From a virus, in the IMG/VR virus record IMGVR_UViG_3300005254_000003, positions 86 to 64,085 of that record: a stretch of 64,000 bases of DNA; one strand, given 5' to 3'. The translations under genes were made by a program, and so were the position numbers. The notes under the pieces are model-generated. The model made no database searches. It saw nothing but the letters and a program-made list of their open reading frames with translations, and was not told where the DNA came from. This document shows, one piece after another, positions 1-64,000 of this stretch; position 1 is the first letter of the stretch, and the number at the start of each line of letters is the position of its first letter.

Positions 1-726
1 GTGAGTTTTGTAGGCGTTGAACAATTTTCTAACGTAATAAAGCGAACTGTTTTTTGTGTCCAAACCAAAGGAAACCAAGACGACAATAATCCTAATAATG
101 ATTGGGTACCCCTTGGTACCGGCTTCTTGGTCAAATGTGATAATGGGATTATTTACGGCGTCACTTGCAAGCACGTTATTTCAAAGACAATTGAAAAAAA
201 AGAGACTGTCTATGCCGCTATCGAAACCGATAAAGGTTTTAAACGATCACGTTGTCTGATTGATCACATAGATAGTACTTGTGATTTCGCTATTCTTAGT
301 CCTCAAAAGGAAAAAAATGAAGACTTTAAATTAGAAAATTTGACGTTTACTCTAGATAATTTTGCATCCAACGATGAACTGATTGAAGGTCGCGCTCTAA
401 TTATACCGGGCTATCCTCTTGGAATTGGCACCATAGGTGATGAAAATCATCCTGTGATTCGAATGGGTATCATTGCGCAGTACTCTAAAAAAGATTTTTT
501 TCTAATTGATGGAATCGCGAGCCATGGGAATAGCGGGTCTCCTGTTTTTCTTCTTAATGAAAAGAAAGTTGCAGGAATCCTAACTTCCCACGTTTCGGAC
601 TATATAAGCCTGATGGATGAGAATGGGCAACTTTCAGCGAGGCTTCCTTATAACTCGGGAATCGGCAGAGCCTATGTGATGGAAAAGATACATAATGTGC
701 TTAAAGAATTGGGCGCACCAAAATAA
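1..726 (+). CDS. Trypsin-like serine protease (S1 fold); may be 5'-truncated by the window edge
   Basis: Catalytic-triad motifs TCKHV, CDFAIL and GNSGSP; LGTGFLV beta strand. Confidence 0.8.
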   Translation: MSFVGVEQFSNVIKRTVFCVQTKGNQDDNNPNNDWVPLGTGFLVKCDNGIIYGVTCKHVISKTIEKKETVYAAIETDKGFKRSRCLIDHIDSTCDFAILSPQKEKNEDFKLENLTFTLDNFASNDELIEGRALIIPGYPLGIGTIGDENHPVIRMGIIAQYSKKDFFLIDGIASHGNSGSPVFLLNEKKVAGILTSHVSDYISLMDENGQLSARLPYNSGIGRAYVMEKIHNVLKELGAPK

Positions 727-729
727 TTG

Positions 730-791
730 ATCCAACCCATCGCTCACGGGGACGGCGAGGACCATGCCGCCCGGCAGCTTTTTGTTGGGGC
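730..791 (+). repeat. attC-like integron recombination site
   Basis: ATCCAAC (RYYYAAC) ... GTTGGGGC; inner arms GCTCACGGGGACGGCG / TGCCGCCCGGCAGC pair imperfectly; lies right after a stop codon. Confidence 0.65.
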
Positions 792-797
792 AAGAGA

Positions 798-1691
798 ATG
801 ACTGACTCAAAGACAAAGATGACAAAGTTGACCTCGCTCGCAGTGAAACTTACTGCTTACGTTGGCACCTTGCTGGAGGTGAGAACCCGCTGTCCCGAAT
901 GGGACACCCATCAAAATGCATGGCGGCATGATCAGAAGGAAGATGACGTTACGCTCTTCCTACTCCTCAAGCTGGCAGGCGCTGCCAGTGCAACCAACGC
1001 CATGCTCGCATTGGCACGTTGCGGCTTCTGGTTTGAAGCGGCCGTTTTGGCGCGCACGGTGTACGACGCAAGCCTTTCGATTGCGTTCATGCTGCCGACA
1101 CCAGACATGGCAGCGGGAGGTTGGCCCTCCGAAAAGCAGAAGGAGCGCCTGCGGGATTTTGCGGCAGAGACTTGGGACAATCCAGAACGTCCCTTTGAGG
1201 AGCCCCGGCAGCGGTCGCAGATCCAGATCAAAGACATGAAAGCCGCTCTTGGCAAGTTCCAATCGAAAAGCGAGGAGATGAACCCCCATGATGCAGGGCA
1301 AGTCGCTCTGCAGATGATGCGGTTCCTTTCTGATTACACCCACATGGCATACCCGCGCCTGATGGAACTTCTCGAAGCGGGGCATGGCTACCGGTTGAAC
1401 GGAGAACAGTCAGTATCCACTTTCGGTATGAGCGGCATTTCGGGTGCTCTCCTCTATTTTGCTCAAACCGCAGATTCGGTGGCTCTTCTCCTCGGCCGTC
1501 AATTGACGCTCTGCTATGAGCATGCAAAGGCAAATGCCCCCGGCGATATCGCTGAGAAATTCGGCAAGAAGGCGACAACCGTTTCCGAGATTCAGGACAC
1601 ACTCTCTGTTTTATCCTCGGAGATTGAAGCCATCGCCATTAATGACTCGGCTTCACATAAGGAAGTCCTTCGAAGATTCAAAGGGAAATGA
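798..1691 (+). CDS. Hypothetical helical protein (DUF5677-like), cassette gene
   Basis: 297-aa ORF with ARTVYD and LSDYTH motifs resembling DUF5677-type proteins. Confidence 0.5.
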   Translation: MTDSKTKMTKLTSLAVKLTAYVGTLLEVRTRCPEWDTHQNAWRHDQKEDDVTLFLLLKLAGAASATNAMLALARCGFWFEAAVLARTVYDASLSIAFMLPTPDMAAGGWPSEKQKERLRDFAAETWDNPERPFEEPRQRSQIQIKDMKAALGKFQSKSEEMNPHDAGQVALQMMRFLSDYTHMAYPRLMELLEAGHGYRLNGEQSVSTFGMSGISGALLYFAQTADSVALLLGRQLTLCYEHAKANAPGDIAEKFGKKATTVSEIQDTLSVLSSEIEAIAINDSASHKEVLRRFKGK

Positions 1692-1698
1692 CATGGAG

Positions 1699-1824
1699 CC
1701 CCAACATTGCGCTTCAGCACACAGCCATGGCCGTGGCATTTTGGACCGGATTAAGTAGCATGAAATTAAACGTATTTTTCAAGTTCAGTGGAATCCCTGG
1801 CTGCTGCTGAACTCGACGTTATGT
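1699..1824 (+). repeat. attC-like site (long, ~126 bp)
   Basis: CCCCAAC ... GTTATGT; arms TTCAGCACACAGCCA / TGGCTGCTGCTGAA complementary with bulges. Confidence 0.7.
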
Positions 1825-1833
1825 CTCTCGATT

Positions 1834-2397
1834 GTGACGGATTTAATGAAAATTTCAGATTTAACTAAGACTCTTGAAAAACATCTGTCCTATAATCGAT
1901 GGGAATTTCTGTACCAATACGCTACCAAAGCACTTGATCAAGATATAGACCGCTTTCATAAACTAGACGAGAAAATCTCCAAGTTCATAACCCTCGTGAC
2001 GATTATCATAAGTGTTTTTGTCGCCGCTATACCTTTTGTATTTAAAAATCATTTTCCTCCAAACCATCCCTTAGAGTGGTTATTGATTATCCTCCTATTT
2101 TTGACGTTCATATCTTTGTGTTCCCTATGGAGCTTCTTGTTTAGAGGACTTAGATTGCAAAATGTTCCTCGAATGCCATTCAATCAAGAAATCATCGAGC
2201 TGTTTAAAAAAAATCAGAATGAGAGCACTATCTTTTTTTCTCTCACAAAATCTTGCCTTAACGCATTCGAGCAAAACAAAGAAATAAATTCAAAAAAAGT
2301 GTATCATTTGAATATGGCCTATGATGATACCGTTTATGCTTCATCCTTAATTGTAGCGGATCTATTCATTATTGCAATTTTACAAATAATCAAATGA
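1834..2397 (+). CDS. Membrane protein (2-3 TM helices), cassette gene
   Basis: Hydrophobic stretches FITLVTIIISVFVAAIPFVF and WLLIILLFLTFISLCSLWSFLF. Confidence 0.65.
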   Translation: MTDLMKISDLTKTLEKHLSYNRWEFLYQYATKALDQDIDRFHKLDEKISKFITLVTIIISVFVAAIPFVFKNHFPPNHPLEWLLIILLFLTFISLCSLWSFLFRGLRLQNVPRMPFNQEIIELFKKNQNESTIFFSLTKSCLNAFEQNKEINSKKVYHLNMAYDDTVYASSLIVADLFIIAILQIIK

Positions 2398-2410
2398 AAG
2401 GAGAACTATA

Positions 2411-2572
2411 ATGACTGACCCCAAAGAAAATCCAGAAACAAGTCAGGAAACCCCAGATACGAGTCGTCCAGATTTCGATGTCGCCCCTCCTGATATAGAG
2501 TATGTACAAAACGACTATAAACCCGACTTAGACACCAGTACTGAAATTTTGAGTGGAGAGAGAAAGAAGTAA
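2411..2572 (+). CDS. Small acidic/Pro-rich peptide (53 aa), not in the ORF track
   Basis: AAGGAG RBS, then ATG 2411 MTDPKENPETSQETPDTSRPDF..., stop at 2570-2572, inside the same cassette as the TM gene. Confidence 0.5.
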   Translation: MTDPKENPETSQETPDTSRPDFDVAPPDIEYVQNDYKPDLDTSTEILSGERKK

Positions 2573-2577
2573 TATAG

Positions 2578-2639
2578 ACATAACCTTTGGTTGGTGAGGG
2601 ACCGCTGGGGGATCGCGGCCCCACAACCAACCGTTATGC
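2578..2639 (+). repeat. attC site (62 bp, best-formed)
   Basis: ACATAAC ... GTTATGC near-perfect R boxes; arms GGTTGGTGAGGGACCGC / GCGGCCCCACAACCAACC. Confidence 0.8.
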
Positions 2640-2688
2640 TTTAGAGCAAAAAAATGGTAAGTGTTTAAATAATTGTTGAATTTTACGA

Positions 2689-4308
2689 ATGAAAAAGCAT
2701 GGAAAAAATAAAATTGGACGCAATGATCCCTGTCCATGTGGTAGTGGAGTAAAGTACAAAAAGTGCCATGGTAAGCATACAGAACATAGGGGACCTCTTA
2801 GTTCTGATCAAATCAATAAACTCACGGAATCATATGTGGCCGAGGAGGTTCGGCGGAAAAGTCAGCAAGGTAAAGGCAGACCTATCATATCAACAGAATT
2901 TAAAGGTTATCGGTTAACAGCCGTTGGTAACAGATTACATTATTCAAAGAAACATAAGACATTTATTGATTTTCTTGGGAGTTACATCCGCAGTGTTCTC
3001 AGCCCGGAGTGGGAAAATTCTGAGATCTCAAAGTCTTTGGAAAAGCGGCACCAAATTTCAAAGTGGTATGATGCGATTTGTGCACTTCAAAGAGCAACAA
3101 TGAAAAAACCTCCTGGCGAAATTCAAGATATGCCAATAAATGGACTAATATGTTGCTACTACGGTCTGGCATATAATTTGTATCTATTGCAGCACAATGC
3201 TGAACTCCAACAATACCTTATAAACCGAATAAAACGATCAGAAAGCTTCTATGCTGCTTACTATGAGACTTTTGTGGCTGCCTGGTTTATTCTTGCCGGA
3301 TTTAGTTTGCGTATAGAAGATGAAAAAGATTCTTCTTCAACGCATCCCGAGTTTATAGCAACAAGGAACGGCAAAAGCTATTCTGTCGAGGCGAAGTCAC
3401 GTCAGTTCGGAAAAGATCATTTCGACATTGGGAACCAACTATATAACGGTCTTTGTAAAGAGGCTCACCACCAAAGAGTAATTTTTGTTGACATGAATGT
3501 GGATGCAAATTTGGATTATGAGGATTTTCGCGACCGGGCATTAGCTGCTGTTCATGATCGAGAATCGAGACTCACTGTACACGGCCAACCAGCCTCGCCC
3601 GCATTTGTATTTTTAACAAATCAACCGTATCACTTATTGCTGAATGAAACGCAAATACAGCGGGTATGCCTTTTGGCTGGATTTAAGATTCCAGATTTTG
3701 GACATGGCGTTCGTTGTAGCTCATATACAGAGGCTTATAAAACTCGCTTAAAGTACTGTGATTTATTAGATGTACAAAAGGCGATGGAGAATTATCGTTT
3801 TCCAGTTACATTTGACGGTGAAGTTCCTGAATTTGCATTTGGTGATGCAAAACGGCGATTTAGTATTGGCGAACGCTTAGAAATTTCAGACGCAACATTC
3901 GTAACAATACAATCGGGTATAGTCATCGAGAAAGAGCAAAAAGCTTGTCTCGTAGTCGATGATTGTAATGGACAGAGCCACTTAATGTTTGTGAAGCTGT
4001 CTATAGCTGAATTAGCTGCATATAGATCACATCCAGAAACTTTTTTCGGACGAGTATTGCAGGCTTCTAATCATATAGAAGATCCAGTGGATTTGTATGA
4101 GTTTTATATTAATAGCTGTAAAGATACACCACGTGATAAGCTATTAGATTTCATGAAAAATGCCTCTGATTATGAAACAATAAAAAAACTGGCTAATGAT
4201 GAACTATTATTCGTATATGCTGAAAGACTGACTTTTAATGCAGTACGTGAAAACGAAATAGAAAGGCATAACAAAGGTCTTCAGGCGACTCGGCCCCTTC
4301 GCACCTGA
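2689..4308 (+). CDS. SEC-C motif protein with a probable PD-(D/E)xK nuclease-like core
   Basis: N-terminal GRNDPCPCGSGVKYKKCH; HPEF...VEAKSR motif. Confidence 0.7.
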   Translation: MKKHGKNKIGRNDPCPCGSGVKYKKCHGKHTEHRGPLSSDQINKLTESYVAEEVRRKSQQGKGRPIISTEFKGYRLTAVGNRLHYSKKHKTFIDFLGSYIRSVLSPEWENSEISKSLEKRHQISKWYDAICALQRATMKKPPGEIQDMPINGLICCYYGLAYNLYLLQHNAELQQYLINRIKRSESFYAAYYETFVAAWFILAGFSLRIEDEKDSSSTHPEFIATRNGKSYSVEAKSRQFGKDHFDIGNQLYNGLCKEAHHQRVIFVDMNVDANLDYEDFRDRALAAVHDRESRLTVHGQPASPAFVFLTNQPYHLLLNETQIQRVCLLAGFKIPDFGHGVRCSSYTEAYKTRLKYCDLLDVQKAMENYRFPVTFDGEVPEFAFGDAKRRFSIGERLEISDATFVTIQSGIVIEKEQKACLVVDDCNGQSHLMFVKLSIAELAAYRSHPETFFGRVLQASNHIEDPVDLYEFYINSCKDTPRDKLLDFMKNASDYETIKKLANDELLFVYAERLTFNAVRENEIERHNKGLQATRPLRT

Positions 4309-4323
4309 GACCTGCCGTAGGGC
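4266..4323 (+). repeat. attC-like site overlapping the 3' end of the SEC-C gene
   Basis: GCATAAC; arms AGGTCTTCAGGCG / CGCACCTGAGACCT; degenerate R' GTAGGGC. Confidence 0.65.
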
Positions 4324-4481
4324 AATACATAGAGGACTGAAAGTATAAAAATATACATTGGCAATCGATTTCGAAGTTCGAACGGACGTTTTTTATTATG
4401 TCTATTGGGACAACTAAACTTTGTTCGGCGTGGCTTAAATGAACTCTTGACAAGTTATTAAACGTTCAGGGTGGTGGGAAC

Positions 4482-5099
4482 ATGAAGAATATGTTAAGAA
4501 GAATGGGATTTACCAAAGAGGGTAAATTGATGCGGTCTGCAGCAACCGGAAATTTGAAAAAGGTTGTTCATTTATTGGGGACCGGCTGTGACCCAAATTC
4601 GATAACAAATAATGGCTATACTGCCTTAATGGGATCTGCAATGAACGGTCATATAGATATAGTAGAGGTCTTATTGAATGCTGGAGCAGATCCAAATATT
4701 GCTTATCAAGATGGTCGGACAGCCATTTTTGGGGCAGTCCAAGGCGGGTATTATGAAATTGTAAAAATGCTTTTGGACCGAGGTGCTGAGATCAATATTC
4801 ACGAATACAATGAAGGGCAAACCCCATTACATTTCGCCGTTCATGGAAATCATTTAGATTTAGTTGAGTTATTAGTTGATCATGGAGCAGATATCGAGGC
4901 TGGCGAAAAGAGGGGTGGGTTCTCGCCTCTATTTTTTGCAATTTTAGGTGGTCATTCAAAATCTGTCGATGCACTTCTTAAGCTCGGAGCAGACCCAAAT
5001 GCTAAAGGCAATGAGGGGGAAAGACCTGCAGAATTGGCATTAAAATTGGGGTATGATGAAATAGCGAGTATGTTATTCACGAAAGAAATTACGGACTAA
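4482..5099 (+). CDS. Ankyrin-repeat protein
   Basis: About 5 repeats of GxTxLhxAxxxGxxxxVxxLLxxGADxN. Confidence 0.95.
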   Translation: MKNMLRRMGFTKEGKLMRSAATGNLKKVVHLLGTGCDPNSITNNGYTALMGSAMNGHIDIVEVLLNAGADPNIAYQDGRTAIFGAVQGGYYEIVKMLLDRGAEINIHEYNEGQTPLHFAVHGNHLDLVELLVDHGADIEAGEKRGGFSPLFFAILGGHSKSVDALLKLGADPNAKGNEGERPAELALKLGYDEIASMLFTKEITD

Positions 5100-5355
5100 T
5101 TTTTGATTTAAGACAGTCGGACAAGGTTGCTTTAACCGGATACCGTTCAGTGCCTTCGATGATCTCTTGATAGTTAATTTAATCGGCTGCGCCGAACCTG
5201 TAATTCCATCTGACGCGGTATAGCTTGGCACTTGCACGCCGGATTATCAGGATTATTTAATGCAGCCCCGCCGCGTTCACGGGGGCGTCGAGGACCATAC
5301 CAGCCCCACAGCACCCGACGTCATATTTTCCCATATCGTTGTAAAAAGGAAGGTC

Positions 5356-5679
5356 ATGAAAGAACATTTGCTCATTGAGTTGGAACAGGATTTATTAGGA
5401 AAGTTGGTAAATGAAGCAAAAGCTAAAGATCAAAGTATATCAAGCTTTATTAGCTCAGTCCTTTCTATGTTTTTTCGGGCTGGTGGAAAAATTGACCTTC
5501 TCGCCTATCCGATGAGACCCGTGGGAACAGATCTTGATGGATATCTAAAGGGAATAGAGAGATCTGAAATACTGCGAGCAATAGAGCAATCAGAATCAAA
5601 AAGCAATGCGGCTGATTTGCTCGGAATCACTTTCCGTTCTCAAAGGTACCGGTGCAGTGAGCACAAAATTGATACATAA
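5356..5679 (+). CDS. Small protein with C-terminal Fis-type HTH
   Basis: ILRAIEQSESKSNAADLLGITFRSQRYR; RBS AAGGAAGG before ATG 5356. Confidence 0.6.
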   Translation: MKEHLLIELEQDLLGKLVNEAKAKDQSISSFISSVLSMFFRAGGKIDLLAYPMRPVGTDLDGYLKGIERSEILRAIEQSESKSNAADLLGITFRSQRYRCSEHKIDT

Positions 5680-5691
5680 TATATCGATATA

Positions 5692-5757
5692 ATATAACAT
5701 TTACCTTTACGCGGACGCGAGGAAGCCCGCCGCGGCCCCTGAAGATGGCCGTTAAGC
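5692..5757 (+). repeat. attC-like site
   Basis: ATATAAC ... GTTAAGC (GTTRRRY); GC-rich imperfect stem. Confidence 0.5.
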
Positions 5758-5780
5758 TATGCGACAGGAGGAGAGCTGAA

Positions 5781-7469
5781 ATGAGATTCCAGACAACAAC
5801 TAGACCACTACGTGACCTCGTTCGTGATTTCCACGCCGGTGCGATTCTCTTGCCTCAATTCCAACGAGATTATGTATGGAAGGCTGCGAAAGTGCGTAAT
5901 CTTCTGGATTCTTTGTTAAAGGGGTTTCCCATTGGAGGGTTCTATTTGTGGCGCCCAGCAAGCGGTATGCTTGACGCTAAAGCAAAAACTCACGGTGAAC
6001 AGCGTTTTGCCCCACAATTCGAAGGATATCTTATCGATGGTCAACAGCGACTTACCAGTCTGGAGGCGTCGTATGGCCTATATACAGGGGAAGACACGCA
6101 GGGTGCTGAACTACGGTGTTATCTGGACCTCTCCGCGCCTGATATAAAGGAAGTAAGGGACACAAGACTATTCGTATCATATGCCGGTAAAAAGTCCATT
6201 GCTCGCCGAGTTGAGGCCGGTGATTCCACACTCATTCCTGTGTCACTTCTCTTTGATGGCCAGAACTACGAACTCCGAAAAATTACTGAGGAGGCATTAC
6301 GTTTACTTCCAAATTGGAATTCCAAGAGAGTTGAAGATGCCTTGGAACGGCTCGACCGATCCTTTGGTATGCTTGACCAACAGGTTCCGTGTACTACGGT
6401 CATTGATGTTTCGGACAAAGAAGCAGTCGAGGTTTTCAGTCGTCTTAATAAAGGAGGAAGCGCTCTAAGACAGGGAGACGTGCGCGCTGCTGAACTTGCA
6501 CGCGGGCGTGCGGTGGATGTATTGAAGCGTATGAGGGATTTCGTGAGCGGGGAACGCCCGCAGCGGTTAGGGTTTGGTTTTTCATTTGCGTTCCGAGCTT
6601 TAGTTCTTTTTCATCGTGGATCAGCGCAATTCAGTACTCTAAAACACAACTGGATGGAAGCACCCGGCCCTAACGGTCAGTCTCTCGACCTGTCTTGGCG
6701 AGATGCCGAACGTGCTATCGAAAAAGCTCTTGAATTCGTTGATACTTCTATGGGTTGGTCTCGGAGAACATTGGTCCCATCGGCAAATGCCGTTATAATT
6801 TTAGCTGCGGCATTCGACAAATCGGAGGGCAGACTAAACGCCGATGATAAACAAGCATATCGGCGATGGCTATGCCTGACATCTTTACGTGGCGTTTTCC
6901 AAGGTTCCGTTGAAAGCACTATCAATCGATTTCAGCGTGCAATTCGGAACAAGAGGACGGAGCTTCCAAAAGCTCTGCTTGAGGCATTAAGACGCGATGA
7001 AGCGAGAAAAATTCGATCAGAAGAACTCAACCGATATGCGCAACTCTGGGGTCCTGCTACACAAGTTATTCACGCTTGGCTTGTAAACCAGAAAGCCAAG
7101 GACTGGCTCAGTACGGAGCCTATCGATGATATTGCTCGTGGCGGCACACCAAGTCTCCCCGTTGGGGACCTCACTGTTCACCATATTTTTCCACGAAAGC
7201 TTCTTACTGAGGTAGTTGATAATCCAGATAAGGCGAATTGTCCGGCAAATTTCGCCTTGCTAAGCCGGCCGACCAACTCTGAATTTGGAGCCAAGCCACC
7301 CGACGAGGTATTGGCAATGCTTACCCCAGACCAGCGGAAAACCGCCGGTATCCAGTTTTTCGGGGAAGCTGCTGGAGACCGCCTCAAGCCGGACCGTTAC
7401 AGCGAGTTCTGTGAATGGCGAGCTGGGCGTCTGGCCGACTCAATAAATGATTGGCTTGGATTGGTATAA
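5781..7469 (+). CDS. GmrSD-like (DUF262 ParB-like + DUF1524 HNH) modification-dependent restriction protein
   Basis: LPQFQRDYVW, LIDGQQRLTS, FSRLNKGG, VHHIFP...NFALLSRPTN; AGGAGG RBS before ATG 5781. Confidence 0.85.
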   Translation: MRFQTTTRPLRDLVRDFHAGAILLPQFQRDYVWKAAKVRNLLDSLLKGFPIGGFYLWRPASGMLDAKAKTHGEQRFAPQFEGYLIDGQQRLTSLEASYGLYTGEDTQGAELRCYLDLSAPDIKEVRDTRLFVSYAGKKSIARRVEAGDSTLIPVSLLFDGQNYELRKITEEALRLLPNWNSKRVEDALERLDRSFGMLDQQVPCTTVIDVSDKEAVEVFSRLNKGGSALRQGDVRAAELARGRAVDVLKRMRDFVSGERPQRLGFGFSFAFRALVLFHRGSAQFSTLKHNWMEAPGPNGQSLDLSWRDAERAIEKALEFVDTSMGWSRRTLVPSANAVIILAAAFDKSEGRLNADDKQAYRRWLCLTSLRGVFQGSVESTINRFQRAIRNKRTELPKALLEALRRDEARKIRSEELNRYAQLWGPATQVIHAWLVNQKAKDWLSTEPIDDIARGGTPSLPVGDLTVHHIFPRKLLTEVVDNPDKANCPANFALLSRPTNSEFGAKPPDEVLAMLTPDQRKTAGIQFFGEAAGDRLKPDRYSEFCEWRAGRLADSINDWLGLV

Positions 7470-7577
7470 AACTCGATTTATCCAGTAACCAAAATACCCG
7501 AAAAACGAATACACTCGGACGCGCGAAAGCCCGCCAGACGCATTGCAGAAACCCGTTAGTATAAGGATTAATACGTA

Positions 7578-8762
7578 TTGATGAAGTTTGAATTTATAAG
7601 AGATAAAATATGTAATGAATTTGGGCGGGATCCATTTTCAAAATCGGAGTCATGGAACCTGATTAAAAAACGTATTCCAGAAAATCATTGGTCATTCTTG
7701 GTTGACCGATCTGGTGCAGACGGATTTCGTAATTATTTGCCTTCTATTTTTCCTGCCGATCGATTTTATAGCGATGAAGAGGCACAAACATGTTGGGAAC
7801 GGATTGGTAATTTCTATAAAAACCAGTTTCGCTGGCACGAAGCCATATCCATCTATTTGTCGCTTTATTATCAACTCCTTGATGCACAAAATTTCGAACA
7901 AAAAAGAATTCGGAAAGGCACTCCGCTAGTTTGGATTAGTGATTGTTATGCTTCTATGGGGTTTCCAGTACTCTCTAAAAGACACTTAATGCTTGCACTT
8001 TGCGAAAATGCCATCCATGAAAAAGGTATTGTTCCGCCAGATACTACCGGAACATACTGGCGACTAGTTTTCCGCCATGGCTTACCTCATTCTGAAGTTC
8101 AGCGCTACGGTGCGCGTGCATATGAACTCTCAAATCAAAATCAGCCTGCTGCATTTTTCCCAGAATGGGTTGTTCAGGAACTTGATAATAATTGGATGAC
8201 TGAAATACCCTCTCCAGCAGAAGCAGGTGTCTGGGTGGTAAATGTACAATATGTTAAGATGCTTATGTCAAAATTCGGGGATAAAAAGGGTGAAAATCTG
8301 GAGAAACTATCTGAATACCTTATGTCGTGCATGCCTGGTTGCCGAACATACAGACGACTGAAAACGGAGTCAACGGACTATGATGTAATTTGCTCAATGG
8401 AAGGTTTCGAAGTTGATTTTCGATCTGATTTTGGACGTTATTTTGTTTGTGAATGCAAGGACTGGTCAAAACCCGCAGATTTTACGACGATTGCAAAATT
8501 CTGCCGCGTTCTTGATTCTGTAAAGTCAAAATTTGGAATACTATTTTCAAAGCGTGGAATTTCTGGCCATGGAAAATCCAAATATGCCGAACGTGAATTG
8601 ATAAAGGTTTTCCAAGACAGAGGCATGGTAATTATTGTTCTCAATGAAGAAGATTTAAATACAGTTGCGAATGGGATGAATTTTGTTAATATGTTACGCA
8701 TAAAATATGAAACGATTAGGCTTGATTTGAAAAGTTATAGAGAAGGGAAAAGCGACTGCTAA
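7578..8762 (+). CDS. Helical (TPR-like) N-terminus plus Mrr-like restriction endonuclease domain
   Basis: C-terminal DYDV...VCECKDW...KFGILFSKRGISG. Confidence 0.7.
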   Translation: MMKFEFIRDKICNEFGRDPFSKSESWNLIKKRIPENHWSFLVDRSGADGFRNYLPSIFPADRFYSDEEAQTCWERIGNFYKNQFRWHEAISIYLSLYYQLLDAQNFEQKRIRKGTPLVWISDCYASMGFPVLSKRHLMLALCENAIHEKGIVPPDTTGTYWRLVFRHGLPHSEVQRYGARAYELSNQNQPAAFFPEWVVQELDNNWMTEIPSPAEAGVWVVNVQYVKMLMSKFGDKKGENLEKLSEYLMSCMPGCRTYRRLKTESTDYDVICSMEGFEVDFRSDFGRYFVCECKDWSKPADFTTIAKFCRVLDSVKSKFGILFSKRGISGHGKSKYAERELIKVFQDRGMVIIVLNEEDLNTVANGMNFVNMLRIKYETIRLDLKSYREGKSDC

Positions 8763-8849
8763 CCACCGGCTGTTGGCGGAAGCCGAGAGCAGCGCATTTC
8801 CATTTGTAGAAACACTGGGCGCCGGCGCCGCGCGGCCCGAACGTTATTC
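8757..8849 (+). repeat. Degenerate attC-like site
   Basis: TGCTAAC overlapping the stop codon ... GTTATTC with GC-rich arms. Confidence 0.4.
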
Positions 8850-8863
8850 CGAAGAGAGAGACC

Positions 8864-9496
8864 ATGAAATGCCTTGGGCGCACAAAAGCATCTAATTTTT
8901 GCAAACGATGCACGAGGGAAACTCCGTTCTTGCTTTGTTGGCAACATGCCTGGCAGCCGTTTGCAGCAATTGTAGCAATTATAGTATTCTTAGCCGCCAT
9001 AGCTGAATTCTCAGGATTTACTCTTCGTGATATTTTATCAAAGACGAATCATCTATCAAATTTTAACGAAAAAACTAATAGCTCAGATAGAAATCGATAC
9101 GATAAGTCTGTCCCCAAACGAGAAGGAAATGATGTGCTTGTGCCATTGATCATACTTCAAGCGATTCCAGATTTTAACAAAACAAAGACTGTATATGCCG
9201 CCACATATAAGAACAATTGGTTAAATATCTCTAACCCAGAAGCTCAATCAGATTTTCTCGAATCCTCGATTTTAAAAAGGGAGGGCAATGTATGGCGTGC
9301 CATTGGGCTAGCAGGTACACGTTTTCACCCAGTTCAATTGAAAAATCCTAATTTAAAAACGAATAAGTTTAAACCAGGCAATCTGTCGTGGCTTCGCATC
9401 GAGGATTTGCCGCGTGTTTACGGGGTCACATGGGAAAGGTTTTCAAGGGAATTTATCGATTCAAATCCTCCTGGCCCATGCTTCTTAATAAGATGA
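8864..9496 (+). CDS. Membrane-anchored hypothetical protein
   Basis: TM segment FAAIVAIIVFLAAIA; C-terminal domain paralogous to the next gene. Confidence 0.55.
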   Translation: MKCLGRTKASNFCKRCTRETPFLLCWQHAWQPFAAIVAIIVFLAAIAEFSGFTLRDILSKTNHLSNFNEKTNSSDRNRYDKSVPKREGNDVLVPLIILQAIPDFNKTKTVYAATYKNNWLNISNPEAQSDFLESSILKREGNVWRAIGLAGTRFHPVQLKNPNLKTNKFKPGNLSWLRIEDLPRVYGVTWERFSREFIDSNPPGPCFLIR

Positions 9497-9532
9497 CCAT
9501 TCACCAATATCTTATTTGAAAAGGATGATGGA

Positions 9533-9943
9533 ATGTCAATTTCAAAACCATTTGTTTTCAGTTGTTGGTTCTTGTTGATAATTTCTGTGTCCCTTGCCTG
9601 TAGTCTATCACCTACTGTCGATGGTGCGGATGTTCTCGTCCCGGATTTACTTATCAAAGAAATTCCTGGCTACGATTCTACAAAACCAGTATACGCCGCA
9701 ACCGATATCAATGGATGGTTTGTGAGAGGCGCAAGTTGGGCAACAGAGGAAAGGAAAAAAGCCACACAGATGACAAAGGAAGGTGATTGCTGGCGCGCAA
9801 AAGGGCTGAAAGGCATACGTTTTCATCCAGTGCAACTCGACTCGAACGGCAAGCCAGCATGGGCAAAAATAGAGAATCTTTATCCTTTAGATTCTTCGTT
9901 TGTTGACAATTCCGGATCGGGTCCATGTTTGAGAGTAAATTAA
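9533..9943 (+). CDS. Exported hypothetical protein (possible lipoprotein), paralog of the previous gene
   Basis: Signal-like LLIISVSLAC; shares DxLVP...TKxVYAAT...RFHPVQL...GPC. Confidence 0.6.
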   Translation: MSISKPFVFSCWFLLIISVSLACSLSPTVDGADVLVPDLLIKEIPGYDSTKPVYAATDINGWFVRGASWATEERKKATQMTKEGDCWRAKGLKGIRFHPVQLDSNGKPAWAKIENLYPLDSSFVDNSGSGPCLRVN

Positions 9944-9954
9944 TAAAGAAAGCA

Positions 9955-10010
9955 GAATAACAATTCAATTCAGCCGACGCAAAAAGCAGCGCTTCTAATT
10001 ATCGGGCACG
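9955..10010 (+). repeat. Truncated attC remnant, end of array
   Basis: GAATAACAATTCAATTCAGCCGACGCAAAAAGCAGCGC resembles the left half of an attC; right half is decayed. Confidence 0.4.
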
Positions 10011-10220
10011 GTAGTTGATATCCGTCCCCTTAGTGGATTTGGGCATTTAAATTTTAAGCCCACTCATGACATAAAACCTCTGCCTGCTCTAATACCAGCT
10101 CGGTTGCTTTGGCCTGTTTGTCCGGTGGATAGCCGTATTTTCTCAAAATACGCTTGATGATCACCCTCATCTGGGCGCGGACGTTCTCCCTGACTGTCCA
10201 GTCGGAAATTCAAACCATTT

Positions 10221-13043
10221 TCAACTATTTTGACTCTGAATCAGAATATCCAATATATCCCCAGGTTTTTTTGTCATGGCACTTCCCCATTGCCCGAAGC
10301 CGCCATGTGTGTTCACAGCTCGAATCCATTCTTCCAGATATCGGCGTTTCACTATATCCTGCTCGGTTTCTTTCCCTTTGGTTTCTATAACAAGGAAAGT
10401 TCCATTTTTTAGTCGAACCAAGAAATCCGGTCGATATTTGCGCACCACACCGCGATATATGTACAGTACCTCAAATCCCAGGTGATCATTCTTTGCCCAA
10501 GCCGCAACTTGCTCGCTGTTATCCAGCGCAAAAGCGTCCGTTGCCTCCCAAGTGCTGTCGTAAACGCATACGTTAATGTGAGATTTTTTTGTGCGTCCAC
10601 ATGGCTTACCGGTGAACCATTTTTGCATCTTCCCTGTTGATCGGATTGGATTATCACGGTTAAAAACAGGAATGCACTTTTCCGAATTTTCTTGCCGTAC
10701 CGCATCCCAGATATGTTGGACCACCCGGGACATGTTAAGAGTAATTATCAGTCGTCGGAGCAGATCATCCTGGAAAAACAAGGTGGGGGATATGACAATC
10801 CGATTCGAGTGGATAAACTTTTCCACGATCTGCACCAATTGTGCGAGCAGGATCTCACGGCTGCCCTTCCATGTGTGTTGCATCTGGTCAAACACATCCC
10901 GCGCCGTTTCAAAAATGATTCGCTGTATGCGAAATTCTTGCGCCAACCTTTCCAGTTCTATCCTCCTGATGCTCGTCACATCAGGCCTGCCTTCGATAAT
11001 AGGTGCCAATTCCGCAATCCGAGCAGTTTGGTTTGCATCCAACTCCAATGGGGGCACCTTAGGCAATTCCAGCGTCAACTTGGTCTCAAATATATAATCA
11101 ATTCGCATTACGTTGGGCCATCGGATTTCAAATTCAGCTTTCATCGGATCTGGTTCGACGGCACTTTTGGGAGTTGTGGGTGGCGGTGGGCCGCCAGTTC
11201 CGCCTTCGTGGGGTAAAAATGTAAAAGGCACCCCGAATATGTTCACATATTCTGGATCGAATAGGTTTGTTTCTGGATTGATTTTGTAAGTGGCCCGTCG
11301 TAGCCCTCGTCCAACCACCTGCTCACACAAAAGTTGGGAGGTAAAGGCTCGAAGCCCCATGATGTGTGTGACGGTCTTGGCGTCCCATCCCTCGCTTAGC
11401 ATGCCTACTGAAATTACCTTCCGAATCTTCTCGCCAGCTTGACCGATGCGCCCAATTGTGTCTACCGTCCTGCGTAGCAATTCTGCCTGTTCGGCCTTGG
11501 TCAACTTGCGTTCTACCGGTGCAGAATCATCTTCGTCCTGCTCTTCACCGTCAGGTGTTTCTAATATGGCTGAAAGATCTTCCTGGGATTCTGCCTGATC
11601 GAGCACTTTCGAATCAATGTGCAGGATCATGTCTGGATTGCACAACTCGTCAATGTGAATGCGCCTTGAGTCAAAGGCATGCTTGACCCTCGCCGCTGTT
11701 TCTGTACGGTTACAGACGCTAATCATAACCGGTGGTGTAGGAGTCCCAGCATCTCGCCACTCCCTCCAAGTCTCACGCCAGTCCATACCCAATAAGTAGT
11801 AGGCGTTGAGGACTAGGTCGGGAAGTGGTTCTTCCGGTTTCGCTTTGCGGTTTAAATTATCTTTGACTTCAACGTCGTTGTAAATGTGGTATAAACGAGA
11901 TTTGTATGTTTTGGCATCCGGTACAGTATCGTCCCGAATTACAACACGCGGGGTTTTAACCAGACCAGATTCAATGGCATCGTTCAATCCAAAGTCGCTA
12001 ATGATCCAACCAAACAGGGCTTCTTCACGGCTTTTTTTACCAGACGGTGTAAAAGGAGTGGCTGAAAAATCATAACAGATCAATATGCTCCGTGAGCGGT
12101 GAAGTCGGTCCAGTCCTCCAATCCAAACTGTGGCTTCCTGGGCACTGTCTTTAAGGTCGCGTTGGCGAAGGTATTTGCCTTCAGCCTCCCAATTAACTCG
12201 CCAGGCATGGTGCGCCTCGTCATTGATAACCAGTAAGTTCCTGGCCTTGGACATCTCACCGAGCACCTCGCGGGTGTATGCCTCGTCACTCTTTACCCCG
12301 CGCTTATCAACGCTGCGTCGCTTTTTGATTTGTTCCGCGCTTTCCCAAGATAGGGCGTGCCAATTCCGGACAAGCACCTTGCCTTGGCGAAGTTTATCCA
12401 GCATGGCTGAAGGAACGATGTTGAACGCCTCGTAATAGTTGTCAGTAGCTGACGGCTCCAAGACCCCGAGGCGGCTTTTCACGGTAAGCCCTGGCGCAAT
12501 AACTAGCACATTTTTCGAAAAGCGAGTGTCTTGTGGATAGGCCACTTTGTTGAGAATATGCCAAGCGATAGCCATCGCCATAACGATGGTTTTACCAGAT
12601 CCTGTAGCCATCTTGCAGCAACGGCGTAAAAATTCACCACCATCCCCAGGGATTTCGATGCCTACTCGTTCGGAAGGGTGTGCTTCGGTCAGCCAAATGA
12701 GTGTTTCAATCGCTTCCAATTGGCAAAAGAAAAATCGGCGTATCTCGAATTCCTCTGGGTCGTTCCAATGCTCGAGCAATCGTTTGGTAATGCTGGAAAC
12801 GCCAGGATGGCCTGCATCGCGCCAAAGTTTTATTCGCGGACGAATCTGATTGACCAACGGAATTTCTACAAAAACTCCTGGATCATCGACGGCTTTGGAA
12901 TCACCCGATGCAATAACGTAACCTGCTGGACGGCGGCCCTCAATGCGATCGAACAGCCTGGATTCACAATCATACCTCCTATGGTGTGTTGGTTCCTCAT
13001 AGGGCGAATTGATAATCAGGCGATCAATGGTTGTCTGAGCCAT
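10221..13043 (-). CDS. res: Type III restriction enzyme, Res subunit (SF2 helicase + nuclease)
   Basis: KMATGSGKT, INDEAHH, FSATP, MLSEGWD, QVVGRGLR, YRPDF...IETKG. Confidence 0.92.
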   Translation of the reverse strand: MAQTTIDRLIINSPYEEPTHHRRYDCESRLFDRIEGRRPAGYVIASGDSKAVDDPGVFVEIPLVNQIRPRIKLWRDAGHPGVSSITKRLLEHWNDPEEFEIRRFFFCQLEAIETLIWLTEAHPSERVGIEIPGDGGEFLRRCCKMATGSGKTIVMAMAIAWHILNKVAYPQDTRFSKNVLVIAPGLTVKSRLGVLEPSATDNYYEAFNIVPSAMLDKLRQGKVLVRNWHALSWESAEQIKKRRSVDKRGVKSDEAYTREVLGEMSKARNLLVINDEAHHAWRVNWEAEGKYLRQRDLKDSAQEATVWIGGLDRLHRSRSILICYDFSATPFTPSGKKSREEALFGWIISDFGLNDAIESGLVKTPRVVIRDDTVPDAKTYKSRLYHIYNDVEVKDNLNRKAKPEEPLPDLVLNAYYLLGMDWRETWREWRDAGTPTPPVMISVCNRTETAARVKHAFDSRRIHIDELCNPDMILHIDSKVLDQAESQEDLSAILETPDGEEQDEDDSAPVERKLTKAEQAELLRRTVDTIGRIGQAGEKIRKVISVGMLSEGWDAKTVTHIMGLRAFTSQLLCEQVVGRGLRRATYKINPETNLFDPEYVNIFGVPFTFLPHEGGTGGPPPPTTPKSAVEPDPMKAEFEIRWPNVMRIDYIFETKLTLELPKVPPLELDANQTARIAELAPIIEGRPDVTSIRRIELERLAQEFRIQRIIFETARDVFDQMQHTWKGSREILLAQLVQIVEKFIHSNRIVISPTLFFQDDLLRRLIITLNMSRVVQHIWDAVRQENSEKCIPVFNRDNPIRSTGKMQKWFTGKPCGRTKKSHINVCVYDSTWEATDAFALDNSEQVAAWAKNDHLGFEVLYIYRGVVRKYRPDFLVRLKNGTFLVIETKGKETEQDIVKRRYLEEWIRAVNTHGGFGQWGSAMTKKPGDILDILIQSQNS

Positions 13044-16029
13044 TATCCACCCCCATTACCTTCAGGCTTTCAATTCCTCGGTCATCAACTATCTTGACAG
13101 CAATGCGGCTGTTTTGGCCTGGTTCAAAGGGTATCGATACTGTACCCCAGTAGGCCTCAATCAATTTTTCGTCGATCTCTGCTTTGAGGTTTTTAGATAG
13201 TTTCGACCAACCATCCTTTGCCCCGGCCATTGGGAAAAAGACTTGGCGAGGGTAGAGGCTTCGGCCATCATAGTCTGTATCCAACATCCAAACCGCAATT
13301 TTTTCTGCACTGCCGGATTCGATCCCTCCGGTTTTGGTATTGTAATAGTCGAATCCATGGACTGAAACGCGTAGTTTGCCTTTATTTTCGCCTTTAGTAA
13401 TTCGTTCCACCTGTATGTCTGGTTGGCCGATCAGCCAGAACGATTCGTTACTGGCCCGCTTCTTTTTGAGGTCATCGGTCAGCAGATCAGCATTCATCTG
13501 TGCCTTTAACAGCGTCACGCCCGGCCAATTAGTTTCATCAATATCTTTGGCTGCCTCGGGGTCAAACTGAAAAGCTGCAAAGACAATGAGTTTGGGTTTC
13601 GGAACGAGGTGTTGCGCCTCCTCGATGGCTTGGGCCACCTGGCGCTGTTCAATAGGAGCATATTCCGGTCCGAAGGAGACTACAATGCGTTGCGGAACTG
13701 AATTTTTGTCTTTGGGATCGGGGCGTGTTTCTCCGTCAGCATTCAACCATCTCAATCCAGGAATTGGCTCCAAACGTACAAACTGAATATATTGGCCACT
13801 TTTACCCCTGATGCCGGAACGCAATAATTCATCGCGCCATTCACCTTGTCGCAGCGTCTCACCGGAACGGGCAATAGAGAGGTCGGCTGCTTGAGGTGGG
13901 TCCTCCAAGATCTCCTCGACTGATTTGACCGCTGGCGCTGGCACAGCCTCCACGGTAAATGGTCCGCTGACGCGTTTCTTCGTGCGATCCACTATCGGCT
14001 GGTCGTAGAGCGTTTCCTGAGGTGCGTGTCGGGCTATCGCTGCGTCAATCTGTTCGCGTTTCATGCCTTCCTTAATGTCAGGGTTGTTGGCGATAGACTT
14101 GAGTGTAACATGTGGCACAGTCTTATATTTGAATCCACTGCCAACGCCTTCTTGCGGGTGGGCCAGCTCGTAGTAGTCAAAAGTCGCTGTCATAAGCCTT
14201 TGCTTGGCAAGGGTCAGCGCCACCCGCGAGGTGTCGCAGGTTATCCAGCGGCGCCCCCATTGTTCGGCAACTAATGCAGTTGTGCCGCTCCCGCAAGTAG
14301 GATCGAAAACGAGGTCACCGGGTTCTGTAGTCATTAGCAAGCATCTTTGAATTACTTTTGATGAGGTTTGAACTACATAAATGGATGAATCGCTAGCAAA
14401 ACCACTTGGCATGGTATCATTCCAAAATGATTTAATTGTAACCAAAGGAAAATCATCTGAATATTGCTTCCTGTGGATATACTTACCTATGTTGATTATC
14501 CTATTCGCATGGACAAGTTTTTCTAAATGTTCTTGATTCGTCCTCCAAAAATAACCTGATGGAGGTAGAAATTTTTTCCCATTAAATAGAAATTCAAATC
14601 GGCTATGTTCAGTCCCACTGTCATTAAATAAACCCTGGGCTTTAAATGGTTTAGATCCGTCTGGAAGAATACCTGTTTCTTTCTCTGTTTTTGTAAGATA
14701 CCTGCATTCTCCATTGGACGTCTCTATCATCGTGAACATCTTTGCGGCTGTCTCTATGGAACGATTTTGGAATAGCTGAAAGTATTTTGTTTGTGATTTG
14801 TTTTTACCATACCAAAGTAAATAATCAGTAGTTATATCTAAATATTGGCTTCCTTTTCCTGTTGTTTTTACAAATATAATTGAATTGATGGAATTTCTAC
14901 TTCCAAAAATTTCATCCATTATTTCTCTAACGTGATGAACATTTTCATCTGATATTTGAACAAAAATGGAACCTTTTTCGTCCAGCAATTCTCTTGCCAA
15001 TAACAAGCGGTCTCTCAAATAGTTTAGGTATGAATGAATACCCAACTCCCAGGTGTCGCGAAAAGCGCGTATTTGTTCTGGTTCCGCGGTTAAATCTTCG
15101 TCTTTACCATCCTTAACGTCGCGATTATTTACAAACGGTTGAAAGTTAGAACCGTACTTGATCCCATAAGGTGGATCGATATAGATCATCTGGACTTTGC
15201 CGGTTAAACCCTCTTTCTCCAGTAGGGAATTCATTACTAAGAGGGAGTCACCTGCGATTAGACGATTGCTCCAGTCATGGGGGTGTTTGTAAAAATCAAT
15301 GGCTTGACGGATTGGCAGGTTTTCCTCTTGTGTCTCGAAAAGCGGAAGCTGTTGAGGTGTATCCCCATTTTTTTTGCGAACCGCCTCAATGATGGTTCGT
15401 GGGTCAATACGCTCATGAACGTGCAAGGAAACTGTCGGCACATCAAATGAGGTGTGTTCGGCTTTGCCCGCCCAAACAAGTTGGGGGTCTAGATGTGGGT
15501 CATATTCGTATGTTTTTTTTGTTCCCAGATCGGGGTCTGTATCGGGTGTAACGAGTCCCGCAGGTGGGTTGTTGATCCTTTTTTTGCCTTTGTGCTCGTA
15601 TGACTCGATAGATTTCTTGGCTTCGCGGTTTTTTATTCGTGCCATTTTTGTCTTCCCGTCATCGCTTTCGGTTTCTGGATAACCCCCGACTGCGTTACTG
15701 TGATGTTTTGGGATTTTGTTCTTTTTATCCAATTTTTTCCTAGTTGGCTGCTCGACGGATAGTTCGGATTCTTTTCTCATGATACGGTCAATGAGAATCT
15801 GTTTGCTAATGGCTCCCGGATTAACACCAAGATCCCAGCAGATTTTTTTGAGTGTGGATATCTTTAAGCCGTCGAGGATTCCCTCAATTTTCACCGATCC
15901 CTTCCTGGATAGGAATGCAGCGATGTCGGCTCTTTTTTCAGAGATCCCTTTGAAACCGAATTTTTCTGATATTTCCAATAGGGTTGACTTATCGAGGCAA
16001 TCAAGGACCTGTCGCTTACGGCTTGCCAT
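13024..16029 (-). CDS. mod: Type III DNA methyltransferase, Mod subunit, with N-terminal extension
   Basis: YIDPPY, DPTCGSGTT, NRLIAGDSL; overlaps the res start; alternative start at 15645. Confidence 0.92.
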   Translation of the reverse strand: MASRKRQVLDCLDKSTLLEISEKFGFKGISEKRADIAAFLSRKGSVKIEGILDGLKISTLKKICWDLGVNPGAISKQILIDRIMRKESELSVEQPTRKKLDKKNKIPKHHSNAVGGYPETESDDGKTKMARIKNREAKKSIESYEHKGKKRINNPPAGLVTPDTDPDLGTKKTYEYDPHLDPQLVWAGKAEHTSFDVPTVSLHVHERIDPRTIIEAVRKKNGDTPQQLPLFETQEENLPIRQAIDFYKHPHDWSNRLIAGDSLLVMNSLLEKEGLTGKVQMIYIDPPYGIKYGSNFQPFVNNRDVKDGKDEDLTAEPEQIRAFRDTWELGIHSYLNYLRDRLLLARELLDEKGSIFVQISDENVHHVREIMDEIFGSRNSINSIIFVKTTGKGSQYLDITTDYLLWYGKNKSQTKYFQLFQNRSIETAAKMFTMIETSNGECRYLTKTEKETGILPDGSKPFKAQGLFNDSGTEHSRFEFLFNGKKFLPPSGYFWRTNQEHLEKLVHANRIINIGKYIHRKQYSDDFPLVTIKSFWNDTMPSGFASDSSIYVVQTSSKVIQRCLLMTTEPGDLVFDPTCGSGTTALVAEQWGRRWITCDTSRVALTLAKQRLMTATFDYYELAHPQEGVGSGFKYKTVPHVTLKSIANNPDIKEGMKREQIDAAIARHAPQETLYDQPIVDRTKKRVSGPFTVEAVPAPAVKSVEEILEDPPQAADLSIARSGETLRQGEWRDELLRSGIRGKSGQYIQFVRLEPIPGLRWLNADGETRPDPKDKNSVPQRIVVSFGPEYAPIEQRQVAQAIEEAQHLVPKPKLIVFAAFQFDPEAAKDIDETNWPGVTLLKAQMNADLLTDDLKKKRASNESFWLIGQPDIQVERITKGENKGKLRVSVHGFDYYNTKTGGIESGSAEKIAVWMLDTDYDGRSLYPRQVFFPMAGAKDGWSKLSKNLKAEIDEKLIEAYWGTVSIPFEPGQNSRIAVKIVDDRGIESLKVMGVDNGSDNH

Positions 16030-16231
16030 AGGTATTGCCTTACTTGGTGGGGGTTAGAATGTCGGGCGTTAAGATACCAGAACATCTTGAGATGTCAAGG
16101 CTTTGTCTGGGCAGGTGGCGGGCCGCTTGAAAGGTCAACCAGGGGGGGGCTGGGATTCTTACCTCATGCCAATATGGCAGTTCGGAATCTTTTCGATTCA
16201 GGTTAAGGTTTGATGTTGACGATCTTTTTTA

Positions 16232-16260
16232 TTTACAGGCGGTTTTTTTCTGGATAAAAT
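16232..16260 (+). promoter_or_regulatory. sigma70-type promoter at the start of the element
   Basis: TTTACA-N17-TAAAAT, followed 4 nt later by the palindrome. Confidence 0.65.
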
Positions 16261-16264
16261 TAAA

Positions 16265-16276
16265 GTAATTAATTAC
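16265..16276. promoter_or_regulatory. GTAA-N4-TTAC operator-like palindrome 1
   Basis: GTAATTAATTAC, perfect. Confidence 0.85.
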
Positions 16277-16291
16277 AACCAAAAGGACGTT

Positions 16292-16507
16292 ATGATTTGC
16301 CCTAAATGCAACCATGAAATGAATCCAGTCAATCTCGAGAGGTCAGTTGTCGAGTGTGTAAAGTGCAGGCATCGTCAGCATATTTATTTGCCGGATCTGG
16401 ATGTCGGGAAAGTCCGGGTTGACCTTAATGAATTGACCATCGGTGAACTACCCTGGGCGGTAAGAGCTTTATTCAATGAGTCTACCGAGGATGAATATGA
16501 CGCTTGA
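16292..16507 (+). CDS. Small Zn-ribbon protein
   Basis: CPKC...CVKC; AAGGA RBS. Confidence 0.6.
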   Translation: MICPKCNHEMNPVNLERSVVECVKCRHRQHIYLPDLDVGKVRVDLNELTIGELPWAVRALFNESTEDEYDA

Positions 16508-18203
16508 ACACCATGAATTTCTTGAATTTATAAATGAGTACGCTGCCGAGGAACTGAAAAAGGCCAAGGGGCAGGAGGTTTCCGGCTCAAAACTTTTGCC
16601 GGCCCAGACAGATGGGCCGCAAACCTTTTTCGTCAATCCTTACGATTTCACCAGTCAATACGGGCTTTGGCGGGAGCGTCGGTCGGCTCTTACCTGGGAT
16701 ACCCTCCGGGTCATGGCGGAAAAGAATCCGATCGTCAGTGCCATCATCAACACCCGCATCCGTCAGATTAGCTCGTTTTCGGCCCCGGTCAGTGAACAGG
16801 AAACAACTGGCAACGACCAGTTGGGGTTCAAGATCGCCCACAAGGATTCAAACAAAAAGCTGACCAGCGGCGAGGAAAAATACGTTCTCGAGCTGGAGAA
16901 TTTCATCACTCATTGCGGATATGTCCAACCGGGGCAGCATCGGGTCGGCCGGGATGGGTTTGACATATGGTTGAAAAAGATCGTCCGCGATTCGTTGACG
17001 TTCGATGCCGCGGTGTCTGAGTTGGTTCCGACCCGGAAAGGGGGGATTCATTCGTTCTATGCGGTGGATGCCGCTACGATCCGGTTGGCGTTGACCCAGC
17101 AAGATGATGATGGGCTGGATGACAAGAAATACGTCCAAGTGCTCAACGGGCAGATTGTTGTCGATTACGAGCCGGATGAGATCATGTACGGCATCCGGAA
17201 TCCCACCACGAACATCAAAAACAATGGGTACGGGATCGCCGAGCTGGAGCAGCTTGTGACGATCGTGACGAACATCTTCAATGCCATGACCCACAACGCC
17301 ATGTTTTTCAAGAACGGCGCTGCAGTGAAAGGCTTGATCAACATCAAGACTGGTAAGGGCCAGACCGGAGCGCCGAATGATCAGCTCGAAGCGTTCAAGC
17401 GGGCGTGGCGGGCGATGGTGACCGGAAGCCAGAATGCCTGGTCAACGCCGATCCTCCAATCCGAGGGGGTGGAATTCGTCAGCATGGGTAACACCAACCG
17501 AGAGATGGAATTCCAGCAGTACCTCGAATTTTTGGTCAAGCTGGCCTGCGCTGTTTATTCCATCGATCCGGCTGAGATCAATTTCTATATGGCGGCTTCC
17601 AGTGGTGGCGGCTCGCCCATGTTTGAGTCCAATCAAGAAGCCAAGCTCAAGATGAGTAAGGACAAAGGGCTTCGTCCGCTTTTGGCTTCGATCGCCCGGT
17701 GGGTCAATTATTACGTCCTTGAGCCAATCACCCCCGATTTTCGGTTCGTGTGGGTTGGCATGGATTCTAAGGATGAAAAAGAGATCGTCGAGCTTCGGAC
17801 GAAAGAAGTTGGCTCATATATGACGGTTGATGAAGCCCGGGCCGAGGCGGGTAAAGAACCGCTGGGGGAGGAAAAGGGCGGCAACATCATTCTTAATCCG
17901 CAATATATCCAATATCTGCAACAGCAGGCAATGGCGGCACAGATGGGCGGCATGGGAGGTGGCGGCGATGAAGAAACCGGAGAGGGCGGAAATACCGATT
18001 TCAGCGATCGTGGTGGCGGCGATCAAGATCTGGAACTGGTTGGCGGGAAGCCGGAGGGAGAGGCCGAGGAAGTGGCCGGAGAGAAGCAAAGCGGAGAGAT
18101 CGCTGCTCAGTCAAAGGCAAAGGGTTCAGCGGATGAAAAAGAGATGAAAAAGAGTCTTTTGCGAACCCGAGAAAAATATCTTCGGATTATGATCGGGGGT
18201 TGA
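16476..18203 (+). CDS. Portal protein (Twort/SPO1-like); real start probably 16491 or 16497
   Basis: IINTRIRQI, KIVRDSLTFDA, YGIAELEQL, FFKNGAAVKG, EMEFQQYLEFL...IDPAEINF. Confidence 0.92.
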   Translation: MSLPRMNMTLEHHEFLEFINEYAAEELKKAKGQEVSGSKLLPAQTDGPQTFFVNPYDFTSQYGLWRERRSALTWDTLRVMAEKNPIVSAIINTRIRQISSFSAPVSEQETTGNDQLGFKIAHKDSNKKLTSGEEKYVLELENFITHCGYVQPGQHRVGRDGFDIWLKKIVRDSLTFDAAVSELVPTRKGGIHSFYAVDAATIRLALTQQDDDGLDDKKYVQVLNGQIVVDYEPDEIMYGIRNPTTNIKNNGYGIAELEQLVTIVTNIFNAMTHNAMFFKNGAAVKGLINIKTGKGQTGAPNDQLEAFKRAWRAMVTGSQNAWSTPILQSEGVEFVSMGNTNREMEFQQYLEFLVKLACAVYSIDPAEINFYMAASSGGGSPMFESNQEAKLKMSKDKGLRPLLASIARWVNYYVLEPITPDFRFVWVGMDSKDEKEIVELRTKEVGSYMTVDEARAEAGKEPLGEEKGGNIILNPQYIQYLQQQAMAAQMGGMGGGGDEETGEGGNTDFSDRGGGDQDLELVGGKPEGEAEEVAGEKQSGEIAAQSKAKGSADEKEMKKSLLRTREKYLRIMIGG

Positions 18204-18263
18204 GTCTGACATCGAAGTTAATTTCCAAATTTAAATTTATCAGGGACAAATAAGGGGGCAAAA

Positions 18264-18671
18264 ATGAAAAAAATCTGTTTGGCTGTTCTGTGTGTTTTGT
18301 GTCTCGTATCGGTGGCTCTGGCTGAACCTGTTTCGCTGGCATGGGATCCTAACAGCGATAATGTCACAGGTTATCGTCTATATGCCAGGACTGGTAACAC
18401 CTATGACTATGCCAATCCGATATGGGAGGGGTCGTTGACGACTTGCACGGTCGATGTCGCAGCGGATTTACAAACAGCTTTTGTCGTCCGGGCGTATCGA
18501 GTCTTGAATCTCACCGGGGATGTTCAACAAAGCGGGGATAGCAACGAGGTGATTTATACACCGGATGCCTTGGTCAATCCGCCCTCTACCCCGAATGGTT
18601 TGTTTATCAAAGCTATCGAGGAAATCATCCAGGGGCTTGAAACACTGAAAGAGGCTATCGCCAACAGTTAA
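18264..18671 (+). CDS. Secreted FN3-like protein with C-terminal coiled coil
   Basis: Signal peptide; SLAWDPN...GYRLY...FVVRAY...SGDSNEV. Confidence 0.7.
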   Translation: MKKICLAVLCVLCLVSVALAEPVSLAWDPNSDNVTGYRLYARTGNTYDYANPIWEGSLTTCTVDVAADLQTAFVVRAYRVLNLTGDVQQSGDSNEVIYTPDALVNPPSTPNGLFIKAIEEIIQGLETLKEAIANS

Positions 18672-18690
18672 TTTTTGTCTGTGAAACCAA

Positions 18691-18702
18691 GTAATTAATT
18701 AC
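18691..18702. promoter_or_regulatory. Palindrome 2 (before the DUF5675 gene)
   Basis: GTAATTAATTAC, perfect. Confidence 0.85.
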
Positions 18703-18717
18703 ATTCGGAGCTTTTTT

Positions 18718-19122
18718 ATGACACCTATTGTGGAACTCGTTCGGCTTGAAACCGGGAAACAGGGCACTTTCGGTGCCTTGTTGATTTGTAAAAAGGTTTT
18801 CTGCTTCACCCTGGAGCCGCCGGCCCGATTGAATAAGAAGCGGGTCAGCAGCATTCCGCCAAGCCAGTACATTTGTTGGCGGCACCAATCACCCCGATTC
18901 GGTGAAACTTTCCAGATTCTCGAGGTGCCGGATCGGTCGGAGATCCTTTTCCATTCCGGAAATGTCGTCACCAACACGGAGGGGTGCATTCTTCTTGGTT
19001 CGACAATCGGGAAGCTCAAGGGCGACCGAGCAGTGCTTAACAGCGGGGACACGTTTAAGGCGTTCATGAAAGCGGTTGAAGGGTTTCAGGCCTTTCACCT
19101 GACCATCCGTGAAGTCTATTAG
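18718..19122 (+). CDS. DUF5675-family protein, candidate endolysin
   Basis: TLEPP...IPPSQY...RSEILFHSGN...TEGCILLG. Confidence 0.75.
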   Translation: MTPIVELVRLETGKQGTFGALLICKKVFCFTLEPPARLNKKRVSSIPPSQYICWRHQSPRFGETFQILEVPDRSEILFHSGNVVTNTEGCILLGSTIGKLKGDRAVLNSGDTFKAFMKAVEGFQAFHLTIREVY

Positions 19123-19138
19123 GAAAGGGGGTGTTCGT

Positions 19139-19354
19139 ATGTTCGAAGCAATTGTAGAATTTATCAAATGGTTTTTCAGTCTCAAGATGGATGCCGTGAC
19201 GCTGCCGTGGGTTGATGCCAATAAGATCACCATCGGCTTTTTCCTGGGCGCCCCGTACATGATCTATCGCTGGTATCGCAACAGCGTCAATAAGATCAAG
19301 AATCTCGACACAGAGCTGGACAAGCAGGAAGCCGGCGACAAGGCGGAGGGATAA
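19139..19354 (+). CDS. Small membrane protein, holin-like
   Basis: One TM plus charged C-tail; AGGGGG RBS before ATG 19139; in the lysis cluster. Confidence 0.5.
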   Translation: MFEAIVEFIKWFFSLKMDAVTLPWVDANKITIGFFLGAPYMIYRWYRNSVNKIKNLDTELDKQEAGDKAEG

Positions 19355-19357
19355 CCG

Positions 19358-19753
19358 ATGGCTGGAGTCAAGGCAATGACGGTGCTTTTCGCCCCTCCGG
19401 ATTACTGGGCCCTGACCGAAGACCAGCGCAATGAGATTTGCAACGGTTGTGGTCCCAAGGGGCTCGACTATTTGGTCCCTGACACCATTTGGTTTCTTTC
19501 GATCAAGGAAGCATGCCGCATTCACGATTTCATGTATGAAATGGGTGAAACGCTTGCCGACAAGGAAGCAGCCGACCGCATATTTCGGAATAACATGGTC
19601 CGGATCATCGAGGCGAATCCCACCTGGCGTTGGCTCACGCTAAAGCGGCTCGAACGGGCCGAATTTTACTACAACATGGTTGACAAATACGGCGGCCCCT
19701 CGTTCTGGAAAGGAAAGAACAAACCCGAAGAACTGGGACTGGCCTTTGCGTAA
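19358..19753 (+). CDS. Phospholipase A2-like phage protein
   Basis: CNGCGP...ACRIHDFMY...ADRIF. Confidence 0.6.
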   Translation: MAGVKAMTVLFAPPDYWALTEDQRNEICNGCGPKGLDYLVPDTIWFLSIKEACRIHDFMYEMGETLADKEAADRIFRNNMVRIIEANPTWRWLTLKRLERAEFYYNMVDKYGGPSFWKGKNKPEELGLAFA

Positions 19754-19780
19754 CCAATTCAACACAAGGAGTAAAGACGT

Positions 19781-20284
19781 ATGAAACAGCTCAAGTTTCT
19801 TTGCATCATGCTGGCCATGATCATGATCGTCGCCCCGATCGTCGGGTGCGGCACCCTTACAACCACGACCGATTCGGTGTGCAACTACATCCCCGAGGGG
19901 CAAACATCGGTCATCTGTGCTGTCGCTGACTATTACAATGTCGCTCCGGAATCCGTGGCCAAGATTATCAAGATTGGCAACGTGGCGGCCCTGGCCGGTG
20001 ATGTGTATTCGGCCAAAAGCGCAATGGCATTTTTGGATGAGGTTGAAACGTTTTTGAAAGAGTCCAAAGTCAATGGCCTTACCTATGCGGCCGCGATTAC
20101 GGCGGCAAAGGCGAAATATGAGGTTCTGCCGGAAAAGACGAAAGGGGTTCTTGTCATTCTAGAGGAATTTGTCGTCACTCAGACTGCTTATGCTGGTGAT
20201 CCGCTTCAGGATTACGATTACATGATTCTGCTTATGGGTATCGAGGATCAGCGTAAAGTCATCCGACCTTTCTTGATAATCTAA
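19781..20284 (+). CDS. Lipoprotein (spanin or exclusion candidate)
   Basis: Lipobox IVG-C after a hydrophobic signal peptide. Confidence 0.65.
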   Translation: MKQLKFLCIMLAMIMIVAPIVGCGTLTTTTDSVCNYIPEGQTSVICAVADYYNVAPESVAKIIKIGNVAALAGDVYSAKSAMAFLDEVETFLKESKVNGLTYAAAITAAKAKYEVLPEKTKGVLVILEEFVVTQTAYAGDPLQDYDYMILLMGIEDQRKVIRPFLII

Positions 20285-20334
20285 GTTTGCCGGGAGGCGC
20301 TATTCGTGCGCCGTGTTTCGCTACCTTGGCACCA

Positions 20335-20370
20335 CCCCCGAGCCTATTGGTACGGCTCGGGGGTTAATTT
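20335..20370 (+). terminator. Hairpin terminator after the lysis cassette
   Basis: CCCCCGAGCC / GGCTCGGGGG stem followed by TTAATTT. Confidence 0.55.
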
Positions 20371-20401
20371 CATCAGGTGAGCCGTCAACGGGGATAGGGC
20401 A

Positions 20402-21112
20402 ATGGGTTTAATCGTTCAATCAAAAGGATCGCTCGAATCGGCCTTGTCGATGTTGACCCGTTTGCTTGCAGTCGATGGGGATGGGTCAGGGTTGGATGCC
20501 GATACTCTCGACGGGTCGCATGCTGCGGCGTTTGAACCTGCTTTTTCTAAAAATACAGCTTTTAACAAGGATTTTGGGGTAACCGCCGGAAGCGTCTGCG
20601 AAGGAAACGACGCCCGACTGTCGGCTGGTTTTCCGACCGGCACCATTATGCTGTTCGGTCAAACAACTCCGCCGACCGGATGGACAAAAATTACCGACCA
20701 CAACGACAAAGCATTGAGGGTAGTTTCTGGAACGGCTGGGTCAGGGGGGTCGGTTGCTTTCAGCACGGTCATGTCGAGTGCGAGGCTGTGCTCCAGCGTA
20801 ACCGCCACCGGGACGGTGGGGTCAACAACACTGACCATAACAACCATGCCAAGCCATGATCACTTTATCGCAAGTTCTGATACTTCATCTTCGTCTTTGA
20901 GTTCGTCTAACTACTTGGTTCGTCAATCCACGGTTTATAGCGGTGATCGTGCGGCGTATCTGGCGGGTAGTGCGACAGTCCCGAATATCGGTAACTCTCA
21001 ATCCGTCGGTGGCGGTAGTTCTCATACTCATGGGTTCACAGGTACAGCTCATCAACATTCTACCAATCTGGAAATTCAATATGTCGATGTCGTCCTGGCC
21101 TCGAAGGATTAA
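20402..21112 (+). CDS. Stand-alone tail-fibre tip/collar protein, paralog of the fibre C-terminus at 56209-57549
   Basis: PTGWTK...HNDKALRVVSG...H-x-H motifs...QYVDV. Confidence 0.75.
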   Translation: MGLIVQSKGSLESALSMLTRLLAVDGDGSGLDADTLDGSHAAAFEPAFSKNTAFNKDFGVTAGSVCEGNDARLSAGFPTGTIMLFGQTTPPTGWTKITDHNDKALRVVSGTAGSGGSVAFSTVMSSARLCSSVTATGTVGSTTLTITTMPSHDHFIASSDTSSSSLSSSNYLVRQSTVYSGDRAAYLAGSATVPNIGNSQSVGGGSSHTHGFTGTAHQHSTNLEIQYVDVVLASKD

Positions 21113-21121
21113 GGGGGGATC

Positions 21122-23608
21122 ATGATCATTACCGCGATTTTCAAAAATCAAGGTGTCCCGGCAACAGGGCTTACTCCCACCATCGACATATACAACGTCA
21201 CAGGGAGCGTTCAGGTCGTGACGGCAGCGGCCATGAGCGAAGTGGGCGGGGGAATTTACAGATACGATTTTGCCGCTTTCAACCCAGCTCTGGATTATGC
21301 GGTCGTTTGTGATGGGGGGTCGAGCCTGGGGAATGCCGATCGATACGCTGCGGGTGGCACGACGGTTGAAGGGATGGCTGAACAGATACTTGCCGATACC
21401 GCCGAAATGCAGACTGACTTGGCCAATGGCGGTCGCTTGGATCTCTTGGTCGATGGTATTAAAGCCAAAACAGATCTCATTCCTGCGGATCCGGCTGACC
21501 AGTCTCAAATCGAGGCTGCTATCGCTGCTGCGGAAGCAAATATCCGCGGAGCTGCTGCGGATACCTTGGGAACGCTTTCCGACCAGATCGATGCCGTTGA
21601 TACAGTGGTGGATGCAATTAAGCTGAAAACCGATTCGCTTCCGGCCGACCCGGCGAGTCAGGCGGCGGTGCTTTCGGCGGTCAGCACCTCGGAGTCAAAT
21701 ATCCGCGGTGCCGATTCCGACACATTGAAGGGGTTGTCGGACCAGATCGATGCCGTCCAGGCCCAAACCGACCTCATTCCTGCTACTCCGGTAGATCAAC
21801 TGTCGATTGAGGCGGCCCTTGCCGCTGTTGAAGCAAATATCCGGGGCATTGATGGTGATACGTTAAAAATCATTTCCGATCAGATCGATGCCGTTGATGC
21901 CGTTGCTGACGCTATCAAATTGAAAACAGATAGCCTGCCGCCGGATCCTGCCGCCGGTTCGAGTGTCGTTGCGGCGATCTCAGCCGCCCAGGCTGCGATC
22001 ATTGGCGGGGATGGGGATTCCCTCGAACTGCTCTCCGATCAGCTCGACAGCAACTTGTCCGCCATCCAGGCGGTTCAGAACAACACCACTATACGGATTG
22101 ATGTGCCGGCCCGTTTGGTGCGTCCGGATGTTGGGGCCAAGACTTATCGGATCATCCTCGGACTTTACGACACCAATGGCAATCCCGAAGTGCCGGACAG
22201 TGCGCCATCGATCCAAATCGAGAACGTGAGCGGGTCTGAGAGGCTCGCCATTACGTTCATGACTCAATACACGGGTCAGCCTGGGCAATACTATTATGAT
22301 TACGCCATCGCCTCCGTATCGGCCTTGGAAATTTTGGTCGTAACCATTGGGGTGACCGAAGGCGGGGTGACCACTTATCATCGCCGGAGTACCGAGGTGA
22401 CCGAATTCGAGGCCGACTTGAATGAAGTCCAGGCCAATGTCTCGGCGATCAAGGCAAGGACGGATCTTTTGCCGGCCAACACGGCCACGGAGCTGTCCAC
22501 CATCCAAGGTTCTGTCGCCGGGGTGCAGAACAGTCTCGACAGCGGGGTAAGCGGCCTTGCGGCAATCAAAGCGGTGACTGATGCAATCCAGGCCAAGACG
22601 ACCAATTTGCCAGATAATACGGCCAGCGAATTAAATGCCATCGATGGGGACAATGCGACGATCATCGCTTTGCTTCAGAACGCTTCCTATGGCCTCAGTG
22701 CTCTTAGGGTCTTGATCGAGGCTATCGATACCAGCGCGGAGCTGGCTGCCCGGTTCAATGAGATTAAAGGGGCGGGCTGGGCGACAGAGACATTGACGGG
22801 CCTTGATGCTTTGCTGGACGCCATTAAGGCACGGACGGATTTTCTCCCTGTCAGCACCATTGCCGAGTTAAATGCCATCGATGTTTCGATTGCTGGCTTG
22901 GCGACTGATGTTGGAGAGCATGACACGGATATAAAGACGTTGCTTCAGAATGCGACCTACGGGTTGTCGGCGTTGAGAACCTTGCTCGATACCATCAACG
23001 CGGATACCACTTCCGGCGTTCAGGCCATGTTCGATGAAATCAAGGGCGTTGGGTGGATGGCAGAAACCTTGGTTGCTTTGGATGGGCTTCTTGATTCCAT
23101 CAAAAATCAGACAGATCGCTTGCCGGCGGATCCTGCATCTCAAAGCCGGGTTGGAACCGCCATCAGCGAGACCGAGGGGCGCCTGGCCCTGGCCCACAAC
23201 AACATCTTTGCTGCCATCGTCAATCCAGGGGAACAGTTGACCCGGATTGAAACTGCGGTCGGTGAGGTAAAGGAAAAGACCGACAATCTGCCGACCAATA
23301 CGGCCGTTGAACTTTCAGATATTGAAACGCTGGTCGGTGCGATCAATGCCGCCACTTCCGAGGCTGGGATTCCGGCCGACATCCAGGCAATGATTACGAA
23401 CCTTCAAAACGCCGTGACGACCTTGATTAACGCCGTGCAGGCAGATGTCACCTTCATTCGGGATATCGAGGGTGGTCGCTGGCGGATCGTGGGCACTCAG
23501 ATGGTTTTCTACAAAGAGGATAACGTGACGGAGGTTGCCCGGTTCAATCTTTTCGATGTCAATGGGAGTGAATCCGCCAGCAACGTCTTTGAACGGCAGA
23601 GGGTGTGA
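21122..23608 (+). CDS. Large repetitive coiled-coil virion protein
   Basis: Tandem ~46-53 aa repeats (DQIDAV...AIKLKTDSLPADPA); second repeat family LLQNAxYGLSALR. Confidence 0.7.
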   Translation: MIITAIFKNQGVPATGLTPTIDIYNVTGSVQVVTAAAMSEVGGGIYRYDFAAFNPALDYAVVCDGGSSLGNADRYAAGGTTVEGMAEQILADTAEMQTDLANGGRLDLLVDGIKAKTDLIPADPADQSQIEAAIAAAEANIRGAAADTLGTLSDQIDAVDTVVDAIKLKTDSLPADPASQAAVLSAVSTSESNIRGADSDTLKGLSDQIDAVQAQTDLIPATPVDQLSIEAALAAVEANIRGIDGDTLKIISDQIDAVDAVADAIKLKTDSLPPDPAAGSSVVAAISAAQAAIIGGDGDSLELLSDQLDSNLSAIQAVQNNTTIRIDVPARLVRPDVGAKTYRIILGLYDTNGNPEVPDSAPSIQIENVSGSERLAITFMTQYTGQPGQYYYDYAIASVSALEILVVTIGVTEGGVTTYHRRSTEVTEFEADLNEVQANVSAIKARTDLLPANTATELSTIQGSVAGVQNSLDSGVSGLAAIKAVTDAIQAKTTNLPDNTASELNAIDGDNATIIALLQNASYGLSALRVLIEAIDTSAELAARFNEIKGAGWATETLTGLDALLDAIKARTDFLPVSTIAELNAIDVSIAGLATDVGEHDTDIKTLLQNATYGLSALRTLLDTINADTTSGVQAMFDEIKGVGWMAETLVALDGLLDSIKNQTDRLPADPASQSRVGTAISETEGRLALAHNNIFAAIVNPGEQLTRIETAVGEVKEKTDNLPTNTAVELSDIETLVGAINAATSEAGIPADIQAMITNLQNAVTTLINAVQADVTFIRDIEGGRWRIVGTQMVFYKEDNVTEVARFNLFDVNGSESASNVFERQRV

Positions 23609-23784
23609 TGCTGATAAGCAGGGGCTTCGGGGATACAACGGAAGGAATGGTCATGGGCTACGAAATAGGCATTGATTTCGGAACCGGGATGGAAGTTGCC
23701 GCTATCGAGTTGGCGGAAGAAACCGTCATCGATTTGGAATTTGATGGCACGATGGAAATCGAGGTTGAACTTGACGATATGTAG
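23608..23784 (+). CDS. Small acidic protein (58 aa), not in the ORF track
   Basis: TGATG coupling to the upstream stop; MLISRGFG... Confidence 0.55.
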   Translation: MLISRGFGDTTEGMVMGYEIGIDFGTGMEVAAIELAEETVIDLEFDGTMEIEVELDDM

Positions 23785-24125
23785 TGGGGGTCGAGGATAT
23801 GAAATACAAATTTAAACAGGGCGAAGGAAAGACTTTGTCGTTCAGCGTGACTCGCGGTGGGGTTGCTTACACCGATTTGGCTTCCGCCTTAGACTTGACG
23901 TTCGTGGTCAAGCAATCGAAAAGCGATTCAGAGGCGTTGATCAGTAAAGTCAAAGAGGATTTCACCATCGAATCGAATGTGGCCCGGGTGGGAGTTCTGG
24001 ATTCTGATACGGCGGGGTTATCTCCGGGATCATATGTCGGTGAGTTGACCATTGCCGTGGCGGCCGATGATACGGTGAAATCGGCGGATATTGAGATCGA
24101 AATCGAACGCTCTGTCTCCGTGTAA
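23784..24125 (+). CDS. BppU N-terminal-like Ig-fold structural protein
   Basis: KQGEGKTLSF...DTAGLSPGSYVGELTI; likely start at 23799. Confidence 0.55.
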   Translation: MGVEDMKYKFKQGEGKTLSFSVTRGGVAYTDLASALDLTFVVKQSKSDSEALISKVKEDFTIESNVARVGVLDSDTAGLSPGSYVGELTIAVAADDTVKSADIEIEIERSVSV

Positions 24126-24140
24126 AAGAAAAGAGGCTGT

Positions 24141-25160
24141 ATGCAGATCAACGGGATTGCGCTGGATGAAAAACAGGCCGGGTATTATCGGGCGTTGAAA
24201 ATCAAAAATCCGGCGTTGGCCAATAAGTTTTTGACCGATATCCGCAAGAAGCAGGACCGGGCCAAGGAAATTAAACAAGATTTCGTGCATCAGCTCCGGC
24301 GGGAAGCAACCGAGATCGGGCAGTTGGCAGAGCTGGATAACAGGGGGGTGCATAACTTTTCGTTGGGATGCCTGGATGCCTATTTCTATTTGCATGAATA
24401 CATTCAAGAGGGTCGGGCATTCCTCTATCGAGGCCGGGTTCTGGTTTTGCCGTCACGCACCGGCGGGTGGAAATCGTTCGTCTTCCGATATGTCCAGGCA
24501 GACCTGCCGGCATTGATGGAATTGCAAAAGGCGGGAATCGTCTATTCGCTCGATCCGATTCCGGGGCTTCCCAACCAGAGCAAGTTCAAAGAGATCGCCT
24601 ACGACCTGAGTCTGGTTTTCGACCCTGCTTCATATCCGAATACGAAGAAGCGAAAAAACAAGATCCGTCATCCGCTGACTTACATCCGCACCGGCGGTTT
24701 TGTGATCGAACCGGTTTGCCAGGAGAACTTGGGCGAGTGCCGCCGGCTGCATGACTTATGGGTGGATCATAAATTAGCGGATGAAAGAACCTTTCAAATC
24801 ATGTTCCCCAGGCGGAGGTATTACCGCTGCGCTGAAAGGGCCGCTATGGGGGTGCTGGAGGGGTTGGCGGGGGTTTCGTATGAGGGGCGGGTCTTCAGGC
24901 TTGAGGGGGATGTGATCGGCGTAAATATCATGTCGGTGGAAAAGAAACGGTCTTACGGTTTGGCCATGTTTGGCAATACCTGGGATCCCCAGTTCAACCG
25001 GTTGATGGCGGCAACGGATCTTTGGTACTGGCGGAAGTTTCTTTACGAAGGGATTACTTTTTACAACGCTGGAACCACGGTCAACGCGGATCACAAGTCT
25101 TTCAAAGCACGGTACCCACATTTCATCGTTGAGTCTTATATGTACGGCCGGGTCAAGTGA
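24141..25160 (+). CDS. DUF2156/FemAB-like GNAT-fold transferase
   Basis: KRKNKIRH...IEPVCQENLGECRRLHDLW...FYNAG...FKARY. Confidence 0.55.
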   Translation: MQINGIALDEKQAGYYRALKIKNPALANKFLTDIRKKQDRAKEIKQDFVHQLRREATEIGQLAELDNRGVHNFSLGCLDAYFYLHEYIQEGRAFLYRGRVLVLPSRTGGWKSFVFRYVQADLPALMELQKAGIVYSLDPIPGLPNQSKFKEIAYDLSLVFDPASYPNTKKRKNKIRHPLTYIRTGGFVIEPVCQENLGECRRLHDLWVDHKLADERTFQIMFPRRRYYRCAERAAMGVLEGLAGVSYEGRVFRLEGDVIGVNIMSVEKKRSYGLAMFGNTWDPQFNRLMAATDLWYWRKFLYEGITFYNAGTTVNADHKSFKARYPHFIVESYMYGRVK

Positions 25161-25201
25161 TTTACATATCTGCTTGCGGAAAAGCGGCTTCCCGTGATAA
25201 A

Positions 25202-25213
25202 GTAAGTAATTAC
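25202..25213. promoter_or_regulatory. Palindrome 3
   Basis: GTAAGTAATTAC. Confidence 0.8.
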
Positions 25214-25238
25214 GTTGACATTCGGAGGGATAGTCTCG

Positions 25239-25823
25239 ATGCTGATCATCGACCTTGAAAAAGCGGCCTATAAACTCCAGGGCCGAACGGACTTCCAGGG
25301 TTTAAACATTTCGATTGAAAACCGAAAGGGGTCGGTTCGCCGCGGGGTGGATAAAGATGGTCACGAATGGCAGACCAAGATGAAACATGCCTACGGGTAT
25401 ATCCGCCTTTCTGATGAGGTTCGCCGTAAGGGGGCCGACGGTGACCATGTCGATTGCTTTATCGGGCCTTCCCGCGGGTCTGAGCGGGTTTTCGTGGTGC
25501 ATTTGAACCGGGCAGACAATGAAAAGTTCGATGAGGATAAAGTGTTTCTCGGTTTCGACTCCAAGGATGAGGCCAAGGCTGCTTTTGATGCCAATTACGA
25601 CAAGGTGGGACAACGGCTCTACGGCGGCATGACTGAGATGGACATGTCTGCATTCAAGCAGCGCCTGGCGGCACGATCCAAGGGGATGATAAAATCGCTC
25701 CGGTTCGAGGGCAAGGATTCTCGCCCGGATTCGGGGTTGAAGAAATCTTTGGCTGCGGATTTGATGCACGTTTTGATGGTACCTGGCCGCCCTATTTTTG
25801 CGTCTAAACGCGAAAGTAATTGA
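25239..25823 (+). CDS. InPase (inorganic pyrophosphatase-like) domain protein of phage polyvalent-protein type
   Basis: FQGLNISIENRKGSVR...YGYI...GADGDHVDCFIGP...FDEDKVFLGF...AFDANY; GGAGG RBS. Confidence 0.8.
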   Translation: MLIIDLEKAAYKLQGRTDFQGLNISIENRKGSVRRGVDKDGHEWQTKMKHAYGYIRLSDEVRRKGADGDHVDCFIGPSRGSERVFVVHLNRADNEKFDEDKVFLGFDSKDEAKAAFDANYDKVGQRLYGGMTEMDMSAFKQRLAARSKGMIKSLRFEGKDSRPDSGLKKSLAADLMHVLMVPGRPIFASKRESN

Positions 25824-25827
25824 TTAC
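25816..25827. promoter_or_regulatory. Palindrome 4
   Basis: GTAATTGATTAC. Confidence 0.8.
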
Positions 25828-25843
25828 GTTGATGAGGGATAAG

Positions 25844-28756
25844 ATGCAGCATTTCATCTACGTCGATTTGGTAAAAGCACATGTCAAAGCTCATTTCCGT
25901 CGTGATCCGAAAACCGGCAAACTGCTGTTCATCAAGGATTACGATTCCAAAGTTCATGGCAAGGCAGATCTTGAGTTTCACCAGGGCCATCAGGTTAGGG
26001 TGAACAACCCCCGGAGCAAATTCCACGGCCAGGTGATGACTGTCCGCCATTACTCCGACAAGTACAATGTCGTGCGTTTAAATATCCCCGGGAAAAACCA
26101 TACCGCCGATTTTGAGCCCCATCAGTTGGAGCATCATACGCCGGTAGCCGGCAGCGCCTCGCCGGCGACACCTCCGCCGGCTAAAGCCATGACGTTGGAT
26201 GATGCCAAGACTGCGTTGGGGTTGGCTGGGATCTCTTTTGCTTCTGCGGAAATGGCCCACGAAAGAAAGCGGGTCGAATCGATGGATGCAGCCAAGCTCA
26301 AGGCCAGGATCTCCAAGATCAAAGAGAGCCAGAAGCTCTACAATTTCATGCGGGCGTTGATGGAGTGGGGTACCGCCGATAAGCGGGAAGTCGCCAAAGA
26401 CATCGAAAAGGAATTGATCAAGCGAGCGGAGGATAAGAAGGCTGCTGCGCCGGCAGCTAAACCGGTAACCAAGCCGCCAGCCACCCCGCCGGCGGTTGCA
26501 AAAATCACTTTCGATCCTGGGGATAGGGTCCGAATCAGTAATCCCCGCAGCAAGCATCACGACAAGGAGGGTGTGGTCACCTCCTTTTCCGACAAGTACA
26601 ACGTGGTCCGATTGAAACTCGATGACGGTTCCTACACGGATGTGAGCCCGGCTTCTGCAGTTAACCTGTCGGGGAACAACCAGTCAGCTCCGGCGGCACA
26701 ACCAGCTCCTGAACCGGAAAAAACTCCCGAACCTCCGAAGGCTCCCGAACCTCCGAAGACTGCGGCGGATTTTCCGCATGACAAAGCGGCTGCCTGGAAA
26801 TACGCCAGCAACGATCAACGGTCCTTGGCCCGGGTCACGGGGATGGTCCCGCTGGACGACAAAGCGGCCGAATACATCAAGAAAAATCTTCAGAAAATCA
26901 CTGCGAAGGCTGGGACGACGAATGTACCTTCCTCCGGTTACAGAGCGAGCAATGACAGGTGGTATGGGGTCAAGACCCGAGGTGGGTACACCATCCCGAA
27001 ATATGTGAATGAGTATTTGAATTCGGATTGGCGTACCACAGGCGATATCATGACCGCTTTCCGTCTTGATGTTAAAGGCGACAAGCCTATTTCCGATACG
27101 GCGATTGGTTTCATCCAACGCGGAAAAGAGGACTGGGAAAAGGCTGGCTACGATTATGTTAAAATCGAGGAAGATCTCAAGGAACTCGGCAAGCTCATCG
27201 AGGAAGCGGTTTCGAAAGAAACAGCCAAACAGCAACATTCATTGCTTGCGGTAGATTTTATGCTTGAGAATCTCGCCCATTCTTTGCGGATAAAAAATAC
27301 TGGGCCTGATTCGCATCAGGTCAAGCCGTCTGAGTTCATGAAAACAATGATGGAAAAATTTACTCCGGATATGAAAGTCTCCGAGTTCTTGGACCACTAT
27401 ACCAAGTTGAATGCTGATGATCTGCTTGATCTAAAATCGGTCAAGGAGCTTTTTCACGCTTATGCCGGCCCCGGTTTTCAAGGCAATCCGGAACATCTCA
27501 CCATGAGGGATGTAACCGATGGCTTGACTCGTTTTATGGGGAGAGCGCGCAAGATCGCTTGGACTGGGAGCCCTGCTGATGATATTGAAATGCGGGGTTT
27601 TCTCAATGTGATGAAAGAACGTAGCAGTGCAGTTCGATATCTGCATGAAAAATTTGGTGTCGAACTGGCGACTATTATCAAAGATAGGGGCTTTTCCGGG
27701 GATAACGATTCAATGACTTCCTTTATTGCATCCGGCGGTGTTGGAGCCCCACCTTTTGCCAGATGGTCCAATTTCCGGGTTATAGAGCCGGGAATGGTTA
27801 CTTACCCTCAGAAAAAAATATCAGACGAAATTCTCAAGAGAATCAAAAACAGCGACATCTTGCGAGATCAGTGGGCGGCGAATTATGTCACTGTCGTGGG
27901 ACAGGCTAACTTGACGAAAAATTATAACCGGCCGTTTAAAAGCCGGGTTTTTCCGAGAGGTTTGATTCAAGATCAAGGCCCGCGAGCGGTTGGGATGAAA
28001 ATTGCCCGACAAAGCGGCAAAGTGGATGACATCGCCGATAGTATGTCCAAGCGGTATTGGAAAGAGGTCGAGAAACAGAAAAAGCTCAAGGCATCGGGGC
28101 AAAAAGGAGCCGACCCGGCGGATCGAAGTGACCCACCGCCGGATTACTTGGGCTGTACGTTCAAATCCGTGGATGACAAGACGGCCAATTTTCTCCGAAA
28201 AAAGATTGAAAAGGCCTGGGATAAAGATGTGCATGGCGGGTTCTTTTTCAAAATCCATGGGATCTATCAAATCGGCGGCATGGATCATCACGGTAAATAC
28301 AAAAAGATTGAGAAAGATCGTGACAACGTCATGTATGGCTACCACTCGACCAATTTCCAAGCAGCCGCATCGATTGTGAAGTCGTCTTATCGGGCTGGCG
28401 GCGGGATGCTCGGCGACGGGGTTTATGTTACGGATGTGAGTTCCAAAAGCGCACAATATCTTTTGGGCAACTGCAACGTAACCCGGCGTCCGGGGACTCG
28501 GGGCGTCTTTCTGATGAACAAGGTTTCTTTGGGCAAAGTCCATGACAAGAGCTATGGGGCTCCGAATTCCAATCCCCACGAAACTCCCAGTCTCGACAAA
28601 GCGGATACGGTTTTTGCTCCCAAAAACAAGATGGTTCCGGGTTATTCGACAAAGGTGTTGAACGATGAACATGCGGTCAAGGATGCCAATGCCGTCATTC
28701 CGATGTATTGGGTGGATTTGGAATTAACGGATCGTTCCGGCAAAACTAACCCGTAA
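25844..28756 (+). CDS. Multidomain virion-cargo-like protein: targeting motif + 2 KOW/SH3-like domains + C-terminal PARP-like ADP-ribosyltransferase
   Basis: YGYHST / MLGDGVYVTDVSSKSAQY / KVSLGKV / NDEHAV align to the PARP H-Y-E catalytic motifs; GAGGGA RBS before ATG 25844. Confidence 0.85.
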   Translation: MQHFIYVDLVKAHVKAHFRRDPKTGKLLFIKDYDSKVHGKADLEFHQGHQVRVNNPRSKFHGQVMTVRHYSDKYNVVRLNIPGKNHTADFEPHQLEHHTPVAGSASPATPPPAKAMTLDDAKTALGLAGISFASAEMAHERKRVESMDAAKLKARISKIKESQKLYNFMRALMEWGTADKREVAKDIEKELIKRAEDKKAAAPAAKPVTKPPATPPAVAKITFDPGDRVRISNPRSKHHDKEGVVTSFSDKYNVVRLKLDDGSYTDVSPASAVNLSGNNQSAPAAQPAPEPEKTPEPPKAPEPPKTAADFPHDKAAAWKYASNDQRSLARVTGMVPLDDKAAEYIKKNLQKITAKAGTTNVPSSGYRASNDRWYGVKTRGGYTIPKYVNEYLNSDWRTTGDIMTAFRLDVKGDKPISDTAIGFIQRGKEDWEKAGYDYVKIEEDLKELGKLIEEAVSKETAKQQHSLLAVDFMLENLAHSLRIKNTGPDSHQVKPSEFMKTMMEKFTPDMKVSEFLDHYTKLNADDLLDLKSVKELFHAYAGPGFQGNPEHLTMRDVTDGLTRFMGRARKIAWTGSPADDIEMRGFLNVMKERSSAVRYLHEKFGVELATIIKDRGFSGDNDSMTSFIASGGVGAPPFARWSNFRVIEPGMVTYPQKKISDEILKRIKNSDILRDQWAANYVTVVGQANLTKNYNRPFKSRVFPRGLIQDQGPRAVGMKIARQSGKVDDIADSMSKRYWKEVEKQKKLKASGQKGADPADRSDPPPDYLGCTFKSVDDKTANFLRKKIEKAWDKDVHGGFFFKIHGIYQIGGMDHHGKYKKIEKDRDNVMYGYHSTNFQAAASIVKSSYRAGGGMLGDGVYVTDVSSKSAQYLLGNCNVTRRPGTRGVFLMNKVSLGKVHDKSYGAPNSNPHETPSLDKADTVFAPKNKMVPGYSTKVLNDEHAVKDANAVIPMYWVDLELTDRSGKTNP

Positions 28757-28769
28757 AAGAGGCTGAAAA

Positions 28770-29066
28770 ATGATGCTCGTTAATCATTCGAATTATTTCG
28801 ATTACAATGGCCAGATTTACTGTGAAAAACTCATGGATGTGGTCCGGGCCGATGAGCAGCATTACGAGAACTATTGCCTGAATTGCCGTTTTTTCAATGG
28901 GCACCTGTTCGGCGAGGGGGTGGAGTGTCTTTACGAGGACTCCACGGTCAAGGACGGTGAGGAAGTGATCGGTGTAACCGATCCTTTCGAGTACCTGGAT
29001 AAGCGTCGCAAAGCACGTTCTATTGAAAGAGAACGCAAGGCAACCGATTTCACCGTAAAGCGGTAG
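28770..29066 (+). CDS. Small Cys-containing hypothetical protein
   Basis: C...CLNC...C; directly downstream of the ART gene. Confidence 0.55.
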   Translation: MMLVNHSNYFDYNGQIYCEKLMDVVRADEQHYENYCLNCRFFNGHLFGEGVECLYEDSTVKDGEEVIGVTDPFEYLDKRRKARSIERERKATDFTVKR

Positions 29067-29075
29067 CGAGGGGCC

Positions 29076-29771
29076 ATGTCGCACGTCAAGCAATACACCC
29101 GGGTCAGCCACGGCAAAATGCAGACCGTTCGCGCCTATGATGATAAGCGTTCGCGGTCTGGAAAAAAGGTTTCACACCATGTCGTGACGATTGACAAGGG
29201 GATGGAAAAGATCAGGGAAACGGTTACGGAGCTGCTGCGGACGGATGCGGGCGTCAAGGAGCTGGAGGCCAAGGTCAAGTCCGGCGGCTTTTTAAAGTCT
29301 TTGCCCGAGGTGGCGGCGTTGTATGGGGTCGAACAAGGCGTCCACCATCCCTATCGGGATACCTTCGATCATACGATCCAGGTCATAAAACACTTGCCAG
29401 CGGATGCCAGCGATAACGTCCGCTGGGCGGCGTTGCTGCATGATATCGGCAAATCAACGACCCAACAGGTACATCCGGATCGGGGCATCGTGTTCGATGG
29501 CCATGAATACGCTGGCTACAAGATGGTGGGCAAGGTTCTCGATCGCCTGGGGTTCTCCAAGGATGATCAGGCAGAGATCAAGCATCTGGTCCTTCATCAT
29601 GGCAACCTGCGGACCAAATTCCTTCGATCGGACGAAAGCGAGGCTCGGGAATTTATGGCCCACAAGCATTTTGAGACTTTGCTGGCGTTGCATCGAGCGG
29701 ATGTGAAAGCGTCCGGCCGGGATCCGAAAGAGGTGCTCGATGCCATCGATGAATTAAGGCAAAAAGATTAG
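29076..29771 (+). CDS. HD-domain phosphohydrolase (CCA-enzyme-type HD) with N-terminal HVK targeting motif
   Basis: HH...DTFDHT...WAALLHDIGK...GHEYAG...HH; N-terminus SHVKQYTRVSHGKMQTVRAYDD. Confidence 0.85.
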   Translation: MSHVKQYTRVSHGKMQTVRAYDDKRSRSGKKVSHHVVTIDKGMEKIRETVTELLRTDAGVKELEAKVKSGGFLKSLPEVAALYGVEQGVHHPYRDTFDHTIQVIKHLPADASDNVRWAALLHDIGKSTTQQVHPDRGIVFDGHEYAGYKMVGKVLDRLGFSKDDQAEIKHLVLHHGNLRTKFLRSDESEAREFMAHKHFETLLALHRADVKASGRDPKEVLDAIDELRQKD

Positions 29772-29789
29772 TTTTATCCATAAATACAA

Positions 29790-29801
29790 GTAAGTAATTA
29801 C
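29790..29801. promoter_or_regulatory. Palindrome 5
   Basis: GTAAGTAATTAC. Confidence 0.8.
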
Positions 29802-29822
29802 ATATATTGGAGGCCCGGCTAT

Positions 29823-31982
29823 ATGTTGATCGATCTGAAAAACATCAAGGTTGTACCCTTGGCTGAATTTGATTTGGAAAAAGCGGCCTTCAAGCACGGG
29901 TACTACACCCATCTGGTGCCAAAAAAAGTCGTTGGCAAGGATGGAGTTGAGCGGATCCACTGGGTCAATCCGGACAAGGACAAAAAGACCAAGCTGGCCC
30001 GAGTGTCTCATCATCGGGAGGGTAATGAAGCCGAACACCATGCCGAGATCAGTCAGAAGCATATAATTGATCCGAAGGATTTGCAGAGGTTTTCCGAGGG
30101 CGACAAGGTGGTTGTATCCTGGGGCGCTCATAAGGGCCGTGAAGGGGTTTTCCGCGGGGATTTGGCCGGTCCTTCGCCGAGGGTGTCGGTTGCGCTTTTC
30201 AATGCGAAAACCGGCAAGCATGAAGCCAAGACGATGAACATCAATTACATCAAGTTGGTTCACCGGGCGGATGAAGAAACCAAAAAGGTAATCGAGCGCA
30301 AGACCGTCGAGGCGACCAATCTGAAAGGGGAAACGATTCTGGTCGATCGTGGGGATTTTGAAAAATACTACAAGGACCGGGACAAGAAAAAGACGATTCA
30401 AGAGCGGGTGGCCGAGGAAGCCAAGCGCCTGGTAGTCGGCGGCGTGTACCGGCGGCCGGATGGTCGGATGATCGGGGTTGAATCGTCGCTGAAGGTCGGG
30501 TCTTCGACGCAATATTCTATCAGGGTGGTTGACCGAAGAAAAAAAGCGGACAAGGTGGGAAAGGTCGACGAAGACCGGCTGCAGGGAATCTTGGACAAGC
30601 AGAAATATGAGCGGGTGCCCCGGCCGACGATCACCAAAGAGGCGAAAACTTTTGATGAAGACGACGGCACCTGGAAAAAATGGGTAACGGACAAGCCGCT
30701 CAGTGCAGATCTGGAAAGCGGCGAGCTGCATCGTAAAGGGCATTTCGGTTACGATGCAAAAACGGGGATGCGGGTTCCTACAGAAGCCGATGAGGACATT
30801 GCCCGTAAAATCCTTGCCGAGCATTGGTCGATGCTGGAACGCACGGTAAACAACCGCGTAGCGAAATATCCCACGGTGCCGGAGGGTGAAATCAGCCCAG
30901 CCGACATCATCGATGGTTTGACCAAGGCGGTGGCCAGTTACGAACCGTTGCTCGATACCGGGGGCGGGATTGAGGGGCGCCTCCGGAAGTATGCCGACTC
31001 CTACGCCCGGAGTGAGGCTGAAAAGATCCATGAGCGGGAAACGGCGACGGTGCGGGATGACTTGGTCAAGGAGGATGGGGATACCACCGATGCTCCGATC
31101 ACGTCGGCTGTCGATAAGGCGGCTGTCAAAGAGATGATCGGGGATCTCAACGAGATCATGGCTTCTGCCTTTGTTTCCAAACAAGATGCGATGATCTTGG
31201 AGGAAGGCCTTGCCGATGAGGCAGACATGATGAGTTGGCTCTACGGGGATGAAAAGATCCTCGATGTCATGAAGCGGTGGACCGGCATCGGTGAGTTTGA
31301 ATCGACCATCACCAAAAAGGAAGCTGCAGCCGAACTGACCGGTTTGGCTTACAACCCGGCGACGATGGAGCCTTACGCGACTTCGACGATCGAAACGCTG
31401 CTGCTTCCTCGGGAGCTTAACCGAATTATTGAGGCTTTCCAGAATGAGGGGATGCTCTATCCCGAGTTCATGGCGACGCTGAAAAAAGATGTCAACCTTC
31501 GGAATAAGTTGGCCCGGAATCGAAAAATCCTTCCTGTCCATCCGAAGGATGAGAAGGTCATCGCCGTTGTCCGCGAAAAGGTCAAAGAGTCCAAGGGTCG
31601 GGCGATCTATGCGGCCCAATTGATTCGCCGCGGGGTACCGCCGCGGTATGCGCCGGCGGTGATGCAGCTTGGTGATCGGATCATGGCCGGCCGAAGTGCT
31701 CCGTATGATTACGCCAAGCAGCTTCCCCGTGAGGTGTGGAAAGACGGGGCGAAGGCACTGACGCAGTGGTTCAAAGATCAATTGCCTACATCGGTGTTTG
31801 CTGGCAAACGAGCTGCAGCATTCAATTTGCCCCAGCGGTTCGATGTTGAGGGTCCGATAAACAGGGCAATCGCTGATGAAAAGCGGCTGAAGGAAGAAAA
31901 CGAGCAGGCGGCCAGCCGCGAATATTCCAAGATGGGGAAAGAGCCCCCGGCGCCTCCAAAGCCCACTAAGGTAATTATCTAA
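29823..31982 (+). CDS. Large head-region protein with KOW motif and sigma70 region 2/4-like segments
   Basis: GLTKAVASYEP (r2-like); ILDVMKRWTGIG...TKKEAAAEL (r4-like); FSEGDKVVVSWGAHKGREG (KOW). Confidence 0.6.
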   Translation: MLIDLKNIKVVPLAEFDLEKAAFKHGYYTHLVPKKVVGKDGVERIHWVNPDKDKKTKLARVSHHREGNEAEHHAEISQKHIIDPKDLQRFSEGDKVVVSWGAHKGREGVFRGDLAGPSPRVSVALFNAKTGKHEAKTMNINYIKLVHRADEETKKVIERKTVEATNLKGETILVDRGDFEKYYKDRDKKKTIQERVAEEAKRLVVGGVYRRPDGRMIGVESSLKVGSSTQYSIRVVDRRKKADKVGKVDEDRLQGILDKQKYERVPRPTITKEAKTFDEDDGTWKKWVTDKPLSADLESGELHRKGHFGYDAKTGMRVPTEADEDIARKILAEHWSMLERTVNNRVAKYPTVPEGEISPADIIDGLTKAVASYEPLLDTGGGIEGRLRKYADSYARSEAEKIHERETATVRDDLVKEDGDTTDAPITSAVDKAAVKEMIGDLNEIMASAFVSKQDAMILEEGLADEADMMSWLYGDEKILDVMKRWTGIGEFESTITKKEAAAELTGLAYNPATMEPYATSTIETLLLPRELNRIIEAFQNEGMLYPEFMATLKKDVNLRNKLARNRKILPVHPKDEKVIAVVREKVKESKGRAIYAAQLIRRGVPPRYAPAVMQLGDRIMAGRSAPYDYAKQLPREVWKDGAKALTQWFKDQLPTSVFAGKRAAAFNLPQRFDVEGPINRAIADEKRLKEENEQAASREYSKMGKEPPAPPKPTKVII

Positions 31983-31987
31983 GGGGC

Positions 31988-32016
31988 TTGACGGTTGTTG
32001 AAATTCGGAATACAAA
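31988..32016 (+). promoter_or_regulatory. sigma70-type promoter
   Basis: TTGACG-N17-TACAAA. Confidence 0.45.
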
Positions 32017-32067
32017 TAAAGTATCGATCGAAACCGAATCGAATCATATCATATCAAAGGTGACTCT

Positions 32068-32565
32068 ATGGATTTAAACAAGATGCGGGATGATGTTCTG
32101 GAAAGCCTTCGGATCAAGTACAAGGAATCTCCGGAACTTTTGAGTGACGGTGCTAAGGCGATCATGGCTATTCTTTCAACGACCAAATACATGGATTTGT
32201 ACGACGCCAAGGGGGACATGTTCGCGGACATGTTCCGCCGGGTCGAATTGGCTGAACAATTACTGGTTGAATACGAAAACAAAACCTACAAGGGGCCGGG
32301 GGATGTCAGTAATATGATTTGCCAGCTCATCCCGATCGAGATGGTGGAAACAGCCGAACATTATACCCACTTAAACGATCTTGTGTACCGGATGCAAAAG
32401 GTTTTGGATCGTAACATCTGCCTGGGTATTCGGGAATATGAGAAAGCGAACAATTTGTCTCCGTTGGATCTGAGCCATCCACTTGATCATCTTGCCGAGG
32501 ATCTTGCTCTTGCTGGGTATAAAGATACTGATGAAGACCTGCTTGCTGATGACGGTGAGGGGTAG
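32068..32565 (+). CDS. Hypothetical protein
   Basis: 165-aa ORF, AAGGTG RBS. Confidence 0.6.
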   Translation: MDLNKMRDDVLESLRIKYKESPELLSDGAKAIMAILSTTKYMDLYDAKGDMFADMFRRVELAEQLLVEYENKTYKGPGDVSNMICQLIPIEMVETAEHYTHLNDLVYRMQKVLDRNICLGIREYEKANNLSPLDLSHPLDHLAEDLALAGYKDTDEDLLADDGEG

Positions 32566-32566
32566 C

Positions 32567-32779
32567 ATGCCGATCGTGGAATTAGAACACAACCTTCAGG
32601 ATTTTGAACTCGAGGAAACCCTCGAAAAAGCACTTGGTACCATCCGTCAAAAGATCCAGCGGCCGGCTCGTAAATTCAGGCAACCGGCCCTGGAGGAACT
32701 GGCCCGGACGGTGACTGGTCAATTTGATGGTCAGATGAAAAAGATGACCAAGCGGATCGAGGGCGTCATCCAGGGATAA
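32567..32779 (+). CDS. Small head-region protein with LEKA motif
   Basis: GAGGGG RBS; MPIVELEHNLQDFELEETLEKALG... Confidence 0.55.
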   Translation: MPIVELEHNLQDFELEETLEKALGTIRQKIQRPARKFRQPALEELARTVTGQFDGQMKKMTKRIEGVIQG

Positions 32780-32800
32780 TTTTTTTGGCCTCGTGTCGAA

Positions 32801-32812
32801 GTAATTAATTAG
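32801..32812. promoter_or_regulatory. Palindrome 6
   Basis: GTAATTAATTAG. Confidence 0.7.
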
Positions 32813-32821
32813 GTTGACCAT

Positions 32822-33070
32822 ATGAGCGAAGCGGAAAAAGAGTTCACCTTCGGGGCAGAAACGGTCAGAGCGATATTTGAGGAAATCCGGGAGAACCACC
32901 GCCGGCTGGATCGTTGCCCCGGGCCTCATGATTTTGGGGTGACCGACCAAAGCGGTTTCAATTTCCGTCAGAAATGCACCTGCAGCAAATGTGGGGGTGT
33001 TCTCGATGGAGTGGCCCTGCGTTGGTATTTGAAGGGTTTGGAACACGGGAAAAAGCTGCATGCTGAATAA
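32822..33070 (+). CDS. Small Zn-binding phage protein
   Basis: CPGPHDF...CSKCGG. Confidence 0.6.
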   Translation: MSEAEKEFTFGAETVRAIFEEIRENHRRLDRCPGPHDFGVTDQSGFNFRQKCTCSKCGGVLDGVALRWYLKGLEHGKKLHAE

Positions 33071-33899
33071 AGACCAAGTTGCCGAAATTGCCCGGATCAT
33101 CCGCGAACATGTGGGTGTCGCTATTTATTATCTGACCGGGTCACCGCCGGCGGGGATCAATGTCGATAAGCTGCGGGCGGCTGGAATTATTGGTCCGGAT
33201 GTTCCCGACAGTGTCATCGCCGATGCCTACCTGTACGGGGTGCTGTCTTCGCTCGACCCGAAGGTAGCTTCGGCACCGTTTTCGGTGATCAAAGAAACCC
33301 TTCGGAACCTGCCGCTCAGTCCGATCGAAAAAGCAACGGTTGAATGGCTCAACACCTCGGCTGCGCTTTATTGCCAGGGCTTGGGGAACCGGATTGAGAC
33401 AGCGACGATGCGGATCATCCACGATGCTGCCAAAGAGGCAGTCATGCGGGACACGATCCAAACCACGATGTCGGCGGCAACCCGGCATCGTAAAACCCGG
33501 GGTGAGATGGTCACCTTGCTTCGACGGGCGACAGAGGATGTTCAGCGGGATTGGCATCGGATCGTCAACACCGAGTTGCATAGCGCCAGGACACATGGCG
33601 TGGCCCATGGGATAACAAAGCAGTTCGGGCCTGATGCCTATGTCGTCGTCCGGCCCCATCCTGATTGCTGTGACCTGTGCCGGGAGGCTTTTCTTTCCCG
33701 GGGAGTGCCCCGGGTGTTCAAGTTGGCGGACCTGGCTGCGCGGAGCAATATCGATCGCACGGCGGCTGAGATCCGGCGGGCGCCCGGGATGCCGCCGGTT
33801 CATCCTCATTGCTTGTGTGAGATGTCGTACTTCAATCCGAAGCTTCACGAATTCGACAAAGAAGGGCGGGTCGTTTTCAAACAGTTCAAGGGGGATTAA
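33060..33899 (+). CDS. Minor head protein (MuF/gp7-like)
   Basis: RDWHRIVNTELH...CCDLC...PPVHPHCLC. Confidence 0.8.
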   Translation: MLNKDQVAEIARIIREHVGVAIYYLTGSPPAGINVDKLRAAGIIGPDVPDSVIADAYLYGVLSSLDPKVASAPFSVIKETLRNLPLSPIEKATVEWLNTSAALYCQGLGNRIETATMRIIHDAAKEAVMRDTIQTTMSAATRHRKTRGEMVTLLRRATEDVQRDWHRIVNTELHSARTHGVAHGITKQFGPDAYVVVRPHPDCCDLCREAFLSRGVPRVFKLADLAARSNIDRTAAEIRRAPGMPPVHPHCLCEMSYFNPKLHEFDKEGRVVFKQFKGD

Positions 33900-34282
33900 T
33901 GTCAGATTCAGCCTCTCCATTCATTGTTGCGATCGATTTTGATGGAGTGATCGCCCAGTACGACGGCTATAAAGGGGACGATCATTTCCTTCCGCCGAAA
34001 CCTTGGGCCAAGGAAGCGATCGATGTTTTGCGGGGCCACGGGATTAAAGTCATCATTTGGACCTGTCGGAACAATGAAGTTTGCTTGAAGGAATATCTGG
34101 ACAAATACGAGATCGGCTACGATGCGATCAATGCGGATGTTCATCCTGAGATCAAATCGCCTAATCAGATCTCCCGAAAGGTATTGGCCGATGTCTATGT
34201 GGATGATCGGGCTGTCCATTTTATCGAGTGGAACAGCGTAATGGAACAGATCCTTGACCGGATGGCAGCGGGGGTCAAATGA
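33899..34282 (+). CDS. HAD-superfamily phosphatase (capless)
   Basis: AIDFDGVI...IWTCR...ADVYVDDRA. Confidence 0.85.
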   Translation: MSDSASPFIVAIDFDGVIAQYDGYKGDDHFLPPKPWAKEAIDVLRGHGIKVIIWTCRNNEVCLKEYLDKYEIGYDAINADVHPEIKSPNQISRKVLADVYVDDRAVHFIEWNSVMEQILDRMAAGVK

Positions 34283-34503
34283 CGAAAGGCTTGGTCGCAT
34301 GCGGTACTTGCGGCAGTGAAATGATCCGGGAATATCCTGACGGAAAGAAAAAACTCCGGACCAGCATACTTGTTTGGGAGGGGGATCGCTGCATCGGAAA
34401 ATGCCGAAAATGCGGGGCTGACGTGGTTTTGCCGGTGCAGTTGGCTATGCCGGTTTCTGCTACTCCGAAAAAAAAGTTGGTTCATATCGTTTATCCCCGT
34501 TGA
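34279..34503 (+). CDS. Zn-ribbon protein
   Basis: CGTC...CRKC. Confidence 0.6.
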   Translation: MTKGLVACGTCGSEMIREYPDGKKKLRTSILVWEGDRCIGKCRKCGADVVLPVQLAMPVSATPKKKLVHIVYPR

Positions 34504-34545
34504 CAGGTATTTTTGATTCTGGCTATAATATAAGTATCTAATTAC
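34500..34545 (+). promoter_or_regulatory. Consensus sigma70 promoter plus palindrome 7
   Basis: TTGACA-N18-TATAAT (34500-34529); GTATCTAATTAC at 34534-34545, then a GTAATTAG half site. Confidence 0.75.
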
Positions 34546-34671
34546 TGTAATTAGTTCGGTTTGTGGCTAAATCTAAGGGGGCAGGAATGATTTTCTAAGC
34601 GGTCGGGGTATGTTGGGTTAGCTCGTTTCATTTTCGGTTGCTGTCGGTGGGCAGCGTTAAGCTCCAATTTT

Positions 34672-34720
34672 GAGGGAGTATTCGGCAGGAAAATTGCGCC
34701 GTTTACTCCCTCTTTTTATT
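34672..34720 (+). terminator. Intrinsic terminator in the leader of the protease/capsid operon
   Basis: GAGGGAGTA / TACTCCCTC 9-bp stem plus T tract, 13 nt before the start codon. Confidence 0.6.
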
Positions 34721-34732
34721 TGAAGGTCTGAC

Positions 34733-35635
34733 ATGATGGAAAACCAAACGCCAATTGGGTTCCACGAGGACGGGTCATTCCGGTTCCATGTTCCCATCGA
34801 TCTGAAAAAAGGGGACGATGGCAAGACATGGATTGAAGGGGTCGCCAGCGTTGAAAGAGAAGACATCGCCGGCGAAACGGTTATCTTGGCCGGGATGGAT
34901 CTGTCCTATCTTTTGAGCCGCGGCTATTTCAACGACAATCATGCCAAGACCACCGATGCAAAGGTCGGCGTCCCCACCGAAGCGAAAGTTACGCCCAATG
35001 GGTTGCAGGTCAAAGGGTATCTGTTCGACACACCCCGGGCCAAAGGCATTGTTGAGTTGGCCGAGGCCCTGCAGAAATCCGGCAGCGAGCGCCGCCTGGG
35101 TTTCAGTGTTGAAGGAAAGACCCTCAAGCGTGACGGCAAGATCATCAAACAGTGTTGGGTCAAGGATATTGCCATCACCGCCGAGCCGGTCAACCCCTAC
35201 ACCTACCTCGATGTCATCAAAAGCATTTCCCATGATATCGCCGTCAATGGTTATGTCGATGATCTGGAGGAAAAGGCCCAGGCCCCGAATATAGTAGAGC
35301 CTGAGCCGTTGGGCTACTGGGACCGCCTGGAACAGATTTTTTCCAGGTGCTTGTCAAAGATCTTTGGGGGCAAAGCTCAATCCGATTTGGAAAAGATGAT
35401 GATGGCCGGAACCCAGCGGCCCGTCGAGGATGGGGGATCAGCCCTTCGGAAAGAGGCAGTCGAGGAAGGGGTGACGAATCTGGACATCCCGCAAGGTGAA
35501 ACGAAAGAGCTAACCGAGGATGAAGCCGTCCAATATCTGATGCGACGTGGTTATTCCGAGGAAAACGCAAAACGGGTCGCAAATATGATTTTCAATACCG
35601 AAAATCGGAAGTTCTTGGCAACTGTCGGCCTATAA
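34733..35635 (+). CDS. Prohead maturation protease
   Basis: IEGVASVEREDIAGE...GYFNDNH...LGFSVEG...IAITAEPVNP. Confidence 0.9.
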   Translation: MMENQTPIGFHEDGSFRFHVPIDLKKGDDGKTWIEGVASVEREDIAGETVILAGMDLSYLLSRGYFNDNHAKTTDAKVGVPTEAKVTPNGLQVKGYLFDTPRAKGIVELAEALQKSGSERRLGFSVEGKTLKRDGKIIKQCWVKDIAITAEPVNPYTYLDVIKSISHDIAVNGYVDDLEEKAQAPNIVEPEPLGYWDRLEQIFSRCLSKIFGGKAQSDLEKMMMAGTQRPVEDGGSALRKEAVEEGVTNLDIPQGETKELTEDEAVQYLMRRGYSEENAKRVANMIFNTENRKFLATVGL

Positions 35636-35652
35636 CACAAGGAGGACAAATC

Positions 35653-36441
35653 ATGACGGAACAAAAAACAACGATGCCGGAAAAAGCTTTCCTGGAATCG
35701 CTTGACGCTCTGGAGAATTTGGCAAAGGGGATGGTCCCTGTTGCGGATGATCTGGATGCGGCTGCCGGTGAGGATCTGGAAAAAAGTCAGTCGGCCGACG
35801 GCCAGGGGGAAGCTGCTGCTGACGAAGCACTGGTCAAGGGGGATGATGGCGAGGACGATGATGACCAGGACAAAGACGAAGGCGATGAAGACACCGAAAA
35901 AGCCTTGTCCGGGGATGCCCTCTCCTTTGCCGAGGAAGCCGCTGCCGGTTCCGAAAATATCCGAAAAGCCATTGAAGTGAGTGACTTCCTGGCGGATCTG
36001 GTGGACCGGGTTGGCGATGCCATCGATGGCATTCGTCAAAACCTCGATACCCGCGTCGAAACCATCGAGAAAAGTCTGTTGACGGTATGTGAGGCCAATC
36101 AGTCCGTCGTCCAGGCTGTGGCCGAAACCCTGCGGAAGTCTTTCCAGGCAGTTTCGGAAAAGACGGACCAGCAAGCTGAAACCCTGCGGAAGTCGCTGGA
36201 TATCCTCAACGATGAGTTGAGCAGGACTCCTGCCCGGGCTCCCAAGGCCAAAGTCTCCGTGCTGGAAAAAGGTTTCAACGACGAAGAAAAGGGGATCGAA
36301 ATGTCGAAAGCCGACATCCTCAAGTCTTTGTCCGACATGTTCGAGCGTGGTGAACCGGGTGTGACTTCGCTGGATGTGATTCGATTCGAGTCCAGCGGCG
36401 TGTTGCCGCCCCACATTCAGAAGAAGTTTCAAGGCCGGTAG
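35653..36441 (+). CDS. Acidic scaffold-like protein
   Basis: Lies between protease and MCP; acidic coiled coil with many xxKS/KA/KG motifs. Confidence 0.7.
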   Translation: MTEQKTTMPEKAFLESLDALENLAKGMVPVADDLDAAAGEDLEKSQSADGQGEAAADEALVKGDDGEDDDDQDKDEGDEDTEKALSGDALSFAEEAAAGSENIRKAIEVSDFLADLVDRVGDAIDGIRQNLDTRVETIEKSLLTVCEANQSVVQAVAETLRKSFQAVSEKTDQQAETLRKSLDILNDELSRTPARAPKAKVSVLEKGFNDEEKGIEMSKADILKSLSDMFERGEPGVTSLDVIRFESSGVLPPHIQKKFQGR

Positions 36442-36461
36442 TTTTTTCATCTTAAGTCGAA

Positions 36462-36473
36462 GTAATCAATTAC
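36462..36473. promoter_or_regulatory. Palindrome 8 (before MCP)
   Basis: GTAATCAATTAC. Confidence 0.8.
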
Positions 36474-36498
36474 TTCTAATCTGTAGGAGGAAATTCAA

Positions 36499-37932
36499 AT
36501 GAACGATATCATCACACTGGCTCAATACGAAGATATTCACACCGCCGGTTTCACCAGCATGCGCGAAGTTGAGGAACTCAACAAAGCCCTGGAAGCCGGC
36601 CATGACCGTCCGGTGTCCACCGGCGGCGGCGCTTTGCGCGTGGAGTCCCTGGAAGCCAGCCTCAAAGTGCTGACCCATCAGGCCAAACACTGTGCTTTCT
36701 GGCAGCGCGTTCCCAAACTACCCGCTTACTCGACCGTCGAGGAATACAATCAGTTGACGGCTGTTGGCGATGAGTCCGGAGCCTTCATTCCTGAAGGTAC
36801 GCTGCCCGATACGGTGGATTCCACCTACAACCGCGCAACCAGCCTGGTGAAGTTCCTGGGTACGACCCGCAGCGTTTCTCACCCCATGACCCTGGTCCGC
36901 ACCAACATCGGTGATGTGATGGCCCAGGAAAATGCCAACGGCATCCTGTGGATTCTCAAAAACCTGGAATGGGGCCTATTCAACGGCGACGCCGACATGT
37001 GTTACCTGGGTGCGGCTACCGATTCGACCCACCGTGAAGGTGTGGAGTTCAGCGGTCTGGAAAAACAGATCAACGCCGCCAACGTGGTCGATCTGAAGGG
37101 CGCTCCTCTGAGTGAGGGTGCGTTCTCCTATGCGGCTCAGTTGGTCGCCAGCAATTACGGTGTTCCGTCGGATTGTTTCTTGAGCTTCGCCGCTCATCAG
37201 GCATTCTGCGACACCATGCTGCCCAAAGAGCGCGTACCGCTGCCCACCCAAGGCGGTGGCTATACCGTCGGTGCCAATATCCCCGATGTGAACACCCCCT
37301 TCGGCAAGGTCAACCTCAACCCCGATGTGTTCCTGAACTCGGGCAAAACTCCTCCGTCCGCTGCGACCAGCACCAATGCTCCGACGGCTCCTGCGACCTT
37401 TGCCGCCGCAGCTATGGCTGGCACCGATGGTGTGTGGGCGACCCATGGTGGCGCCGGCACCTACAATTACGCCGTGACCGCCGTGAACCGCTACGGTGAG
37501 TCGGCTGCCGTGAATGCTGCTGCTGCCGTGACCGTGGCTGCTGCCGATCTCGGAAAGCACGTTCCCTTCACCATCACCAACGCCGCCGCCGTGTCCGTGG
37601 CGCCCGAGTATTTCAACATCTACAAGACCCTGCCGGGTGGCACCACGAAATACCTGGTCGGCCGTATCCGTGCCAACAGCGTGGCCAACGCCGGAACGAC
37701 CACCTGGGACGATACCGGCCTGTGGATGGCTGGCACGACCAAGGCTTTTGTGGGTGAGCTGAGCCCGCAAGTCATCTCCGTCAAACAGCTTGCTCCGCTG
37801 ATGAAAATGGATCTGGCGACCTTGGCTCCGGCCTACCGTTGGATGATCCTCTGCTACCTGACCTTCATCCTGTACGCCCCCAAGAAATGGGTGCAGTTCA
37901 TCAATGTCGGTGGCAGCCAACTGGCGGTGTAA
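36499..37932 (+). CDS. Major capsid protein (A511/Twort-like)
   Basis: LNKALEAG...GGALRVESLE, STVEEYNQ, ILWILKNLEWGLFNGD, LAPLMKMDLA; strong RBS AGGAGG. Confidence 0.92.
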   Translation: MNDIITLAQYEDIHTAGFTSMREVEELNKALEAGHDRPVSTGGGALRVESLEASLKVLTHQAKHCAFWQRVPKLPAYSTVEEYNQLTAVGDESGAFIPEGTLPDTVDSTYNRATSLVKFLGTTRSVSHPMTLVRTNIGDVMAQENANGILWILKNLEWGLFNGDADMCYLGAATDSTHREGVEFSGLEKQINAANVVDLKGAPLSEGAFSYAAQLVASNYGVPSDCFLSFAAHQAFCDTMLPKERVPLPTQGGGYTVGANIPDVNTPFGKVNLNPDVFLNSGKTPPSAATSTNAPTAPATFAAAAMAGTDGVWATHGGAGTYNYAVTAVNRYGESAAVNAAAAVTVAAADLGKHVPFTITNAAAVSVAPEYFNIYKTLPGGTTKYLVGRIRANSVANAGTTTWDDTGLWMAGTTKAFVGELSPQVISVKQLAPLMKMDLATLAPAYRWMILCYLTFILYAPKKWVQFINVGGSQLAV

Positions 37933-37974
37933 TTCGGTAATTCCCCTGAGACTTTAAGGGGGTTCGTAACCCGT

Positions 37975-38012
37975 GAAAACCCAGGGGTCGACTCCGACGC
38001 CTGGGTTTTTTC
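37975..38012 (+). terminator. Terminator after MCP
   Basis: AAAACCCAGG / CCTGGGTTTT stem plus T tract. Confidence 0.7.
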
Positions 38013-38042
38013 ATAAACGCTTTTTCCAATGGAGGTTATCCC

Positions 38043-38198
38043 ATGGCAACAATTTCGAATCTGACCGACACCCAAAAACGGATGCTTGAGGATTACGACC
38101 CGGCGATCAAAGAGGCGGGGCTGGCCGATCTGCTCGATGATTTGATCGACAGCAACAACGATCTCGAGGCCCGGGTGGCTGTTCTTGAAACTCCCTAA
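38043..38198 (+). CDS. Small acidic protein (51 aa), not in the ORF track
   Basis: GGAGG RBS; MATISNLTDTQKRMLEDYDP... Confidence 0.6.
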   Translation: MATISNLTDTQKRMLEDYDPAIKEAGLADLLDDLIDSNNDLEARVAVLETP

Positions 38199-38278
38199 TG
38201 CCGTCTGAGCTAATTCTTCCGGGGCGGTGAAATGCCGCCCCTTATTTGAACTGATCAAGCAACTGAAAGGATCTTCTC

Positions 38279-38656
38279 ATGCCGAAAATTCATACGTCTG
38301 TGTTGGGTGGGCAAAAACTTCTGGTCGGCAATGAAATCGTGGAATTCGACGCCGACGGTTTCGCCGATGTCACCGACGATATTGCGGCTACCGTTCTTCC
38401 GTTGAAAGGCTTTTCCAAAGTCAAAGAGGCTCAAGACGATGGAGGGGTGGTGTCGGATGATACCGGCGGTGCATCGGATGAAAAAACGGATGATGGTGCG
38501 AATGCTGCCGGTCCATTGAATGAAGCCGGCGCAGCCAAGGAAGAAAACACCCAGGACACAGCAGGGGCCACCGGGCGTGTTCCAGCCATCGACGATGAGG
38601 CGATCAAGAAAACCCGGGGGCGTAAACCGAAAAAGGACGCCGAAACCAATGAATAA
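38279..38656 (+). CDS. Hypothetical head-associated protein
   Basis: Short beta domain plus acidic low-complexity tail. Confidence 0.55.
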   Translation: MPKIHTSVLGGQKLLVGNEIVEFDADGFADVTDDIAATVLPLKGFSKVKEAQDDGGVVSDDTGGASDEKTDDGANAAGPLNEAGAAKEENTQDTAGATGRVPAIDDEAIKKTRGRKPKKDAETNE

Positions 38657-39059
38657 CCTTGATGAAGCATTGGTGAGATTGAACGAGCTGGAACCCGGCC
38701 TGCGTTCTTTAGATACCCTTTTTGCCCTTGGCGAAGTGATCAAGGGCGAAAAGGGGCACCACAATGCGGGGGATTTTGATCTTACCGTGTGGGAGCACAG
38801 CATGGACGGGTTCTCTGTTGGGGCTATCGTCAGGGCCAGAATGGACGGGAAGCCATTTCCGAGTCTGAATCAGTCTCAAAAAAAATGGATTCTATGCTGC
38901 AAGGGACGAATGAAAATTGTCTATGGCGAGAACATTAAGACCATGGGCGAGGGGGAGCGGCTGACGATCCCGTCCAAGACGCCCCATGAGATCTATCCGA
39001 TAACCGAGGATTGCTCGGCGATCATCGTTACGGTGCCTGCCGATCCCGGGATGAGATAA
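38649..39059 (+). CDS. Cupin-domain protein
   Basis: GEGERLTIPSKTPHEI; WEHS. Confidence 0.7.
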   Translation: MNNLDEALVRLNELEPGLRSLDTLFALGEVIKGEKGHHNAGDFDLTVWEHSMDGFSVGAIVRARMDGKPFPSLNQSQKKWILCCKGRMKIVYGENIKTMGEGERLTIPSKTPHEIYPITEDCSAIIVTVPADPGMR

Positions 39060-39467
39060 ATGTCTATGACTGACCAAAGATCCGTTGATTCATGGACTTC
39101 CTTTGCTGAATGGCGAGGTACTGTCAAAACAGCCCTTGATTTCATCAAAAGCAGCCTAAAACGGCTTGAGGCAGAAGACCAGGAACAATGGGAAACCATT
39201 GAGCAAGTCCGGGGGATGCTGGAAAAGGCCCGGGATCGGTGTGACCAACTAAGCCAGGGCCGGGCCACGAAAGCTGATGTTGATGCTTTGCGTGGCGAGT
39301 TGGATAAAAAAGCCAGCGCCAAGGATTTTGACGAGCTGAAAACGGAGGTCAACGCTCAAAGCAAGGTCCAAATCAAGCAGGGCGTGACCTTGCTTTTTTA
39401 TGGGACCATCGGCGGAGCCTTGTTCACGATCCTCCTTAATATGGCCACTCACTTTTTTAAAAAGTAG
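39060..39467 (+). CDS. Coiled-coil protein with C-terminal TM (holin/XhlA-like)
   Basis: TLLFYGTIGGALFTILLNM near the C-terminus. Confidence 0.55.
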   Translation: MSMTDQRSVDSWTSFAEWRGTVKTALDFIKSSLKRLEAEDQEQWETIEQVRGMLEKARDRCDQLSQGRATKADVDALRGELDKKASAKDFDELKTEVNAQSKVQIKQGVTLLFYGTIGGALFTILLNMATHFFKK

Positions 39468-39474
39468 GTATGCG

Positions 39475-40212
39475 ATGAAACTGCCGACACCTGAACTGAT
39501 CACCGGAAATTATCTGTTCGGAATCCCTTTGGTCGATGAAGACGGAAACGAGTTGGGGGAGCCGACTATCGAATACTGGATCGGCCAGGGGATCTCCTGG
39601 CTTGAAACAGAATTAATGATCCCGATCCAGCCGACCTCGATCCAAGAAACGCATGACTACTACATCGATGAGTATCAGCAATTTTGCTACCTTCAGCTTT
39701 ATCAATATCCCGTGATCTCTGTCGAGTCGCTGGTGGCAAGCTACGCTGGCCAGGAAATCATGACGTTTCCTGCCGATTGGATCCGGATTTACAAACAGAC
39801 CGGTCAGCTCCAGCTTGTGCCGACCACCGGCAGCTTGTCGCAAGTCCTCCTGGGGGCCGGGTCGGGTGTCTTGCTGCCGCTGATCACCGCCCGGTTATCG
39901 AATATGCCGCATTTGTTCAATGTGACCTACACGGCGGGTTTCGCCGAGGGACAGGTGCCCGGGGATATCGTTGACATGATCGCCATGAAGGCGTGCATCG
40001 GGTTGTTGAACATCCTGGGCGATATTTTGTTGGGTGCCGGTATCGCTTCCCAAAGTCTCAGCATCGATGGGTTGAGCGAAAGCATCAATACGACCCAGTC
40101 TGCGGAAAACTCCGCTTACAGCGCCCGCATCCGTCAGTATGAACGTCAAATCAAAGCCCAGTTGCCGAATCTGCGGGCACGATACAAAGGGCTCAGATTG
40201 GCGGTGGCATAA
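39475..40212 (+). CDS. Head-tail adaptor (neck 1)
   Basis: YLFGIPL, YTAGF...VPGDIVDMI, SLSIDGLSES. Confidence 0.8.
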   Translation: MKLPTPELITGNYLFGIPLVDEDGNELGEPTIEYWIGQGISWLETELMIPIQPTSIQETHDYYIDEYQQFCYLQLYQYPVISVESLVASYAGQEIMTFPADWIRIYKQTGQLQLVPTTGSLSQVLLGAGSGVLLPLITARLSNMPHLFNVTYTAGFAEGQVPGDIVDMIAMKACIGLLNILGDILLGAGIASQSLSIDGLSESINTTQSAENSAYSARIRQYERQIKAQLPNLRARYKGLRLAVA

Positions 40213-40871
40213 TGGCAGGCCGTGTTGATTTCAAAGTCGGATCCTTCGATGCCCTGGTCGATAAGCACGGGTACTACCTGGAGCATTATCAGGCCTTGCA
40301 ATGTCCTTGCTACGACCTGCAAACCGGCCATCCCGACCCGACTTGCTTATATTGTGAGCATGGCTGGCAGTACTATGGCCGGCAGGAAATCCAAGGGATC
40401 ATCACAGGCCTCCAGACGGACAAACAGTTCATCGAGCCGGGTGGATTGTTGCTTGGCACGATGCAGCTCACGGTCAAGGCCGAGGTGGATCTCGGGTATC
40501 ATGATCGCATCGTCAACCGGAAGTCGTTGATTGCGTTTTCCGAATTGCTCATCCGCGGGACCGGGGAAACAGACCGGGCCCGGTTTGAGATGGTGGATAT
40601 TCTTCGGGTGGTCGGCCCCGGCGGGGTGGTGTATGTGCCGATCCTTGATTACGAAGTTTCCGGCGGGCTGATCCGGTGGACGGGAACCGGGCAAGCGCCG
40701 GCAGCCGGCAGCCGTTATTCGGTTGCGTACCGGATGCACCCGACATGGCTTGTGTTGAGCCATGTTCATGTCGTTCGCGACACTCATATCAAATTCCGGC
40801 AGGTTGAGCCAATGCACCACCGGCTGCCGATTCAGGCAATCTGCAAACTTGAATATCTTTGGGAGGGGTAA
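40212..40871 (+). CDS. Head closure/neck 2 protein
   Basis: CPC...PTCLYC...LGYHDRI; follows the adaptor. Confidence 0.75.
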   Translation: MAGRVDFKVGSFDALVDKHGYYLEHYQALQCPCYDLQTGHPDPTCLYCEHGWQYYGRQEIQGIITGLQTDKQFIEPGGLLLGTMQLTVKAEVDLGYHDRIVNRKSLIAFSELLIRGTGETDRARFEMVDILRVVGPGGVVYVPILDYEVSGGLIRWTGTGQAPAAGSRYSVAYRMHPTWLVLSHVHVVRDTHIKFRQVEPMHHRLPIQAICKLEYLWEG

Positions 40872-40874
40872 ACC

Positions 40875-42464
40875 ATGGGTCTTTTTGATGAAGCATTGGC
40901 GAAAAGCCTTGAAACAGGGGATACAAAAGATCTTGCCCAGGTGGTGTTTCCCGGGGCCGAAAGTTTGGAAAAGGCCCATATCAAAGCCCATTTCCGGTTG
41001 AATCCCAAAACCGGGAAACGAGAATTCATCAAAGACTACGATGATGCCCGGCACAAAGATGAAGTACATGTCTCGTTTCACAAAGGGCACAAGGTCAAAG
41101 TGAACAATCCGAAATCCAAGCACCATGGCAAGGTGATGGAGGTGACTGGTTACTCGGAAAAATACGATGTCGTGCGGGGTAAAATTGATGGCGAGAAAAA
41201 CTCTGTCGATTTTCATGCAGACCACTTGGAGCATCATGGCGACAAGGCTGCTGCCCCTGATGCAAAAGAGGACAAAGAGCCGACCGGGAAAATCTCCGCC
41301 GAGCTGAAAGCGAAAATCGATAGCCTTTCTCCGACTGAAAAATTCACTGTCGTCAATGATTACTTGGGCCTTCGGGTTCATGCGGGTGATAAAAATTTCC
41401 GCGCCGACAAAGATGGTGGGACCGATCGGTTCCTGGCCCATGTCAATGTCAGAGATTTTCCAATCAAAAAGATCGAAGAAGCGGTCGATCGTATGTTGGA
41501 CCAAAAAGATCGGGGAAAAGTTGAACCACCGAAGCGGGATTATTCCAAAGGGGTTACGGTTGTCGTTACCAAGGTGGAGAGACTGCCTGGTGGCCAAGGC
41601 GACCGTGTTGCTTTCAGCTATGACGATGGCACTCCAGTAGAAGATAAAATCATGGCGGGTTGGTCCCACCGACATGGGCCCAGCAGCAGTGATCCCAATC
41701 CGGCTGCTATCAGGACCATGAGCACCTACAAGGTAGGGGAAAAATACAAGCTCACCCGCGACAATCGTGGAATGTGGGCCGAACCCCATCACACGAACAA
41801 GGTGGCCGAGGGTAAAGCCCCGACAGATACAGGGCCCAAGAAAGACCTTGATGTTAAAACTACTCCCGAAAAATTGAAATATGACAAATTCGGTGCCCAT
41901 GTGAAATCGGGCGTGAGCAGCGTTTCGGATGCCGAAAAGATTCTGATGGAGCACGGTTTCACCTGGGACAAGAGCGACAAGTCTGGATCGCTTGGAGGCG
42001 CCATCTATGAAAAAGACGGCAAGGGGGTTGCCCACTTCGATGCAGCGGGCAAAACCTTGACGATCTATGAGCCCAAGGAAAAATCGGATTCCAAGCCTGA
42101 CCAATCAAAGGCAACAGGTGCCCAAAAACAATGGGGGACGGAAAAGGAAATTGCGGCGCCGGATGCTGGCATCGGTCCAAAGAGTTTCGAGACGCGGTTT
42201 CCCCACATCAAAGAGTTTTTTGAACAGGCTGAGAATACCCTTGAACTCGGGAAGTTGAAAAAACAGGCCGCCAAATTCGCCGCGAGTAACCCCGAGGGGT
42301 GGAAGTGGGGGCCGATTGACCACTTTCACAAGGAACACGCTGAGACTTTGAGGCAGCTTGGTCGATCCGGTCACAAACAAACGGCCGCAGCAGAACACCG
42401 GATGGATACTTTACTTCGAACCCGGGATTCATCCGGGCGGGCAACGGCGAGAAGGCGTTCATAA
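40875..42464 (+). CDS. Virion-cargo-like protein with the same N-terminal module as the ART protein
   Basis: LEKAHIKAHFRLNPKTGKREFIKDYDD + HKVKVNNPKSKHHG...YSEKYDVVR. Confidence 0.8.
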   Translation: MGLFDEALAKSLETGDTKDLAQVVFPGAESLEKAHIKAHFRLNPKTGKREFIKDYDDARHKDEVHVSFHKGHKVKVNNPKSKHHGKVMEVTGYSEKYDVVRGKIDGEKNSVDFHADHLEHHGDKAAAPDAKEDKEPTGKISAELKAKIDSLSPTEKFTVVNDYLGLRVHAGDKNFRADKDGGTDRFLAHVNVRDFPIKKIEEAVDRMLDQKDRGKVEPPKRDYSKGVTVVVTKVERLPGGQGDRVAFSYDDGTPVEDKIMAGWSHRHGPSSSDPNPAAIRTMSTYKVGEKYKLTRDNRGMWAEPHHTNKVAEGKAPTDTGPKKDLDVKTTPEKLKYDKFGAHVKSGVSSVSDAEKILMEHGFTWDKSDKSGSLGGAIYEKDGKGVAHFDAAGKTLTIYEPKEKSDSKPDQSKATGAQKQWGTEKEIAAPDAGIGPKSFETRFPHIKEFFEQAENTLELGKLKKQAAKFAASNPEGWKWGPIDHFHKEHAETLRQLGRSGHKQTAAAEHRMDTLLRTRDSSGRATARRRS

Positions 42465-42466
42465 CA

Positions 42467-43225
42467 ATGCCTATTCAAATCGACATATCGGGCCATCTGC
42501 CGGCGGTGGGATATGATGAAGACGCCATGCGTGAGCGGGTCTTCACCCTCGCCGAGATGGCCCGGGGTGAATGGATCCGGCAGGCCCAAACCCATTTGGA
42601 GGGCAGCGCCGCCGATTATATCGCCGGAATCCAGCCTGTCGAAGTGGAAGGCAACTGGGCAACCGTGGCCCTGGTCGGGGAACTGCCCAATGCCATTGAA
42701 AACGGCAAGGCGCCTTTTGATATGAAGCCGGGGCTGCTGAAGGGGCCGAATGCCAAAACGGGGAAAAACGGCCGGTACAATACGGTTCCGTTTCGCCATG
42801 GCACGCCGGGAACGACTGGCAAGAGGGTAGGGGCTCCGATGACGATCACCGGCCACACGCCGAAAGGTACTCCAACGAGTTTGATCTATGCGGCGGCCAA
42901 ACGGGTCAAGGCCAGCAGTGAGAATGCGACGGGAAAGACAGTATGGGGCGGAAGAACAGGGGATTTCGGCGGCTACGGTATGCGAACCCAGCTCCCGGTC
43001 AAAGGGGGCCGTCCCGGGGCTTACACTTGGAAAACGAGCCCTTTTGCGGGGATGGTCAAGATAGCGAAAACCTATAAATCGGCGGTCCAGAACCAATACG
43101 TCACCTTCCGACGGGTGAGCGACAACAGCGATCCGTCTTCCTGGTGGCACCCGGGCATCAAAGCCCGGCGCTTTGTGAACCGGGTTCATGACTATCTCGC
43201 CGACGTGGTGAAAAGGATCATCTAA
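42467..43225 (+). CDS. Neck/tail-completion (virion morphogenesis) protein
   Basis: FDMKPGLL, YNTVPFRH, YVTFRRVSDNSDPSSWWHPG. Confidence 0.75.
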   Translation: MPIQIDISGHLPAVGYDEDAMRERVFTLAEMARGEWIRQAQTHLEGSAADYIAGIQPVEVEGNWATVALVGELPNAIENGKAPFDMKPGLLKGPNAKTGKNGRYNTVPFRHGTPGTTGKRVGAPMTITGHTPKGTPTSLIYAAAKRVKASSENATGKTVWGGRTGDFGGYGMRTQLPVKGGRPGAYTWKTSPFAGMVKIAKTYKSAVQNQYVTFRRVSDNSDPSSWWHPGIKARRFVNRVHDYLADVVKRII

Positions 43226-43855
43226 ATGCCAATCATGATGCCGGAAAAATCGATCATCGCGGCCCTGGCGGCTGGGCTGGCGGAGATCAAAGAGGATTTG
43301 ACCATCGTCGACGATATATTCGATGTCGATGTGCTGGGGGCTGCGTATATCGCCAAGGTCAAAGCCTATTTGACGGCCAACACGATCCACATCGGGCAGG
43401 GGTATGGGATCGATGATACGCGGCTGCCGGCCTGGTATGTGGTCCCGGCAAACATCACGCCCGATGAACAGCTTGTGGGCGCTTTCGTTGCCGATGATAA
43501 CAACGTGGATGATGAGTCCATCGATGCCGATGACATCCAGGGCGATTATCACCGGTACAATCTGCGGGTGATCAGTGCCAGCCTGAACGGCGACGTGACG
43601 ATGTTCCTTGAGGCTATCGCCCGGTACATTCTCATTCAAGCCGAGGTGTGGGCGGAGGAAAAAGGCTTTTACGAGCTGACCGTTTCGGCAACGGATTTTG
43701 ATCCGTTGTACCAGCATTTGCCTCAAAATTTGTTCTACCGTTCAACCATGTTGGGCTTCCGCGGGCTTTCGACGTGGAACAAGGCATATACCATCATCAG
43801 GGATGCCGAACTTTATATAAAATTTGATCCAAACGAAGACTTCATCGAAGTGTAA
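43226..43855 (+). CDS. Tail terminator-like protein
   Basis: Position upstream of the sheath; acidic alpha/beta protein. Confidence 0.65.
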   Translation: MPIMMPEKSIIAALAAGLAEIKEDLTIVDDIFDVDVLGAAYIAKVKAYLTANTIHIGQGYGIDDTRLPAWYVVPANITPDEQLVGAFVADDNNVDDESIDADDIQGDYHRYNLRVISASLNGDVTMFLEAIARYILIQAEVWAEEKGFYELTVSATDFDPLYQHLPQNLFYRSTMLGFRGLSTWNKAYTIIRDAELYIKFDPNEDFIEV

Positions 43856-43867
43856 GGAGGGGGTAAC

Positions 43868-44035
43868 ATGACGATTACGTTGACTGAGTTCTGCAAGAAA
43901 CTGTCTTTAAGCGACAAGCGGGTGGAGCTGATCGGTGGGTTTTTCCACTACATGAAATTCACCAAGAAAGTGGAGCGGGCCAGGGCCAAGGATTTTCAGA
44001 AGCAATATACCGATTTCTGCAACGCGCCTGCATAA
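43868..44035 (+). CDS. Small pre-sheath protein (55 aa), not in the ORF track
   Basis: AAGGAGG RBS; MTITLTEFCKKL... Confidence 0.6.
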   Translation: MTITLTEFCKKLSLSDKRVELIGGFFHYMKFTKKVERARAKDFQKQYTDFCNAPA

Positions 44036-44049
44036 TGGAGGGATAAATC

Positions 44050-46008
44050 ATGCCTGTATTTTTCAATGGACGGCTGTTGACGACCCCGGCGGTAGCCACC
44101 CGCATCGATGATTCGGCGATGGCCAACAAGAACCTGACGGTCGAGAACAACCTGGCGATCATCGGACAGAGTTTGGGCGGAACCCCCAAAACGGTGGTGA
44201 AGTTGGGGAACCCCAAGGAAGCAGTTGAATATTTCACCAGCGGCGAGCTGGTCGAGGCCATTAAAAAGGCGTTTTCCCCGTCGGCCGAAACGAATGCTCC
44301 CCAAAACATTTTTGCGGTGCGTGTGGATCCGGCGACCCAGTCCCATCTGGTACTGGCCCAGGATGTTGTTGCGGAAACCGGTATCGTCGGCAGCCTCGTG
44401 GGATTAGAGGCCCAACAGATCACCTTGGGCACCGTGGTTGGCACCGAGGATGGCTTTTACAATGGCTTTCGGATCAAAATGACCAGTGGGGCGGCAGTTG
44501 GCGAAACGAACCTGATCACTTCTTTCACCTATTCGACGCTGGTTTGTGATCTCCGATACGCCTGGCGCAATGCCCCGTCGGCCGGTGACACCTATGAACT
44601 GACCCCTGCTGCTTTGTGTGTCGAATCTTCGGATTACGGCAGTCAAACCACCCGGATCCGGATCAAGGTTCAAGACGGCACGGTTGATGGGACGAAATAT
44701 CTTGCCACCAGCATGGACAATCAGGAGTACATCAAGGATAACCTGGGGGCGACCTATTTCACCTTGCAGTACACCGGTGCCGCGGCCTCTGCTTTGGTTA
44801 CCGTTACGGCTGCCAGCATCGTGGTTTCTGCAGGTGTCCTCGGGGCGGAAACGACCTTGCTGACTTGCGATCTGACGGTTTACGATACCGTGTCCAAGGT
44901 GGTTGATTTCTTCGACGCCCATGCGGATCTGGTTGCTTCCTACAACCCGACCTATCGGGATTATGAAACCTACGGCAAGTTGGATTATGTGATCGATGCG
45001 AGCATTTTGACCGCTACGGGGATCACGGCCAACTTGCAAGCCATCGCCGACTGGCTGGATAGCCTGTCCGAATCTTTCGTCGATGTGTATCGACCGATTG
45101 AAGCCGGAGTCGTGCCGGCCAATATCGGGTACACGTTCCTGCATGGCGGGAATGCCACTACCCCGACGAACACCGACTGGCAGGATTGCTTCGATGCCCT
45201 CCAGACAGAGGATGTGCAGTGCGTCGTTCCGCTTTCCAGCTCCGCATCGATCCACGCCATGGCTGTGACGCATTGCGATTACATGAGCGACACGGCGGGT
45301 ATGGAACGACGTTGCATCGTCGGTGGCGCCATCGGGGAAACGATGGATGCGGTGGCCCTCCGGGCATATAACATTAACCATGACCGGTGCTATCTGGCGA
45401 CGCCGGGCTACAAAGATTACAATGCCAATGGCATTCTGGTCGAATATGCCCCGTACATGATGGCAGCTCTGCTTGGCGGGATGATCACCGGCAGCGACCC
45501 GGGAACCAGTCTGACCAACAAAACCATCACCATCCAGGGCTTGATCCAGAAATACCGCATTCCGACCGATACGGACGATCTGATCAAGGCTGGCGTGATC
45601 GCGGTGGCTGAAACCCGGGAAGGGTACAAGGTTATTCAATCCTGCTCCACCTGGCTGTCCAACGACAACTATAACCGCGTGGAAATGGGAACCGGCTTTG
45701 CCGTCGATTATGTGGCCCGGAACGTCCGCAACTCCCTCCGGACCTTGATCGGCAAGAAAGGCACTCCGGCAATCCTCGGACGGGCTGTGTCCATCGTCGA
45801 AAACACCTGCAAGGAACTGGCCCGCCCGGCTCCTTTGGGCCCGGAAGTCATCACCGGCGACGATGCCAACCCGGCTTACAAGAACATCACCGCCGAGCTG
45901 GAGGGCGACGTTCTGCGGGTCTTTTTCCAGTGCAGCCCGGTGGTGCCGGTCAACTACATCCCGGTTGGCATTTCCATCGTGCCTTACAGCGGATCGGCGG
46001 CAGTTTAA
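44050..46008 (+). CDS. Tail sheath protein
   Basis: SGELVEAI, VRVDPATQS, ALQTEDVQCVVPL, DYVARNVR, PVVPVNYI. Confidence 0.92.
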   Translation: MPVFFNGRLLTTPAVATRIDDSAMANKNLTVENNLAIIGQSLGGTPKTVVKLGNPKEAVEYFTSGELVEAIKKAFSPSAETNAPQNIFAVRVDPATQSHLVLAQDVVAETGIVGSLVGLEAQQITLGTVVGTEDGFYNGFRIKMTSGAAVGETNLITSFTYSTLVCDLRYAWRNAPSAGDTYELTPAALCVESSDYGSQTTRIRIKVQDGTVDGTKYLATSMDNQEYIKDNLGATYFTLQYTGAAASALVTVTAASIVVSAGVLGAETTLLTCDLTVYDTVSKVVDFFDAHADLVASYNPTYRDYETYGKLDYVIDASILTATGITANLQAIADWLDSLSESFVDVYRPIEAGVVPANIGYTFLHGGNATTPTNTDWQDCFDALQTEDVQCVVPLSSSASIHAMAVTHCDYMSDTAGMERRCIVGGAIGETMDAVALRAYNINHDRCYLATPGYKDYNANGILVEYAPYMMAALLGGMITGSDPGTSLTNKTITIQGLIQKYRIPTDTDDLIKAGVIAVAETREGYKVIQSCSTWLSNDNYNRVEMGTGFAVDYVARNVRNSLRTLIGKKGTPAILGRAVSIVENTCKELARPAPLGPEVITGDDANPAYKNITAELEGDVLRVFFQCSPVVPVNYIPVGISIVPYSGSAAV

Positions 46009-46026
46009 TTTTGTTCTGCTGTTACA

Positions 46027-46038
46027 GTAACGGATTAC
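46027..46038. promoter_or_regulatory. Palindrome 9 (divergent spacer)
   Basis: GTAACGGATTAC. Confidence 0.55.
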
Positions 46039-46087
46039 TTTTGAAACATGGGGGCCGGATGGCCCCCATTATCCAGGAGGCCATATC

Positions 46088-46507
46088 ATGAGAGAGAATC
46101 TCAAAGTTCGTTCCGCGAACCTGGCCCGGGTCTTGATCGACGGCGAGGAAGTGGGATTGATGCAAAATATCAACATGAGCGATGACTACGGGCCGGAGGG
46201 GGCGTCGGGCATCGGCGACATCCATGTGCAAGAGCATGTTCCGACCATGGCTCGGCACAGCATTTCGTGTTCCAAAATGGCCCTGCGTACCGCCGGCCTG
46301 TACGCCAAAGGGATCGTTCCGGAAAACGGCGAAGAGGCCCTCCGAGGCCTGGTCGTCGACATCGAGGTGTTGGACAAAAACACCGGTGAGGTGTTGCGGA
46401 AATACCTGTTTTGCACCTTCGCCTCCGGCAGCATTGAAGTGAGCAAACATGCCATCATCAGTTATCAGTCCCAATGGATGGCGCTCGATGTCGCCGGGAA
46501 AATGTAA
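46088..46507 (+). CDS. Tail tube protein
   Basis: VGLMQNIN.SDDYG...GIGD..VQEHVP; follows the sheath. Confidence 0.85.
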   Translation: MRENLKVRSANLARVLIDGEEVGLMQNINMSDDYGPEGASGIGDIHVQEHVPTMARHSISCSKMALRTAGLYAKGIVPENGEEALRGLVVDIEVLDKNTGEVLRKYLFCTFASGSIEVSKHAIISYQSQWMALDVAGKM

Positions 46508-46518
46508 CTCCCTTATCC

Positions 46519-46574
46519 AAGCCCAAACCTCTGGCGGTGAACCTCCCTCCCTCCGCCACGTTTGGGCTTTCTTG
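46519..46574 (+). terminator. Terminator after the tube gene
   Basis: AAGCCCAAAC / GTTTGGGCTT stem followed by TCTT. Confidence 0.6.
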
Positions 46575-46592
46575 TATCTGTAGGATGAATCG

Positions 46593-46637
46593 TTGACGAA
46601 GGCCCTGGAACCTTATAGAATAAAAGTAATCAATTAC
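46593..46637 (+). promoter_or_regulatory. sigma70 promoter plus palindrome 10
   Basis: TTGACG-N17-TAGAAT, then GTAATCAATTAC at 46626-46637. Confidence 0.8.
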
Positions 46638-46654
46638 ATTGAAAGGAAAATATC

Positions 46655-47014
46655 ATGCTAAAACCATCGGAAAAACAATTCACCAAAGAGATCGAGAACC
46701 TGGGCAAATTCACTTTCCGTTTCCCCACGCTGACGGATGAAATCCAAGCCGACAACATCTCGGCGAAGCTGCTCGGGGAAAACCGCAATCCTGCCATTGC
46801 GACCAACAACATCGCGGTCATGATCGGCACATTGAAGGTGGCTATCGTGGAAGCTCCAAAGGATTTTGATCTCGATGAGATCTACTCTCCCGAGGAACTG
46901 GAGATCGTCTATAACGCCTTTTCCGAACAGGTGTCATCCTTTCGTCGCCAATCTGCGTTCGCAAAACAGACGGGAGCTAAAACAGAGGGCGCTGGAACAG
47001 GCGAAGGAGCTTAA
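46655..47014 (+). CDS. Tail assembly chaperone (G-like)
   Basis: Lies between tube and TMP; ends ...SSFRRQS. Confidence 0.75.
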   Translation: MLKPSEKQFTKEIENLGKFTFRFPTLTDEIQADNISAKLLGENRNPAIATNNIAVMIGTLKVAIVEAPKDFDLDEIYSPEELEIVYNAFSEQVSSFRRQSAFAKQTGAKTEGAGTGEGA

Positions 47015-47279
47015 ATACTGGTTCCGGCAAAAGTACAATTTGCCGCCCACCGATCCCCGTTACCTTGAAATGACGGGCATTGAGATCGAAATGGAGTTCA
47101 TGAGCCACCTCTACCGGGAGGTGTTGGACAAGGGGCGGGAACCTGATCTCGATGAATTTGAAACGACCGAGGTGGATAAGGCCATCGAACAGTGGGCGAA
47201 GGAAGACGACGAAATTCTCGACGCCTATGCCTTGCGAAATAGCCGGCATCTTTGGGAGGAAGTAAACATCCATGAGTGA
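46941..47279 (+). CDS. Tail chaperone T-like segment, probably reached by +1 frameshift
   Basis: LKYWFRQKYNLPPTDPRYL motif in the +1 frame; no good RBS/ATG of its own. Confidence 0.6.
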   Translation, partial: FVANLRSQNRRELKQRALEQAKELKYWFRQKYNLPPTDPRYLEMTGIEIEMEFMSHLYREVLDKGREPDLDEFETTEVDKAIEQWAKEDDEILDAYALRNSRHLWEEVNIHE

Positions 47280-49038
47280 TCAGAAAACGACAATTTCGGT
47301 CGGGTTCAGATCCGATACAACGGGGATCGATCAGGCGAGCCAGAAGATTTCACGGCTCAAGCGATTGCTGGATGATACGGCCAACTCCTGCCAGCGGCTA
47401 AATGGGCAGGGTGGGGGATCTTTTTGGGGCAATCTTTCCGATCCAAGCCGGCAGCGGGTAATGACTGGCGGATTCATGGGGGGATTTGGCCGGGGCATAT
47501 TGAACCGGGGCATGGCCGGTGGCGGGGCGGCGTTGGCTGGGTTGGGCATGGCTACCGGGGCTATCGCCTTGATCGCCCGGATGGTGTCGTCGGCCAGAGA
47601 ATATATCCAGGCGCTCGACCCGCTTGAAAAACAGCTCTCGATGGTCACCGACGGCCAAAGTCAATTCGCTGGCAGTATCGAACGCACCGGCGAAGCAATC
47701 GGAAAGACCAAAATTGAAATGGTCCGACTGGCCCAGTCCTACGTTGCTTTGGCCGGCGCCCAGCAAGGTGGCATCGCCCGGCAGATGAATGTGGCCGGGC
47801 TGCTGGCCAAGGGGATGGGCGTCGATACGGGGACGATGTATTCCTCCATGGGCTCGATGGCTCAGATGGGGGCTTTCGGCCAATACGGCGGCATGCGGAT
47901 GGAACGCTTTGCGGTCATGATCGCCGATGCCGTCGCCCGCGGTGGGATGAATGGCAGGGAAGGCGAAGTCCTGTCCTCGATCCAGTCTTTGATGGGGTCG
48001 CAGCTTAATGTCCTCACCCGCATGGCCCCGGGCAGTACCGATGCCATGATCGGGGCGCTGACGGCCATGAACGCCTCCAACCGGCCGGGCTTGATGGGAA
48101 TGCGTGGGGCTGGTCTGCTCCAGCAAATGAATCAAGGGTTCATGAATCCCCGGGGCGAATTCGGCGAATACTTCATGTATAACGCCCTCGGCGGTGGGGA
48201 TTACTTTGACTTCAGATCACGCCTTGAGAAAGGGATCTTTGGCAAGGGGAACCTGGATGCCTTGATGGGGCAATTCCGCAAAAATTTCAAGAATCCAAAA
48301 GCCCGGTATCATGCGATGAGCAAGATCCTGGGAATCTCGATGGATCAAGCGGCGGCTATAGACGGCCTTGATCTTAACAATAGCGACGCCTTCATGTCGG
48401 CGTTGGATAAGGCCACCGGCGGGCGGAAAGAAGCTATCAGTCCTGACAAATTGGGGTTGATGGCCCAAATTTTCAACTCCAGCGGGGCGCAGCGGGAGGC
48501 CTTGTTCAAAGACGCCCGGATCTCTGGTTTGGCAAAGGAAAAAGGGTGGACGGCCCGAACCGACATCAACACCGTCCTTGCGGGGATCGCCAAAAGCGGG
48601 CTGAAGCAGACTGAATCCGAAAAGATGATGACGACCCTTACCACCATCGACAACAGCATCACCAAGTATGGAGAAAAAATCGTACCGAAATTGACAGACA
48701 TTTTGGAAGGGGTCCTAAAAATCACCAATAAGCTGGTGGATGAAGATGACAACCTCATCATGTCTGATGAACAGCAGAAAAAAGTCATCGACGAAATTCG
48801 AGCCCGAGGGCTGTTTGATGGCGCCGGCGATGAAATGGCTAAACAGTGGGCTTCGAAAGCCAAGGGCACATATGAAGTGGGATCACAAGTTGTTGGCGGC
48901 TTGTTTAGTTCCTTCGACCCTATCATGGAGGGGATCGGGAACCTGTTCACCGAATTGGGGAAGCAGTTGAAGCTTGAGGTCAAGGTCGTTGATGACCGGG
49001 TGGCCGGCGATGGCAACACAGTGAAGGCGGGGCGCTGA
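47272..49038 (+). CDS. Tape measure protein
   Basis: Gly/Ala/Met-rich helical protein after the chaperones. Confidence 0.85.
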   Translation: MSDQKTTISVGFRSDTTGIDQASQKISRLKRLLDDTANSCQRLNGQGGGSFWGNLSDPSRQRVMTGGFMGGFGRGILNRGMAGGGAALAGLGMATGAIALIARMVSSAREYIQALDPLEKQLSMVTDGQSQFAGSIERTGEAIGKTKIEMVRLAQSYVALAGAQQGGIARQMNVAGLLAKGMGVDTGTMYSSMGSMAQMGAFGQYGGMRMERFAVMIADAVARGGMNGREGEVLSSIQSLMGSQLNVLTRMAPGSTDAMIGALTAMNASNRPGLMGMRGAGLLQQMNQGFMNPRGEFGEYFMYNALGGGDYFDFRSRLEKGIFGKGNLDALMGQFRKNFKNPKARYHAMSKILGISMDQAAAIDGLDLNNSDAFMSALDKATGGRKEAISPDKLGLMAQIFNSSGAQREALFKDARISGLAKEKGWTARTDINTVLAGIAKSGLKQTESEKMMTTLTTIDNSITKYGEKIVPKLTDILEGVLKITNKLVDEDDNLIMSDEQQKKVIDEIRARGLFDGAGDEMAKQWASKAKGTYEVGSQVVGGLFSSFDPIMEGIGNLFTELGKQLKLEVKVVDDRVAGDGNTVKAGR

Positions 49039-50432
49039 TGGCGATTCAAACCTATAAAATCCGGTGCCAGGTCACGTTGCATTCTTACATCGACGGGCGG
49101 GTGCTGGACCTGACGAATTACATCCGGAATTTGAATATCCAAAAAGGGTTGTATGAGCCGGCGGGTCATTTTGAGATTCAACTTCTGCCGGCGGCCGATA
49201 TCATCGGGAAAAAGAACGTTTCCTGGTACTATCGGATCAGCCCGATGGATTATGTCGAAATCCGCTTCACCCGGGATTGGGATTCCAAGGAAATTCCCGT
49301 CGTCATGCGGGGGTTTGTCGAGGAAGTGGGGCTGTCCATGGCGGTGGATAACGAGGGCCGGCCCAACCGGGTCTATACCATCAGCGGGTCGGATATGGGC
49401 AAGCTCTTTCAGATCACCCGGATTTACTATTTGAAGGAAGTCTCCCGCGATCTGCAACTGATCACCTTGCCCGGGTTTGAACAGGTCCAGCAAAAATACG
49501 GGGTTCAAATCAGCGGCACGCCGGGTGAGATCATCGAGGCGTTATTCGCCATCGCCCAAAATCAGCTTTCGCTGATCAAGAAAACACAGACTGCAATCCC
49601 CGAAATGAAAATTCTCCGGAGTGCGACAATCAAGGGCTTCGCCAACAAATTTGCTTTGTCCCAGGAAGACGGGTCGATTTGGGATTTGATGTCATTTTTC
49701 GACAACAGCCCTTGGAATGAGTTGTTCACCGTCGATCTGGCAGATGCCTTCTATCTGGTTTTTCGGGAAACGCCCTGGAAAGACTATGACGACGGAAAAT
49801 ATATTCAGGGCGTCGATGCCAATATCGACAAATACACTTTGGGGCCGCCGGTTTCGATCGAGCCGAGCAGCATCCAGCGGTTGAACCTCCGCCGAAGTGA
49901 TGCCGAAGTTAAAAACTTCTTTTTCACCTATCCGATCCATAACCTTGTGGATGGTCAAACGGCGTTTAAAGCCACATCGATCGGTGAGGTGGAAAAAGAG
50001 GAAGACCTCAAATCCAACCCCCACTTGATCGATCACACCGACAAGGATGCCGGATCTTACCGGTTTGGCTTTCGCCGCTTTGAAAATAGCTGCGAGGTTT
50101 TTGATATGGAGCAAATGATCAGCTCGAAAAACCTGGCCCTCGAGCTGAATCAAGCCTTGCAGAGAGCCTTCAAATACAACAGCGCCTATGAATCCGGCGA
50201 CATCGTCTTGAAGGGCAATTCGAACCTGCGGCCCGGGATCTACATGACGTTCAATTATCATTCGGGGGTAACGCCTGAATACTATGTCATCGGGGTCAAC
50301 CACGAATTGTCCTTCGTCAATAACCAGGAACAGTTTTCCACCACGGTCAACGTCGTCCGAGGGGATGGATATTTGAGAACCCGGAAAGCTTTACATAATG
50401 CCGACAACGAACAGCGGAAGGCACTTACATGA
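49038..50432 (+). CDS. Baseplate hub protein (gp27-like)
   Basis: MDYVEIRF, SGSDMGKL, PWNELF, LVFRETPW, LRPGIY. Confidence 0.8.
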   Translation: MAIQTYKIRCQVTLHSYIDGRVLDLTNYIRNLNIQKGLYEPAGHFEIQLLPAADIIGKKNVSWYYRISPMDYVEIRFTRDWDSKEIPVVMRGFVEEVGLSMAVDNEGRPNRVYTISGSDMGKLFQITRIYYLKEVSRDLQLITLPGFEQVQQKYGVQISGTPGEIIEALFAIAQNQLSLIKKTQTAIPEMKILRSATIKGFANKFALSQEDGSIWDLMSFFDNSPWNELFTVDLADAFYLVFRETPWKDYDDGKYIQGVDANIDKYTLGPPVSIEPSSIQRLNLRRSDAEVKNFFFTYPIHNLVDGQTAFKATSIGEVEKEEDLKSNPHLIDHTDKDAGSYRFGFRRFENSCEVFDMEQMISSKNLALELNQALQRAFKYNSAYESGDIVLKGNSNLRPGIYMTFNYHSGVTPEYYVIGVNHELSFVNNQEQFSTTVNVVRGDGYLRTRKALHNADNEQRKALT

Positions 50433-51427
50433 TGCAAAAAGGCTTTGAACGAAATCCGAAGCGTTCTCCCAAATATTGGCACAACATACTGCAGATGGGG
50501 AAAGTGATCGGGGTCAAGGCGGACAAAAAGACGGTTGACATCGTGATGATGAACGGTGGGGCGGTGCATTACGATGTGCCGGTCCTGGCGCCCATGGCGT
50601 CCACGTCGTCGGGGTTGAGCCATCTGCCCAGGCCGCAAAACCCGAAGGCCGACACGGAGGAAGGCTATGACTTTCCGATCGCCTACGGCGGCCGGGATAT
50701 TTTCGCCATTGTTGGTTTCGTCGAGGGGGTTGGGACGATGCCGGTCGTGTTGGGGTTTCGCTATCCGGCTGAAAACCAGTTGTCGTTTTCCAACAGCGTG
50801 GGGGCGAACCATTATATCGATCGACATGAATCCGATCGGTATCACCGGATGATCGGGGATACGGTGGAGGAAAACGGCGGGGCGGATGTCGCCAGTGAGG
50901 AAGAAATCCGGTATCCGGATGACAGCTATTTCAAGGTTGTGAAAAACGGCGGCAGCCGGGCGTTGACCGATCTGTCGGAGTTGAACCGGGATGCCGAAAC
51001 CCAACCGTTCACCGTCAAGAAAGAAAACCGCAAGGGGTTTTATTTCCAGCATGCGAGCGGCACCCGGGTGTTAATCGGCCCCGATGGGGAAATCAAGATC
51101 GGCCATCATACCGGCTCTTGGATTTCGATCGGGCCGGATTCATCCGAACTGGCGGCCGAGGCGGTATCGATCGGCGAGGTGGACAGCAAAAATGATCCGC
51201 CGACGGCTGCAAACGCAAATACGGTTAAAATCCATATCGAGCATTCGTCAGGAACGACAATCACCGTTCTGGAAAACGGGAAAATTGAGATCGAGGCCGT
51301 TGCCACTGTGGACATCGCCGGGGCGGCTGCAGCAACGGTCAAAGGCGTTGTTCAAGGGGATTGCATCTGCCCTTATACGGGGCGGCCCCACATCATGATT
51401 TCATCCAATGTGAAAGCGAGTGTGTAA
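50429..51427 (+). CDS. Baseplate central spike (gp5/gpV-like)
   Basis: OB-fold N-terminus GKVIGV; HASG/HSSG beta repeats; C-terminal CPYTGRPH. Confidence 0.75.
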   Translation: MMQKGFERNPKRSPKYWHNILQMGKVIGVKADKKTVDIVMMNGGAVHYDVPVLAPMASTSSGLSHLPRPQNPKADTEEGYDFPIAYGGRDIFAIVGFVEGVGTMPVVLGFRYPAENQLSFSNSVGANHYIDRHESDRYHRMIGDTVEENGGADVASEEEIRYPDDSYFKVVKNGGSRALTDLSELNRDAETQPFTVKKENRKGFYFQHASGTRVLIGPDGEIKIGHHTGSWISIGPDSSELAAEAVSIGEVDSKNDPPTAANANTVKIHIEHSSGTTITVLENGKIEIEAVATVDIAGAAAATVKGVVQGDCICPYTGRPHIMISSNVKASV

Positions 51428-51429
51428 CT

Positions 51430-51645
51430 ATGGCAATGTCGGCAGCAAGCATGGCGGCGTATATCGAGAGCCACCTGGCAGCACTTGATCATACCCAAAC
51501 CAACAGCGCAGCCAGCGCCGAAACCTATCGGCAGTCAGTCCTGCAGGCTTTCTGCCAGGGGGTCATCGATGAGATCGTCAACAACGCCGTGGTGACGACT
51601 ATCAGCGGCGCACCTGATGGGGAACACACCGGCGAGATCGCCTGA
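51430..51645 (+). CDS. Small spike-associated protein
   Basis: 71 aa, ends GEHTGEIA; follows the spike gene. Confidence 0.55.
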   Translation: MAMSAASMAAYIESHLAALDHTQTNSAASAETYRQSVLQAFCQGVIDEIVNNAVVTTISGAPDGEHTGEIA

Positions 51646-51665
51646 TCGGTTTTAACGGGGGATAT

Positions 51666-54098
51666 ATGGCATCCAGCAGTCTGACAAAATTAAAGCGTTT
51701 GTCCGACGAATTGAGTTCGGTCGGGCAAAACCCGTCTTCGAACGATTCCAGGGTGAATCACAGTCAATTCGGCAAGAACGTGGTTCTATACCTTTACACC
51801 GATGGACTGATCACCGGCACTGTTAAAAAAGACCAACGCTTCATCTTCCCGGTCAACCCCGAGGAATTTTCCGTCAGCCGCAACGAGCGGGTCCAGGTCG
51901 TTCAGACTTTGGGTGAACCCTTCATCGATGAGTTCGGAAAAGGTATGCCCACGCTTACCGTCCGGGGCACCACCGGATGGCGTATCCGGCCGACCATCGA
52001 GAATATCGACGGACATGAAGCCTTCCGCCGGCTGCATCGCAATTTCATCGATGGTTATTTTGATCAGCGCCAGGCCAAGGTCGGGGCGGGGTTGAATCCG
52101 GATGATGTGATGCTGGTCGTGGTCAACAATGTCGATGACCTCAGTTACAAAGTGGTTCCCCAAAATTTCAAACTGCTTCGGAGCCGGGTCAAGCCGCTGC
52201 TTTATCAATACGAGATCACGTTCGGTGTTCTTGAAGATCTGAACTCGATCGAGGCCTTTAAAAAAGTGGAGGATCTTGTCAGCAAGCCCAAAAGTCGGAA
52301 TTGGCTGTCTGCCTTAACAGAACGGCTCACCCCCTTGGTTAATAAACTCATGGTTTTTGCCACGCCGGTGTGCACCGCCGTAGCGAATTTCATCGATACC
52401 AGTGTGGGAATTCTCGAGAACGCCAAGGCTGGGGTAGGAGACATCGCTAACTTTATCCATGGGGTGAGTTCCTCAATCGAGCTGGTCCTCGATGCCACCC
52501 GGGACACCCAGGCGTTTATCAACGATTTGCCGCTGGAGGCCATCCTTGAACTCAACGAACTTACGAGCGTGGTGGGGGAGTTCAACTGCTACCTGAAAAA
52601 CGGTTTGACCGAGTCCTGGCTGCCGGATTTCTCCGGGGTATGCGGGGTAACCGATTGCGCTACGACGCACGGGATCAAATCCGGCGCCATTGCCGACAGT
52701 GTCTCCAACGCCGTCGAATGGGTGGTCGAGATGCGCGAAGCGGCGAAACGCAACGGATCGGCAACGATCATCGGTATTCGCCACAGTGATGAAAATCTGC
52801 CCAATATGTTCGAAGATCCGTCGGCCGCCATCGTCATGGAAAGCACTTTAGATGACAAGCTCGAGCAGCTTTCGTTGATCCAAAAAACACCTGCGTCCGC
52901 TGGCGGGCTCGACGGGGTCTATGAGGCCATCATCAGCACTGTCGGCGACATCGATATGGATGCCAGCCTTTTGCCGGATGAAAATACAACCGACGATCTG
53001 AAGAAAATCAGCCAATTCAAAATCGTAACGGTCAAGGAAAACGAGTCGCTTCAAGCTATCGCTTACCGAGAATACGGGGATTCAAACAGGTGGTATGAGA
53101 TTGCTGCGGCAAACGATATCGTGATCGAATCTGCAACCGAATTGCTGGTGCCCTACACGTCGTTCACGGTTACGGGTAACCTTTACCGGAGCACGCAGCA
53201 TATCGACATCGGAATGGCTGTGCCAAGCAACTATGCTGTCGCCGGGGTTACGCTGGTCATCAAGGATGCCATGGGCGCCTGGCAAAAGATGCAAGTCGAA
53301 AGCGTTTTGGGCAGTGTGATCACGTTTCACGAAACCTTCAGCCAGAATTACACCGGCCCGATTACGGTCATGAGAATGACCAACCTGGCCAGCTATGGGG
53401 TACTGGATGGAGAGACTTTTTTGACAGCAGCCTTCTCGACTGGTTCCAAAACACTGTCGTTGAATGAGGTCAAAGACATCTATCCGGGGTATGCGCTGTT
53501 CGTACAAGGTGTCAGCGAAGCCCGAAGCTATAAAGTCGTCAGCGTGAATTATCTCGAGAAAAAAGTCATTGTCGATAAGGCTTCGATCGGGTTTGCGTCG
53601 GGGGCGAAGGTTCAAATCTACAATCGGGAAACAAGTCAGGTCCACATCACCCCGGGCATGCAGTTGAAAATCCCAATCACCAGTGGGGACCAGAACGTTC
53701 CTTCGCAAAGCGCCAACGAGATTTACGGGACTGATCTTGAAACTGATTCTTCCGGTTGTCTTGTGGTGGCTGATGGGGATTTCTCCTTGATTTCGGGCTT
53801 GGCCAATCTCAAACAGGCGATCGAACATCGGATTCTTTCAGATTATGAAAGCCTGATCGTGCATCCCCAATATGGTTGCGGGCTGCTGGCGATTGTCGGG
53901 GCAAAGAACACACCAGCGATCCGGACGTTGGCCAAGGCAGCTCTTATCGATGCGTTGAATCGGGAGCCCAGGCTTGCCCGGGTTTCATCGCTCAACAGCT
54001 TTTCGGTGGGGGATGCGATCAAATTTGCGATCGAGGTGCAAAGCACGGATAGCAATACAGCAACGGATCTCAATTTCGTAATCGGAGGGGGCAACTAA
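51666..54098 (+). CDS. Fused baseplate protein: tube-initiator-like + LysM + gp25/GPW-like wedge
   Basis: FPVNPEE..TLTVRGTTG; ESLQAIAYREYGDSNRWYEIAAAN (LysM); GTDL...GLANLKQAI...HPQYG. Confidence 0.75.
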   Translation: MASSSLTKLKRLSDELSSVGQNPSSNDSRVNHSQFGKNVVLYLYTDGLITGTVKKDQRFIFPVNPEEFSVSRNERVQVVQTLGEPFIDEFGKGMPTLTVRGTTGWRIRPTIENIDGHEAFRRLHRNFIDGYFDQRQAKVGAGLNPDDVMLVVVNNVDDLSYKVVPQNFKLLRSRVKPLLYQYEITFGVLEDLNSIEAFKKVEDLVSKPKSRNWLSALTERLTPLVNKLMVFATPVCTAVANFIDTSVGILENAKAGVGDIANFIHGVSSSIELVLDATRDTQAFINDLPLEAILELNELTSVVGEFNCYLKNGLTESWLPDFSGVCGVTDCATTHGIKSGAIADSVSNAVEWVVEMREAAKRNGSATIIGIRHSDENLPNMFEDPSAAIVMESTLDDKLEQLSLIQKTPASAGGLDGVYEAIISTVGDIDMDASLLPDENTTDDLKKISQFKIVTVKENESLQAIAYREYGDSNRWYEIAAANDIVIESATELLVPYTSFTVTGNLYRSTQHIDIGMAVPSNYAVAGVTLVIKDAMGAWQKMQVESVLGSVITFHETFSQNYTGPITVMRMTNLASYGVLDGETFLTAAFSTGSKTLSLNEVKDIYPGYALFVQGVSEARSYKVVSVNYLEKKVIVDKASIGFASGAKVQIYNRETSQVHITPGMQLKIPITSGDQNVPSQSANEIYGTDLETDSSGCLVVADGDFSLISGLANLKQAIEHRILSDYESLIVHPQYGCGLLAIVGAKNTPAIRTLAKAALIDALNREPRLARVSSLNSFSVGDAIKFAIEVQSTDSNTATDLNFVIGGGN

Positions 54099-55225
54099 TG
54101 TTTCAGATTAAAAACTTCAATTCGATCGTCGCTTCCATGATCAATAACGTCACCGGCGGATCGGATGAATTGACCGATTTTAACACCGGCAGTGTTGTCC
54201 GAACTATCCTTGAAGCCGCGGCGGCCGAGATCGATCAATACTATCAAGCCTTGCTCAAAGGGTTTTATGAGGCGGTACCGGTTGCCATTTACAAGTCGTT
54301 TAGCTTCAGCCGCCTGCCGGCGGTGGGGGCGTCGGGTTATGTGACATTCACCCGCGAAAGCGGCTATGTGGGAGAGATCACAATTCCGACTGGCACCCGG
54401 GTGACCATTCCCGGTGAAAGCTTCAACTATGCCGTTGTCTCCGGGGTGGTTATGGAAGCCGGGGTCAATACGGTCGACGCCCTTGTGCTGGCGGCGGTCA
54501 CTGGCAGTTCCACCAATTGTTTGGCCGGCTCTATCACGTCGCTCACCGATTCTATCGATGGGATTGCTTCTGTGACGAATGCCGCGGCTTTTACGAACGG
54601 ATCGGATGAAGAAACCGACGGTGAACGCAAGCTTCGTTTTCAAAAATGGCTCAATACTCTAGCCCGGTCCACCCGGGAATCGATTGAATATGGCGCCAGT
54701 ACGGTCAAGCTGTATGATGAATCGGGGGTTGTCACCGAACAGGTGACAAAGGTCGTTGTCTATGAGCCCTGCGTCGATGACACGCCTATCGGGGATCCAG
54801 GGACGGTCTATGTTTACATCTGGAACGGTGTCAATGGAGCCAGCTCATCGTTGATCGCCGAAACGAGTAAAATTCTGCATGGCTATATCGATGACGATGG
54901 CAACAAGGTCGCTGGCTGGAAAGCGGCCGGCGTGGTGGCAACAGTGGCGGCGGTCACTCCAACGGCGGTCAATGTCACCGCCACCATCACGCTTGATGGT
55001 CCGCGGGCGGAGGCCGATGTCGAAGCTGATGTCGAGGCCGCGATCGGAAACCTGTTCAGCAGCCTGGATATCGGCGAATCGTTGATTTTTTCAAAACTGA
55101 TTCAAACGGTCATGGATGTTGAGGGGGTGGCGGATGTGAGTTTCACAACTCCTACGGCCAACACCTCTGCCGGCGGGGATTACAATATCTGTGCCCAAGG
55201 TACAGTCAATTTGACTTTCGCATAA
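54098..55225 (+). CDS. Baseplate J-like wedge protein
   Basis: TDFNTGSVVRTILEA, NGSDEETD.ERK.RF, DVEGVADV. Confidence 0.9.
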   Translation: MFQIKNFNSIVASMINNVTGGSDELTDFNTGSVVRTILEAAAAEIDQYYQALLKGFYEAVPVAIYKSFSFSRLPAVGASGYVTFTRESGYVGEITIPTGTRVTIPGESFNYAVVSGVVMEAGVNTVDALVLAAVTGSSTNCLAGSITSLTDSIDGIASVTNAAAFTNGSDEETDGERKLRFQKWLNTLARSTRESIEYGASTVKLYDESGVVTEQVTKVVVYEPCVDDTPIGDPGTVYVYIWNGVNGASSSLIAETSKILHGYIDDDGNKVAGWKAAGVVATVAAVTPTAVNVTATITLDGPRAEADVEADVEAAIGNLFSSLDIGESLIFSKLIQTVMDVEGVADVSFTTPTANTSAGGDYNICAQGTVNLTFA

Positions 55226-55237
55226 CAGGGGGTGCCC

Positions 55238-56146
55238 ATGGGTGTTTTGACCCGAATCCTCGATTTTTTGCCGACATACTTTAAAACCGATCCGGAAAAG
55301 GTTGCTGTCTTTACGATCGAGCATAGCAGCCCAACTGCGCTGATGCGGTACTCGATCGCCGATGATATGATTTCGGCCAAATCGTTCGGCAGCTTCTCCG
55401 ATGATTTCAACATCTCGCTGGCGGGGAAAACGATTCAGCAGGTTGTGGATGAAATCAATGCGGTTCCCGATTATACGGCGACGATTTTCTCCGGGCCTGA
55501 ATCGATCAATGCGATCCGACTGGTCGATATTGAAAAGACCGGCGATCCAACGGTCTATTATCACCAGAATTCTGGATGGGCATTATTCAAAGCGATTGCA
55601 TTGGAATTGAAAGAGGCCAAGATTGCTGGTGACGAATTGCTTCGGCAAATGGGAATCCCCAGCGCCACAGGGATTCTTTCGAATCATTGGGGAAGCTACT
55701 TCAACATCGGCCGGCTCACGGATGAAACCGATGCCGTTTACAACCAGCGGATCATCGATTCTCTGGTGCGGCCGAAAAGCAACAACGTGGCCATGGAAAT
55801 CGTTCTTGAGGCCTACTATGGCTACGAAATAGACGTTTTCGACCTGGATTATCTCGGCAGTTCTTCGATGCTGATGAACAATATCCCAACTCCGGTGCAT
55901 AATCGAAATTATCCGATCATGGCGGCTAACACGATCGGTAAAGAGCTTTGTGTCTTTGGGGTGCGTTTCCCGGTGAATACCATATCGCATTGGAACCAGG
56001 CCCAGTTTGATGAGTTGCAAGAACTGATCTACGACCTGCGGGCCGCCGGTACCCGGCCGAAATTGTTCTGGACGGATGCTCCGATTTTTACGCCGGCAGA
56101 GATTCCTTATAACGCAGGGCCGGTGTTTTATACGAAATATCTTTAA
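55238..56146 (+). CDS. Baseplate wedge protein (gpI-like)
   Basis: WGSYFNIGRLTDETD..Y..RI; DLRAAGTRP. Confidence 0.75.
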   Translation: MGVLTRILDFLPTYFKTDPEKVAVFTIEHSSPTALMRYSIADDMISAKSFGSFSDDFNISLAGKTIQQVVDEINAVPDYTATIFSGPESINAIRLVDIEKTGDPTVYYHQNSGWALFKAIALELKEAKIAGDELLRQMGIPSATGILSNHWGSYFNIGRLTDETDAVYNQRIIDSLVRPKSNNVAMEIVLEAYYGYEIDVFDLDYLGSSSMLMNNIPTPVHNRNYPIMAANTIGKELCVFGVRFPVNTISHWNQAQFDELQELIYDLRAAGTRPKLFWTDAPIFTPAEIPYNAGPVFYTKYL

Positions 56147-56173
56147 TTTTGTTTCTCTTTGGCATAAAATGAA

Positions 56174-56185
56174 GTAATTAATTAC
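56174..56185. promoter_or_regulatory. Palindrome 11 (before the fibre gene)
   Basis: GTAATTAATTAC right after TAAAAT. Confidence 0.85.
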
Positions 56186-56208
56186 ATTGAGTCAAACAGG
56201 AGGGGGCT

Positions 56209-57549
56209 ATGCCTTTCACCGGAAAAATAGGAACCGACTGGACCGGGGAATACAGCCGATGGAATTTTGACGAAACCAAAGCTTACCAGATGGTCGCCAA
56301 GATGCAGCTCGAGCCCGGTACGTTGTCTGGTATTCCTCTGCTTGATGCTGAACTGAATGAAAACTCCGAGATCCAGTTGCAACTGCTTCGCCGGGCGATC
56401 AAGCGCATCTATGGCAATGGCACAACCGGCAACGGCTTTCGCATCATTCAATCTTCGACGGACATCAACAATAACTTTGTCATCACCGGCGGCGATGGAA
56501 CGCCAGCGGGGGCCGGGGCGATTTTCATCGAAGGGTGGCAGGCGATCAATCTGTCAGATGTCGAATACACCGACCAAGACTACGGGCCGGTTGCATTAAC
56601 CACCCCAAGCGGTGCCGACCGGACAGATGAGGTTTATCTCGATGTCTATTACAAAGAGGTCACCCGAGCCGATGACGGGGATATCGTCGATCCGGTTGTG
56701 GCCCTGGAAACCAGCCGCCGGATCGCCCTGGTTTGGGAGGTCAAAGTCGCCGAAGGCACAACCACGCCGGTCGATTATGTGGATGCCAACAACGTCCAGC
56801 ACTGGACGTTGAAATTGGCCGCGCTCAATCGATTGAACGGCGACGCCACGATCACCACAGCCATGATCGTCGATGCCCGCAATGCGGAGCGGGTGGTATC
56901 ACTTGCTTCTGAACTTGCGACCCATGCGGCATTGAGTAACCCCCATAACGCGACCAGTTTGGCGACGGCCGACAGATTGATTCTTCGGGATTCGGTAGGC
57001 CGTGCCCAAATTGCAGCGCCGGCGGTGGATGCCGATATCGCCCGCCTGGCGGATGTCAGGGCGGTCATTCCATCTGGTTCGGCGGCTTTGTGGGTTCAAA
57101 CATCTGCCCCGACGGGTTGGACAAAACAGACGACCCATAACGACAAAGCGTTGCGGGTGGTCAGTGGGGCAGCAGGTAGCGGCGGTTCTTTGGCATTCAG
57201 CAGTGCGATGGCTTCCGGTAGAGCATCGGGCAACACGACAGCGGCTGGCACGGTCGGTAACACAACTTTGACCACGACTCATATGCCGGCGCACTACCAT
57301 GATCTGGCGGCGAACGCTACTTCCGCGTCGGCTTTAACCACTTCAAACTACCTTGCCTTTTATGGCAACGTCTATGGTGGTGAGCGTAACTATTACTTTG
57401 CCGGTACGAGCACGGTGCCGACTTTAGGGCGGTCTGAAACCGTCGGCGGTGGGGCTGCCCACGGCCATACTTTCACTGGTTCAGCCCATAACCATACTTT
57501 GGATATGTCCGTCCAATATGTGGATGTGATCATCGCAACCAAGAATTAG
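56209..57549 (+). CDS. Tail fibre protein
   Basis: PLLDAELNE, RTDEVYLDV (baseplate attachment); collar-like tip with H-x-H motifs. Confidence 0.85.
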   Translation: MPFTGKIGTDWTGEYSRWNFDETKAYQMVAKMQLEPGTLSGIPLLDAELNENSEIQLQLLRRAIKRIYGNGTTGNGFRIIQSSTDINNNFVITGGDGTPAGAGAIFIEGWQAINLSDVEYTDQDYGPVALTTPSGADRTDEVYLDVYYKEVTRADDGDIVDPVVALETSRRIALVWEVKVAEGTTTPVDYVDANNVQHWTLKLAALNRLNGDATITTAMIVDARNAERVVSLASELATHAALSNPHNATSLATADRLILRDSVGRAQIAAPAVDADIARLADVRAVIPSGSAALWVQTSAPTGWTKQTTHNDKALRVVSGAAGSGGSLAFSSAMASGRASGNTTAAGTVGNTTLTTTHMPAHYHDLAANATSASALTTSNYLAFYGNVYGGERNYYFAGTSTVPTLGRSETVGGGAAHGHTFTGSAHNHTLDMSVQYVDVIIATKN

Positions 57550-57561
57550 AAAGGAAATTTT

Positions 57562-57969
57562 ATGGAACTGAAACCCAAAAACAACTGTCCGCTGAATGGC
57601 TTTGCCGAGTGCAAACAATTCGATTGTGCGTGGTTTGTCCATATTCTCGGGAAGCACCCGCAGCAAGATAAAGAGATTGACGAATTTGCATGCGCCATTT
57701 CATGGCTGCCGATCCTTTTGATCGAAAATGCTCAAATGTCCAGGCAAACCGGTGCGGCAGTGGAGAGTTTCCGTAACGAAATGGCGCAACCCGGCAACAA
57801 CATGATAGCGGCCTTGATGGAAACCCTTAACACATTGCAACAGGTTGTTACCCATCAAAGCGCCAATATCATGCCCATGATGCTAAATGCCATGGCTGCT
57901 CGCCGGATCGAAGCCGCTAAACCCGACCTCACACTGTTGGAAGCTGATCAATCTGCAAGTCAAGGATAA
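57562..57969 (+). CDS. Fibre-associated Cys-rich protein
   Basis: CPL...CKQFDCAWF...CAISWLP.LLIENAQ..RQTGAAVESFRNE. Confidence 0.65.
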   Translation: MELKPKNNCPLNGFAECKQFDCAWFVHILGKHPQQDKEIDEFACAISWLPILLIENAQMSRQTGAAVESFRNEMAQPGNNMIAALMETLNTLQQVVTHQSANIMPMMLNAMAARRIEAAKPDLTLLEADQSASQG

Positions 57970-57981
57970 GGAGGTTCTCCC

Positions 57982-58623
57982 ATGAGGATGACAATAATTC
58001 CAAGTGATCAAGTAATAAGTGTCAATGGTGCGGGGCTGAATTGTGCCTTCACCTGTGCTGCCAACATCCATGCCATCCAGGTCTATGATGGTTACGCCGA
58101 GATTGAATACAATGACGGCGAGCTGAACCAGAAAGTCACCGGGACGGATTTGCAAACCATCATTGATACCTATCAACCGATTTTCAATGCAGCCATGCTG
58201 CGGGTTACTCCGCCGAACGCATACTCCGTATTTGATGAAACGATAGAAAGCTGGGTGCCGGATCTGAATCTGTATCGACAGGTCAAAATGGGAGAGATTT
58301 ACCGGGCTTTTGATGAAGTTGTCCGGCAGCCTGTTCCGGTCGAAGTCAATGGCACCACCTACATCATGGATGGCAAGGAGGACAGTGCATCCCGGCTCAA
58401 CGCAGCCATTTCCTTGGCCCAGGTCTTGGGGCAAACAACCATCGACATTATCGATTATTACGATGCCAAACATCCCGGGGTATCACTTGCCGATGCACTT
58501 AAGATCGTCCTGGCTCAAGGCACCTTTTATCAAGCTCACTACTATCGGCGGGCAGATAAGCGCATCGCGGTCAATGCGGCAACGTCCATCGAGGAACTTC
58601 AAACCATCACCTGGGAAAATTAA
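57982..58623 (+). CDS. Tail fibre assembly chaperone (DUF4376-like)
   Basis: HAIQ...EIEY; ...ATSIEELQTITW. Confidence 0.75.
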   Translation: MRMTIIPSDQVISVNGAGLNCAFTCAANIHAIQVYDGYAEIEYNDGELNQKVTGTDLQTIIDTYQPIFNAAMLRVTPPNAYSVFDETIESWVPDLNLYRQVKMGEIYRAFDEVVRQPVPVEVNGTTYIMDGKEDSASRLNAAISLAQVLGQTTIDIIDYYDAKHPGVSLADALKIVLAQGTFYQAHYYRRADKRIAVNAATSIEELQTITWEN

Positions 58624-58640
58624 TGCGGGAGGTTTCAATC

Positions 58641-58937
58641 ATGCGTCACTATTCTTTTACCGATCAGCTTTATCATTCCGACATAGCGAATCATGTCGTG
58701 GCGGCTGCGGATGTCTCCCAGGTCTTGAACCTGGCACCAGCATCCAAAACCCTTTTCATCCGAAATACGGGGGCGGACAACGTCTATATCGCCTTTGACA
58801 AAGATGTGGCGACTACCGATGATTTTCTGCTGGCGCCGACAGATGGCCTCGTTGAGTTCAAGGTGCAGTGCGAAAAGCTGGCCTTGGTTTGCGACGCCGG
58901 ATTGACGACCAGCGTTCGGGTCAGCTCAAATTATTAA
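58641..58937 (+). CDS. Hypothetical beta-rich structural protein
   Basis: GGAGG RBS; LFIRNTGADNVYIAF. Confidence 0.55.
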   Translation: MRHYSFTDQLYHSDIANHVVAAADVSQVLNLAPASKTLFIRNTGADNVYIAFDKDVATTDDFLLAPTDGLVEFKVQCEKLALVCDAGLTTSVRVSSNY

Positions 58938-58955
58938 TTTTGGGCCAGTTCTACC

Positions 58956-58967
58956 GTAATTAATTAC
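58956..58967. promoter_or_regulatory. Palindrome 12
   Basis: GTAATTAATTAC, perfect. Confidence 0.85.
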
Positions 58968-58974
58968 TTGGGCT

Positions 58975-59223
58975 ATGCAGATGTATATCTCAAGGGGAGA
59001 TCGTTTGAAATATGGGGCGCAGAGCGAAGGGGAAGGGGATATCAAGGAAGCAATAATCGGCAAAGCGGTTGATTTCTTCAAATCCTCGGGCGGAATACCT
59101 TCTCGCCGGGAGTATGGGCGCCTTTCGGGGCGCCCTTTTGGTATCTCGACGATCGAACGGCTGTTCGGGTGGGGTGAATTCAGGCGCCTTGTTGATGAAA
59201 AGATGGGCAGCCCGTTTATATGA
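58975..59223 (+). CDS. Homing-endonuclease-associated repeat (HTH-like) fragment
   Basis: GGIPSRREY...ISTIERLFGW.EF. Confidence 0.5.
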   Translation: MQMYISRGDRLKYGAQSEGEGDIKEAIIGKAVDFFKSSGGIPSRREYGRLSGRPFGISTIERLFGWGEFRRLVDEKMGSPFI

Positions 59224-59448
59224 ACGGGTGTTTGATGGGGGTGGATGATCTGGCTGAGACTTCGGCTTTGTGCTCGAGGCCCAGCCAAACGCTGGTGGGA
59301 GTGGATCCGGAACTGGGGGCGGCCTATCGATACAACCTTTATGCCGACAAATTTGCCGAAGGCGGTGACACCTCGATTTTATTGAAAAAATATCCAATCT
59401 TGAAAACGACATTCAGATAATTATCATGAATCAGGATAATCCATTGGC

Positions 59449-60156
59449 ATGGGAAAACGGCAAGAGGTTGTCATGGCTGATGAAACTGGAAATAGTCCTT
59501 TATTTGATCCAGAACCGCTAAGGGGCTATTTAAAAAAATCTTTCGTCGGGGTAGTCGTCTATGACATCCACCTTGGGCATCTTATCGAAATAAACGATTC
59601 AGCCCTTGAAATATTTGGCTATTCACAAGATGAAGTTATTCACAATCCTCAACTATTTCAAAATCTTTTTTTCAACAATACTTTCAAAGACTTTGAAACA
59701 AAAATCTTGAATGCGGCATTGGCTTACGGTTACAGTTCACCGGCCAATTTCGCTATCGTCAAAAAAAACGAAACCATCGCTTATATAAAAATTCAAGGTT
59801 TTATGGTGGAGGATAAGATCTTAAAAAAACAGTATCTTTATTGTCACCTGGTTGATTTTACGGAATACACCCACATGATGGTGTACCTCGACGAAATAAA
59901 AAGTGGGAAAGCGAGTCGATTGAAGGAAAAATCAGAGCAGCGGATTTTCGAAAGAAAGCTCGCTGGCCGTAATTTAACACCTGCCGAATTGAAAATCTGC
60001 TGGATGCTTCGAAATGGATTCGGAACGAACATCATATCTCAAAGGTTAAAAATCTCGCCGGCAACTGTTTTGACACATCGGAAACATATTCGACACAAGT
60101 TGGATTTAACTTCTCAGAAAAAAACTTTGATTGAATATCTTATTGAATTCACATAA
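59449..60156 (+). CDS. PAS + LuxR-type HTH transcription factor
   Basis: EINDSALEIFGYSQDEV (PAS); LTPAELKICWMLRNG...ISQRLKISPATVLTHRKHIRHKL. Confidence 0.85.
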   Translation: MGKRQEVVMADETGNSPLFDPEPLRGYLKKSFVGVVVYDIHLGHLIEINDSALEIFGYSQDEVIHNPQLFQNLFFNNTFKDFETKILNAALAYGYSSPANFAIVKKNETIAYIKIQGFMVEDKILKKQYLYCHLVDFTEYTHMMVYLDEIKSGKASRLKEKSEQRIFERKLAGRNLTPAELKICWMLRNGFGTNIISQRLKISPATVLTHRKHIRHKLDLTSQKKTLIEYLIEFT

Positions 60157-60317
60157 TAAAATTAATACGGCATTTTACATCATCCCCTTATAATACCCAA
60201 AAAATACCCCTGTTTGGGGTTTTTCATTTCTGTTCCTCTGTAATATAACCGGCCCTCCATTTTTGATTTTGAAAATATATAATGTTTTTCCAATAACTTA
60301 TCTACGCTGAAAGGTAA

Positions 60318-60788
60318 ATGAACATGGAAGTTGAACGTGAACTGTCTGATCCTACTACTTTCCAAATTGGAATAACTTTGTCGAAACATGATGACTTTGC
60401 AAAAGAACCGTGGTTCCCCTCTGCTTTGGGGAAAAATGTCTTGTCCAGGGTTGAGGGGCAGACTCTCCGATGTGCGATCGTTCACAAGACTGGGGCATAC
60501 ATCATTGATATTCCCCGGCATTTGTTGAAATTTTCCAAGGCGGCGGAAAAATGGTTTTTGCAATTTCCGCCGGAAATAAAGGACGTGCTACCCGAAATCG
60601 ATGAAACAAGCCATATCCGGGTTTTTCAAATAACTCCCGAATCACGATTGCTTGATACTGTTTTCATCCGACATCCTTTCATAAAAAATCTGTATTTGTC
60701 CCAAAGTAAAAAGGAACACCGGTTGTATCTCCTCATTGAGGGGGAGGCATACGGAATCGGCATAGACAAGAAGCTGATCGTTCAATAG
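60318..60788 (+). CDS. Hypothetical protein
   Basis: 156-aa ORF, AAAGG RBS. Confidence 0.5.
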   Translation: MNMEVERELSDPTTFQIGITLSKHDDFAKEPWFPSALGKNVLSRVEGQTLRCAIVHKTGAYIIDIPRHLLKFSKAAEKWFLQFPPEIKDVLPEIDETSHIRVFQITPESRLLDTVFIRHPFIKNLYLSQSKKEHRLYLLIEGEAYGIGIDKKLIVQ

Positions 60789-60800
60789 ATTCGAAAACAG

Positions 60801-60846
60801 AACGCCCTTGTCAGGGATTGAATCTTTCTGGCAAGGGCGTTTTCTT
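60801..60846. terminator. Bidirectional terminator between convergent genes
   Basis: AACGCCCTTGTCAG / CTGGCAAGGGCGTT stem. Confidence 0.65.
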
Positions 60847-61180
60847 ATTTCACGATTCTTGGAATGAAGGGGGGCTTTGAATCTTTCTTTTGCAGGGCTT
60901 GTTCCAGCAATTTTTCAAGATCGGCTACAACTAGCTTTTCTTGGATCAGCCCGCTATAATCATGCAACTCCCAAGTGCCGTCGATCATGTGCCGCAGCTC
61001 GAGGATATTGGTGCAAAATACCGACGTGCAAAAGTACATGGTGAATTCAGGCAGCTCGATCGCCTGGCACCATTCCTTGCAGCGCAGGCAGCGCACCCGG
61101 ATCGGATCGCCATGATCGATCAGGAACGTGTTAGAGGCGGCTGAGAAATTTTGCTTCGTATCGGTTTTGTATTTCGTCAA
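60845..61180 (-). CDS. Zn-finger hypothetical protein
   Basis: CLRC...C...C; overlaps the recombinase 3' end. Confidence 0.5.
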   Translation of the reverse strand: MTKYKTDTKQNFSAASNTFLIDHGDPIRVRCLRCKEWCQAIELPEFTMYFCTSVFCTNILELRHMIDGTWELHDYSGLIQEKLVVADLEKLLEQALQKKDSKPPFIPRIVK

Positions 61181-61706
61181 AGTTCAGCGTCCCGTAAACG
61201 TCATAGGTGGTTTTGAAGGATTTATGCCGGATCAATCCTTGGACTTCCTCGATGCCCAAACCTGAGTCTTTACACATCCGACAAAAGGTGTGGCGCAGCA
61301 AATGGGGGTTGATGTTTCCCGTTTTACTTTTCGGGTTGGGCGTCTTAAGCCCGGCCCGGGCGCCTATCTCCGAAACGATGCGATTGATCTGAGTGATGGT
61401 CAGTGCGGCGTTTTTCTTTTTTCGGGCTGGGAATAGATACCCGGTTCTCCGATTGGCGATAAAAAACTTGATGTCTTGCATCAGATCCGGTGGCACTGGA
61501 ATGATGCCGTCCAGCCGGCCTTTGCCTATAAATGTTATACGATTCCGATCCCAATCGATACGATCGATCAGAAGGTTGGCGACTTCCTCCCGGCGCAGGC
61601 CGCAATGCACCATCAATCGGATGATGATTCGCTCTCGAAGGTCGGCGCAATGGAAAAGCAGTTTCCGGACTTCAGCCGGTTTCAGGGTGTATTTTCCGTT
61701 GGACAT
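61131..61706 (-). CDS. Small tyrosine recombinase (catalytic domain only, 191 aa)
   Basis: GLRREE (R), GKGR (K), HLLRH (HxxR), IRHKS, TTYDVY (Y); AAGGAGG RBS. Confidence 0.9.
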   Translation of the reverse strand: MSNGKYTLKPAEVRKLLFHCADLRERIIIRLMVHCGLRREEVANLLIDRIDWDRNRITFIGKGRLDGIIPVPPDLMQDIKFFIANRRTGYLFPARKKKNAALTITQINRIVSEIGARAGLKTPNPKSKTGNINPHLLRHTFCRMCKDSGLGIEEVQGLIRHKSFKTTYDVYGTLNFDEIQNRYEAKFLSRL

Positions 61707-61739
61707 GGCGCCTCCTTTCTTCGGAAACTCAACTATACA

Positions 61740-61770
61740 CAAAAAAAGTGCCCCGGCGCAAGGCCGGGGC
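61740..61770 (-). terminator. Terminator just upstream of the recombinase
   Basis: GCCCCGGC / GCCGGGGC stem with a T7-8 tract on the minus strand. Confidence 0.65.
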
Positions 61771-61967
61771 GTTGAGGGTTATCGGAAAAAATCCTGGACG
61801 ATCTTTTCCTGTTCTTCGGATAAAATAGAAATGAAACGATTCAGAAACAGGAACCATTGGACAACGAGACAATCAAAATGAAGGTAAAAAGCGTAAACCA
61901 ATGGACCGTTCCAGTGATGCCGATTTGATAGAATTTATCCGATCGTACATTTTGAAAATAGTTTTTA

Positions 61968-62168
61968 TTGATGCAATGGCAAAACTTTATTTGCGAATAC
62001 GAGGAAGTTTATAGCGAAGTATCGTTCGCTGTTGCCAATGCTTTAAAATGCTTTGATCCCAAAAGAGAAACCCGGTTTTCCTCATACGCCATTGAGGCCA
62101 TCAAACACAAAATGGCCGACTTTCGGCATAAACTCATCCAGTATCGAAGCCGCTTCATTTCGCTTTAA
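61968..62168 (+). pseudogene. sigma70 region-2 fragment
   Basis: ALKCFDPKRETRFSSYAIEAIKHKM; no region 4. Confidence 0.55.
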
Positions 62169-62286
62169 TCTGTGACAGAGTTCAACCCCAATCAAGAAGC
62201 ATAAAAGGATTGTGAAACTATGCTTTTGTTTAGCCATGGGACTGATGAAGCCATAGTTGTTCAGGGACAGCAACCCTGCCCAGCTT

Positions 62287-63285
62287 TTATTTTTTGAATT
62301 TCTTTCTTGAAGCCCCTAATAATCCGACCAAGCCCGCGCCCAATAAAACAATCGTCGTTGGTTCTGGTACTGGCGCCGCCGATGAGCGGATATTGTTAAG
62401 ATAAACCGTAGGATTAGTCTCTTGCCCAAAATCATAAAGGTTAAACATTATTTGAGTGTCTTGGCCGCGAGCCCATTCGGGCACATAAAAGCTTGCTGTT
62501 TCCCACCCATTAGAGCTTCCACCAAAATTCAATTCCCAGCCGAAGGTTTCCCATCCGGTACCATTAAAAAAAAGGATATCGAAGTTGTTGTCGGTGGGTT
62601 CCATACCCATTTCCCACCAGTAGTCAAAGGTGAAGGTATCACCGAGGGTTAGGTAATCGGTCAGGTAGGTTTCGGTTGTGGTTACTGAGGGACCGTAGTC
62701 GCCGTCACGCACGGCCCAGGCGAAACTATCATGCTCTTTATTTCCAACGCTTTGCAGGCCGTATTCATACATTGCGAACTCCCATGAATACGAGGGATCA
62801 CTTGCTGTCTCTGTGCCATACCAATACCAGTCTGATTGAATGTTCAAAAATGGATTTGGTGAAGACGAATTAATGCCTTCGTTCCAATATAGATGTCCCA
62901 TTTCACCTTCCGAAATAAAGCCAGAGGTTGTACCAGGAGTGTTAGGAAGTCTCCAATCTTCATACCCGCCATATTCGAGTTGATTAGCCCATTCCATAGC
63001 AATTTCCCAGTTCATGTCACCATCATCATCATATCCCGATGTCGCTGCGTAATTCGCGTCCTGAAGCCAAGTAATACCTTGGTCAGTGTCATAGATCATG
63101 CCGGTTCCGCGGTCGATTAGTGTTGCGTTTGCAGGCATTGAGAAACCAACCACAACAGCCAGTAACAAGAGTGTAATTTTAACCTTCATCGTTTCCTCCT
63201 TATTCGCACCAAACTTCACATTTTTCATTCCGGTCAAGATTAAAAAGTGTTGCAAAGACACACGCACCATTTGCATTACCATCAA
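62287..63285 (-). CDS. PEP-CTERM protein with DUF1566-like domain
   Basis: Signal peptide; TWLQDAN...DWRLP; PVPEPTTIVLLGAGLVGLLGASRKKFKK; probable start near 63189. Confidence 0.85.
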   Translation of the reverse strand: MMVMQMVRVSLQHFLILTGMKNVKFGANKEETMKVKITLLLLAVVVGFSMPANATLIDRGTGMIYDTDQGITWLQDANYAATSGYDDDGDMNWEIAMEWANQLEYGGYEDWRLPNTPGTTSGFISEGEMGHLYWNEGINSSSPNPFLNIQSDWYWYGTETASDPSYSWEFAMYEYGLQSVGNKEHDSFAWAVRDGDYGPSVTTTETYLTDYLTLGDTFTFDYWWEMGMEPTDNNFDILFFNGTGWETFGWELNFGGSSNGWETASFYVPEWARGQDTQIMFNLYDFGQETNPTVYLNNIRSSAAPVPEPTTIVLLGAGLVGLLGASRKKFKK

Positions 63286-63315
63286 TGAAAATGACCTTGT
63301 CGCCTTCGTCCCAGC

Positions 63316-64000
63316 CTAAACAATGAGTTTTTGCCTCAAACACCTCATCGTTAATGACAAATTTTTCATCATTGACCGCTGCTTGAATTTCTTGCGTGAA
63401 GCCCCAGCCAGCCCCAACAACCCTGTTCCTAACAAAATTAAAGTGGCTGGTTCGGGGACTGGTGCCGTTGACGATGATCCGATGTTTCTAAGGTAAACAG
63501 TGGGATCAGTATTTTGTCCTAAATCCAATACGCTAAACATTATTTGAGCATCAATGCCCCTGGCCCATTCAGGAACCCAAAAAGAAGCTGATTGCCATTG
63601 GTCGGAGGTTCCATCAAAGTTCAGGTTCCAGCCGAGCGCTTCCCATTGGGTTCCTCTAAAGAACAGAATGTCTAAGTTGAAGTCTGTAGGCTCAACACCC
63701 ATTTCCCACCAATAATCAAAGGTGAAGGTGTCGCCGAGGGTCAGGTAGTTGGTGAGGTATGATTCAGTTGTGGTTACCGTTGCATCCCATTCTGGGTCAA
63801 GCAGTATGGCATGAAAATCATCAATACCTTCAAATGAATTGTATCCCCACCCCACAATTTCACCATTTTCATTAATGTCGGATGCCGTATTCACGATCCA
63901 ACCGGATTCTTGGTCTAATAATTCATTCAAATCGGTCAAGACACCGTTGTGCCAAATAAATCCATGGTATTCACCTGGAGAAGTTGAGGTGCCAGTGTGT
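63316..64000 (-). CDS. HAF-repeat PEP-CTERM protein, 5' end outside the window
   Basis: HGFIW...TDLN...ASDINENGEIVGWG; PVPEPATLILLGTGL; frame is open to the window edge. Confidence 0.8.
   Translation of the reverse strand, partial: HTGTSTSPGEYHGFIWHNGVLTDLNELLDQESGWIVNTASDINENGEIVGWGYNSFEGIDDFHAILLDPEWDATVTTTESYLTNYLTLGDTFTFDYWWEMGVEPTDFNLDILFFRGTQWEALGWNLNFDGTSDQWQSASFWVPEWARGIDAQIMFSVLDLGQNTDPTVYLRNIGSSSTAPVPEPATLILLGTGLLGLAGASRKKFKQRSMMKNLSLTMRCLRQKLIV

Follow-up and report, generated by a model that had tools for sequence, protein, structure and literature searches.

In mycobacteriophage L5, the Cluster A repressor gp71 recognizes one site that occurs in more than 20 copies genome-wide, at a promoter as well as in short intergenic gaps before the next ribosome-binding site, from where a block of both initiation and elongation has been proposed (PMC9283540); the repressor gene itself is embedded in the early operon (PMC9283540; L5 genome). 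The sites that we analysed here, in a viral DNA window of 64 kb (the whole stretch studied), resemble those of L5 in that many copies are dispersed over the phage, are rare in the host, and lie both over promoters and in short gaps that have no promoter. They differ in symmetry: a monomer binds the asymmetric 13-mers of L5, which work in a single orientation, whereas the 22-bp palindrome seen here implies a dimeric binder. Direction here comes from a separate run of T residues, which is absent from L5 sites (L5 genome), and L5 is of an unrelated phage type with a host from an unrelated phylum.

Several other elements follow a similar plan. The C1 operators of P1, the conserved inverted repeats of phiC31 and the KorB sites of RK2 each represent one operator, dispersed in a dozen or more copies through which one protein controls the element. 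Our sites share with them the scattering of operator copies over a large element, but the proteins and the site sequences differ, and we know of no description of a positioned T-run at any of them. Dispersed control by one repressor is of a known kind; the T-run beside the site is unusual. In eukaryotes, DNA-bound Reb1 or TTF-I halts RNA polymerase I, and an upstream T-rich stretch provides the weak hybrid for release. The same logic is proposed below for part of our sites, solely from the spacing of the elements, and for another polymerase in another domain of life. A palindromic operator overlapping a core promoter also recalls Cro/CI/XRE repressors (434, lambda, PBSX Xre and the controller C-proteins of R-M systems), and our candidate binder is likewise an HTH_3 protein; classical Cro/CI switches, however, use 3-6 operators beside the repressor gene, whereas here 20-30 sites extend over about 134 kb and include head and tail genes. 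One C-protein is reported to obstruct elongation as a roadblock (PMC6237814).

Distribution of the palindrome in the phage and its hosts

The window covers only the structural half of a temperate myovirus of Desulfobacterales of roughly 134 kb, and what the initial annotation had called an element is a 66-kb fragment (about 41% complete) of this prophage family. Relatives are integrated, with an integrase gene at the left end of one of them (G1), and ParB-domain proteins are present among them. An exact search for GTAA-N4-TTAC (GTAANNNNTTAC) returned 11 matches in the window, whereas 100 shuffles gave 0.34 on average and 3 at most. The annotation had listed twelve copies, and all were recovered: ten coordinates are exact and two (32801 and 34534) carry one mismatch each. 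A position matrix trained only on related-phage sites (cut-off 12 bits) found exactly these 12, at 17.6-29.5 bits, and gave 0-3 hits above 12 bits in shuffles of the whole 66-kb record. As had been described, all 12 sites lie in non-coding DNA or overlap a stop codon; non-coding DNA makes up roughly 5% of the 16.3-59.2 kb block and holds all of them except the overlapping one (25816). The AA said usually to precede the core is present at 10 of the 12, and the distance from site to start codon varies from 7 to 50 nt. The further statement that no copy was seen outside the element needs correction, as one exact match lies at 2927 within an ORF; since it has no flanks and was missed by the matrix, it is probably a chance occurrence. 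Another real copy is found past the window end, at record position 65986 (window position 65901).

With its flanks included, the site forms a 22-bp palindrome (TCAAAGTAATTAATTACTTTGA). When 54 oriented sites are taken together, the two flanks are mirror images of each other, reading A A A C T from -1 to -5 and T T T G A from +12 to +16.

Hardly any copies occur in the hosts outside the prophage. All 8 occurrences of GTAATNNATTAC in host genome G001 (5.8 Mb) fall in a 132-kb prophage, as do 35 of 36 strand hits of AAGTAANNNNTTAC; in G002 (7.1 Mb), 20 of 23 occurrences of GTAATNNATTAC are within a 138-kb prophage. The background copies in G002 and Desulfosarcina variabilis have centres other than TTAA. 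Because the motif is essentially prophage-confined in these two host genomes, we see no host regulon.

The number of sites rises from 12 in the window to about 20 and about 30 in two full prophages, where the replication and structural blocks both carry them. Orthologous junctions with sites were observed in five to six relatives, for example before the capsid, protease, portal, tube and chaperone genes. The site between the scaffold and capsid genes (36462) is kept in G1, G2, L003, L005 and L006, the one between the sheath and tube genes (46027) has an orthologue in G2, and the final-G variant seen at 32801 recurs at the orthologous junction in L005. The junction sites before the capsid and tube genes, whose products are the most abundant in the virion, would also fit a promoter or expression-boosting role.

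Promoter sites and gene-junction sites

The sites fall into two classes, promoter sites and gene-junction sites without a promoter (Table 1). Among the 54 oriented sites, a -10 box lies 3-5 nt upstream of 20, and half of these (10) also have a -35 box; the other 34 have no -10 box there.

Table 1. Palindromic sites in the window with their associated promoters and T-runs
Feature	Position	Strand	Match and score	Context
Sigma-70-type promoter TTTACA-17-TAAAAT	16232-16260	+	10/12 consensus matches	4 nt before site 16265
Promoter-class site GTAATTAATTAC	16265-16276	+	exact; 27.6 bits	before Zn-ribbon gene and portal gene
T-run	18672-18676	+		directly after stop codon TAA (18669-18671); ends 14 nt before core
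Junction-class site	18691-18702	+	exact; 25.6 bits	15 nt before start codon of gene 18718-19122
Junction site GTAAGTAATTAC	25202-25213	+	exact; 25.3 bits	before 202-aa head-associated gene; no T-run
Junction site GTAATTGATTAC	25816-25827	+	exact	before 978-aa gene with PARP-like domain
Junction site	29790-29801	+	exact	before 719-aa gene; T-run 29772-29775, 14 nt upstream, after TAG stop
Junction site GTAATTAATTAG	32801-32812	+	one mismatch; 22.2 bits	T-run 32780-32786, 14 nt upstream, after TAA stop
Consensus sigma-70 promoter TTGACA-18-TATAAT	34500-34529	+	12/12, best in block	before protease-scaffold-capsid genes
Promoter-class site GTATCTAATTAC	34534-34545	+	one mismatch	core 4 nt after -10 box
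Junction site	36462-36473	+	exact	between scaffold and major capsid genes; T-run 36442-36447, 14 nt upstream, after TAG stop
Junction site	46027-46038	+	exact	between sheath and tube genes; T-run 46009-46012, 14 nt upstream, after TAA stop
Sigma-70-type promoter TTGACG-17-TAGAAT	46593-46621	+	10/12	4 nt before site 46626
Promoter-class site	46626-46637	+	28.8 bits	before tail assembly chaperone gene
Site	56174-56185	+	exact; 29.5 bits	before 446-aa tail-fibre-like gene; -10-like TAAAAT ends 3 nt upstream
Junction site	58956-58967	+	exact	before ORF 58975-59223; T-run 58938-58941, 14 nt upstream, after TAA stop

The annotation had placed a -10 box just upstream of four sites, which we confirmed: the hexamer ends 4 nt before 16265, 34534 and 46626, and 3 nt before 56174. 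In the structural block, the three top-ranking sigma-70-type promoters on the + strand (portal, protease and tail chaperone) each end exactly 4 nt before a site. Two 20-kb scans covering 16000-55999 returned only these three (16232, 34500 and 46593) as + strand promoter matches of at least 10/12, and in the whole record 3 of 5 such matches end exactly 4 nt before a site. All three have -35 and -10 hexamers at sigma-70 spacing (16-18 nt) and are conserved in relatives: promoter and site form orthologous pairs in G1 and G2 at both 16265 and 46626, and the arrangement TTGACA/TATAAT, 4 nt, site at 34534 recurs in L002, L003, L005, L006 and G1. An overlapping degenerate second copy directly follows site 34534 (34547-34558). 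At these three promoters the palindrome begins with the final base of the -10 box and reaches about +14, and at 16265 the start is predicted on the first A of GTAA if the customary spacing of 7 nt to the -10 box is assumed. The 4-nt promoter spacing and the true 22-bp palindrome support the proposal of one regulator's palindromic operator over start sites; as a description of the whole set it applies to the promoter sites, but most copies are gene-junction sites with no promoter.

At the junction sites, the recurring companion is the T-run. Seven genes in the window have a T-run after the stop codon, all seven preceding a site, and no such post-stop T-run was found in roughly 37 other + strand genes of the window. 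At 25816 the stop codon of the upstream gene sits in the centre of the site and the T-run (25795-25799) lies 16 nt upstream. Over the 54 sites, T is present at -18 to -15 in 36-40, with no mirrored signal downstream, and the T-run is the directional part of a site whose core and flanks are symmetric. We rejected the T-runs as ordinary intrinsic terminators because no GC-rich hairpin directly precedes them: of the terminator-like hits in the scanned range (16000-55999, which ends before the run at 58938), none coincides with the runs at 18672, 29772, 32780, 36442 and 46009.

Proposed repressor and its binding

We consider it moderately likely that the twelve sites are operators of one phage-encoded dimeric repressor of lytic genes, arranged as a network of operators and stoperators. 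At promoter sites, where the geometry described above is evident, a bound dimer would keep RNA polymerase from initiating. At junction sites without a promoter, the bound protein would block polymerases coming from upstream, as at L5 stoperators. The T-run 14 nt upstream would lie approximately at the active site of the blocked polymerase; E. coli RNA polymerase halts 14 nt short of an EcoRI-Q111 roadblock (PMC5499547). Should the bound protein occupy all 22 bp, only 9 nt would separate its edge from the T-run, and the agreement with the 14-nt stall is then good only to about 5 nt. A weak U:A hybrid at the T-run would help transcript release, and site and T-run together would form a terminator only when the repressor is bound. 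Judging from this geometry of roadblock and release, we tentatively suggest, as a possibility rather than an expectation, that the junction sites are protein-dependent conditional terminators, which would terminate transcripts in the lysogen and become read-through DNA once the repressor is gone. Several sites in G2 have A8TT in place of a pure T-run, which makes the hybrid less weak, and a T-run is also present at a few sites that are not preceded by a gene in the same direction, e.g., 16265. In G2, flank asymmetry tracks the genome strand and not gene direction, a pattern that the model of repressor and T-run leaves unexplained.

The best candidate for the binder, judged from its sequence and genomic setting, is a 91-101-aa XRE/Cro-type helix-turn-helix protein encoded in the early region of related prophages; its gene does not occur in the record that contains the window, itself the fragment of about 41% completeness. 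One copy is present per host genome (G001 and G002), inside the prophage. The protein belongs to HTH_3, and among solved structures it is closest to an immunity repressor, C-proteins (C.AhdI and C.BclI) and the 434 repressor. Five homologues are 30-58% identical overall, with a nearly invariant recognition-helix stretch (Y..[G/S]NFIGM.E.G). The TTGACA promoter of its gene is flanked or overlapped by motif variants in G1, G2, L024/L026 and L028; all loci are related phages, and the co-occurrence of protein and motif is not independent evidence. Of the binders suggested by the initial annotation, the "sigma-like" 719-aa protein matched no sigma domain of Pfam or PHROGs; a host regulator and the PAS-LuxR protein likewise fared poorly, as set out below.

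Alternative explanations and significance

Sites 7-50 nt before start codons, including those of capsid and tube genes that need high expression, could instead mark promoters. The palindrome and T-run would then constitute a phage-specific promoter or initiator for middle or late transcripts at each site, used by a phage-modified host polymerase or by an undetected phage sigma factor or polymerase. The fixed 14-nt spacing from T-run to core resembles a two-part promoter, and the accessory and defence genes at 1-16 kb have no sites in the matrix scan. We nevertheless regard this combined proposal as unlikely: a 22-bp palindrome is unlike promoters, a near-consensus sigma-70 promoter lies exactly 4 nt upstream at at least three loci per genome, where its positions -5 to +16 are covered by the site and an overlapping second promoter would be odd, and sites in both replication and structural blocks do not form one temporal class. 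In addition, no phage RNA polymerase or sigma factor domain was found among about 50 proteins of relatives that were scanned or in the large proteins of the window.

It is quite improbable that the motif acts in RNA, with a small AU-rich hairpin or a protein-binding site in each 5' leader governing the processing, the stability or the translation of its cistron. Every site does lie in a leader shortly before a ribosome-binding site, and the palindrome could form a stem of 4-8 bp; however, at promoter-class sites the predicted start falls within the palindrome, which would leave the transcript without the 5' arm. The arms are kept in sequence and do not co-vary, one-mismatch sites are uncompensated, and flanks are often non-complementary within one site (e.g., AAA...AAT in G2). 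The distance to the start codon is as variable as noted above (7-50 nt), and no Rfam family matched.

A GerE-type helix-turn-helix domain is present in the neighbouring PAS-LuxR protein (59449-60156), whose gene adjoins the structural block, and proteins of this type bind palindromes of about 20 bp as dimers. That it binds the sites is very improbable all the same, as tblastn found no homologue in the G1 or G2 prophage, even though both have 20-30 sites with the same core motif; its own gene has no upstream site, and the protein resembles an accessory sensor. We attach similarly little weight to the sites being points of recombination or module exchange, such as cassette-flanking targets of the small tyrosine recombinase (61131-61742, minus strand). 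This enzyme is 74-83% identical across three phages with its catalytic residues kept, variable "cargo" genes are flanked by several sites, and inverted arms with a short centre recall recombinase core sites, but the genome would be scrambled or deleted if 20-30 identical symmetric sites were active, the three phages share a conserved gene order, and the exact spacing of -10 boxes and T-runs would have no role in recombination.

LexA boxes share the short palindrome with variable centre, but GTAA-N4-TTAC is unlike the known LexA boxes in sequence and spacing. Boxes for a host regulator such as LexA, coupling the phage to the SOS response, are the least credible reading in spite of the 4-N4-4 layout and the frequent SOS induction of prophages, as the host part of G001 has no copies, at SOS genes such as recA and lexA or elsewhere, and G002 and Desulfosarcina variabilis have only the background copies, no host genes with the motif were found, and a host regulator without host targets is unlikely.

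Returning to the repressor network, if the junction sites do act as conditional terminators, they would be a built-in refinement of the phage "stoperators" and a bacterial counterpart of the Reb1/TTF-I termination of RNA polymerase I.

Distribution of the palindrome and the phage that carries it

By exact search we found 11 copies of GTAA-N4-TTAC in the window, compared with 0.34 expected from shuffled sequence. Ten of these belong to the twelve-copy regulon proposed in the initial annotation, whose other two members (32801 and 34534) each deviate from the palindrome by one base; the remaining exact match, at 2927, lies within an ORF and is without the common flanks. A position matrix trained on sites from related phages only recovered exactly the twelve proposed sites in the window (17.6-29.5 bits), did not recover 2927, and identified one extra copy just past the window end. 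All twelve sites fall within the ~5% non-coding portion of the 16.3-59.2 kb block, confirming the intergenic placement proposed for them. The distance to a + strand start codon is 7-50 nt for 11 of the 12, the exception being 34534, which is separated from its start codon by a leader of ~190 nt.

The 16.3-59.2 kb block is a myovirus virion module on the + strand (portal, protease, scaffold, SU10-like capsid, sheath, tube, and baseplate), and the window is nearly the whole of a 66,378-bp virus record that is rated ~41% complete. A search with the capsid protein led to prophages in Desulfobacterales genomes and to viral contigs. The strict motif GTAATNNATTAC delimits regions of 132 kb and 138 kb in host genomes G001 and G002, respectively, with 8/8 and 20/23 of its copies inside the prophage; when the motif was searched with its AA flank, 35 of the 36 strand hits in G001 fell within the prophage. 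Both regions contain the window's structural genes in identical order, as well as an early block coding for Pol III alpha subunit, gyrase B, ligase, DnaB, RecA, ribonucleotide reductase, and terminase; an integrase gene lies at the left end of the G001 prophage. The element in the window is the structural half of a temperate phage of ~134 kb. Terminase and replication genes seem to be missing because the record is a fragment: in the relatives, the counterpart of the missing part codes for terminase, Pol III alpha subunit, intein-containing gyrase B and UvsW helicase, RecA, and ribonucleotide reductase. When 24 kb was compared with a phage collection by megablast, no known phage matched, and a literature search for the 12-mer returned no relevant report, only an unrelated human lncRNA paper.

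A related early region occurs in a cultured organism, Desulfosarcina variabilis Montpellier (CP159846.1, ~4.55-4.60 Mb), with an XRE gene, gyrase B, CobS/CobT-like genes, Pol III alpha subunit, and five strict motif copies in 47 kb; this region may be a partial prophage.

Features of the window outside the twelve-site set, with the three promoters that a site follows
Position	Strand	Feature	Observation
1-16029		Accessory/defence-type stretch left of the portal promoter	Trypsin-like peptidase, SEC-C motif protein, ankyrin-repeat protein, GmrSD, type III restriction Mod and Res; no operator sites; relatives have different genes between terminase and portal
16232	+	Promoter	At least 10 of 12 bases matched
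34500-34529	+	Consensus promoter	12 of 12 bases matched
34536-34720		Untranslated leader, ~190 nt	Downstream of the consensus promoter; terminal hairpin plus T-run (stem arms 34672-34680 and 34704-34712) just 5' of the protease gene (34733); no Rfam match; folding energy not unusual (z = -1.5); could be an attenuator or small RNA
38221-38250		Hairpin-plus-T-run terminator	Strong; 9-bp stem with 7 GC pairs; ~290 nt downstream of the major capsid gene; no other ordinary terminator of the structural block is as clear
46049-46066		GC-rich hairpin in tube gene leader	GGGGGCC-GGAT-GGCCCCC, between site 46027 and the ribosome-binding site; a similar one at the same place in the G002 prophage
46593	+	Promoter	At least 10 of 12 bases matched
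59449-60156		PAS-LuxR gene	235 aa; PAS domain plus LuxR/GerE helix-turn-helix; resembles an accessory sensor, with a promoter-like site of its own
60845-61742	-	Tyrosine recombinase gene (61131-61742) and gene for a 111-aa neighbour	Recombinase of 203 aa; catalytic residues all present; 74-83% identical in the G001 and G002 prophages and more conserved than the capsid protein; with a 111-aa neighbour, just beyond the tail-fibre and PAS-LuxR genes; may be an invertase and not the integrase

Anatomy of the site at promoters and gene junctions

We aligned 54 sites from six sources, oriented by the direction of the downstream gene. The flanks are symmetric (T C A A A at -5 to -1 and T T T G A at +12 to +16), and the full site is a 22-bp palindrome, TCAAAGTAATTAATTACTTTGA, in which the central four bases are variable and the outer flanks differ somewhat from phage to phage. 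Such sequence conservation over a long palindrome suggests a DNA-binding protein that acts as a dimer. An IHF-like reading of the flank in the G001 prophage was rejected, as AATCAA-N4-TTR is one base off and conservation of the flank does not extend to the window. At all sites of the G002 prophage (L016-L023) we observed a less symmetric flank, cATT left of the core on the + strand, which keeps a constant genome strand across the early (+) and structural (-) blocks and does not follow gene direction; none of the proposed models accounts for this bias.

On the upstream side only, a -10-like hexamer (TAnAAT) is present at -10 to -5 in 20 of the 54 sites, 10 of which also have a TTGACA-like -35. 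Between 16000 and 55999, only three + strand sequences match at least 10 of 12 promoter bases (see table), and these are the only ones of five such matches in the whole record that a site follows. Each ends exactly 4 nt ahead of the palindrome, in agreement with the initial annotation, which had placed sites just after a -10 box. In the relatives, too, the portal, protease, and tail-chaperone genes each have one of these three promoter-plus-site units ahead of them. Transcription usually starts 7 nt from the -10 box; the predicted start at promoter-class sites would be the first A of GTAA, and with the start at that base the palindrome would span ~-7 to +14. Lying over the start point of a near-consensus host promoter, a bound site could only repress, and the head and tail gene promoters would fire constantly in the lysogen unless blocked.

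If the motif were instead a phage-specific promoter, this would account for the two-part layout and for sites in front of the genes for capsid and tube, but not for the palindrome or the exact overlap with host promoters, and no phage polymerase or sigma factor was present among ~50 proteins scanned. Other placements of a promoter fared poorly. Were the -10 box within the palindrome or in the flank 3' of it, transcription of several genes would start after the ribosome-binding site; start codons are too near (7-25 nt) for a promoter 3' of an activator site; and a Bacteroidetes-type promoter (TTTG ... TAnnTTTG) fits neither in spacing nor in host phylum, the phage promoters being clearly TTGACA/TATAAT. 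An RNA-level element is unlikely: transcripts from promoter-class sites would be without the 5' arm of the hairpin, mismatches are uncompensated, flanks are often non-complementary within a site, and an Rfam scan of the window returned no family. On balance, we slightly favour the operator reading, in which one phage-encoded repressor would control the phage through a repressor-operator network; the initial annotation had likened the layout at four sites to that of a repressor operator.

Upstream of the core, the oriented sites carry a T-run: at each position from -18 to -15, T is present in 36-40 of the 54 sites. A stretch rich in A and T lies before it at -22 to -19, and no mirrored T signal is seen downstream. 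The T-run is commonest at sites without a -10 box (24 of 34) and at gene junctions, where it abuts the preceding stop codon; 17 of the 34 junction sites have 18-22 nt between stop codon and core. Seven genes of the window have a T-run after the stop codon, and all seven precede a palindrome; the remaining ~37 + strand genes lack one. A few sites in the G002 prophage have A8TT and not a pure T-run. A scan of 16000-55999 revealed no hairpin before the T-runs at 18672, 29772, 32780, 36442, and 46009, which are therefore not ordinary terminators. The T-run lies 14 nt from the core and E. coli RNA polymerase halts 14 nt before an EcoRI-Q111 roadblock (PMC5499547), a match good only to ~5 nt if the protein covers all 22 bp; because of this correspondence, we propose release of the blocked polymerase. 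Stopped by the bound repressor, polymerase would hold a U-rich RNA:DNA hybrid and then fall off, so that site and T-run together would form a terminator only in the repressor's presence. Judged by the spacing, this role for the T-run is possible and rather doubtful.

Candidate binding proteins

In the early block of the relatives we identified a 91-101-aa HTH_3 (XRE/Cro-type) protein encoded once per host genome, within the prophage. Five homologues with an overall identity of only 30-58% share an almost unchanged recognition-helix stretch, Y..[G/S]NFIGM.E.G, and among solved structures the closest to the protein are those of an immunity repressor, C-proteins, and the 434 repressor. In four independent elements, motif variants flank or overlap the TTGACA promoter of the XRE gene, which is followed by a standard site or motif variant. 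Co-occurrence of gene and motif is not independent proof, since the loci are all related phages. A fold of two XRE copies scored 0.39 against a mark of 0.42, and we weigh it neither for nor against the candidate. The gene belongs to the early region absent from the window's own record. From its sequence and gene context, the XRE protein is our best, and still tentative, candidate for the binder.

ParB-domain proteins of the relatives, acting in the manner of KorB, would be an alternative. The three binders suggested in the initial annotation fared less well. A host or LexA-type regulator is unlikely, as in G001 the strict motif is confined to the prophage, and G002 and D. variabilis have only background copies elsewhere; the PAS-LuxR gene is without a homologue in the two prophages and has no site upstream; and the 719-aa "sigma-like" protein shows no sigma domain in Pfam or PHROGs, sigma factors, to our knowledge, not reading palindromes. 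The PAS-LuxR protein has the layout of the phage-borne quorum-sensing receptor VqmA. An HTH-plus-M78-peptidase protein and an antirepressor-like protein of the G001 prophage were both set aside, neither being conserved in G002. We rejected the reading of the motif as recombination sites bound by the conserved small tyrosine recombinase, since recombination at 20-30 active symmetric sites would scramble the genome, and gene order is in fact conserved.

Relation to known operator networks and significance

Dispersed operator networks are known in P1, phiC31, and RK2. In mycobacteriophage L5, one repressor has more than 20 binding sites, some at promoters and others in short intergenic gaps, and stops elongation as well as initiation (PMC9283540). 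On examining the L5 genome, we found its stoperator sites directly 5' of the ribosome-binding sites of the genes that follow, and the gene for the repressor within the early operon. The promoter-less junction sites described here match the stoperator idea, but the site is palindromic and not asymmetric, and L5 sites carry no T-run. The present network belongs to an unstudied phage family of Desulfobacterales, and its new traits are that operators directly control three structural-gene promoters and that junction sites have a positioned T-run. That T-run suggests a weak hybrid placed exactly where a blocked polymerase stops; we know of no description of such a rule for phage stoperators.

The motif is a handy marker to find and delimit this prophage family, and the related early region in cultured D. 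variabilis Montpellier makes experiments feasible. If the operator reading is true, a very large temperate phage whose hosts are sulfate-reducing Desulfobacterales would silence ~134 kb of lytic genes, including head and tail operons with near-consensus host promoters, by means of one small protein.

Follow-up and report, generated by a model that had tools for sequence, protein, structure and literature searches.

A portable basic beta-hairpin behind a putative prohead-protease site on effector-type proteins of an uncultured SPO1-like phage

Three hairpin-bearing genes among head genes

The window, a 64,000-nucleotide stretch of DNA from an uncultured SPO1-like phage, encodes three proteins with a common basic beta-hairpin of ~33 residues: an ADP-ribosyltransferase (ART, P0001, 25844..28756), an HD phosphohydrolase (P0002, 29076..29771) and a 529-aa protein of the neck operon (P0003, 40875..42464), all on the plus strand, as are the other features given below. 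The ART gene starts with the ATG at 25844, with a GAGGGA ribosome-binding site ahead, and its product is ordered as leader, hairpin, SH3-like domain 1, linker domain, SH3-like domain 2, long middle region and PARP-type ART. The 11-aa leader MQHFIYVDLVK (25844..25876) ends in phi-x-K, and the predicted cut K|A (25876/25877) was assigned via homology to the maturation site of the major capsid protein (MCP). The hairpin that follows (LVK|AHVKAHFRRDPKTGKLLFIKDYD..., 25868..25966) is supported by a hairpin HMM, a 70-copy alignment and an AF2 model; the first SH3/KOW-like barrel (25973..26137) by phrog_22429, homology to P0003 and AF2/Foldseek. A second barrel, an internal repeat, lies at 26504..26659, and the catalytic domain (28223..28579) matches PF00644 with E 1.7e-9 and 37.9 bits, above the gathering score of 26.7. 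Orthologs of this ART are ~900–1100 aa long, and the Pfam PARP model matches 9 of 59 family members.

The HD protein (PF01966; HD domain at 29367-29612) carries the hairpin at its extreme N-terminus, (M)SHVKQYTRVSHGKMQTVRAYDDKR, at 29079..29156, as found by a hairpin HMM independent of this copy. P0003 consists of a conserved N-terminal module of ~125 aa followed by a hypervariable C-terminus (41238-42461). Its helical leader, MGLFDEALAKSLETGD...SLEK (40875..40973), contains two phi-x-K-[AS] sites, LAK|S and LEK|A, and leads into an HMM-detected hairpin (LEK|AHIKAHFRLNPKTGKREFIKDYDD, 40962..41063) and a single barrel (41070..41237). The sequence-only reading of this DNA had proposed that the payloads behind the common start differ, and this is what we find: a PARP-type ART, an HD domain and, in the 529-aa protein, a payload that matched no Pfam family.

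The ART and HD genes sit between the portal and protease genes. Directly upstream of the ART gene lies an InPase, a polyvalent-protein domain (25239..25823; PF18823, E 5e-42), which has no hairpin but whose leader, MLIIDLEK|A, carries a site at 25254-25265; PHROG 'minor head protein' matches of this gene fall on its InPase domain. A 719-aa protein (29823..31982) has DLEK|A at 29874-29885, followed by one stretch that resembles the hairpin and another that resembles KOW, neither of them significantly similar to the tag (hhalign E 0.035, covering just 23 columns, and no match to the hairpin HMM). Further downstream are the prohead protease (34733..35635; phrog_1028, E 5e-47), with DLKK|G at aa 24-27, an acidic scaffold (35653..36441) with seven [LMF]xK[ASG] sites, and the MCP (36499-37932), in which LNK|A at 36577..36588 marks the predicted maturation cut K29|A30.

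The hairpin, the barrel and their relatives

The hairpin follows the consensus phi-x-K-[A/S]-H-[V/I]-K-x-[H/Y]-x-R-x2-3-K-[T/S]-G-x4-[V/I]-x-[D/E]-[Y/H]-[D/E]-D-x-R-x-K. We scanned the window and 14 other loci in six frames with a hairpin-only HMM from which the HD copy was left out, and obtained exactly three window matches, in the open frames at 25820 (ART, i-Evalue 2e-17), 29067 (HD, 3e-6) and 40872 (P0003, 1e-19), so that the proposal of one N-terminal motif on these three genes holds. By BLASTP the HD N-terminus is weaker (E 1e-4). The regular expression H[VIL][KR].[HYF].[RK] likewise returned the three real ORFs, together with one further open frame, a 191-aa plus-strand frame at 11055 that is not counted as a gene. 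In a 36-aa AF2 model the hairpin forms two strands (mean pLDDT 71) and begins one residue past the invariant Lys. No match to it was found in Pfam, PHROGs or PDB sequences, tblastn of the tag against 50,697 phage records returned none, and we found no description of it in the literature searched. The hairpin-bearing phages are uncultured. The tagged proteins are basic, with pI 8.5–9.6, while the scaffold is very acidic.

The same reading had placed a homologous KOW/SH3-like domain in two of the genes and a repeat of it inside the ART, and both are borne out. P0001 aa 17-106 and P0003 aa 31-121 are 57% identical (E 4e-32), and the internal copy at P0001 aa 229-280 shares 38% identity with P0003 aa 66-136 (E 2e-12). 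AF2 gives the P0003 barrel an SH3-like fold (pLDDT ~78) whose best Foldseek matches are NdhS, PsaE and KOW domains, including those of NusG and Spt5, with a target-normalised TM of up to 0.77 (NdhS) and every E above 1e-3. Against barrel-type Pfam models the window proteins matched NdhS alone, below cut-off (E 0.022); the Pfam KOW model matches 6 of 59 relatives and no window protein.

The search for payload diversity that had been suggested for this motif returned many unrelated polyvalent-type payloads. Elsewhere the hairpin heads or separates PARP, ART-PolyVal, InPase, SNF2 helicase, ddrB-ParB, SAM lyase and Zeta kinase modules, and relatives that bear it also carry PBECR3 and LPD1. Most copies in other loci are internal (31/44, the other 13 being N-terminal), with up to five per polypeptide. 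Over the family as a whole, the leaders ahead of the hairpin vary from 0 to 33 aa. Contig L020 has 20 copies in eight consecutive genes after the portal, five of them at the protein start, where the leaders are 4–5 residues long; in P0064, a fused polyvalent relative, hairpins flank the InPase, ART-PolyVal and SAM lyase. The genomic setting recurs as well: hairpin-bearing genes precede SPO1/SU10-type capsid genes, an MCP of this type is present in all five pattern-found genomes tested, and in four further viral genomes every copy is on the MCP strand, 7–19 kb upstream of the MCP. Three polyvalent proteins of cultured phages that we examined lack the hairpin, which is therefore no universal feature of polyvalent proteins.

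The proposed modular address tag thus stands as far as portability is concerned: a movable element on unrelated effector domains, in the head-morphogenesis block, here and in relatives. What best explains these sequences is a portable element, so far undescribed, by which phages with SPO1/SU10-type capsids mark the effector modules of their polyvalent-type proteins.

The cut motif and the capsid maturation site

Directly ahead of the hairpin, phi-x-K-[A/S/G] is present with an invariant Lys in 70/70 copies collected with a regular expression that itself demanded a prefix of this type but permitted K or R at the Lys position. A tetrapeptide of this kind also lies at the maturation site of phi812-type capsid protein. 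LNK|A of the window MCP aligns with K24|S25 of phi812-type MCPs, a cut that we assigned by comparing the 463-aa full-length chain of 5lii with the 439-aa mature-length chain of 9row, which starts at S25. SPO1 Gp6.1 (PDB 9vel) contains the identical LNKALEAGH and matches the window MCP with E 5e-112; identity to SPO1-group MCPs is 46–47% by tblastn. The cut column K|[S/A] is thus common to the window MCP and Herelleviridae MCP maturation, and phi-x-K-[AS] is kept in every aligned MCP, including those of L036, L037, L039 and L040 at 29–36% identity.

Within the first 35 aa the motif is found in the portal, protease, scaffold, MCP, InPase, ART, 719-aa protein and P0003. The seven sites of the scaffold compare with 0.72 expected from its composition (p ~1e-5 against other proteins). 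In ART and P0003 the site has the x-x-K|[S/A] form of Herelleviridae-type prohead protease substrates and stands directly before the hairpin; we found no description of such a site ahead of effector modules in Herelleviridae-type phages in the literature searched. The hairpin is therefore likely to be placed right after a capsid-protease cut site, with the tetrapeptide suggesting cleavage at its prefix, though a structural role for the invariant K-[A/S] is an alternative. Because these proteins carry the motif of the capsid maturation site, they are probably inside the prohead, and the effectors that bear the hairpin are probably carried in phage heads. Since the InPase and 719-aa protein have the site and no detectable hairpin, the hairpin would be dispensable for some cargo.

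HD proteins show the converse arrangement. Close orthologs start with M-[S/A]-H-[V/I]-K in 22 of 26 cases, so the hairpin is kept where nothing needs cutting. Among the matches listed, none of 93 distant HD homologs, mostly annotated as poly(A) polymerase or HDIG, has the hairpin.

Comparison with known systems and competing readings

The T4 capsid targeting sequence (CTS) is ~10 residues long and is removed on maturation, and the T4 prohead protease cuts after Glu. PMC9024508 cites the CTS as residing on IPI-III and Alt, which are internal proteins. Like it, the element described here is short, N-terminal, common to unrelated proteins that would be head-internal and next to a prohead-protease site, and its cargo includes an ADP-ribosyltransferase, an enzyme that T4 injects. 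Unlike it, the hairpin has ~33 residues, is a predicted beta-hairpin, follows the phi-x-K|[AS] site rather than preceding it, would be kept and is reiterated inside polyproteins. It thus does not combine an extreme N-terminal position, placement upstream of the site and removal, and is unlikely to be a T4-type CTS. A MuF/SPP1 gp7-anchored polymorphic toxin was rejected, with no MuF (PF04233) match in P0001, P0002 or P0003.

A second precedent is P1 DarB, a giant polyvalent-type antirestriction protein whose N-terminal 30-residue signal suffices to load a reporter into capsids (PMC9024508). The P1 Dar proteins have no consensus in common according to the same paper, whereas the element here is recognisable in sequence across many cargos and lineages. 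Phage-type polyvalent proteins have been predicted to be packaged and injected (Iyer, Burroughs, Anand, de Souza and Aravind 2017, PMC5512222), and their vocabulary is encoded here among head genes, by the window InPase, ART and HD and by the hairpin-bearing relatives (InPase, ART-PolyVal, ddrB-ParB, PBECR3, LPD1, SNF2 helicase and SAM lyase). In contrast to the 2–15 domains fused per polyvalent polypeptide, each window gene encodes one catalytic domain: the repertoire is split into genes with a tag on each, and we would assign its processing to the prohead protease, where PMC5512222 proposes an MPTase domain. A term search of that paper found no hairpin-like element.

In the protein family that we describe, we observed the motif, where it lies in proteins and genomes, and the tetrapeptide in common with the capsid protein; from these we infer the following order of events. 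Scaffold and tagged proteins would be co-assembled into the prohead, where the protease would cut past the invariant Lys of phi-x-K|[A/S], the site type of the capsid protein, and cut the scaffold many times at the same type of site. Every protein would then end up with a hairpin at its new N-terminus, as would the individual modules of fused polyproteins, while HD proteins would gain an equal end ([S/A]-H-V-K) merely by loss of the initiator Met. The retained basic hairpin would hold the module in the head, at first against the acidic scaffold and later DNA, and/or lead it out during ejection, with the SH3/KOW-like barrel as reinforcement in this clade, and the enzymes (PARP-type ART, HD, InPase and others) would act in the next host. 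On balance we think it probable that cutting leaves the hairpin in place, at what becomes the mature N-terminus of cargo inside the head, and that it is not a removable T4-style address. More tentatively, the [A/S]-H-V-K hairpins exposed when the protease dissects polyvalent modules may form a 'cut-and-keep' handle, whose free end would keep the module on packaged DNA and thread it into the next cell by way of portal and tail; if so, an entire capsid lineage would have a transferable signal for protein injection that is defined by its sequence.

The sequence-only reading had taken the tag for a head-loading address, of which the probable location of the cargo in the prohead stands and a T4-type address is unlikely. 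In this form, the hairpin, with or without the SH3 domain, would play the part that the CTS has in T4 and the first 30 residues have in P1 DarB, itself binding the portal, scaffold or capsid protein while the prohead is built. N-terminal targeting peptides are proven for T4 and P1 (PMC9024508), a basic tag facing an acidic scaffold is physically plausible, the genes lie within the head module, and the hairpin has an N-terminal position in each of the three window proteins and is kept on leaderless HD orthologs. We nevertheless consider an address rather unlikely: the hairpin comes after the putative cut, its copies are mostly internal and are repeated in polypeptides for which one address would suffice, and the InPase, 719-aa protein, MCP, portal, protease and scaffold have the cut motif with no hairpin. 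Hairpin and barrel might instead be a working nucleic-acid- or host-factor-binding module with no role in the particle, which would bring the injected enzymes to incoming DNA, RNA polymerase or ribosomes. The SH3/KOW-like fold, the KOW matches among relatives, the very basic composition and the separate hairpin copy of each enzymatic module are consistent with this, but it does not account for the protease-type tetrapeptide that invariably precedes the hairpin, for a hairpin that begins precisely where the mature protein would, or for the strict association with the head module and a single capsid lineage, and we judge it doubtful.

Placement between domains, as in P0064, and the invariant P1 Lys would also suit a mere processing linker, a cassette by which the prohead protease splits polyproteins and which has no later function. 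This is very unlikely given that HD orthologs retain the hairpin at residue 2, where there is nothing to remove, that L020 proteins retain it past leaders of a few residues, and that the MCP and scaffold sites require none. Ordinary paralogy, in which an N-terminal domain was duplicated without the copies sharing a destination and the virion lacks the proteins, fits ART and P0003, which are clearly paralogous across ~90–210 aa; it is highly improbable for a hairpin that sits on unrelated folds and keeps one genomic context even in distant phages.

How phages choose the proteins that are carried in the head and injected is poorly understood, and the few signals available are case-specific (T4 CTS, P1 DarB N30). 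Because the hairpin is common to dozens of unrelated effector domains across a capsid lineage and tied to the putative protease site, it would allow arsenals of injected anti-defence and takeover proteins to be read from metagenomic sequence, flagging the PARP-type ART, HD, InPase and variable neck-operon protein as probable injected proteins. It would also explain how polyvalent proteins come apart and provide a testable means of getting foreign proteins into capsids; the hairpin may thus be a candidate handle for protein delivery.

SPN3US-type giant phages differ from the phage here in protease specificity and capsid lineage. In SPN3US the prohead protease gp245 cleaves head proteins, of which eight have been reported, and ejection delivers many packaged proteins to the host; the abstracts of these papers report no conserved retained hairpin (PMC10052503, PMC7411985). 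P0003 could be structural, given its location in the neck operon. In this clade ART and HD are conserved core genes, and swapped C-termini occur in the P0003-type neck-operon gene only.

A hairpin shared by three genes

The sequence-only reading had proposed that three genes of the window start with the same motif, and a six-frame scan with an HMM of the hairpin (a basic beta-hairpin of ∼33 residues) returned exactly three window sites, those already noted, in the ART protein P0001 (25844–28756, +), the HD protein P0002 (29076–29771, +) and the 529-residue neck-operon protein P0003 (40875–42464, +). In P0001 and P0003 the hairpin is accompanied by an SH3/KOW-like barrel, and the combination is called the tag here. 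The proposed homology of the SH3-like domains of ART and P0003, and its repetition inside ART, was borne out by alignments: residues 17–106 of P0001 match residues 31–121 of P0003 at 57% identity (E 4e-32), and residues 229–280 of P0001 form a second copy of the SH3-like part (E 2e-12). The payloads differ, as had also been suggested, comprising a PARP-type ART, an HD protein and a protein of no known family.

The N-terminus of the HD protein shows weak BLASTP similarity to the motif (E 1e-4) and is matched at 3e-6 by a hairpin-only HMM whose 70 source copies include no HD protein. The AF2 model of residues 1–130 of P0003 consists of two helices, the hairpin and the SH3-like barrel, while that of a 36-residue element is a clean hairpin of two strands beginning at the residue after the invariant Lys. 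Foldseek places the barrel nearest to NdhS, PsaE and KOW domains. The P0003 leader was also considered as a mimic of the scaffold N-terminus, an idea dropped because BLASTP gave no alignment between the two.

Neither Pfam nor PHROG has a model for the hairpin, and its profile had zero matches among PDB sequences, where the tag profile gave chance-level matches only. By tblastn against cultured phages (50,697 phage records) the tag had no match, and the match of P0062, a protein with five hairpins, was confined to its DUF6496 domain. The hairpin regex found no copy on the polyvalent proteins (multi-domain effectors encoded among phage head genes) of the cultured phages POI1126, LE1 and BF1-TP2, and in a word-based search with the 40-residue hairpin region the sole match was the query itself.

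A 719-residue protein (29823–31982, +) was not accepted as a fourth tagged protein: hhalign gave E 0.035 over 23 columns and the hairpin HMM misses it. Its tag-like parts are FKHGYY...GKDGVxRIHWVNPD, after LEKA, and GDKVVV...KGREG; in this protein and its orthologs LEKA-x-FKH-x-YY...GKDGVxRIHWVNP is strictly conserved and is followed by a KOW-like GDKV...KG, a layout like that of the tag. The stretch could be a very diverged tag copy; its relation to the tag is not significant. Three further candidates (P0065, P0083 and P0084) were rejected as family members, being secreted propeller-like repeat proteins matched by the profile through a unit, GALFRVNPTTGNRTVVSDFGD, that resembles FRxxPxTGxR; the likeness of this blade hairpin to the F-R-x-x-P-x-T-G core of the tag is due to chance or convergence.

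A predicted maturation site before the hairpin

The tetrapeptide phi-x-K-[A/S/G] (phi, hydrophobic residue) directly precedes the hairpin in 70 of 70 copies with the Lys invariant, the collecting regex having demanded the prefix but permitted K or R. We read phi-x-K↓[A/S], where the arrow marks the predicted prohead-protease cut, as a predicted maturation site because of homology at the major capsid protein (MCP) and enrichment in the scaffold. The LNK↓A of the window MCP aligns with the VVK↓S of the phi812-type MCP, which is represented in the PDB by a 463-residue chain (5lii) and by a 439-residue chain beginning exactly at S25 (9row). Since a literature search found no direct statement of the Herelleviridae cleavage site, the position of the MCP cut was taken from these chain lengths. 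SPO1 Gp6.1 has LNKALEAGH in common with the window MCP. The scaffold contains seven [LMF]xK[ASG] sites against 0.72 expected (p ∼1e-5). Within the first 35 residues, L[EVN]KA is found in InPase, ART, the 719-residue protein, MCP and P0003, and the broader [LMF]xK[ASG] in portal, protease and scaffold as well.

Each of five IMG/VR genomes picked up solely by a DNA-level hairpin pattern encodes the window MCP type (29–36% identity), and in the four MCPs that could be aligned phi-x-K-[A/S] is kept at the maturation column amid varying surroundings. A complex prediction of the prohead protease with residues 9–62 of P0001 scored 0.00, with a partner pLDDT of 35, and speaks neither for nor against an interaction.

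Payloads of the hairpin and its proposed role after cutting

The check suggested in the sequence-only reading, listing payload diversity by profile and HMM searches, found the hairpin on many unrelated effector domains. Searched with a profile, 1.84 billion representative proteins yielded 79 clusters, several of which are true polyvalent proteins with the hairpin alone reiterated between domains; the clearest, P0064, runs hairpin, InPase, hairpin, hairpin, ART-PolyVal, hairpin, hairpin, SAM-lyase-like. Among 59 hairpin proteins Pfam counted PARP (9), KOW (6), InPase (5), SNF2/DEAD (4), DUF7717 (4), ART-PolyVal (3) and SAM lyase (3), with ddrB-ParB, RadC, DRAT and DUF3626 as further domains, and additional IMG/VR loci contribute PBECR3, LPD1 and ParB. 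The P0003 homologs occupy an equivalent slot between a DUF4815-like and a terminator-like gene and share their first ∼125 residues, with wholly different C-termini (e.g. DUF3626, DUF7717 or additional SH3 repeats). One related protein, P0012, combines a P0003-type start with the linker domain of the ART protein, and therefore points to module exchange between tagged genes. In four further viral genomes all hairpins lie on the MCP strand, 7–19 kb upstream of the MCP gene, a layout that the window and two related contigs (G001 and G002) share.

On contig L020, 20 hairpin copies are spread across eight consecutive genes after the portal, whose products include a Zeta-like kinase, a 1775-residue SNF2 helicase, two ART-PolyVal proteins and an InPase/SAM-lyase protein; five of the eight begin M-x-L-L-K-[A/S]-H-[V/I]-K or a near variant. 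Also after the portal, a 402-residue protein (1464–2672 of L020) has no match in Pfam or PHROG and by eye resembles a MuF-type head protein, with Cys-x2-Cys and His-Pro-Trp-Cys-x-Cys near its C-terminus. Its phi-x-K-[ASG] sites number seven, where 1.9 would be expected, and two of the seven (ELVK↓A and TLEK↓A) fall within residues 1–40.

The concept of such signals is already known. T4 targeting peptides adjoin protease sites on injected head proteins, as cited in PMC9024508; the N-terminal 30 residues of P1 DarB act as a targeting signal (PMC9024508); and two further papers describe ejection proteins of giant phages processed by protease (PMC10052503) and polyvalent proteins (PMC5512222). A term search of the polyvalent-protein paper found no such element. 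In contrast to all four, the element here is a sequence-defined, predicted hairpin of ∼33 residues that sits after the predicted cut and would thus be kept, is reiterated between modules, is common to many effector folds and is tied to a single capsid and protease lineage.

We propose that tagged proteins co-assemble into the prohead and would there be cut at K↓[A/S], so that each module may keep a basic N-terminal hairpin, in the window phage together with SH3/KOW; the retained hairpin could hold the module in the filled head, lead it out at ejection, or both. The tagged proteins are basic (pI 8.5–9.6) and the scaffold is acidic, rich in Asp and Glu, which makes a charge-driven transfer from scaffold to DNA plausible.

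The hairpin had initially been taken for an address that loads effectors into the head. Since an address is needed once, and 31 of the 44 copies in other loci are internal, with up to five per polypeptide, a role in each separate module after cutting is the better fit. A pure processing linker would be the other reading, against which the HD proteins argue, as the hairpin is conserved there with nothing to cut: it is present in 23 of 26 close HD orthologs (50–96% identity), 22 of which open with M-[S/A]-H-[V/I]-K and so have the hairpin from residue 2 onwards. The remaining three, possibly truncated, start beyond the hairpin position; among the distant HD homologs listed, 0 of 93 carry it. From the Ser or Ala at position 2 we infer removal of the initiator Met, which would give HD the same [S/A]-H-V-K start that the predicted cut would expose on ART and P0003.

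Genome setting

The window takes up 64 kb of an IMG/VR contig of 66 kb, with an estimated completeness of ∼41%, and the same HD protein recurs on a 149-kb contig. A single plus-strand myovirus structural block (16.3–59 kb) opens with the portal (16476–18203), followed by an acidic fibre-like protein of 828 residues (21122–23608; pI 4.1), the InPase polyvalent-protein domain (25239–25823; PF18823) and, directly after it, the ART gene. A 98-residue Cys-rich ORF (28770–29066), the HD gene and the 719-residue protein precede the prohead protease (34733–35635), scaffold (35653–36441) and MCP (36499–37932); then come adaptor-like genes, P0003, the terminator-like protein, the sheath (44050–46008) and the baseplate. 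The MCP shares 46–47% identity with those of SPO1-group Bacillus phages (tblastn) and matches SPO1 Gp6.1 (PDB 9vel) at E 5e-112. Since the related contigs G001 and G002 keep the order ART, Cys-rich protein, HD, 719-residue protein, ART and HD are core genes of the clade; the only hypervariable gene is the neck-operon gene of P0003 type.

The 828-residue protein, without a family match, has many degenerate repeats (...LSDQIDAVD...IKLKTDSLPADPA...) and is maybe a head or neck fibre. The Cys-rich ORF, directly 3′ of the ART gene, has pairs of C-x2-C type and no match in Pfam or PHROG; it shares the frame of the HD gene, its stop (29064–29066) lying three codons ahead of the HD ATG, and G002 has a 102-residue counterpart in the equivalent position. 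Its product could be an ART inhibitor or chaperone in the producing cell.

The flanks (1–16000 and 59000–64000) have a G+C content of 0.39–0.50 against 0.51–0.58 inside the block and include two large minus-strand ORFs, at 10221–13043 (940 residues) and 13024–16029 (1001 residues). Close relatives of the SPO1-like structural module are enclosed in very long contigs (L006, a 2.6-Mb ENA/NCBI contig, and L007, of 484 kb), in one of which the tail-tube gene is followed by an IS66 element, and two hairpin-bearing 90-kb genomes (G004 and G005) belong to the provirus class in IMG/VR. SPO1-like phages in culture are known as strictly lytic, so that it would be unusual for relatives to be integrated or carried.

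Follow-up and report, generated by a model that had tools for sequence, protein, structure and literature searches.

A PARP-Family ADP-Ribosyltransferase Domain in a Head-Module Protein of an Uncultured Myovirus: a Possible Injected Effector

To our knowledge, the phage ADP-ribosyltransferases (ARTs) whose biochemistry is known, namely T4 Alt, ModA and ModB, all belong to the R-S-E clade. PARP-clade phage enzymes are known by computation, and we found no assay of them in the literature. In 2005, a large protein of phage Aeh1 was reported to carry a PARP-like ART (PMC1266365), and a survey from 2022 counts PART/PARP as one of the viral ART families met most often and describes phage ARTs as often lying beside head genes and being probably packaged (PMC9503650). 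In Bacillus phage YungSlug, a homologous gene of 869 aa that adjoins the portal is even annotated as 'PARP polymerase' (QKE56383.1). The present gene belongs thus to an already described kind of phage protein, and the original prediction made for this DNA, which had stressed how unusual a PARP-like phage enzyme would be, overstated its rarity and novelty.

The phage PARP proteins of YungSlug, Nachito, Lysinibacillus LysYB1/2, Aeromonas Aeh1/phiAS5 and Pseudomonas pf16 have 870-1300 aa and carry the ART at the extreme C-terminus, as does the protein discussed here. They are 31-36% identical to it in the ART domain and share with it a motif of ~40 aa upstream of this domain. However, the N-terminal halves of the YungSlug-type, Aeh1/phiAS5 and pf16 proteins are unrelated to that of the present protein. 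In Herelleviridae phages the homologue lies directly upstream of the portal, whereas the present gene is found downstream of the portal, in a block with InPase and HD genes. By tblastn (E <= 1e-5), the family is present in only 5 of 50,697 cultured-phage records, and in metagenomes about 160 sequence clusters of it are seen. Among bacterial enzymes, the PARPs of Herpetosiphon aurantiacus and Clostridioides difficile CD160, for which PARylation has been shown in vitro (PMC8120803), are also prokaryote-associated PF00644 enzymes with an H-Y-E triad. These are, however, cellular, DNA-activated and PARG-paired enzymes with a WGR and a regulatory domain, and none of these features was found in the phage case.

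The whole stretch of DNA that was analysed, called the window below, has 64,000 nucleotides and is taken from an IMG/VR fragment of a large uncultured myovirus (record IMGVR_UViG_3300005254_000003), relatives of which occur in Desulfobacterales genomes. No terminase is seen in this fragmentary record (CheckV 41%). The features considered are collected in Table 1. A 978-codon open reading frame on the + strand (25820-28756) contains in frame the stretch 28150-28740, for which a PARP catalytic domain had been proposed. The frame opens at a TTG (25820), and the ATG taken as the likely start is preceded by a GAGGG ribosome-binding site. A 149-kb contig encodes the identical 970-aa protein, and orthologues share 30-88% identity with it.

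Table 1. Features of the PARP gene and its surroundings, in window coordinates.
Feature	Position	Strand	Basis or remark
Portal protein, upstream edge of head module	16476..18203	+	phrog_12 E 1e-55
InPase-domain protein, polyvalent-protein type pyrophosphatase	25215..25823	+	PF18823 E 5e-42
PARP-carrying head-module protein gene	25844..28756	+	970 aa; ATG 25844 likely start
Conserved N-terminal motif (aa 17-42)	25868..25945	+	alignment of 17 orthologues/other carriers
First KOW/SH3-like beta-barrel (aa 51-105)	25970..26134	+	full-length AlphaFold model
Helical bundle (aa 126-209)	26195..26446	+	AlphaFold model
Second KOW/SH3-like barrel (aa 236-282)	26525..26665	+	model, Pfam
Large mostly alpha-helical domain (aa 308-758)	26741..28093	+	AlphaFold model
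PARP-family ADP-ribosyltransferase domain (aa 779-970)	28154..28729	+	Pfam, phmmer, profile, fold
H842, triad histidine (H-S-T; family H-G-T)	28343..28345	+	family and profile alignments
Y869, triad tyrosine in G-x-G-V-Y	28424..28426	+	phmmer, family and profile alignments
E950, catalytic glutamate (N-D-E-H)	28667..28669	+	family and profile alignments
Small ORF, ~95 aa, between PARP gene and HD gene	28770-29066
HD-domain phosphohydrolase	29076..29771	+	PF01966 E 2e-10; synteny
Prohead protease, scaffold-like, major capsid protein; downstream edge	34733..37932	+	phrog_1028 E 5e-47, phrog_752 E 3e-112
Second motif carrier, 529 aa	40875..42464	+	hmmsearch E 1.3e-16

The protein is modular, with four regions, of which the ART is the C-terminal one. 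Region 1 is predicted to comprise a short leader, a conserved basic motif and a KOW barrel, region 2 a helical bundle and a second KOW barrel, region 3 a helical domain of ~450 residues, and region 4 the PARP-family ART, whose H-Y-E triad is intact.

We now consider the ART domain. The Pfam PARP family PF00644 matches residues 802-920 with an E-value of 1.7e-9 and 37.9 bits, against a curated cut-off of 26.7 bits, and a six-frame search of the genome returns the same match with 41.4 bits. Human PARP1 is the top phmmer match in the PDB (E 2e-5), and a profile built from 50 sequences of the family matches it with E 3.6e-20. The AlphaFold (AF2) model of the domain has a pLDDT of 91. With Foldseek, PARP1 is found at E 2e-14 and a TM of 0.70, and VIA-align superimposes 179 residues on tankyrase 1 with a Z of 18.5 and an rmsd of 2.5 Å, PARP1 also giving a Z of ~18. 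The Pfam and Foldseek checks that had been suggested along with the original prediction came out in its favour, and these results confirm, as far as sequence and model can, that the C-terminal domain is a PARP-family (H-Y-E) ADP-ribosyltransferase. An R-S-E enzyme of the T4 Alt/Mod type was also considered and rejected: the triad is H-Y-E, and the sequence and fold matches are all to PARPs.

The phage domain shares its fold and triad with PARP1-3 and the tankyrases, as well as the nicotinamide/acceptor motif (G-x-G-[IV]-Y...S-S-K-S-x-x-Y), and the beta-alpha portion at the N-terminal side of the ART is likewise present. It differs from them in that the D-loop and the acceptor-side loops are shorter, that it reads H-S-T instead of H-G-[ST], that the identity is about 20%, and that the gene stands in a phage head context. 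Neither the WGR, zinc-finger, BRCT and ankyrin/SAM modules nor, upstream of the ART, the PARP_reg helical regulatory domain are found in the protein by Pfam. The helical domain that precedes the ART was considered as a PARP1-type regulatory domain, but this assignment was discarded, since PARP_reg has no match there and the full-length model adds only ~10 aligned residues in the comparison with the PARP1 CAT domain.

In the profile alignment of the family with PARP1, YHGT is paired with WHGS, GdGvY...SSKSaqY with GKGIY...VSKSANY, and ndEw with YNEY, such that H842, Y869 and E950 correspond to PARP1 H862, Y896 and E988. Following Y869, S875-K876 and Y880 are the counterparts of PARP1 S904-K903/Y907. 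In the single-sequence phmmer alignment, the H motif is out of register by two residues, with PARP1 H862 falling on Y839/G840; the family and profile alignments were preferred over this placement. Among 150 aligned relatives, 146 of 147 sequences have the histidine, 147 of 148 the tyrosine and all 149 the glutamate, and the S-K pair and the second tyrosine are nearly invariant as well, which indicates that catalysis is under selection. The three positions given in the original prediction are the exact starts of the triad codons, and the acidic catalytic residue, which it held to be retained, is indeed kept.

The glycine of the H-G-T motif is replaced by serine in the present protein, the position being glycine in 139 of 147 relatives and serine or alanine in the other 8. 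This substitution, together with the one orthologue that is broken by an IS element, could be taken to mean that the PARP-like domain is catalytically dead and has been retained for a structural or binding role in a head protein. We consider this highly improbable, since the triad and the nicotinamide-pocket residues are all conserved across the 150 relatives. In PARP1, the contact of the H-G-[ST] glycine is made through the backbone, and a relative at 58% identity has the serine in H-S-T too.

Turning to the surroundings, the PARP gene has the portal gene upstream and the protease/capsid genes downstream of it, and the PHROG matches to these bear out the head-region setting that had been proposed for it. 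The conserved order of the block is InPase, PARP protein, small ORF, HD hydrolase and a protein of ~700 aa. A locus search with 11 closer sequences was used for the block, and a Desulfobacterium chromosome retains it although protein identity is only 30%. The InPase holds the same position upstream of the PARP gene in relatives, and P0156 has it as a fusion with the N-terminal module. A transposase interrupts the orthologous gene in a Desulfosarcina MAG, which means that the ART can be lost. PADLOC gave no match for the PARP protein, the InPase or the 719-aa, 339-aa and 529-aa proteins, and for the HD protein it returned generic Cas3-HD-like matches only. Macro, ARH and PARG genes were not found in the 66-kb fragment, a weak result, the PARG control being without a match too, and no immunity or antitoxin candidate adjoins the PARP gene.

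These observations bear on the option that the protein is an NAD+-consuming toxin (NADase), or an exclusion or abortive-infection factor expressed from a prophage. Some ART-fold proteins are NADases (PMC9503650), and relatives of the present protein are found in bacterial chromosomes, prophage-like. However, a protein of 970 aa embedded in a structural operon, with no PADLOC match and with neither a neighbouring antitoxin nor a reversing enzyme of the above types seen in the fragment, speaks against it, as do the catalytic glutamate and the acceptor-site lysine, which are retained as in true transferases. We judge this option to be improbable. Of the functions suggested originally, NAD+ depletion is, judging from the sequence, the least likely one, because the retained glutamate and the PARP1/tankyrase-like SSKS..Y point to transferase chemistry.

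The N-terminal part of the protein is of particular relevance for its possible delivery. Behind a short, variable leader of low confidence, the motif L-x-K-A-H-V-K-A-H-F-R-R-D-P-K-T-G-K-L-x-F-I-K-D-Y-D is present in all 17 aligned sequences, orthologues as well as other carriers. Its HMM matches a second ORF of the window, which has no Pfam family (Table 1). The N-terminus of the HD protein resembles the motif by eye, but the HMM is not significant, and it was not accepted as a carrier. An InPase-SNF2 polyvalent protein contains an internal stretch with 52% identity to the motif, and motif and KOW barrel occur together in InPase/SNF2 helicase (DarB-like) polyvalent proteins and in the second ORF of the window, which are otherwise unrelated effectors. 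The combination is specific to the Desulfobacterales-associated clade and is absent from the YungSlug/Aeh1-type proteins. We regard the motif as a candidate capsid-targeting or processing module, and since the N-terminal module is common to unrelated effectors, the pattern fits a delivery module.

The strands of the first barrel are modelled with a pLDDT of ~90, and in the orthologue P0007 the Pfam KOW family reaches 40.5 bits, the cut-off being 22.3. The second barrel is an internal repeat of the first, with a weak Pfam match to NdhS (SH3-like), and the helical bundle of region 2 is flanked by two Pro/Ala-rich linkers. The first ~40 residues of the large helical domain form a motif common to 56 PARP carriers. 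For this domain (aa 330-760), no usable family was found in Pfam, PHROGs or the ESM Atlas, the latter comparison giving a TM below 0.3 with a poor Atlas model.

The barrels raise the question of the substrate. PARP1-3 and PARP10/11/15 can ADP-ribosylate DNA ends or RNA 5'-phosphates in vitro, and the literature reviews DNA and RNA ADP-ribosylation by PARPs. One may thus propose that the ART acts on DNA ends or RNA 5'-phosphates and not on protein, in which case it might cap the ends of the incoming phage genome or damage host nucleic acids. The nearest relatives in sequence and fold, PARP1/2/3 and tankyrase, are in line with such a target, and so are the basic N-terminal motif and the KOW barrels, which often bind nucleic acid or ribosome/RNAP. 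However, Pfam found no DNA-sensing WGR or zinc-finger domains, and no observation points specifically to a nucleic-acid substrate, which makes this proposal an unlikely one.

On balance, and with some reserve, we favour the view that the PARP protein is packaged in the head and injected, as an ADP-ribosylating effector comparable to T4 Alt. Its synthesis would be late, along with that of the head proteins, and the N-terminal module would bring it into the prohead, where the prohead protease perhaps removes the leader. It would then leave the capsid together with the DNA and enter the next host, where the ART domain would ADP-ribosylate host macromolecules in the early phase of infection, drawing on the NAD+ of the host. 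T4 Alt follows this strategy with an R-S-E enzyme, and the present phage would do so with a PARP-clade one. The life history that the two would share runs from late synthesis and incorporation into the head to ejection together with the DNA and, early on, modification of host proteins (PMC5512222, PMC9503650). T4 Alt belongs, however, to another branch of the ART superfamily and has no sequence similarity to the phage PARP protein. It is a head-packaged, protease-processed and injected mono-ART for which packaging is proven, whereas here we infer packaging along with processing, ejection, activity, mono- versus poly-ADP-ribosylation and the target. Injection in particular can reasonably be inferred from the gene context. 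What weighs against this reading is the serine in H-S-T, rare in the family, the disrupted gene of the Desulfosarcina MAG and the absence of a MuF or portal fusion.

A multi-domain, head-associated logic similar to that seen here is known from the polyvalent and MuF-fused effectors (Iyer et al. 2017; ART-PolyVal/HYD2 ARTs). Among phage polyvalent proteins, which are predicted to be packaged in the virion, some have an InPase (PMC5512222), and at the present locus an InPase of the polyvalent type is a neighbour, while the N-terminal module is common with InPase-SNF2 proteins. In contrast to those effectors, the ART belongs to the PARP family and not to ART-PolyVal (H-Y-D), and the effectors are spread over adjacent genes instead of being fused. 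In the PARP protein, no MuF or portal fusion was found with Pfam and PHROG, and likewise no zincin MPTase, other LPD domain or ART-PolyVal.

Another possibility is that the enzyme is active but unpackaged, being made late with the head genes and acting in the producing cell. There it could modify host or phage proteins in assembly, or shut down host functions or portal- or terminase-sensing defences. The position in the head module shows co-expression only, and the same alternative has been raised for head-linked ARTs (Iyer et al. 2022, PMC9503650). However, the conserved N-terminal module that is common to unrelated payloads, and the company of InPase and DarB-like polyvalent proteins, are better explained by a common delivery route. 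We therefore hold action in the producing cell to be rather unlikely.

Finally, we return to the packaged and injected effector and to what it could mean. As a speculative extension, which we put forward with low confidence, the proteins of this family may be genuine poly-ADP-ribose polymerases or enzymes that ADP-ribosylate DNA or RNA ends, delivered by the capsid into bacteria on a hitherto undescribed, interchangeable N-terminal module (basic motif and KOW barrel) on which helicase, pyrophosphatase and other payloads travel too. If true, this would be the first injected PARP-type chemistry in the conflict between phages and bacteria, together with a portable head-loading tag. The PARP family in phages keeps the residues on which PARP1 and the tankyrases rely, including the lysine and the glutamate linked to chain elongation, and could therefore reveal whether phages strike bacteria first with PARP-type ADP-ribosylation, possibly in its poly form. 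The cultured Bacillus and Lysinibacillus phages make the family accessible to experiment, and the common N-terminal module suggests a general cargo-loading route into these capsids.

The C-terminal domain of the product of the 25820-28756 reading frame is, judged from sequence and predicted structure, a PARP-family ADP-ribosyltransferase (ART) domain, which occupies the last fifth of the frame. Pfam PF00644 covers aa 802-920 with an E-value of 1.7e-9 and 37.9 bits (curated cut-off 26.7), and a six-frame family search of the viral record gives 41.4 bits. The top solved relatives by sequence (phmmer) are PARP1 catalytic domains. With a profile built from 50 members of the family, the E-values are 4e-20 for PARP1 of chicken and human, 1e-18 for PARP2, and between 1e-17 and 1e-16 for PARP3 and the tankyrases. 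Residues 760-978 were modelled with AlphaFold (mean pLDDT 91), and Foldseek matched this model to PARP1 at E 2e-14 and TM 0.70, while the ART domain of the full-length model superimposes on tankyrase 1 with Z 18.5 (rmsd 2.5 Å over 179 residues) and on PARP1 with Z 18.4. The PARP-family domain of the original prediction is thus borne out, both by the Pfam and Foldseek checks it had named and by the family profile.

Residues are counted here from the TTG at 25820 (978 aa, P0001), which reproduces the coordinates first proposed. An identical protein in a public collection, encoded on a 149-kb contig, starts at ATG 25844 (970 aa), with GAGGG before this codon at the appropriate spacing. A palindrome, GTAATTGATTAC, at 25816-25827 overlaps the stop codon of the InPase gene, a short way before the PARP gene begins.

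An exhaustive search for relatives gave 164 clusters at E <= 1e-3. In an alignment of the best 150 of these, H842 is found in 146 of 147 sequences, Y869 in 147 of 148 and E950 in all 149, and G865, G867, S875, K876, Y880 and G905 are equally invariant. The profile alignment places the triad opposite PARP1 H862, Y896 and E988, and pairs the S-K-S..Y segment as well. The three codons start at 28343, 28424 and 28667, exactly where the H, Y and E had been predicted. A single-sequence phmmer alignment put the histidine two positions off; it is overruled, since the 150-sequence alignment and a pairwise one with phage YungSlug (YYHGT) agree on H842. The protein has H-S-T at this site; H-G-T occurs in 139 of 147 relatives, and a relative with 58% identity also has the serine.

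Because E950 and the PARP1/tankyrase-like S-S-K-S-x-Q-Y segment are kept, transferase chemistry is likely, and poly-ADP-ribosylation is possible. A dead domain ranks last of the four rival explanations weighed, and an NADase or exclusion toxin third. The protein lacks WGR and zinc-finger domains and is therefore not a DNA-break-activated enzyme of the PARP1 type; an ART directed at nucleic acids ranks second among the rivals.

The full-length model (mean pLDDT 86; numbered from M9, so that +8 gives P0001 numbering) consists of seven parts, listed in the table, joined by Pro/Ala-rich linkers of low confidence. Pfam KOW scores above threshold in an orthologue. For the helical domain, Pfam, PHROG and structure-atlas searches returned no recognisable family, and its assignment as a PARP1-type regulatory domain is unsupported by alignment of the full-length model to PARP1. 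It opens with a motif of ca 40 residues (window 26807-26930, aa 330-370) common to 56 of the representatives with a PARP domain, among them Herelleviridae proteins that show no other relationship in the region before the ART domain. In the full-length model, the first helix of this motif sits where the helical domain of PARP1 starts, and the motif may be a regulatory element.

Features of the window and parts of the PARP protein
Feature	Position	Strand	Remark
Trypsin-like peptidase	1-726		upstream of portal
SEC-C motif protein	2689-4308		upstream of portal
Ankyrin-repeat protein	4482-5099		upstream of portal
GmrSD-N protein	5745-7469		upstream of portal
ResIII helicase-endonuclease	10221-13043	-	beside DNA methyltransferase
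Large DNA methyltransferase	13024-16029	-	upstream of portal
Portal	16476-18203	+	PHROG/Pfam scans
DUF5675 protein	18718-19122	+	shortly after portal; same place in Desulfobacterium relative
PARP protein	25820-28756	+	frame opens at TTG; 978 codons, product P0001
Prohead protease	from 34733		PHROG/Pfam scans
Major capsid protein	from 36499		PHROG/Pfam scans
529-aa ORF	40875-42464	+	same basic N-terminal motif (motif HMM E 1.3e-16); neck/tail region
Tail sheath	from 44050		PHROG/Pfam scans
Baseplate genes	51666-57549		PHROG/Pfam scans
Disordered leader	part 1 (N-terminus)		full-length model
Beta-hairpin of strongly conserved basic motif	part 2		full-length model
KOW/SH3-like barrel	part 3		full-length model
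Four-helix segment	part 4		full-length model
Second KOW-like barrel	part 5		full-length model
Helical domain, ca 450 residues	part 6		full-length model
ART domain	model 771-962 = aa 779-970		full-length model, C-terminal part

The portal, capsid, tail sheath and baseplate genes identify the virus as a myovirus; its record is 66 kb long and an estimated 41% complete, and the window showed no terminase. As predicted, the PARP gene lies in the head region, between portal and prohead protease. An InPase protein (PF18823, E 5e-42) adjoins it upstream, and a 98-aa ORF, an HD phosphohydrolase and a 719-aa protein follow. The region before the portal (1-16029) looks like defence or accessory cargo. 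Within the head-gene set, aa 218-247 in the C-terminal part of the protease resemble aa 26-55 in the N-terminal arm of the capsid protein (BLASTP E 5e-4 computed within that set; window 35380-35480 and 36570-36665, + strand), possibly a segment for maturation or docking that the two proteins have in common.

The gene order (portal, DUF5675, ..., a protein of ca 820 aa, ..., InPase, PARP protein, ca 95 aa, HD, ca 690 aa, ..., capsid) is kept in a 5.77-Mb Desulfobacterium chromosome (L004, L007), where the PARP protein is just 30% identical, and in a Desulfosarcina MAG. Relatives of the whole head module lie within Desulfobacterales chromosomes and MAGs (L004, L007, L008). They suggest hosts from this group, and integration of at least some of these myovirus-like elements of ca 150 kb. 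In the Desulfosarcina MAG (L005:10001-15404) the PARP gene is split by a transposase gene (PF21804) inserted within the ART domain; the N-terminal ORF that remains has 826 aa, the PARP fragment 143 aa.

In every close orthologue the N-terminus is a variable leader (8-35 residues), followed by L-x-K-A, a near-identical 25-residue basic motif and the KOW barrel. The same N-terminal module also heads proteins with an SNF2/strawberry-notch-type helicase or DUF7717 in place of PARP, and in one protein it is internal, directly after an InPase domain, so that the two are fused there and encoded by adjacent genes in this phage. With one module, interchangeable payloads and a head operon, the module would look like a capsid-loading or processing tag, for which it is a candidate. 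The 529-aa protein, which matches no Pfam family, possibly uses this module as a second cargo or virion protein. The HD phosphohydrolase was not confirmed as a carrier by the motif HMM.

The most economical reading is that the PARP protein would be packaged in the head, perhaps processed, and injected as an effector that would ADP-ribosylate a host target. Such a protein would resemble T4 Alt, with an enzyme of the PARP clade as its catalytic part. An enzyme acting late in the host cell, without being packaged, ranks first of the four rivals to the injected effector.

Among cultured phages, tblastn at E <= 1e-5 with the ART-bearing protein matched only 5 of 50,697 phage records: Bacillus phages YungSlug and Nachito, Lysinibacillus phages LysYB1 and LysYB2 and, weakly, Klebsiella phage 05F01. 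The YungSlug and LysYB1 homologues (ca 870 aa; PF00644 at 54 bits) are encoded directly upstream of the portal, and that of YungSlug is annotated as 'PARP polymerase'. A structure search of viral proteins adds proteins of 1200-1300 aa from Pseudomonas phage pf16 and Aeromonas phage phiAS5, with the PARP domain at the end.

Otto et al. 2005 (PMC1266365) described a large protein in phage Aeh1 that bears a PARP-like ART. Iyer et al. 2022 (PMC9503650) counted PART/PARP among the commonest viral ART families, enriched in myoviruses and beside head genes, and predicted head packaging; InPase was placed in phage polyvalent proteins by Iyer et al. 2017 (PMC5512222). In the literature we found no experimental test of any member of this kind. 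The PARP-carrying protein of the head region is therefore, in view of the 2005 and 2022 descriptions, of a kind already described computationally and not a new one. Three features set this case apart: its clade, which is associated with Desulfobacterales, the InPase/PARP/HD block, and the module of motif plus KOW barrel that it shares with other proteins.
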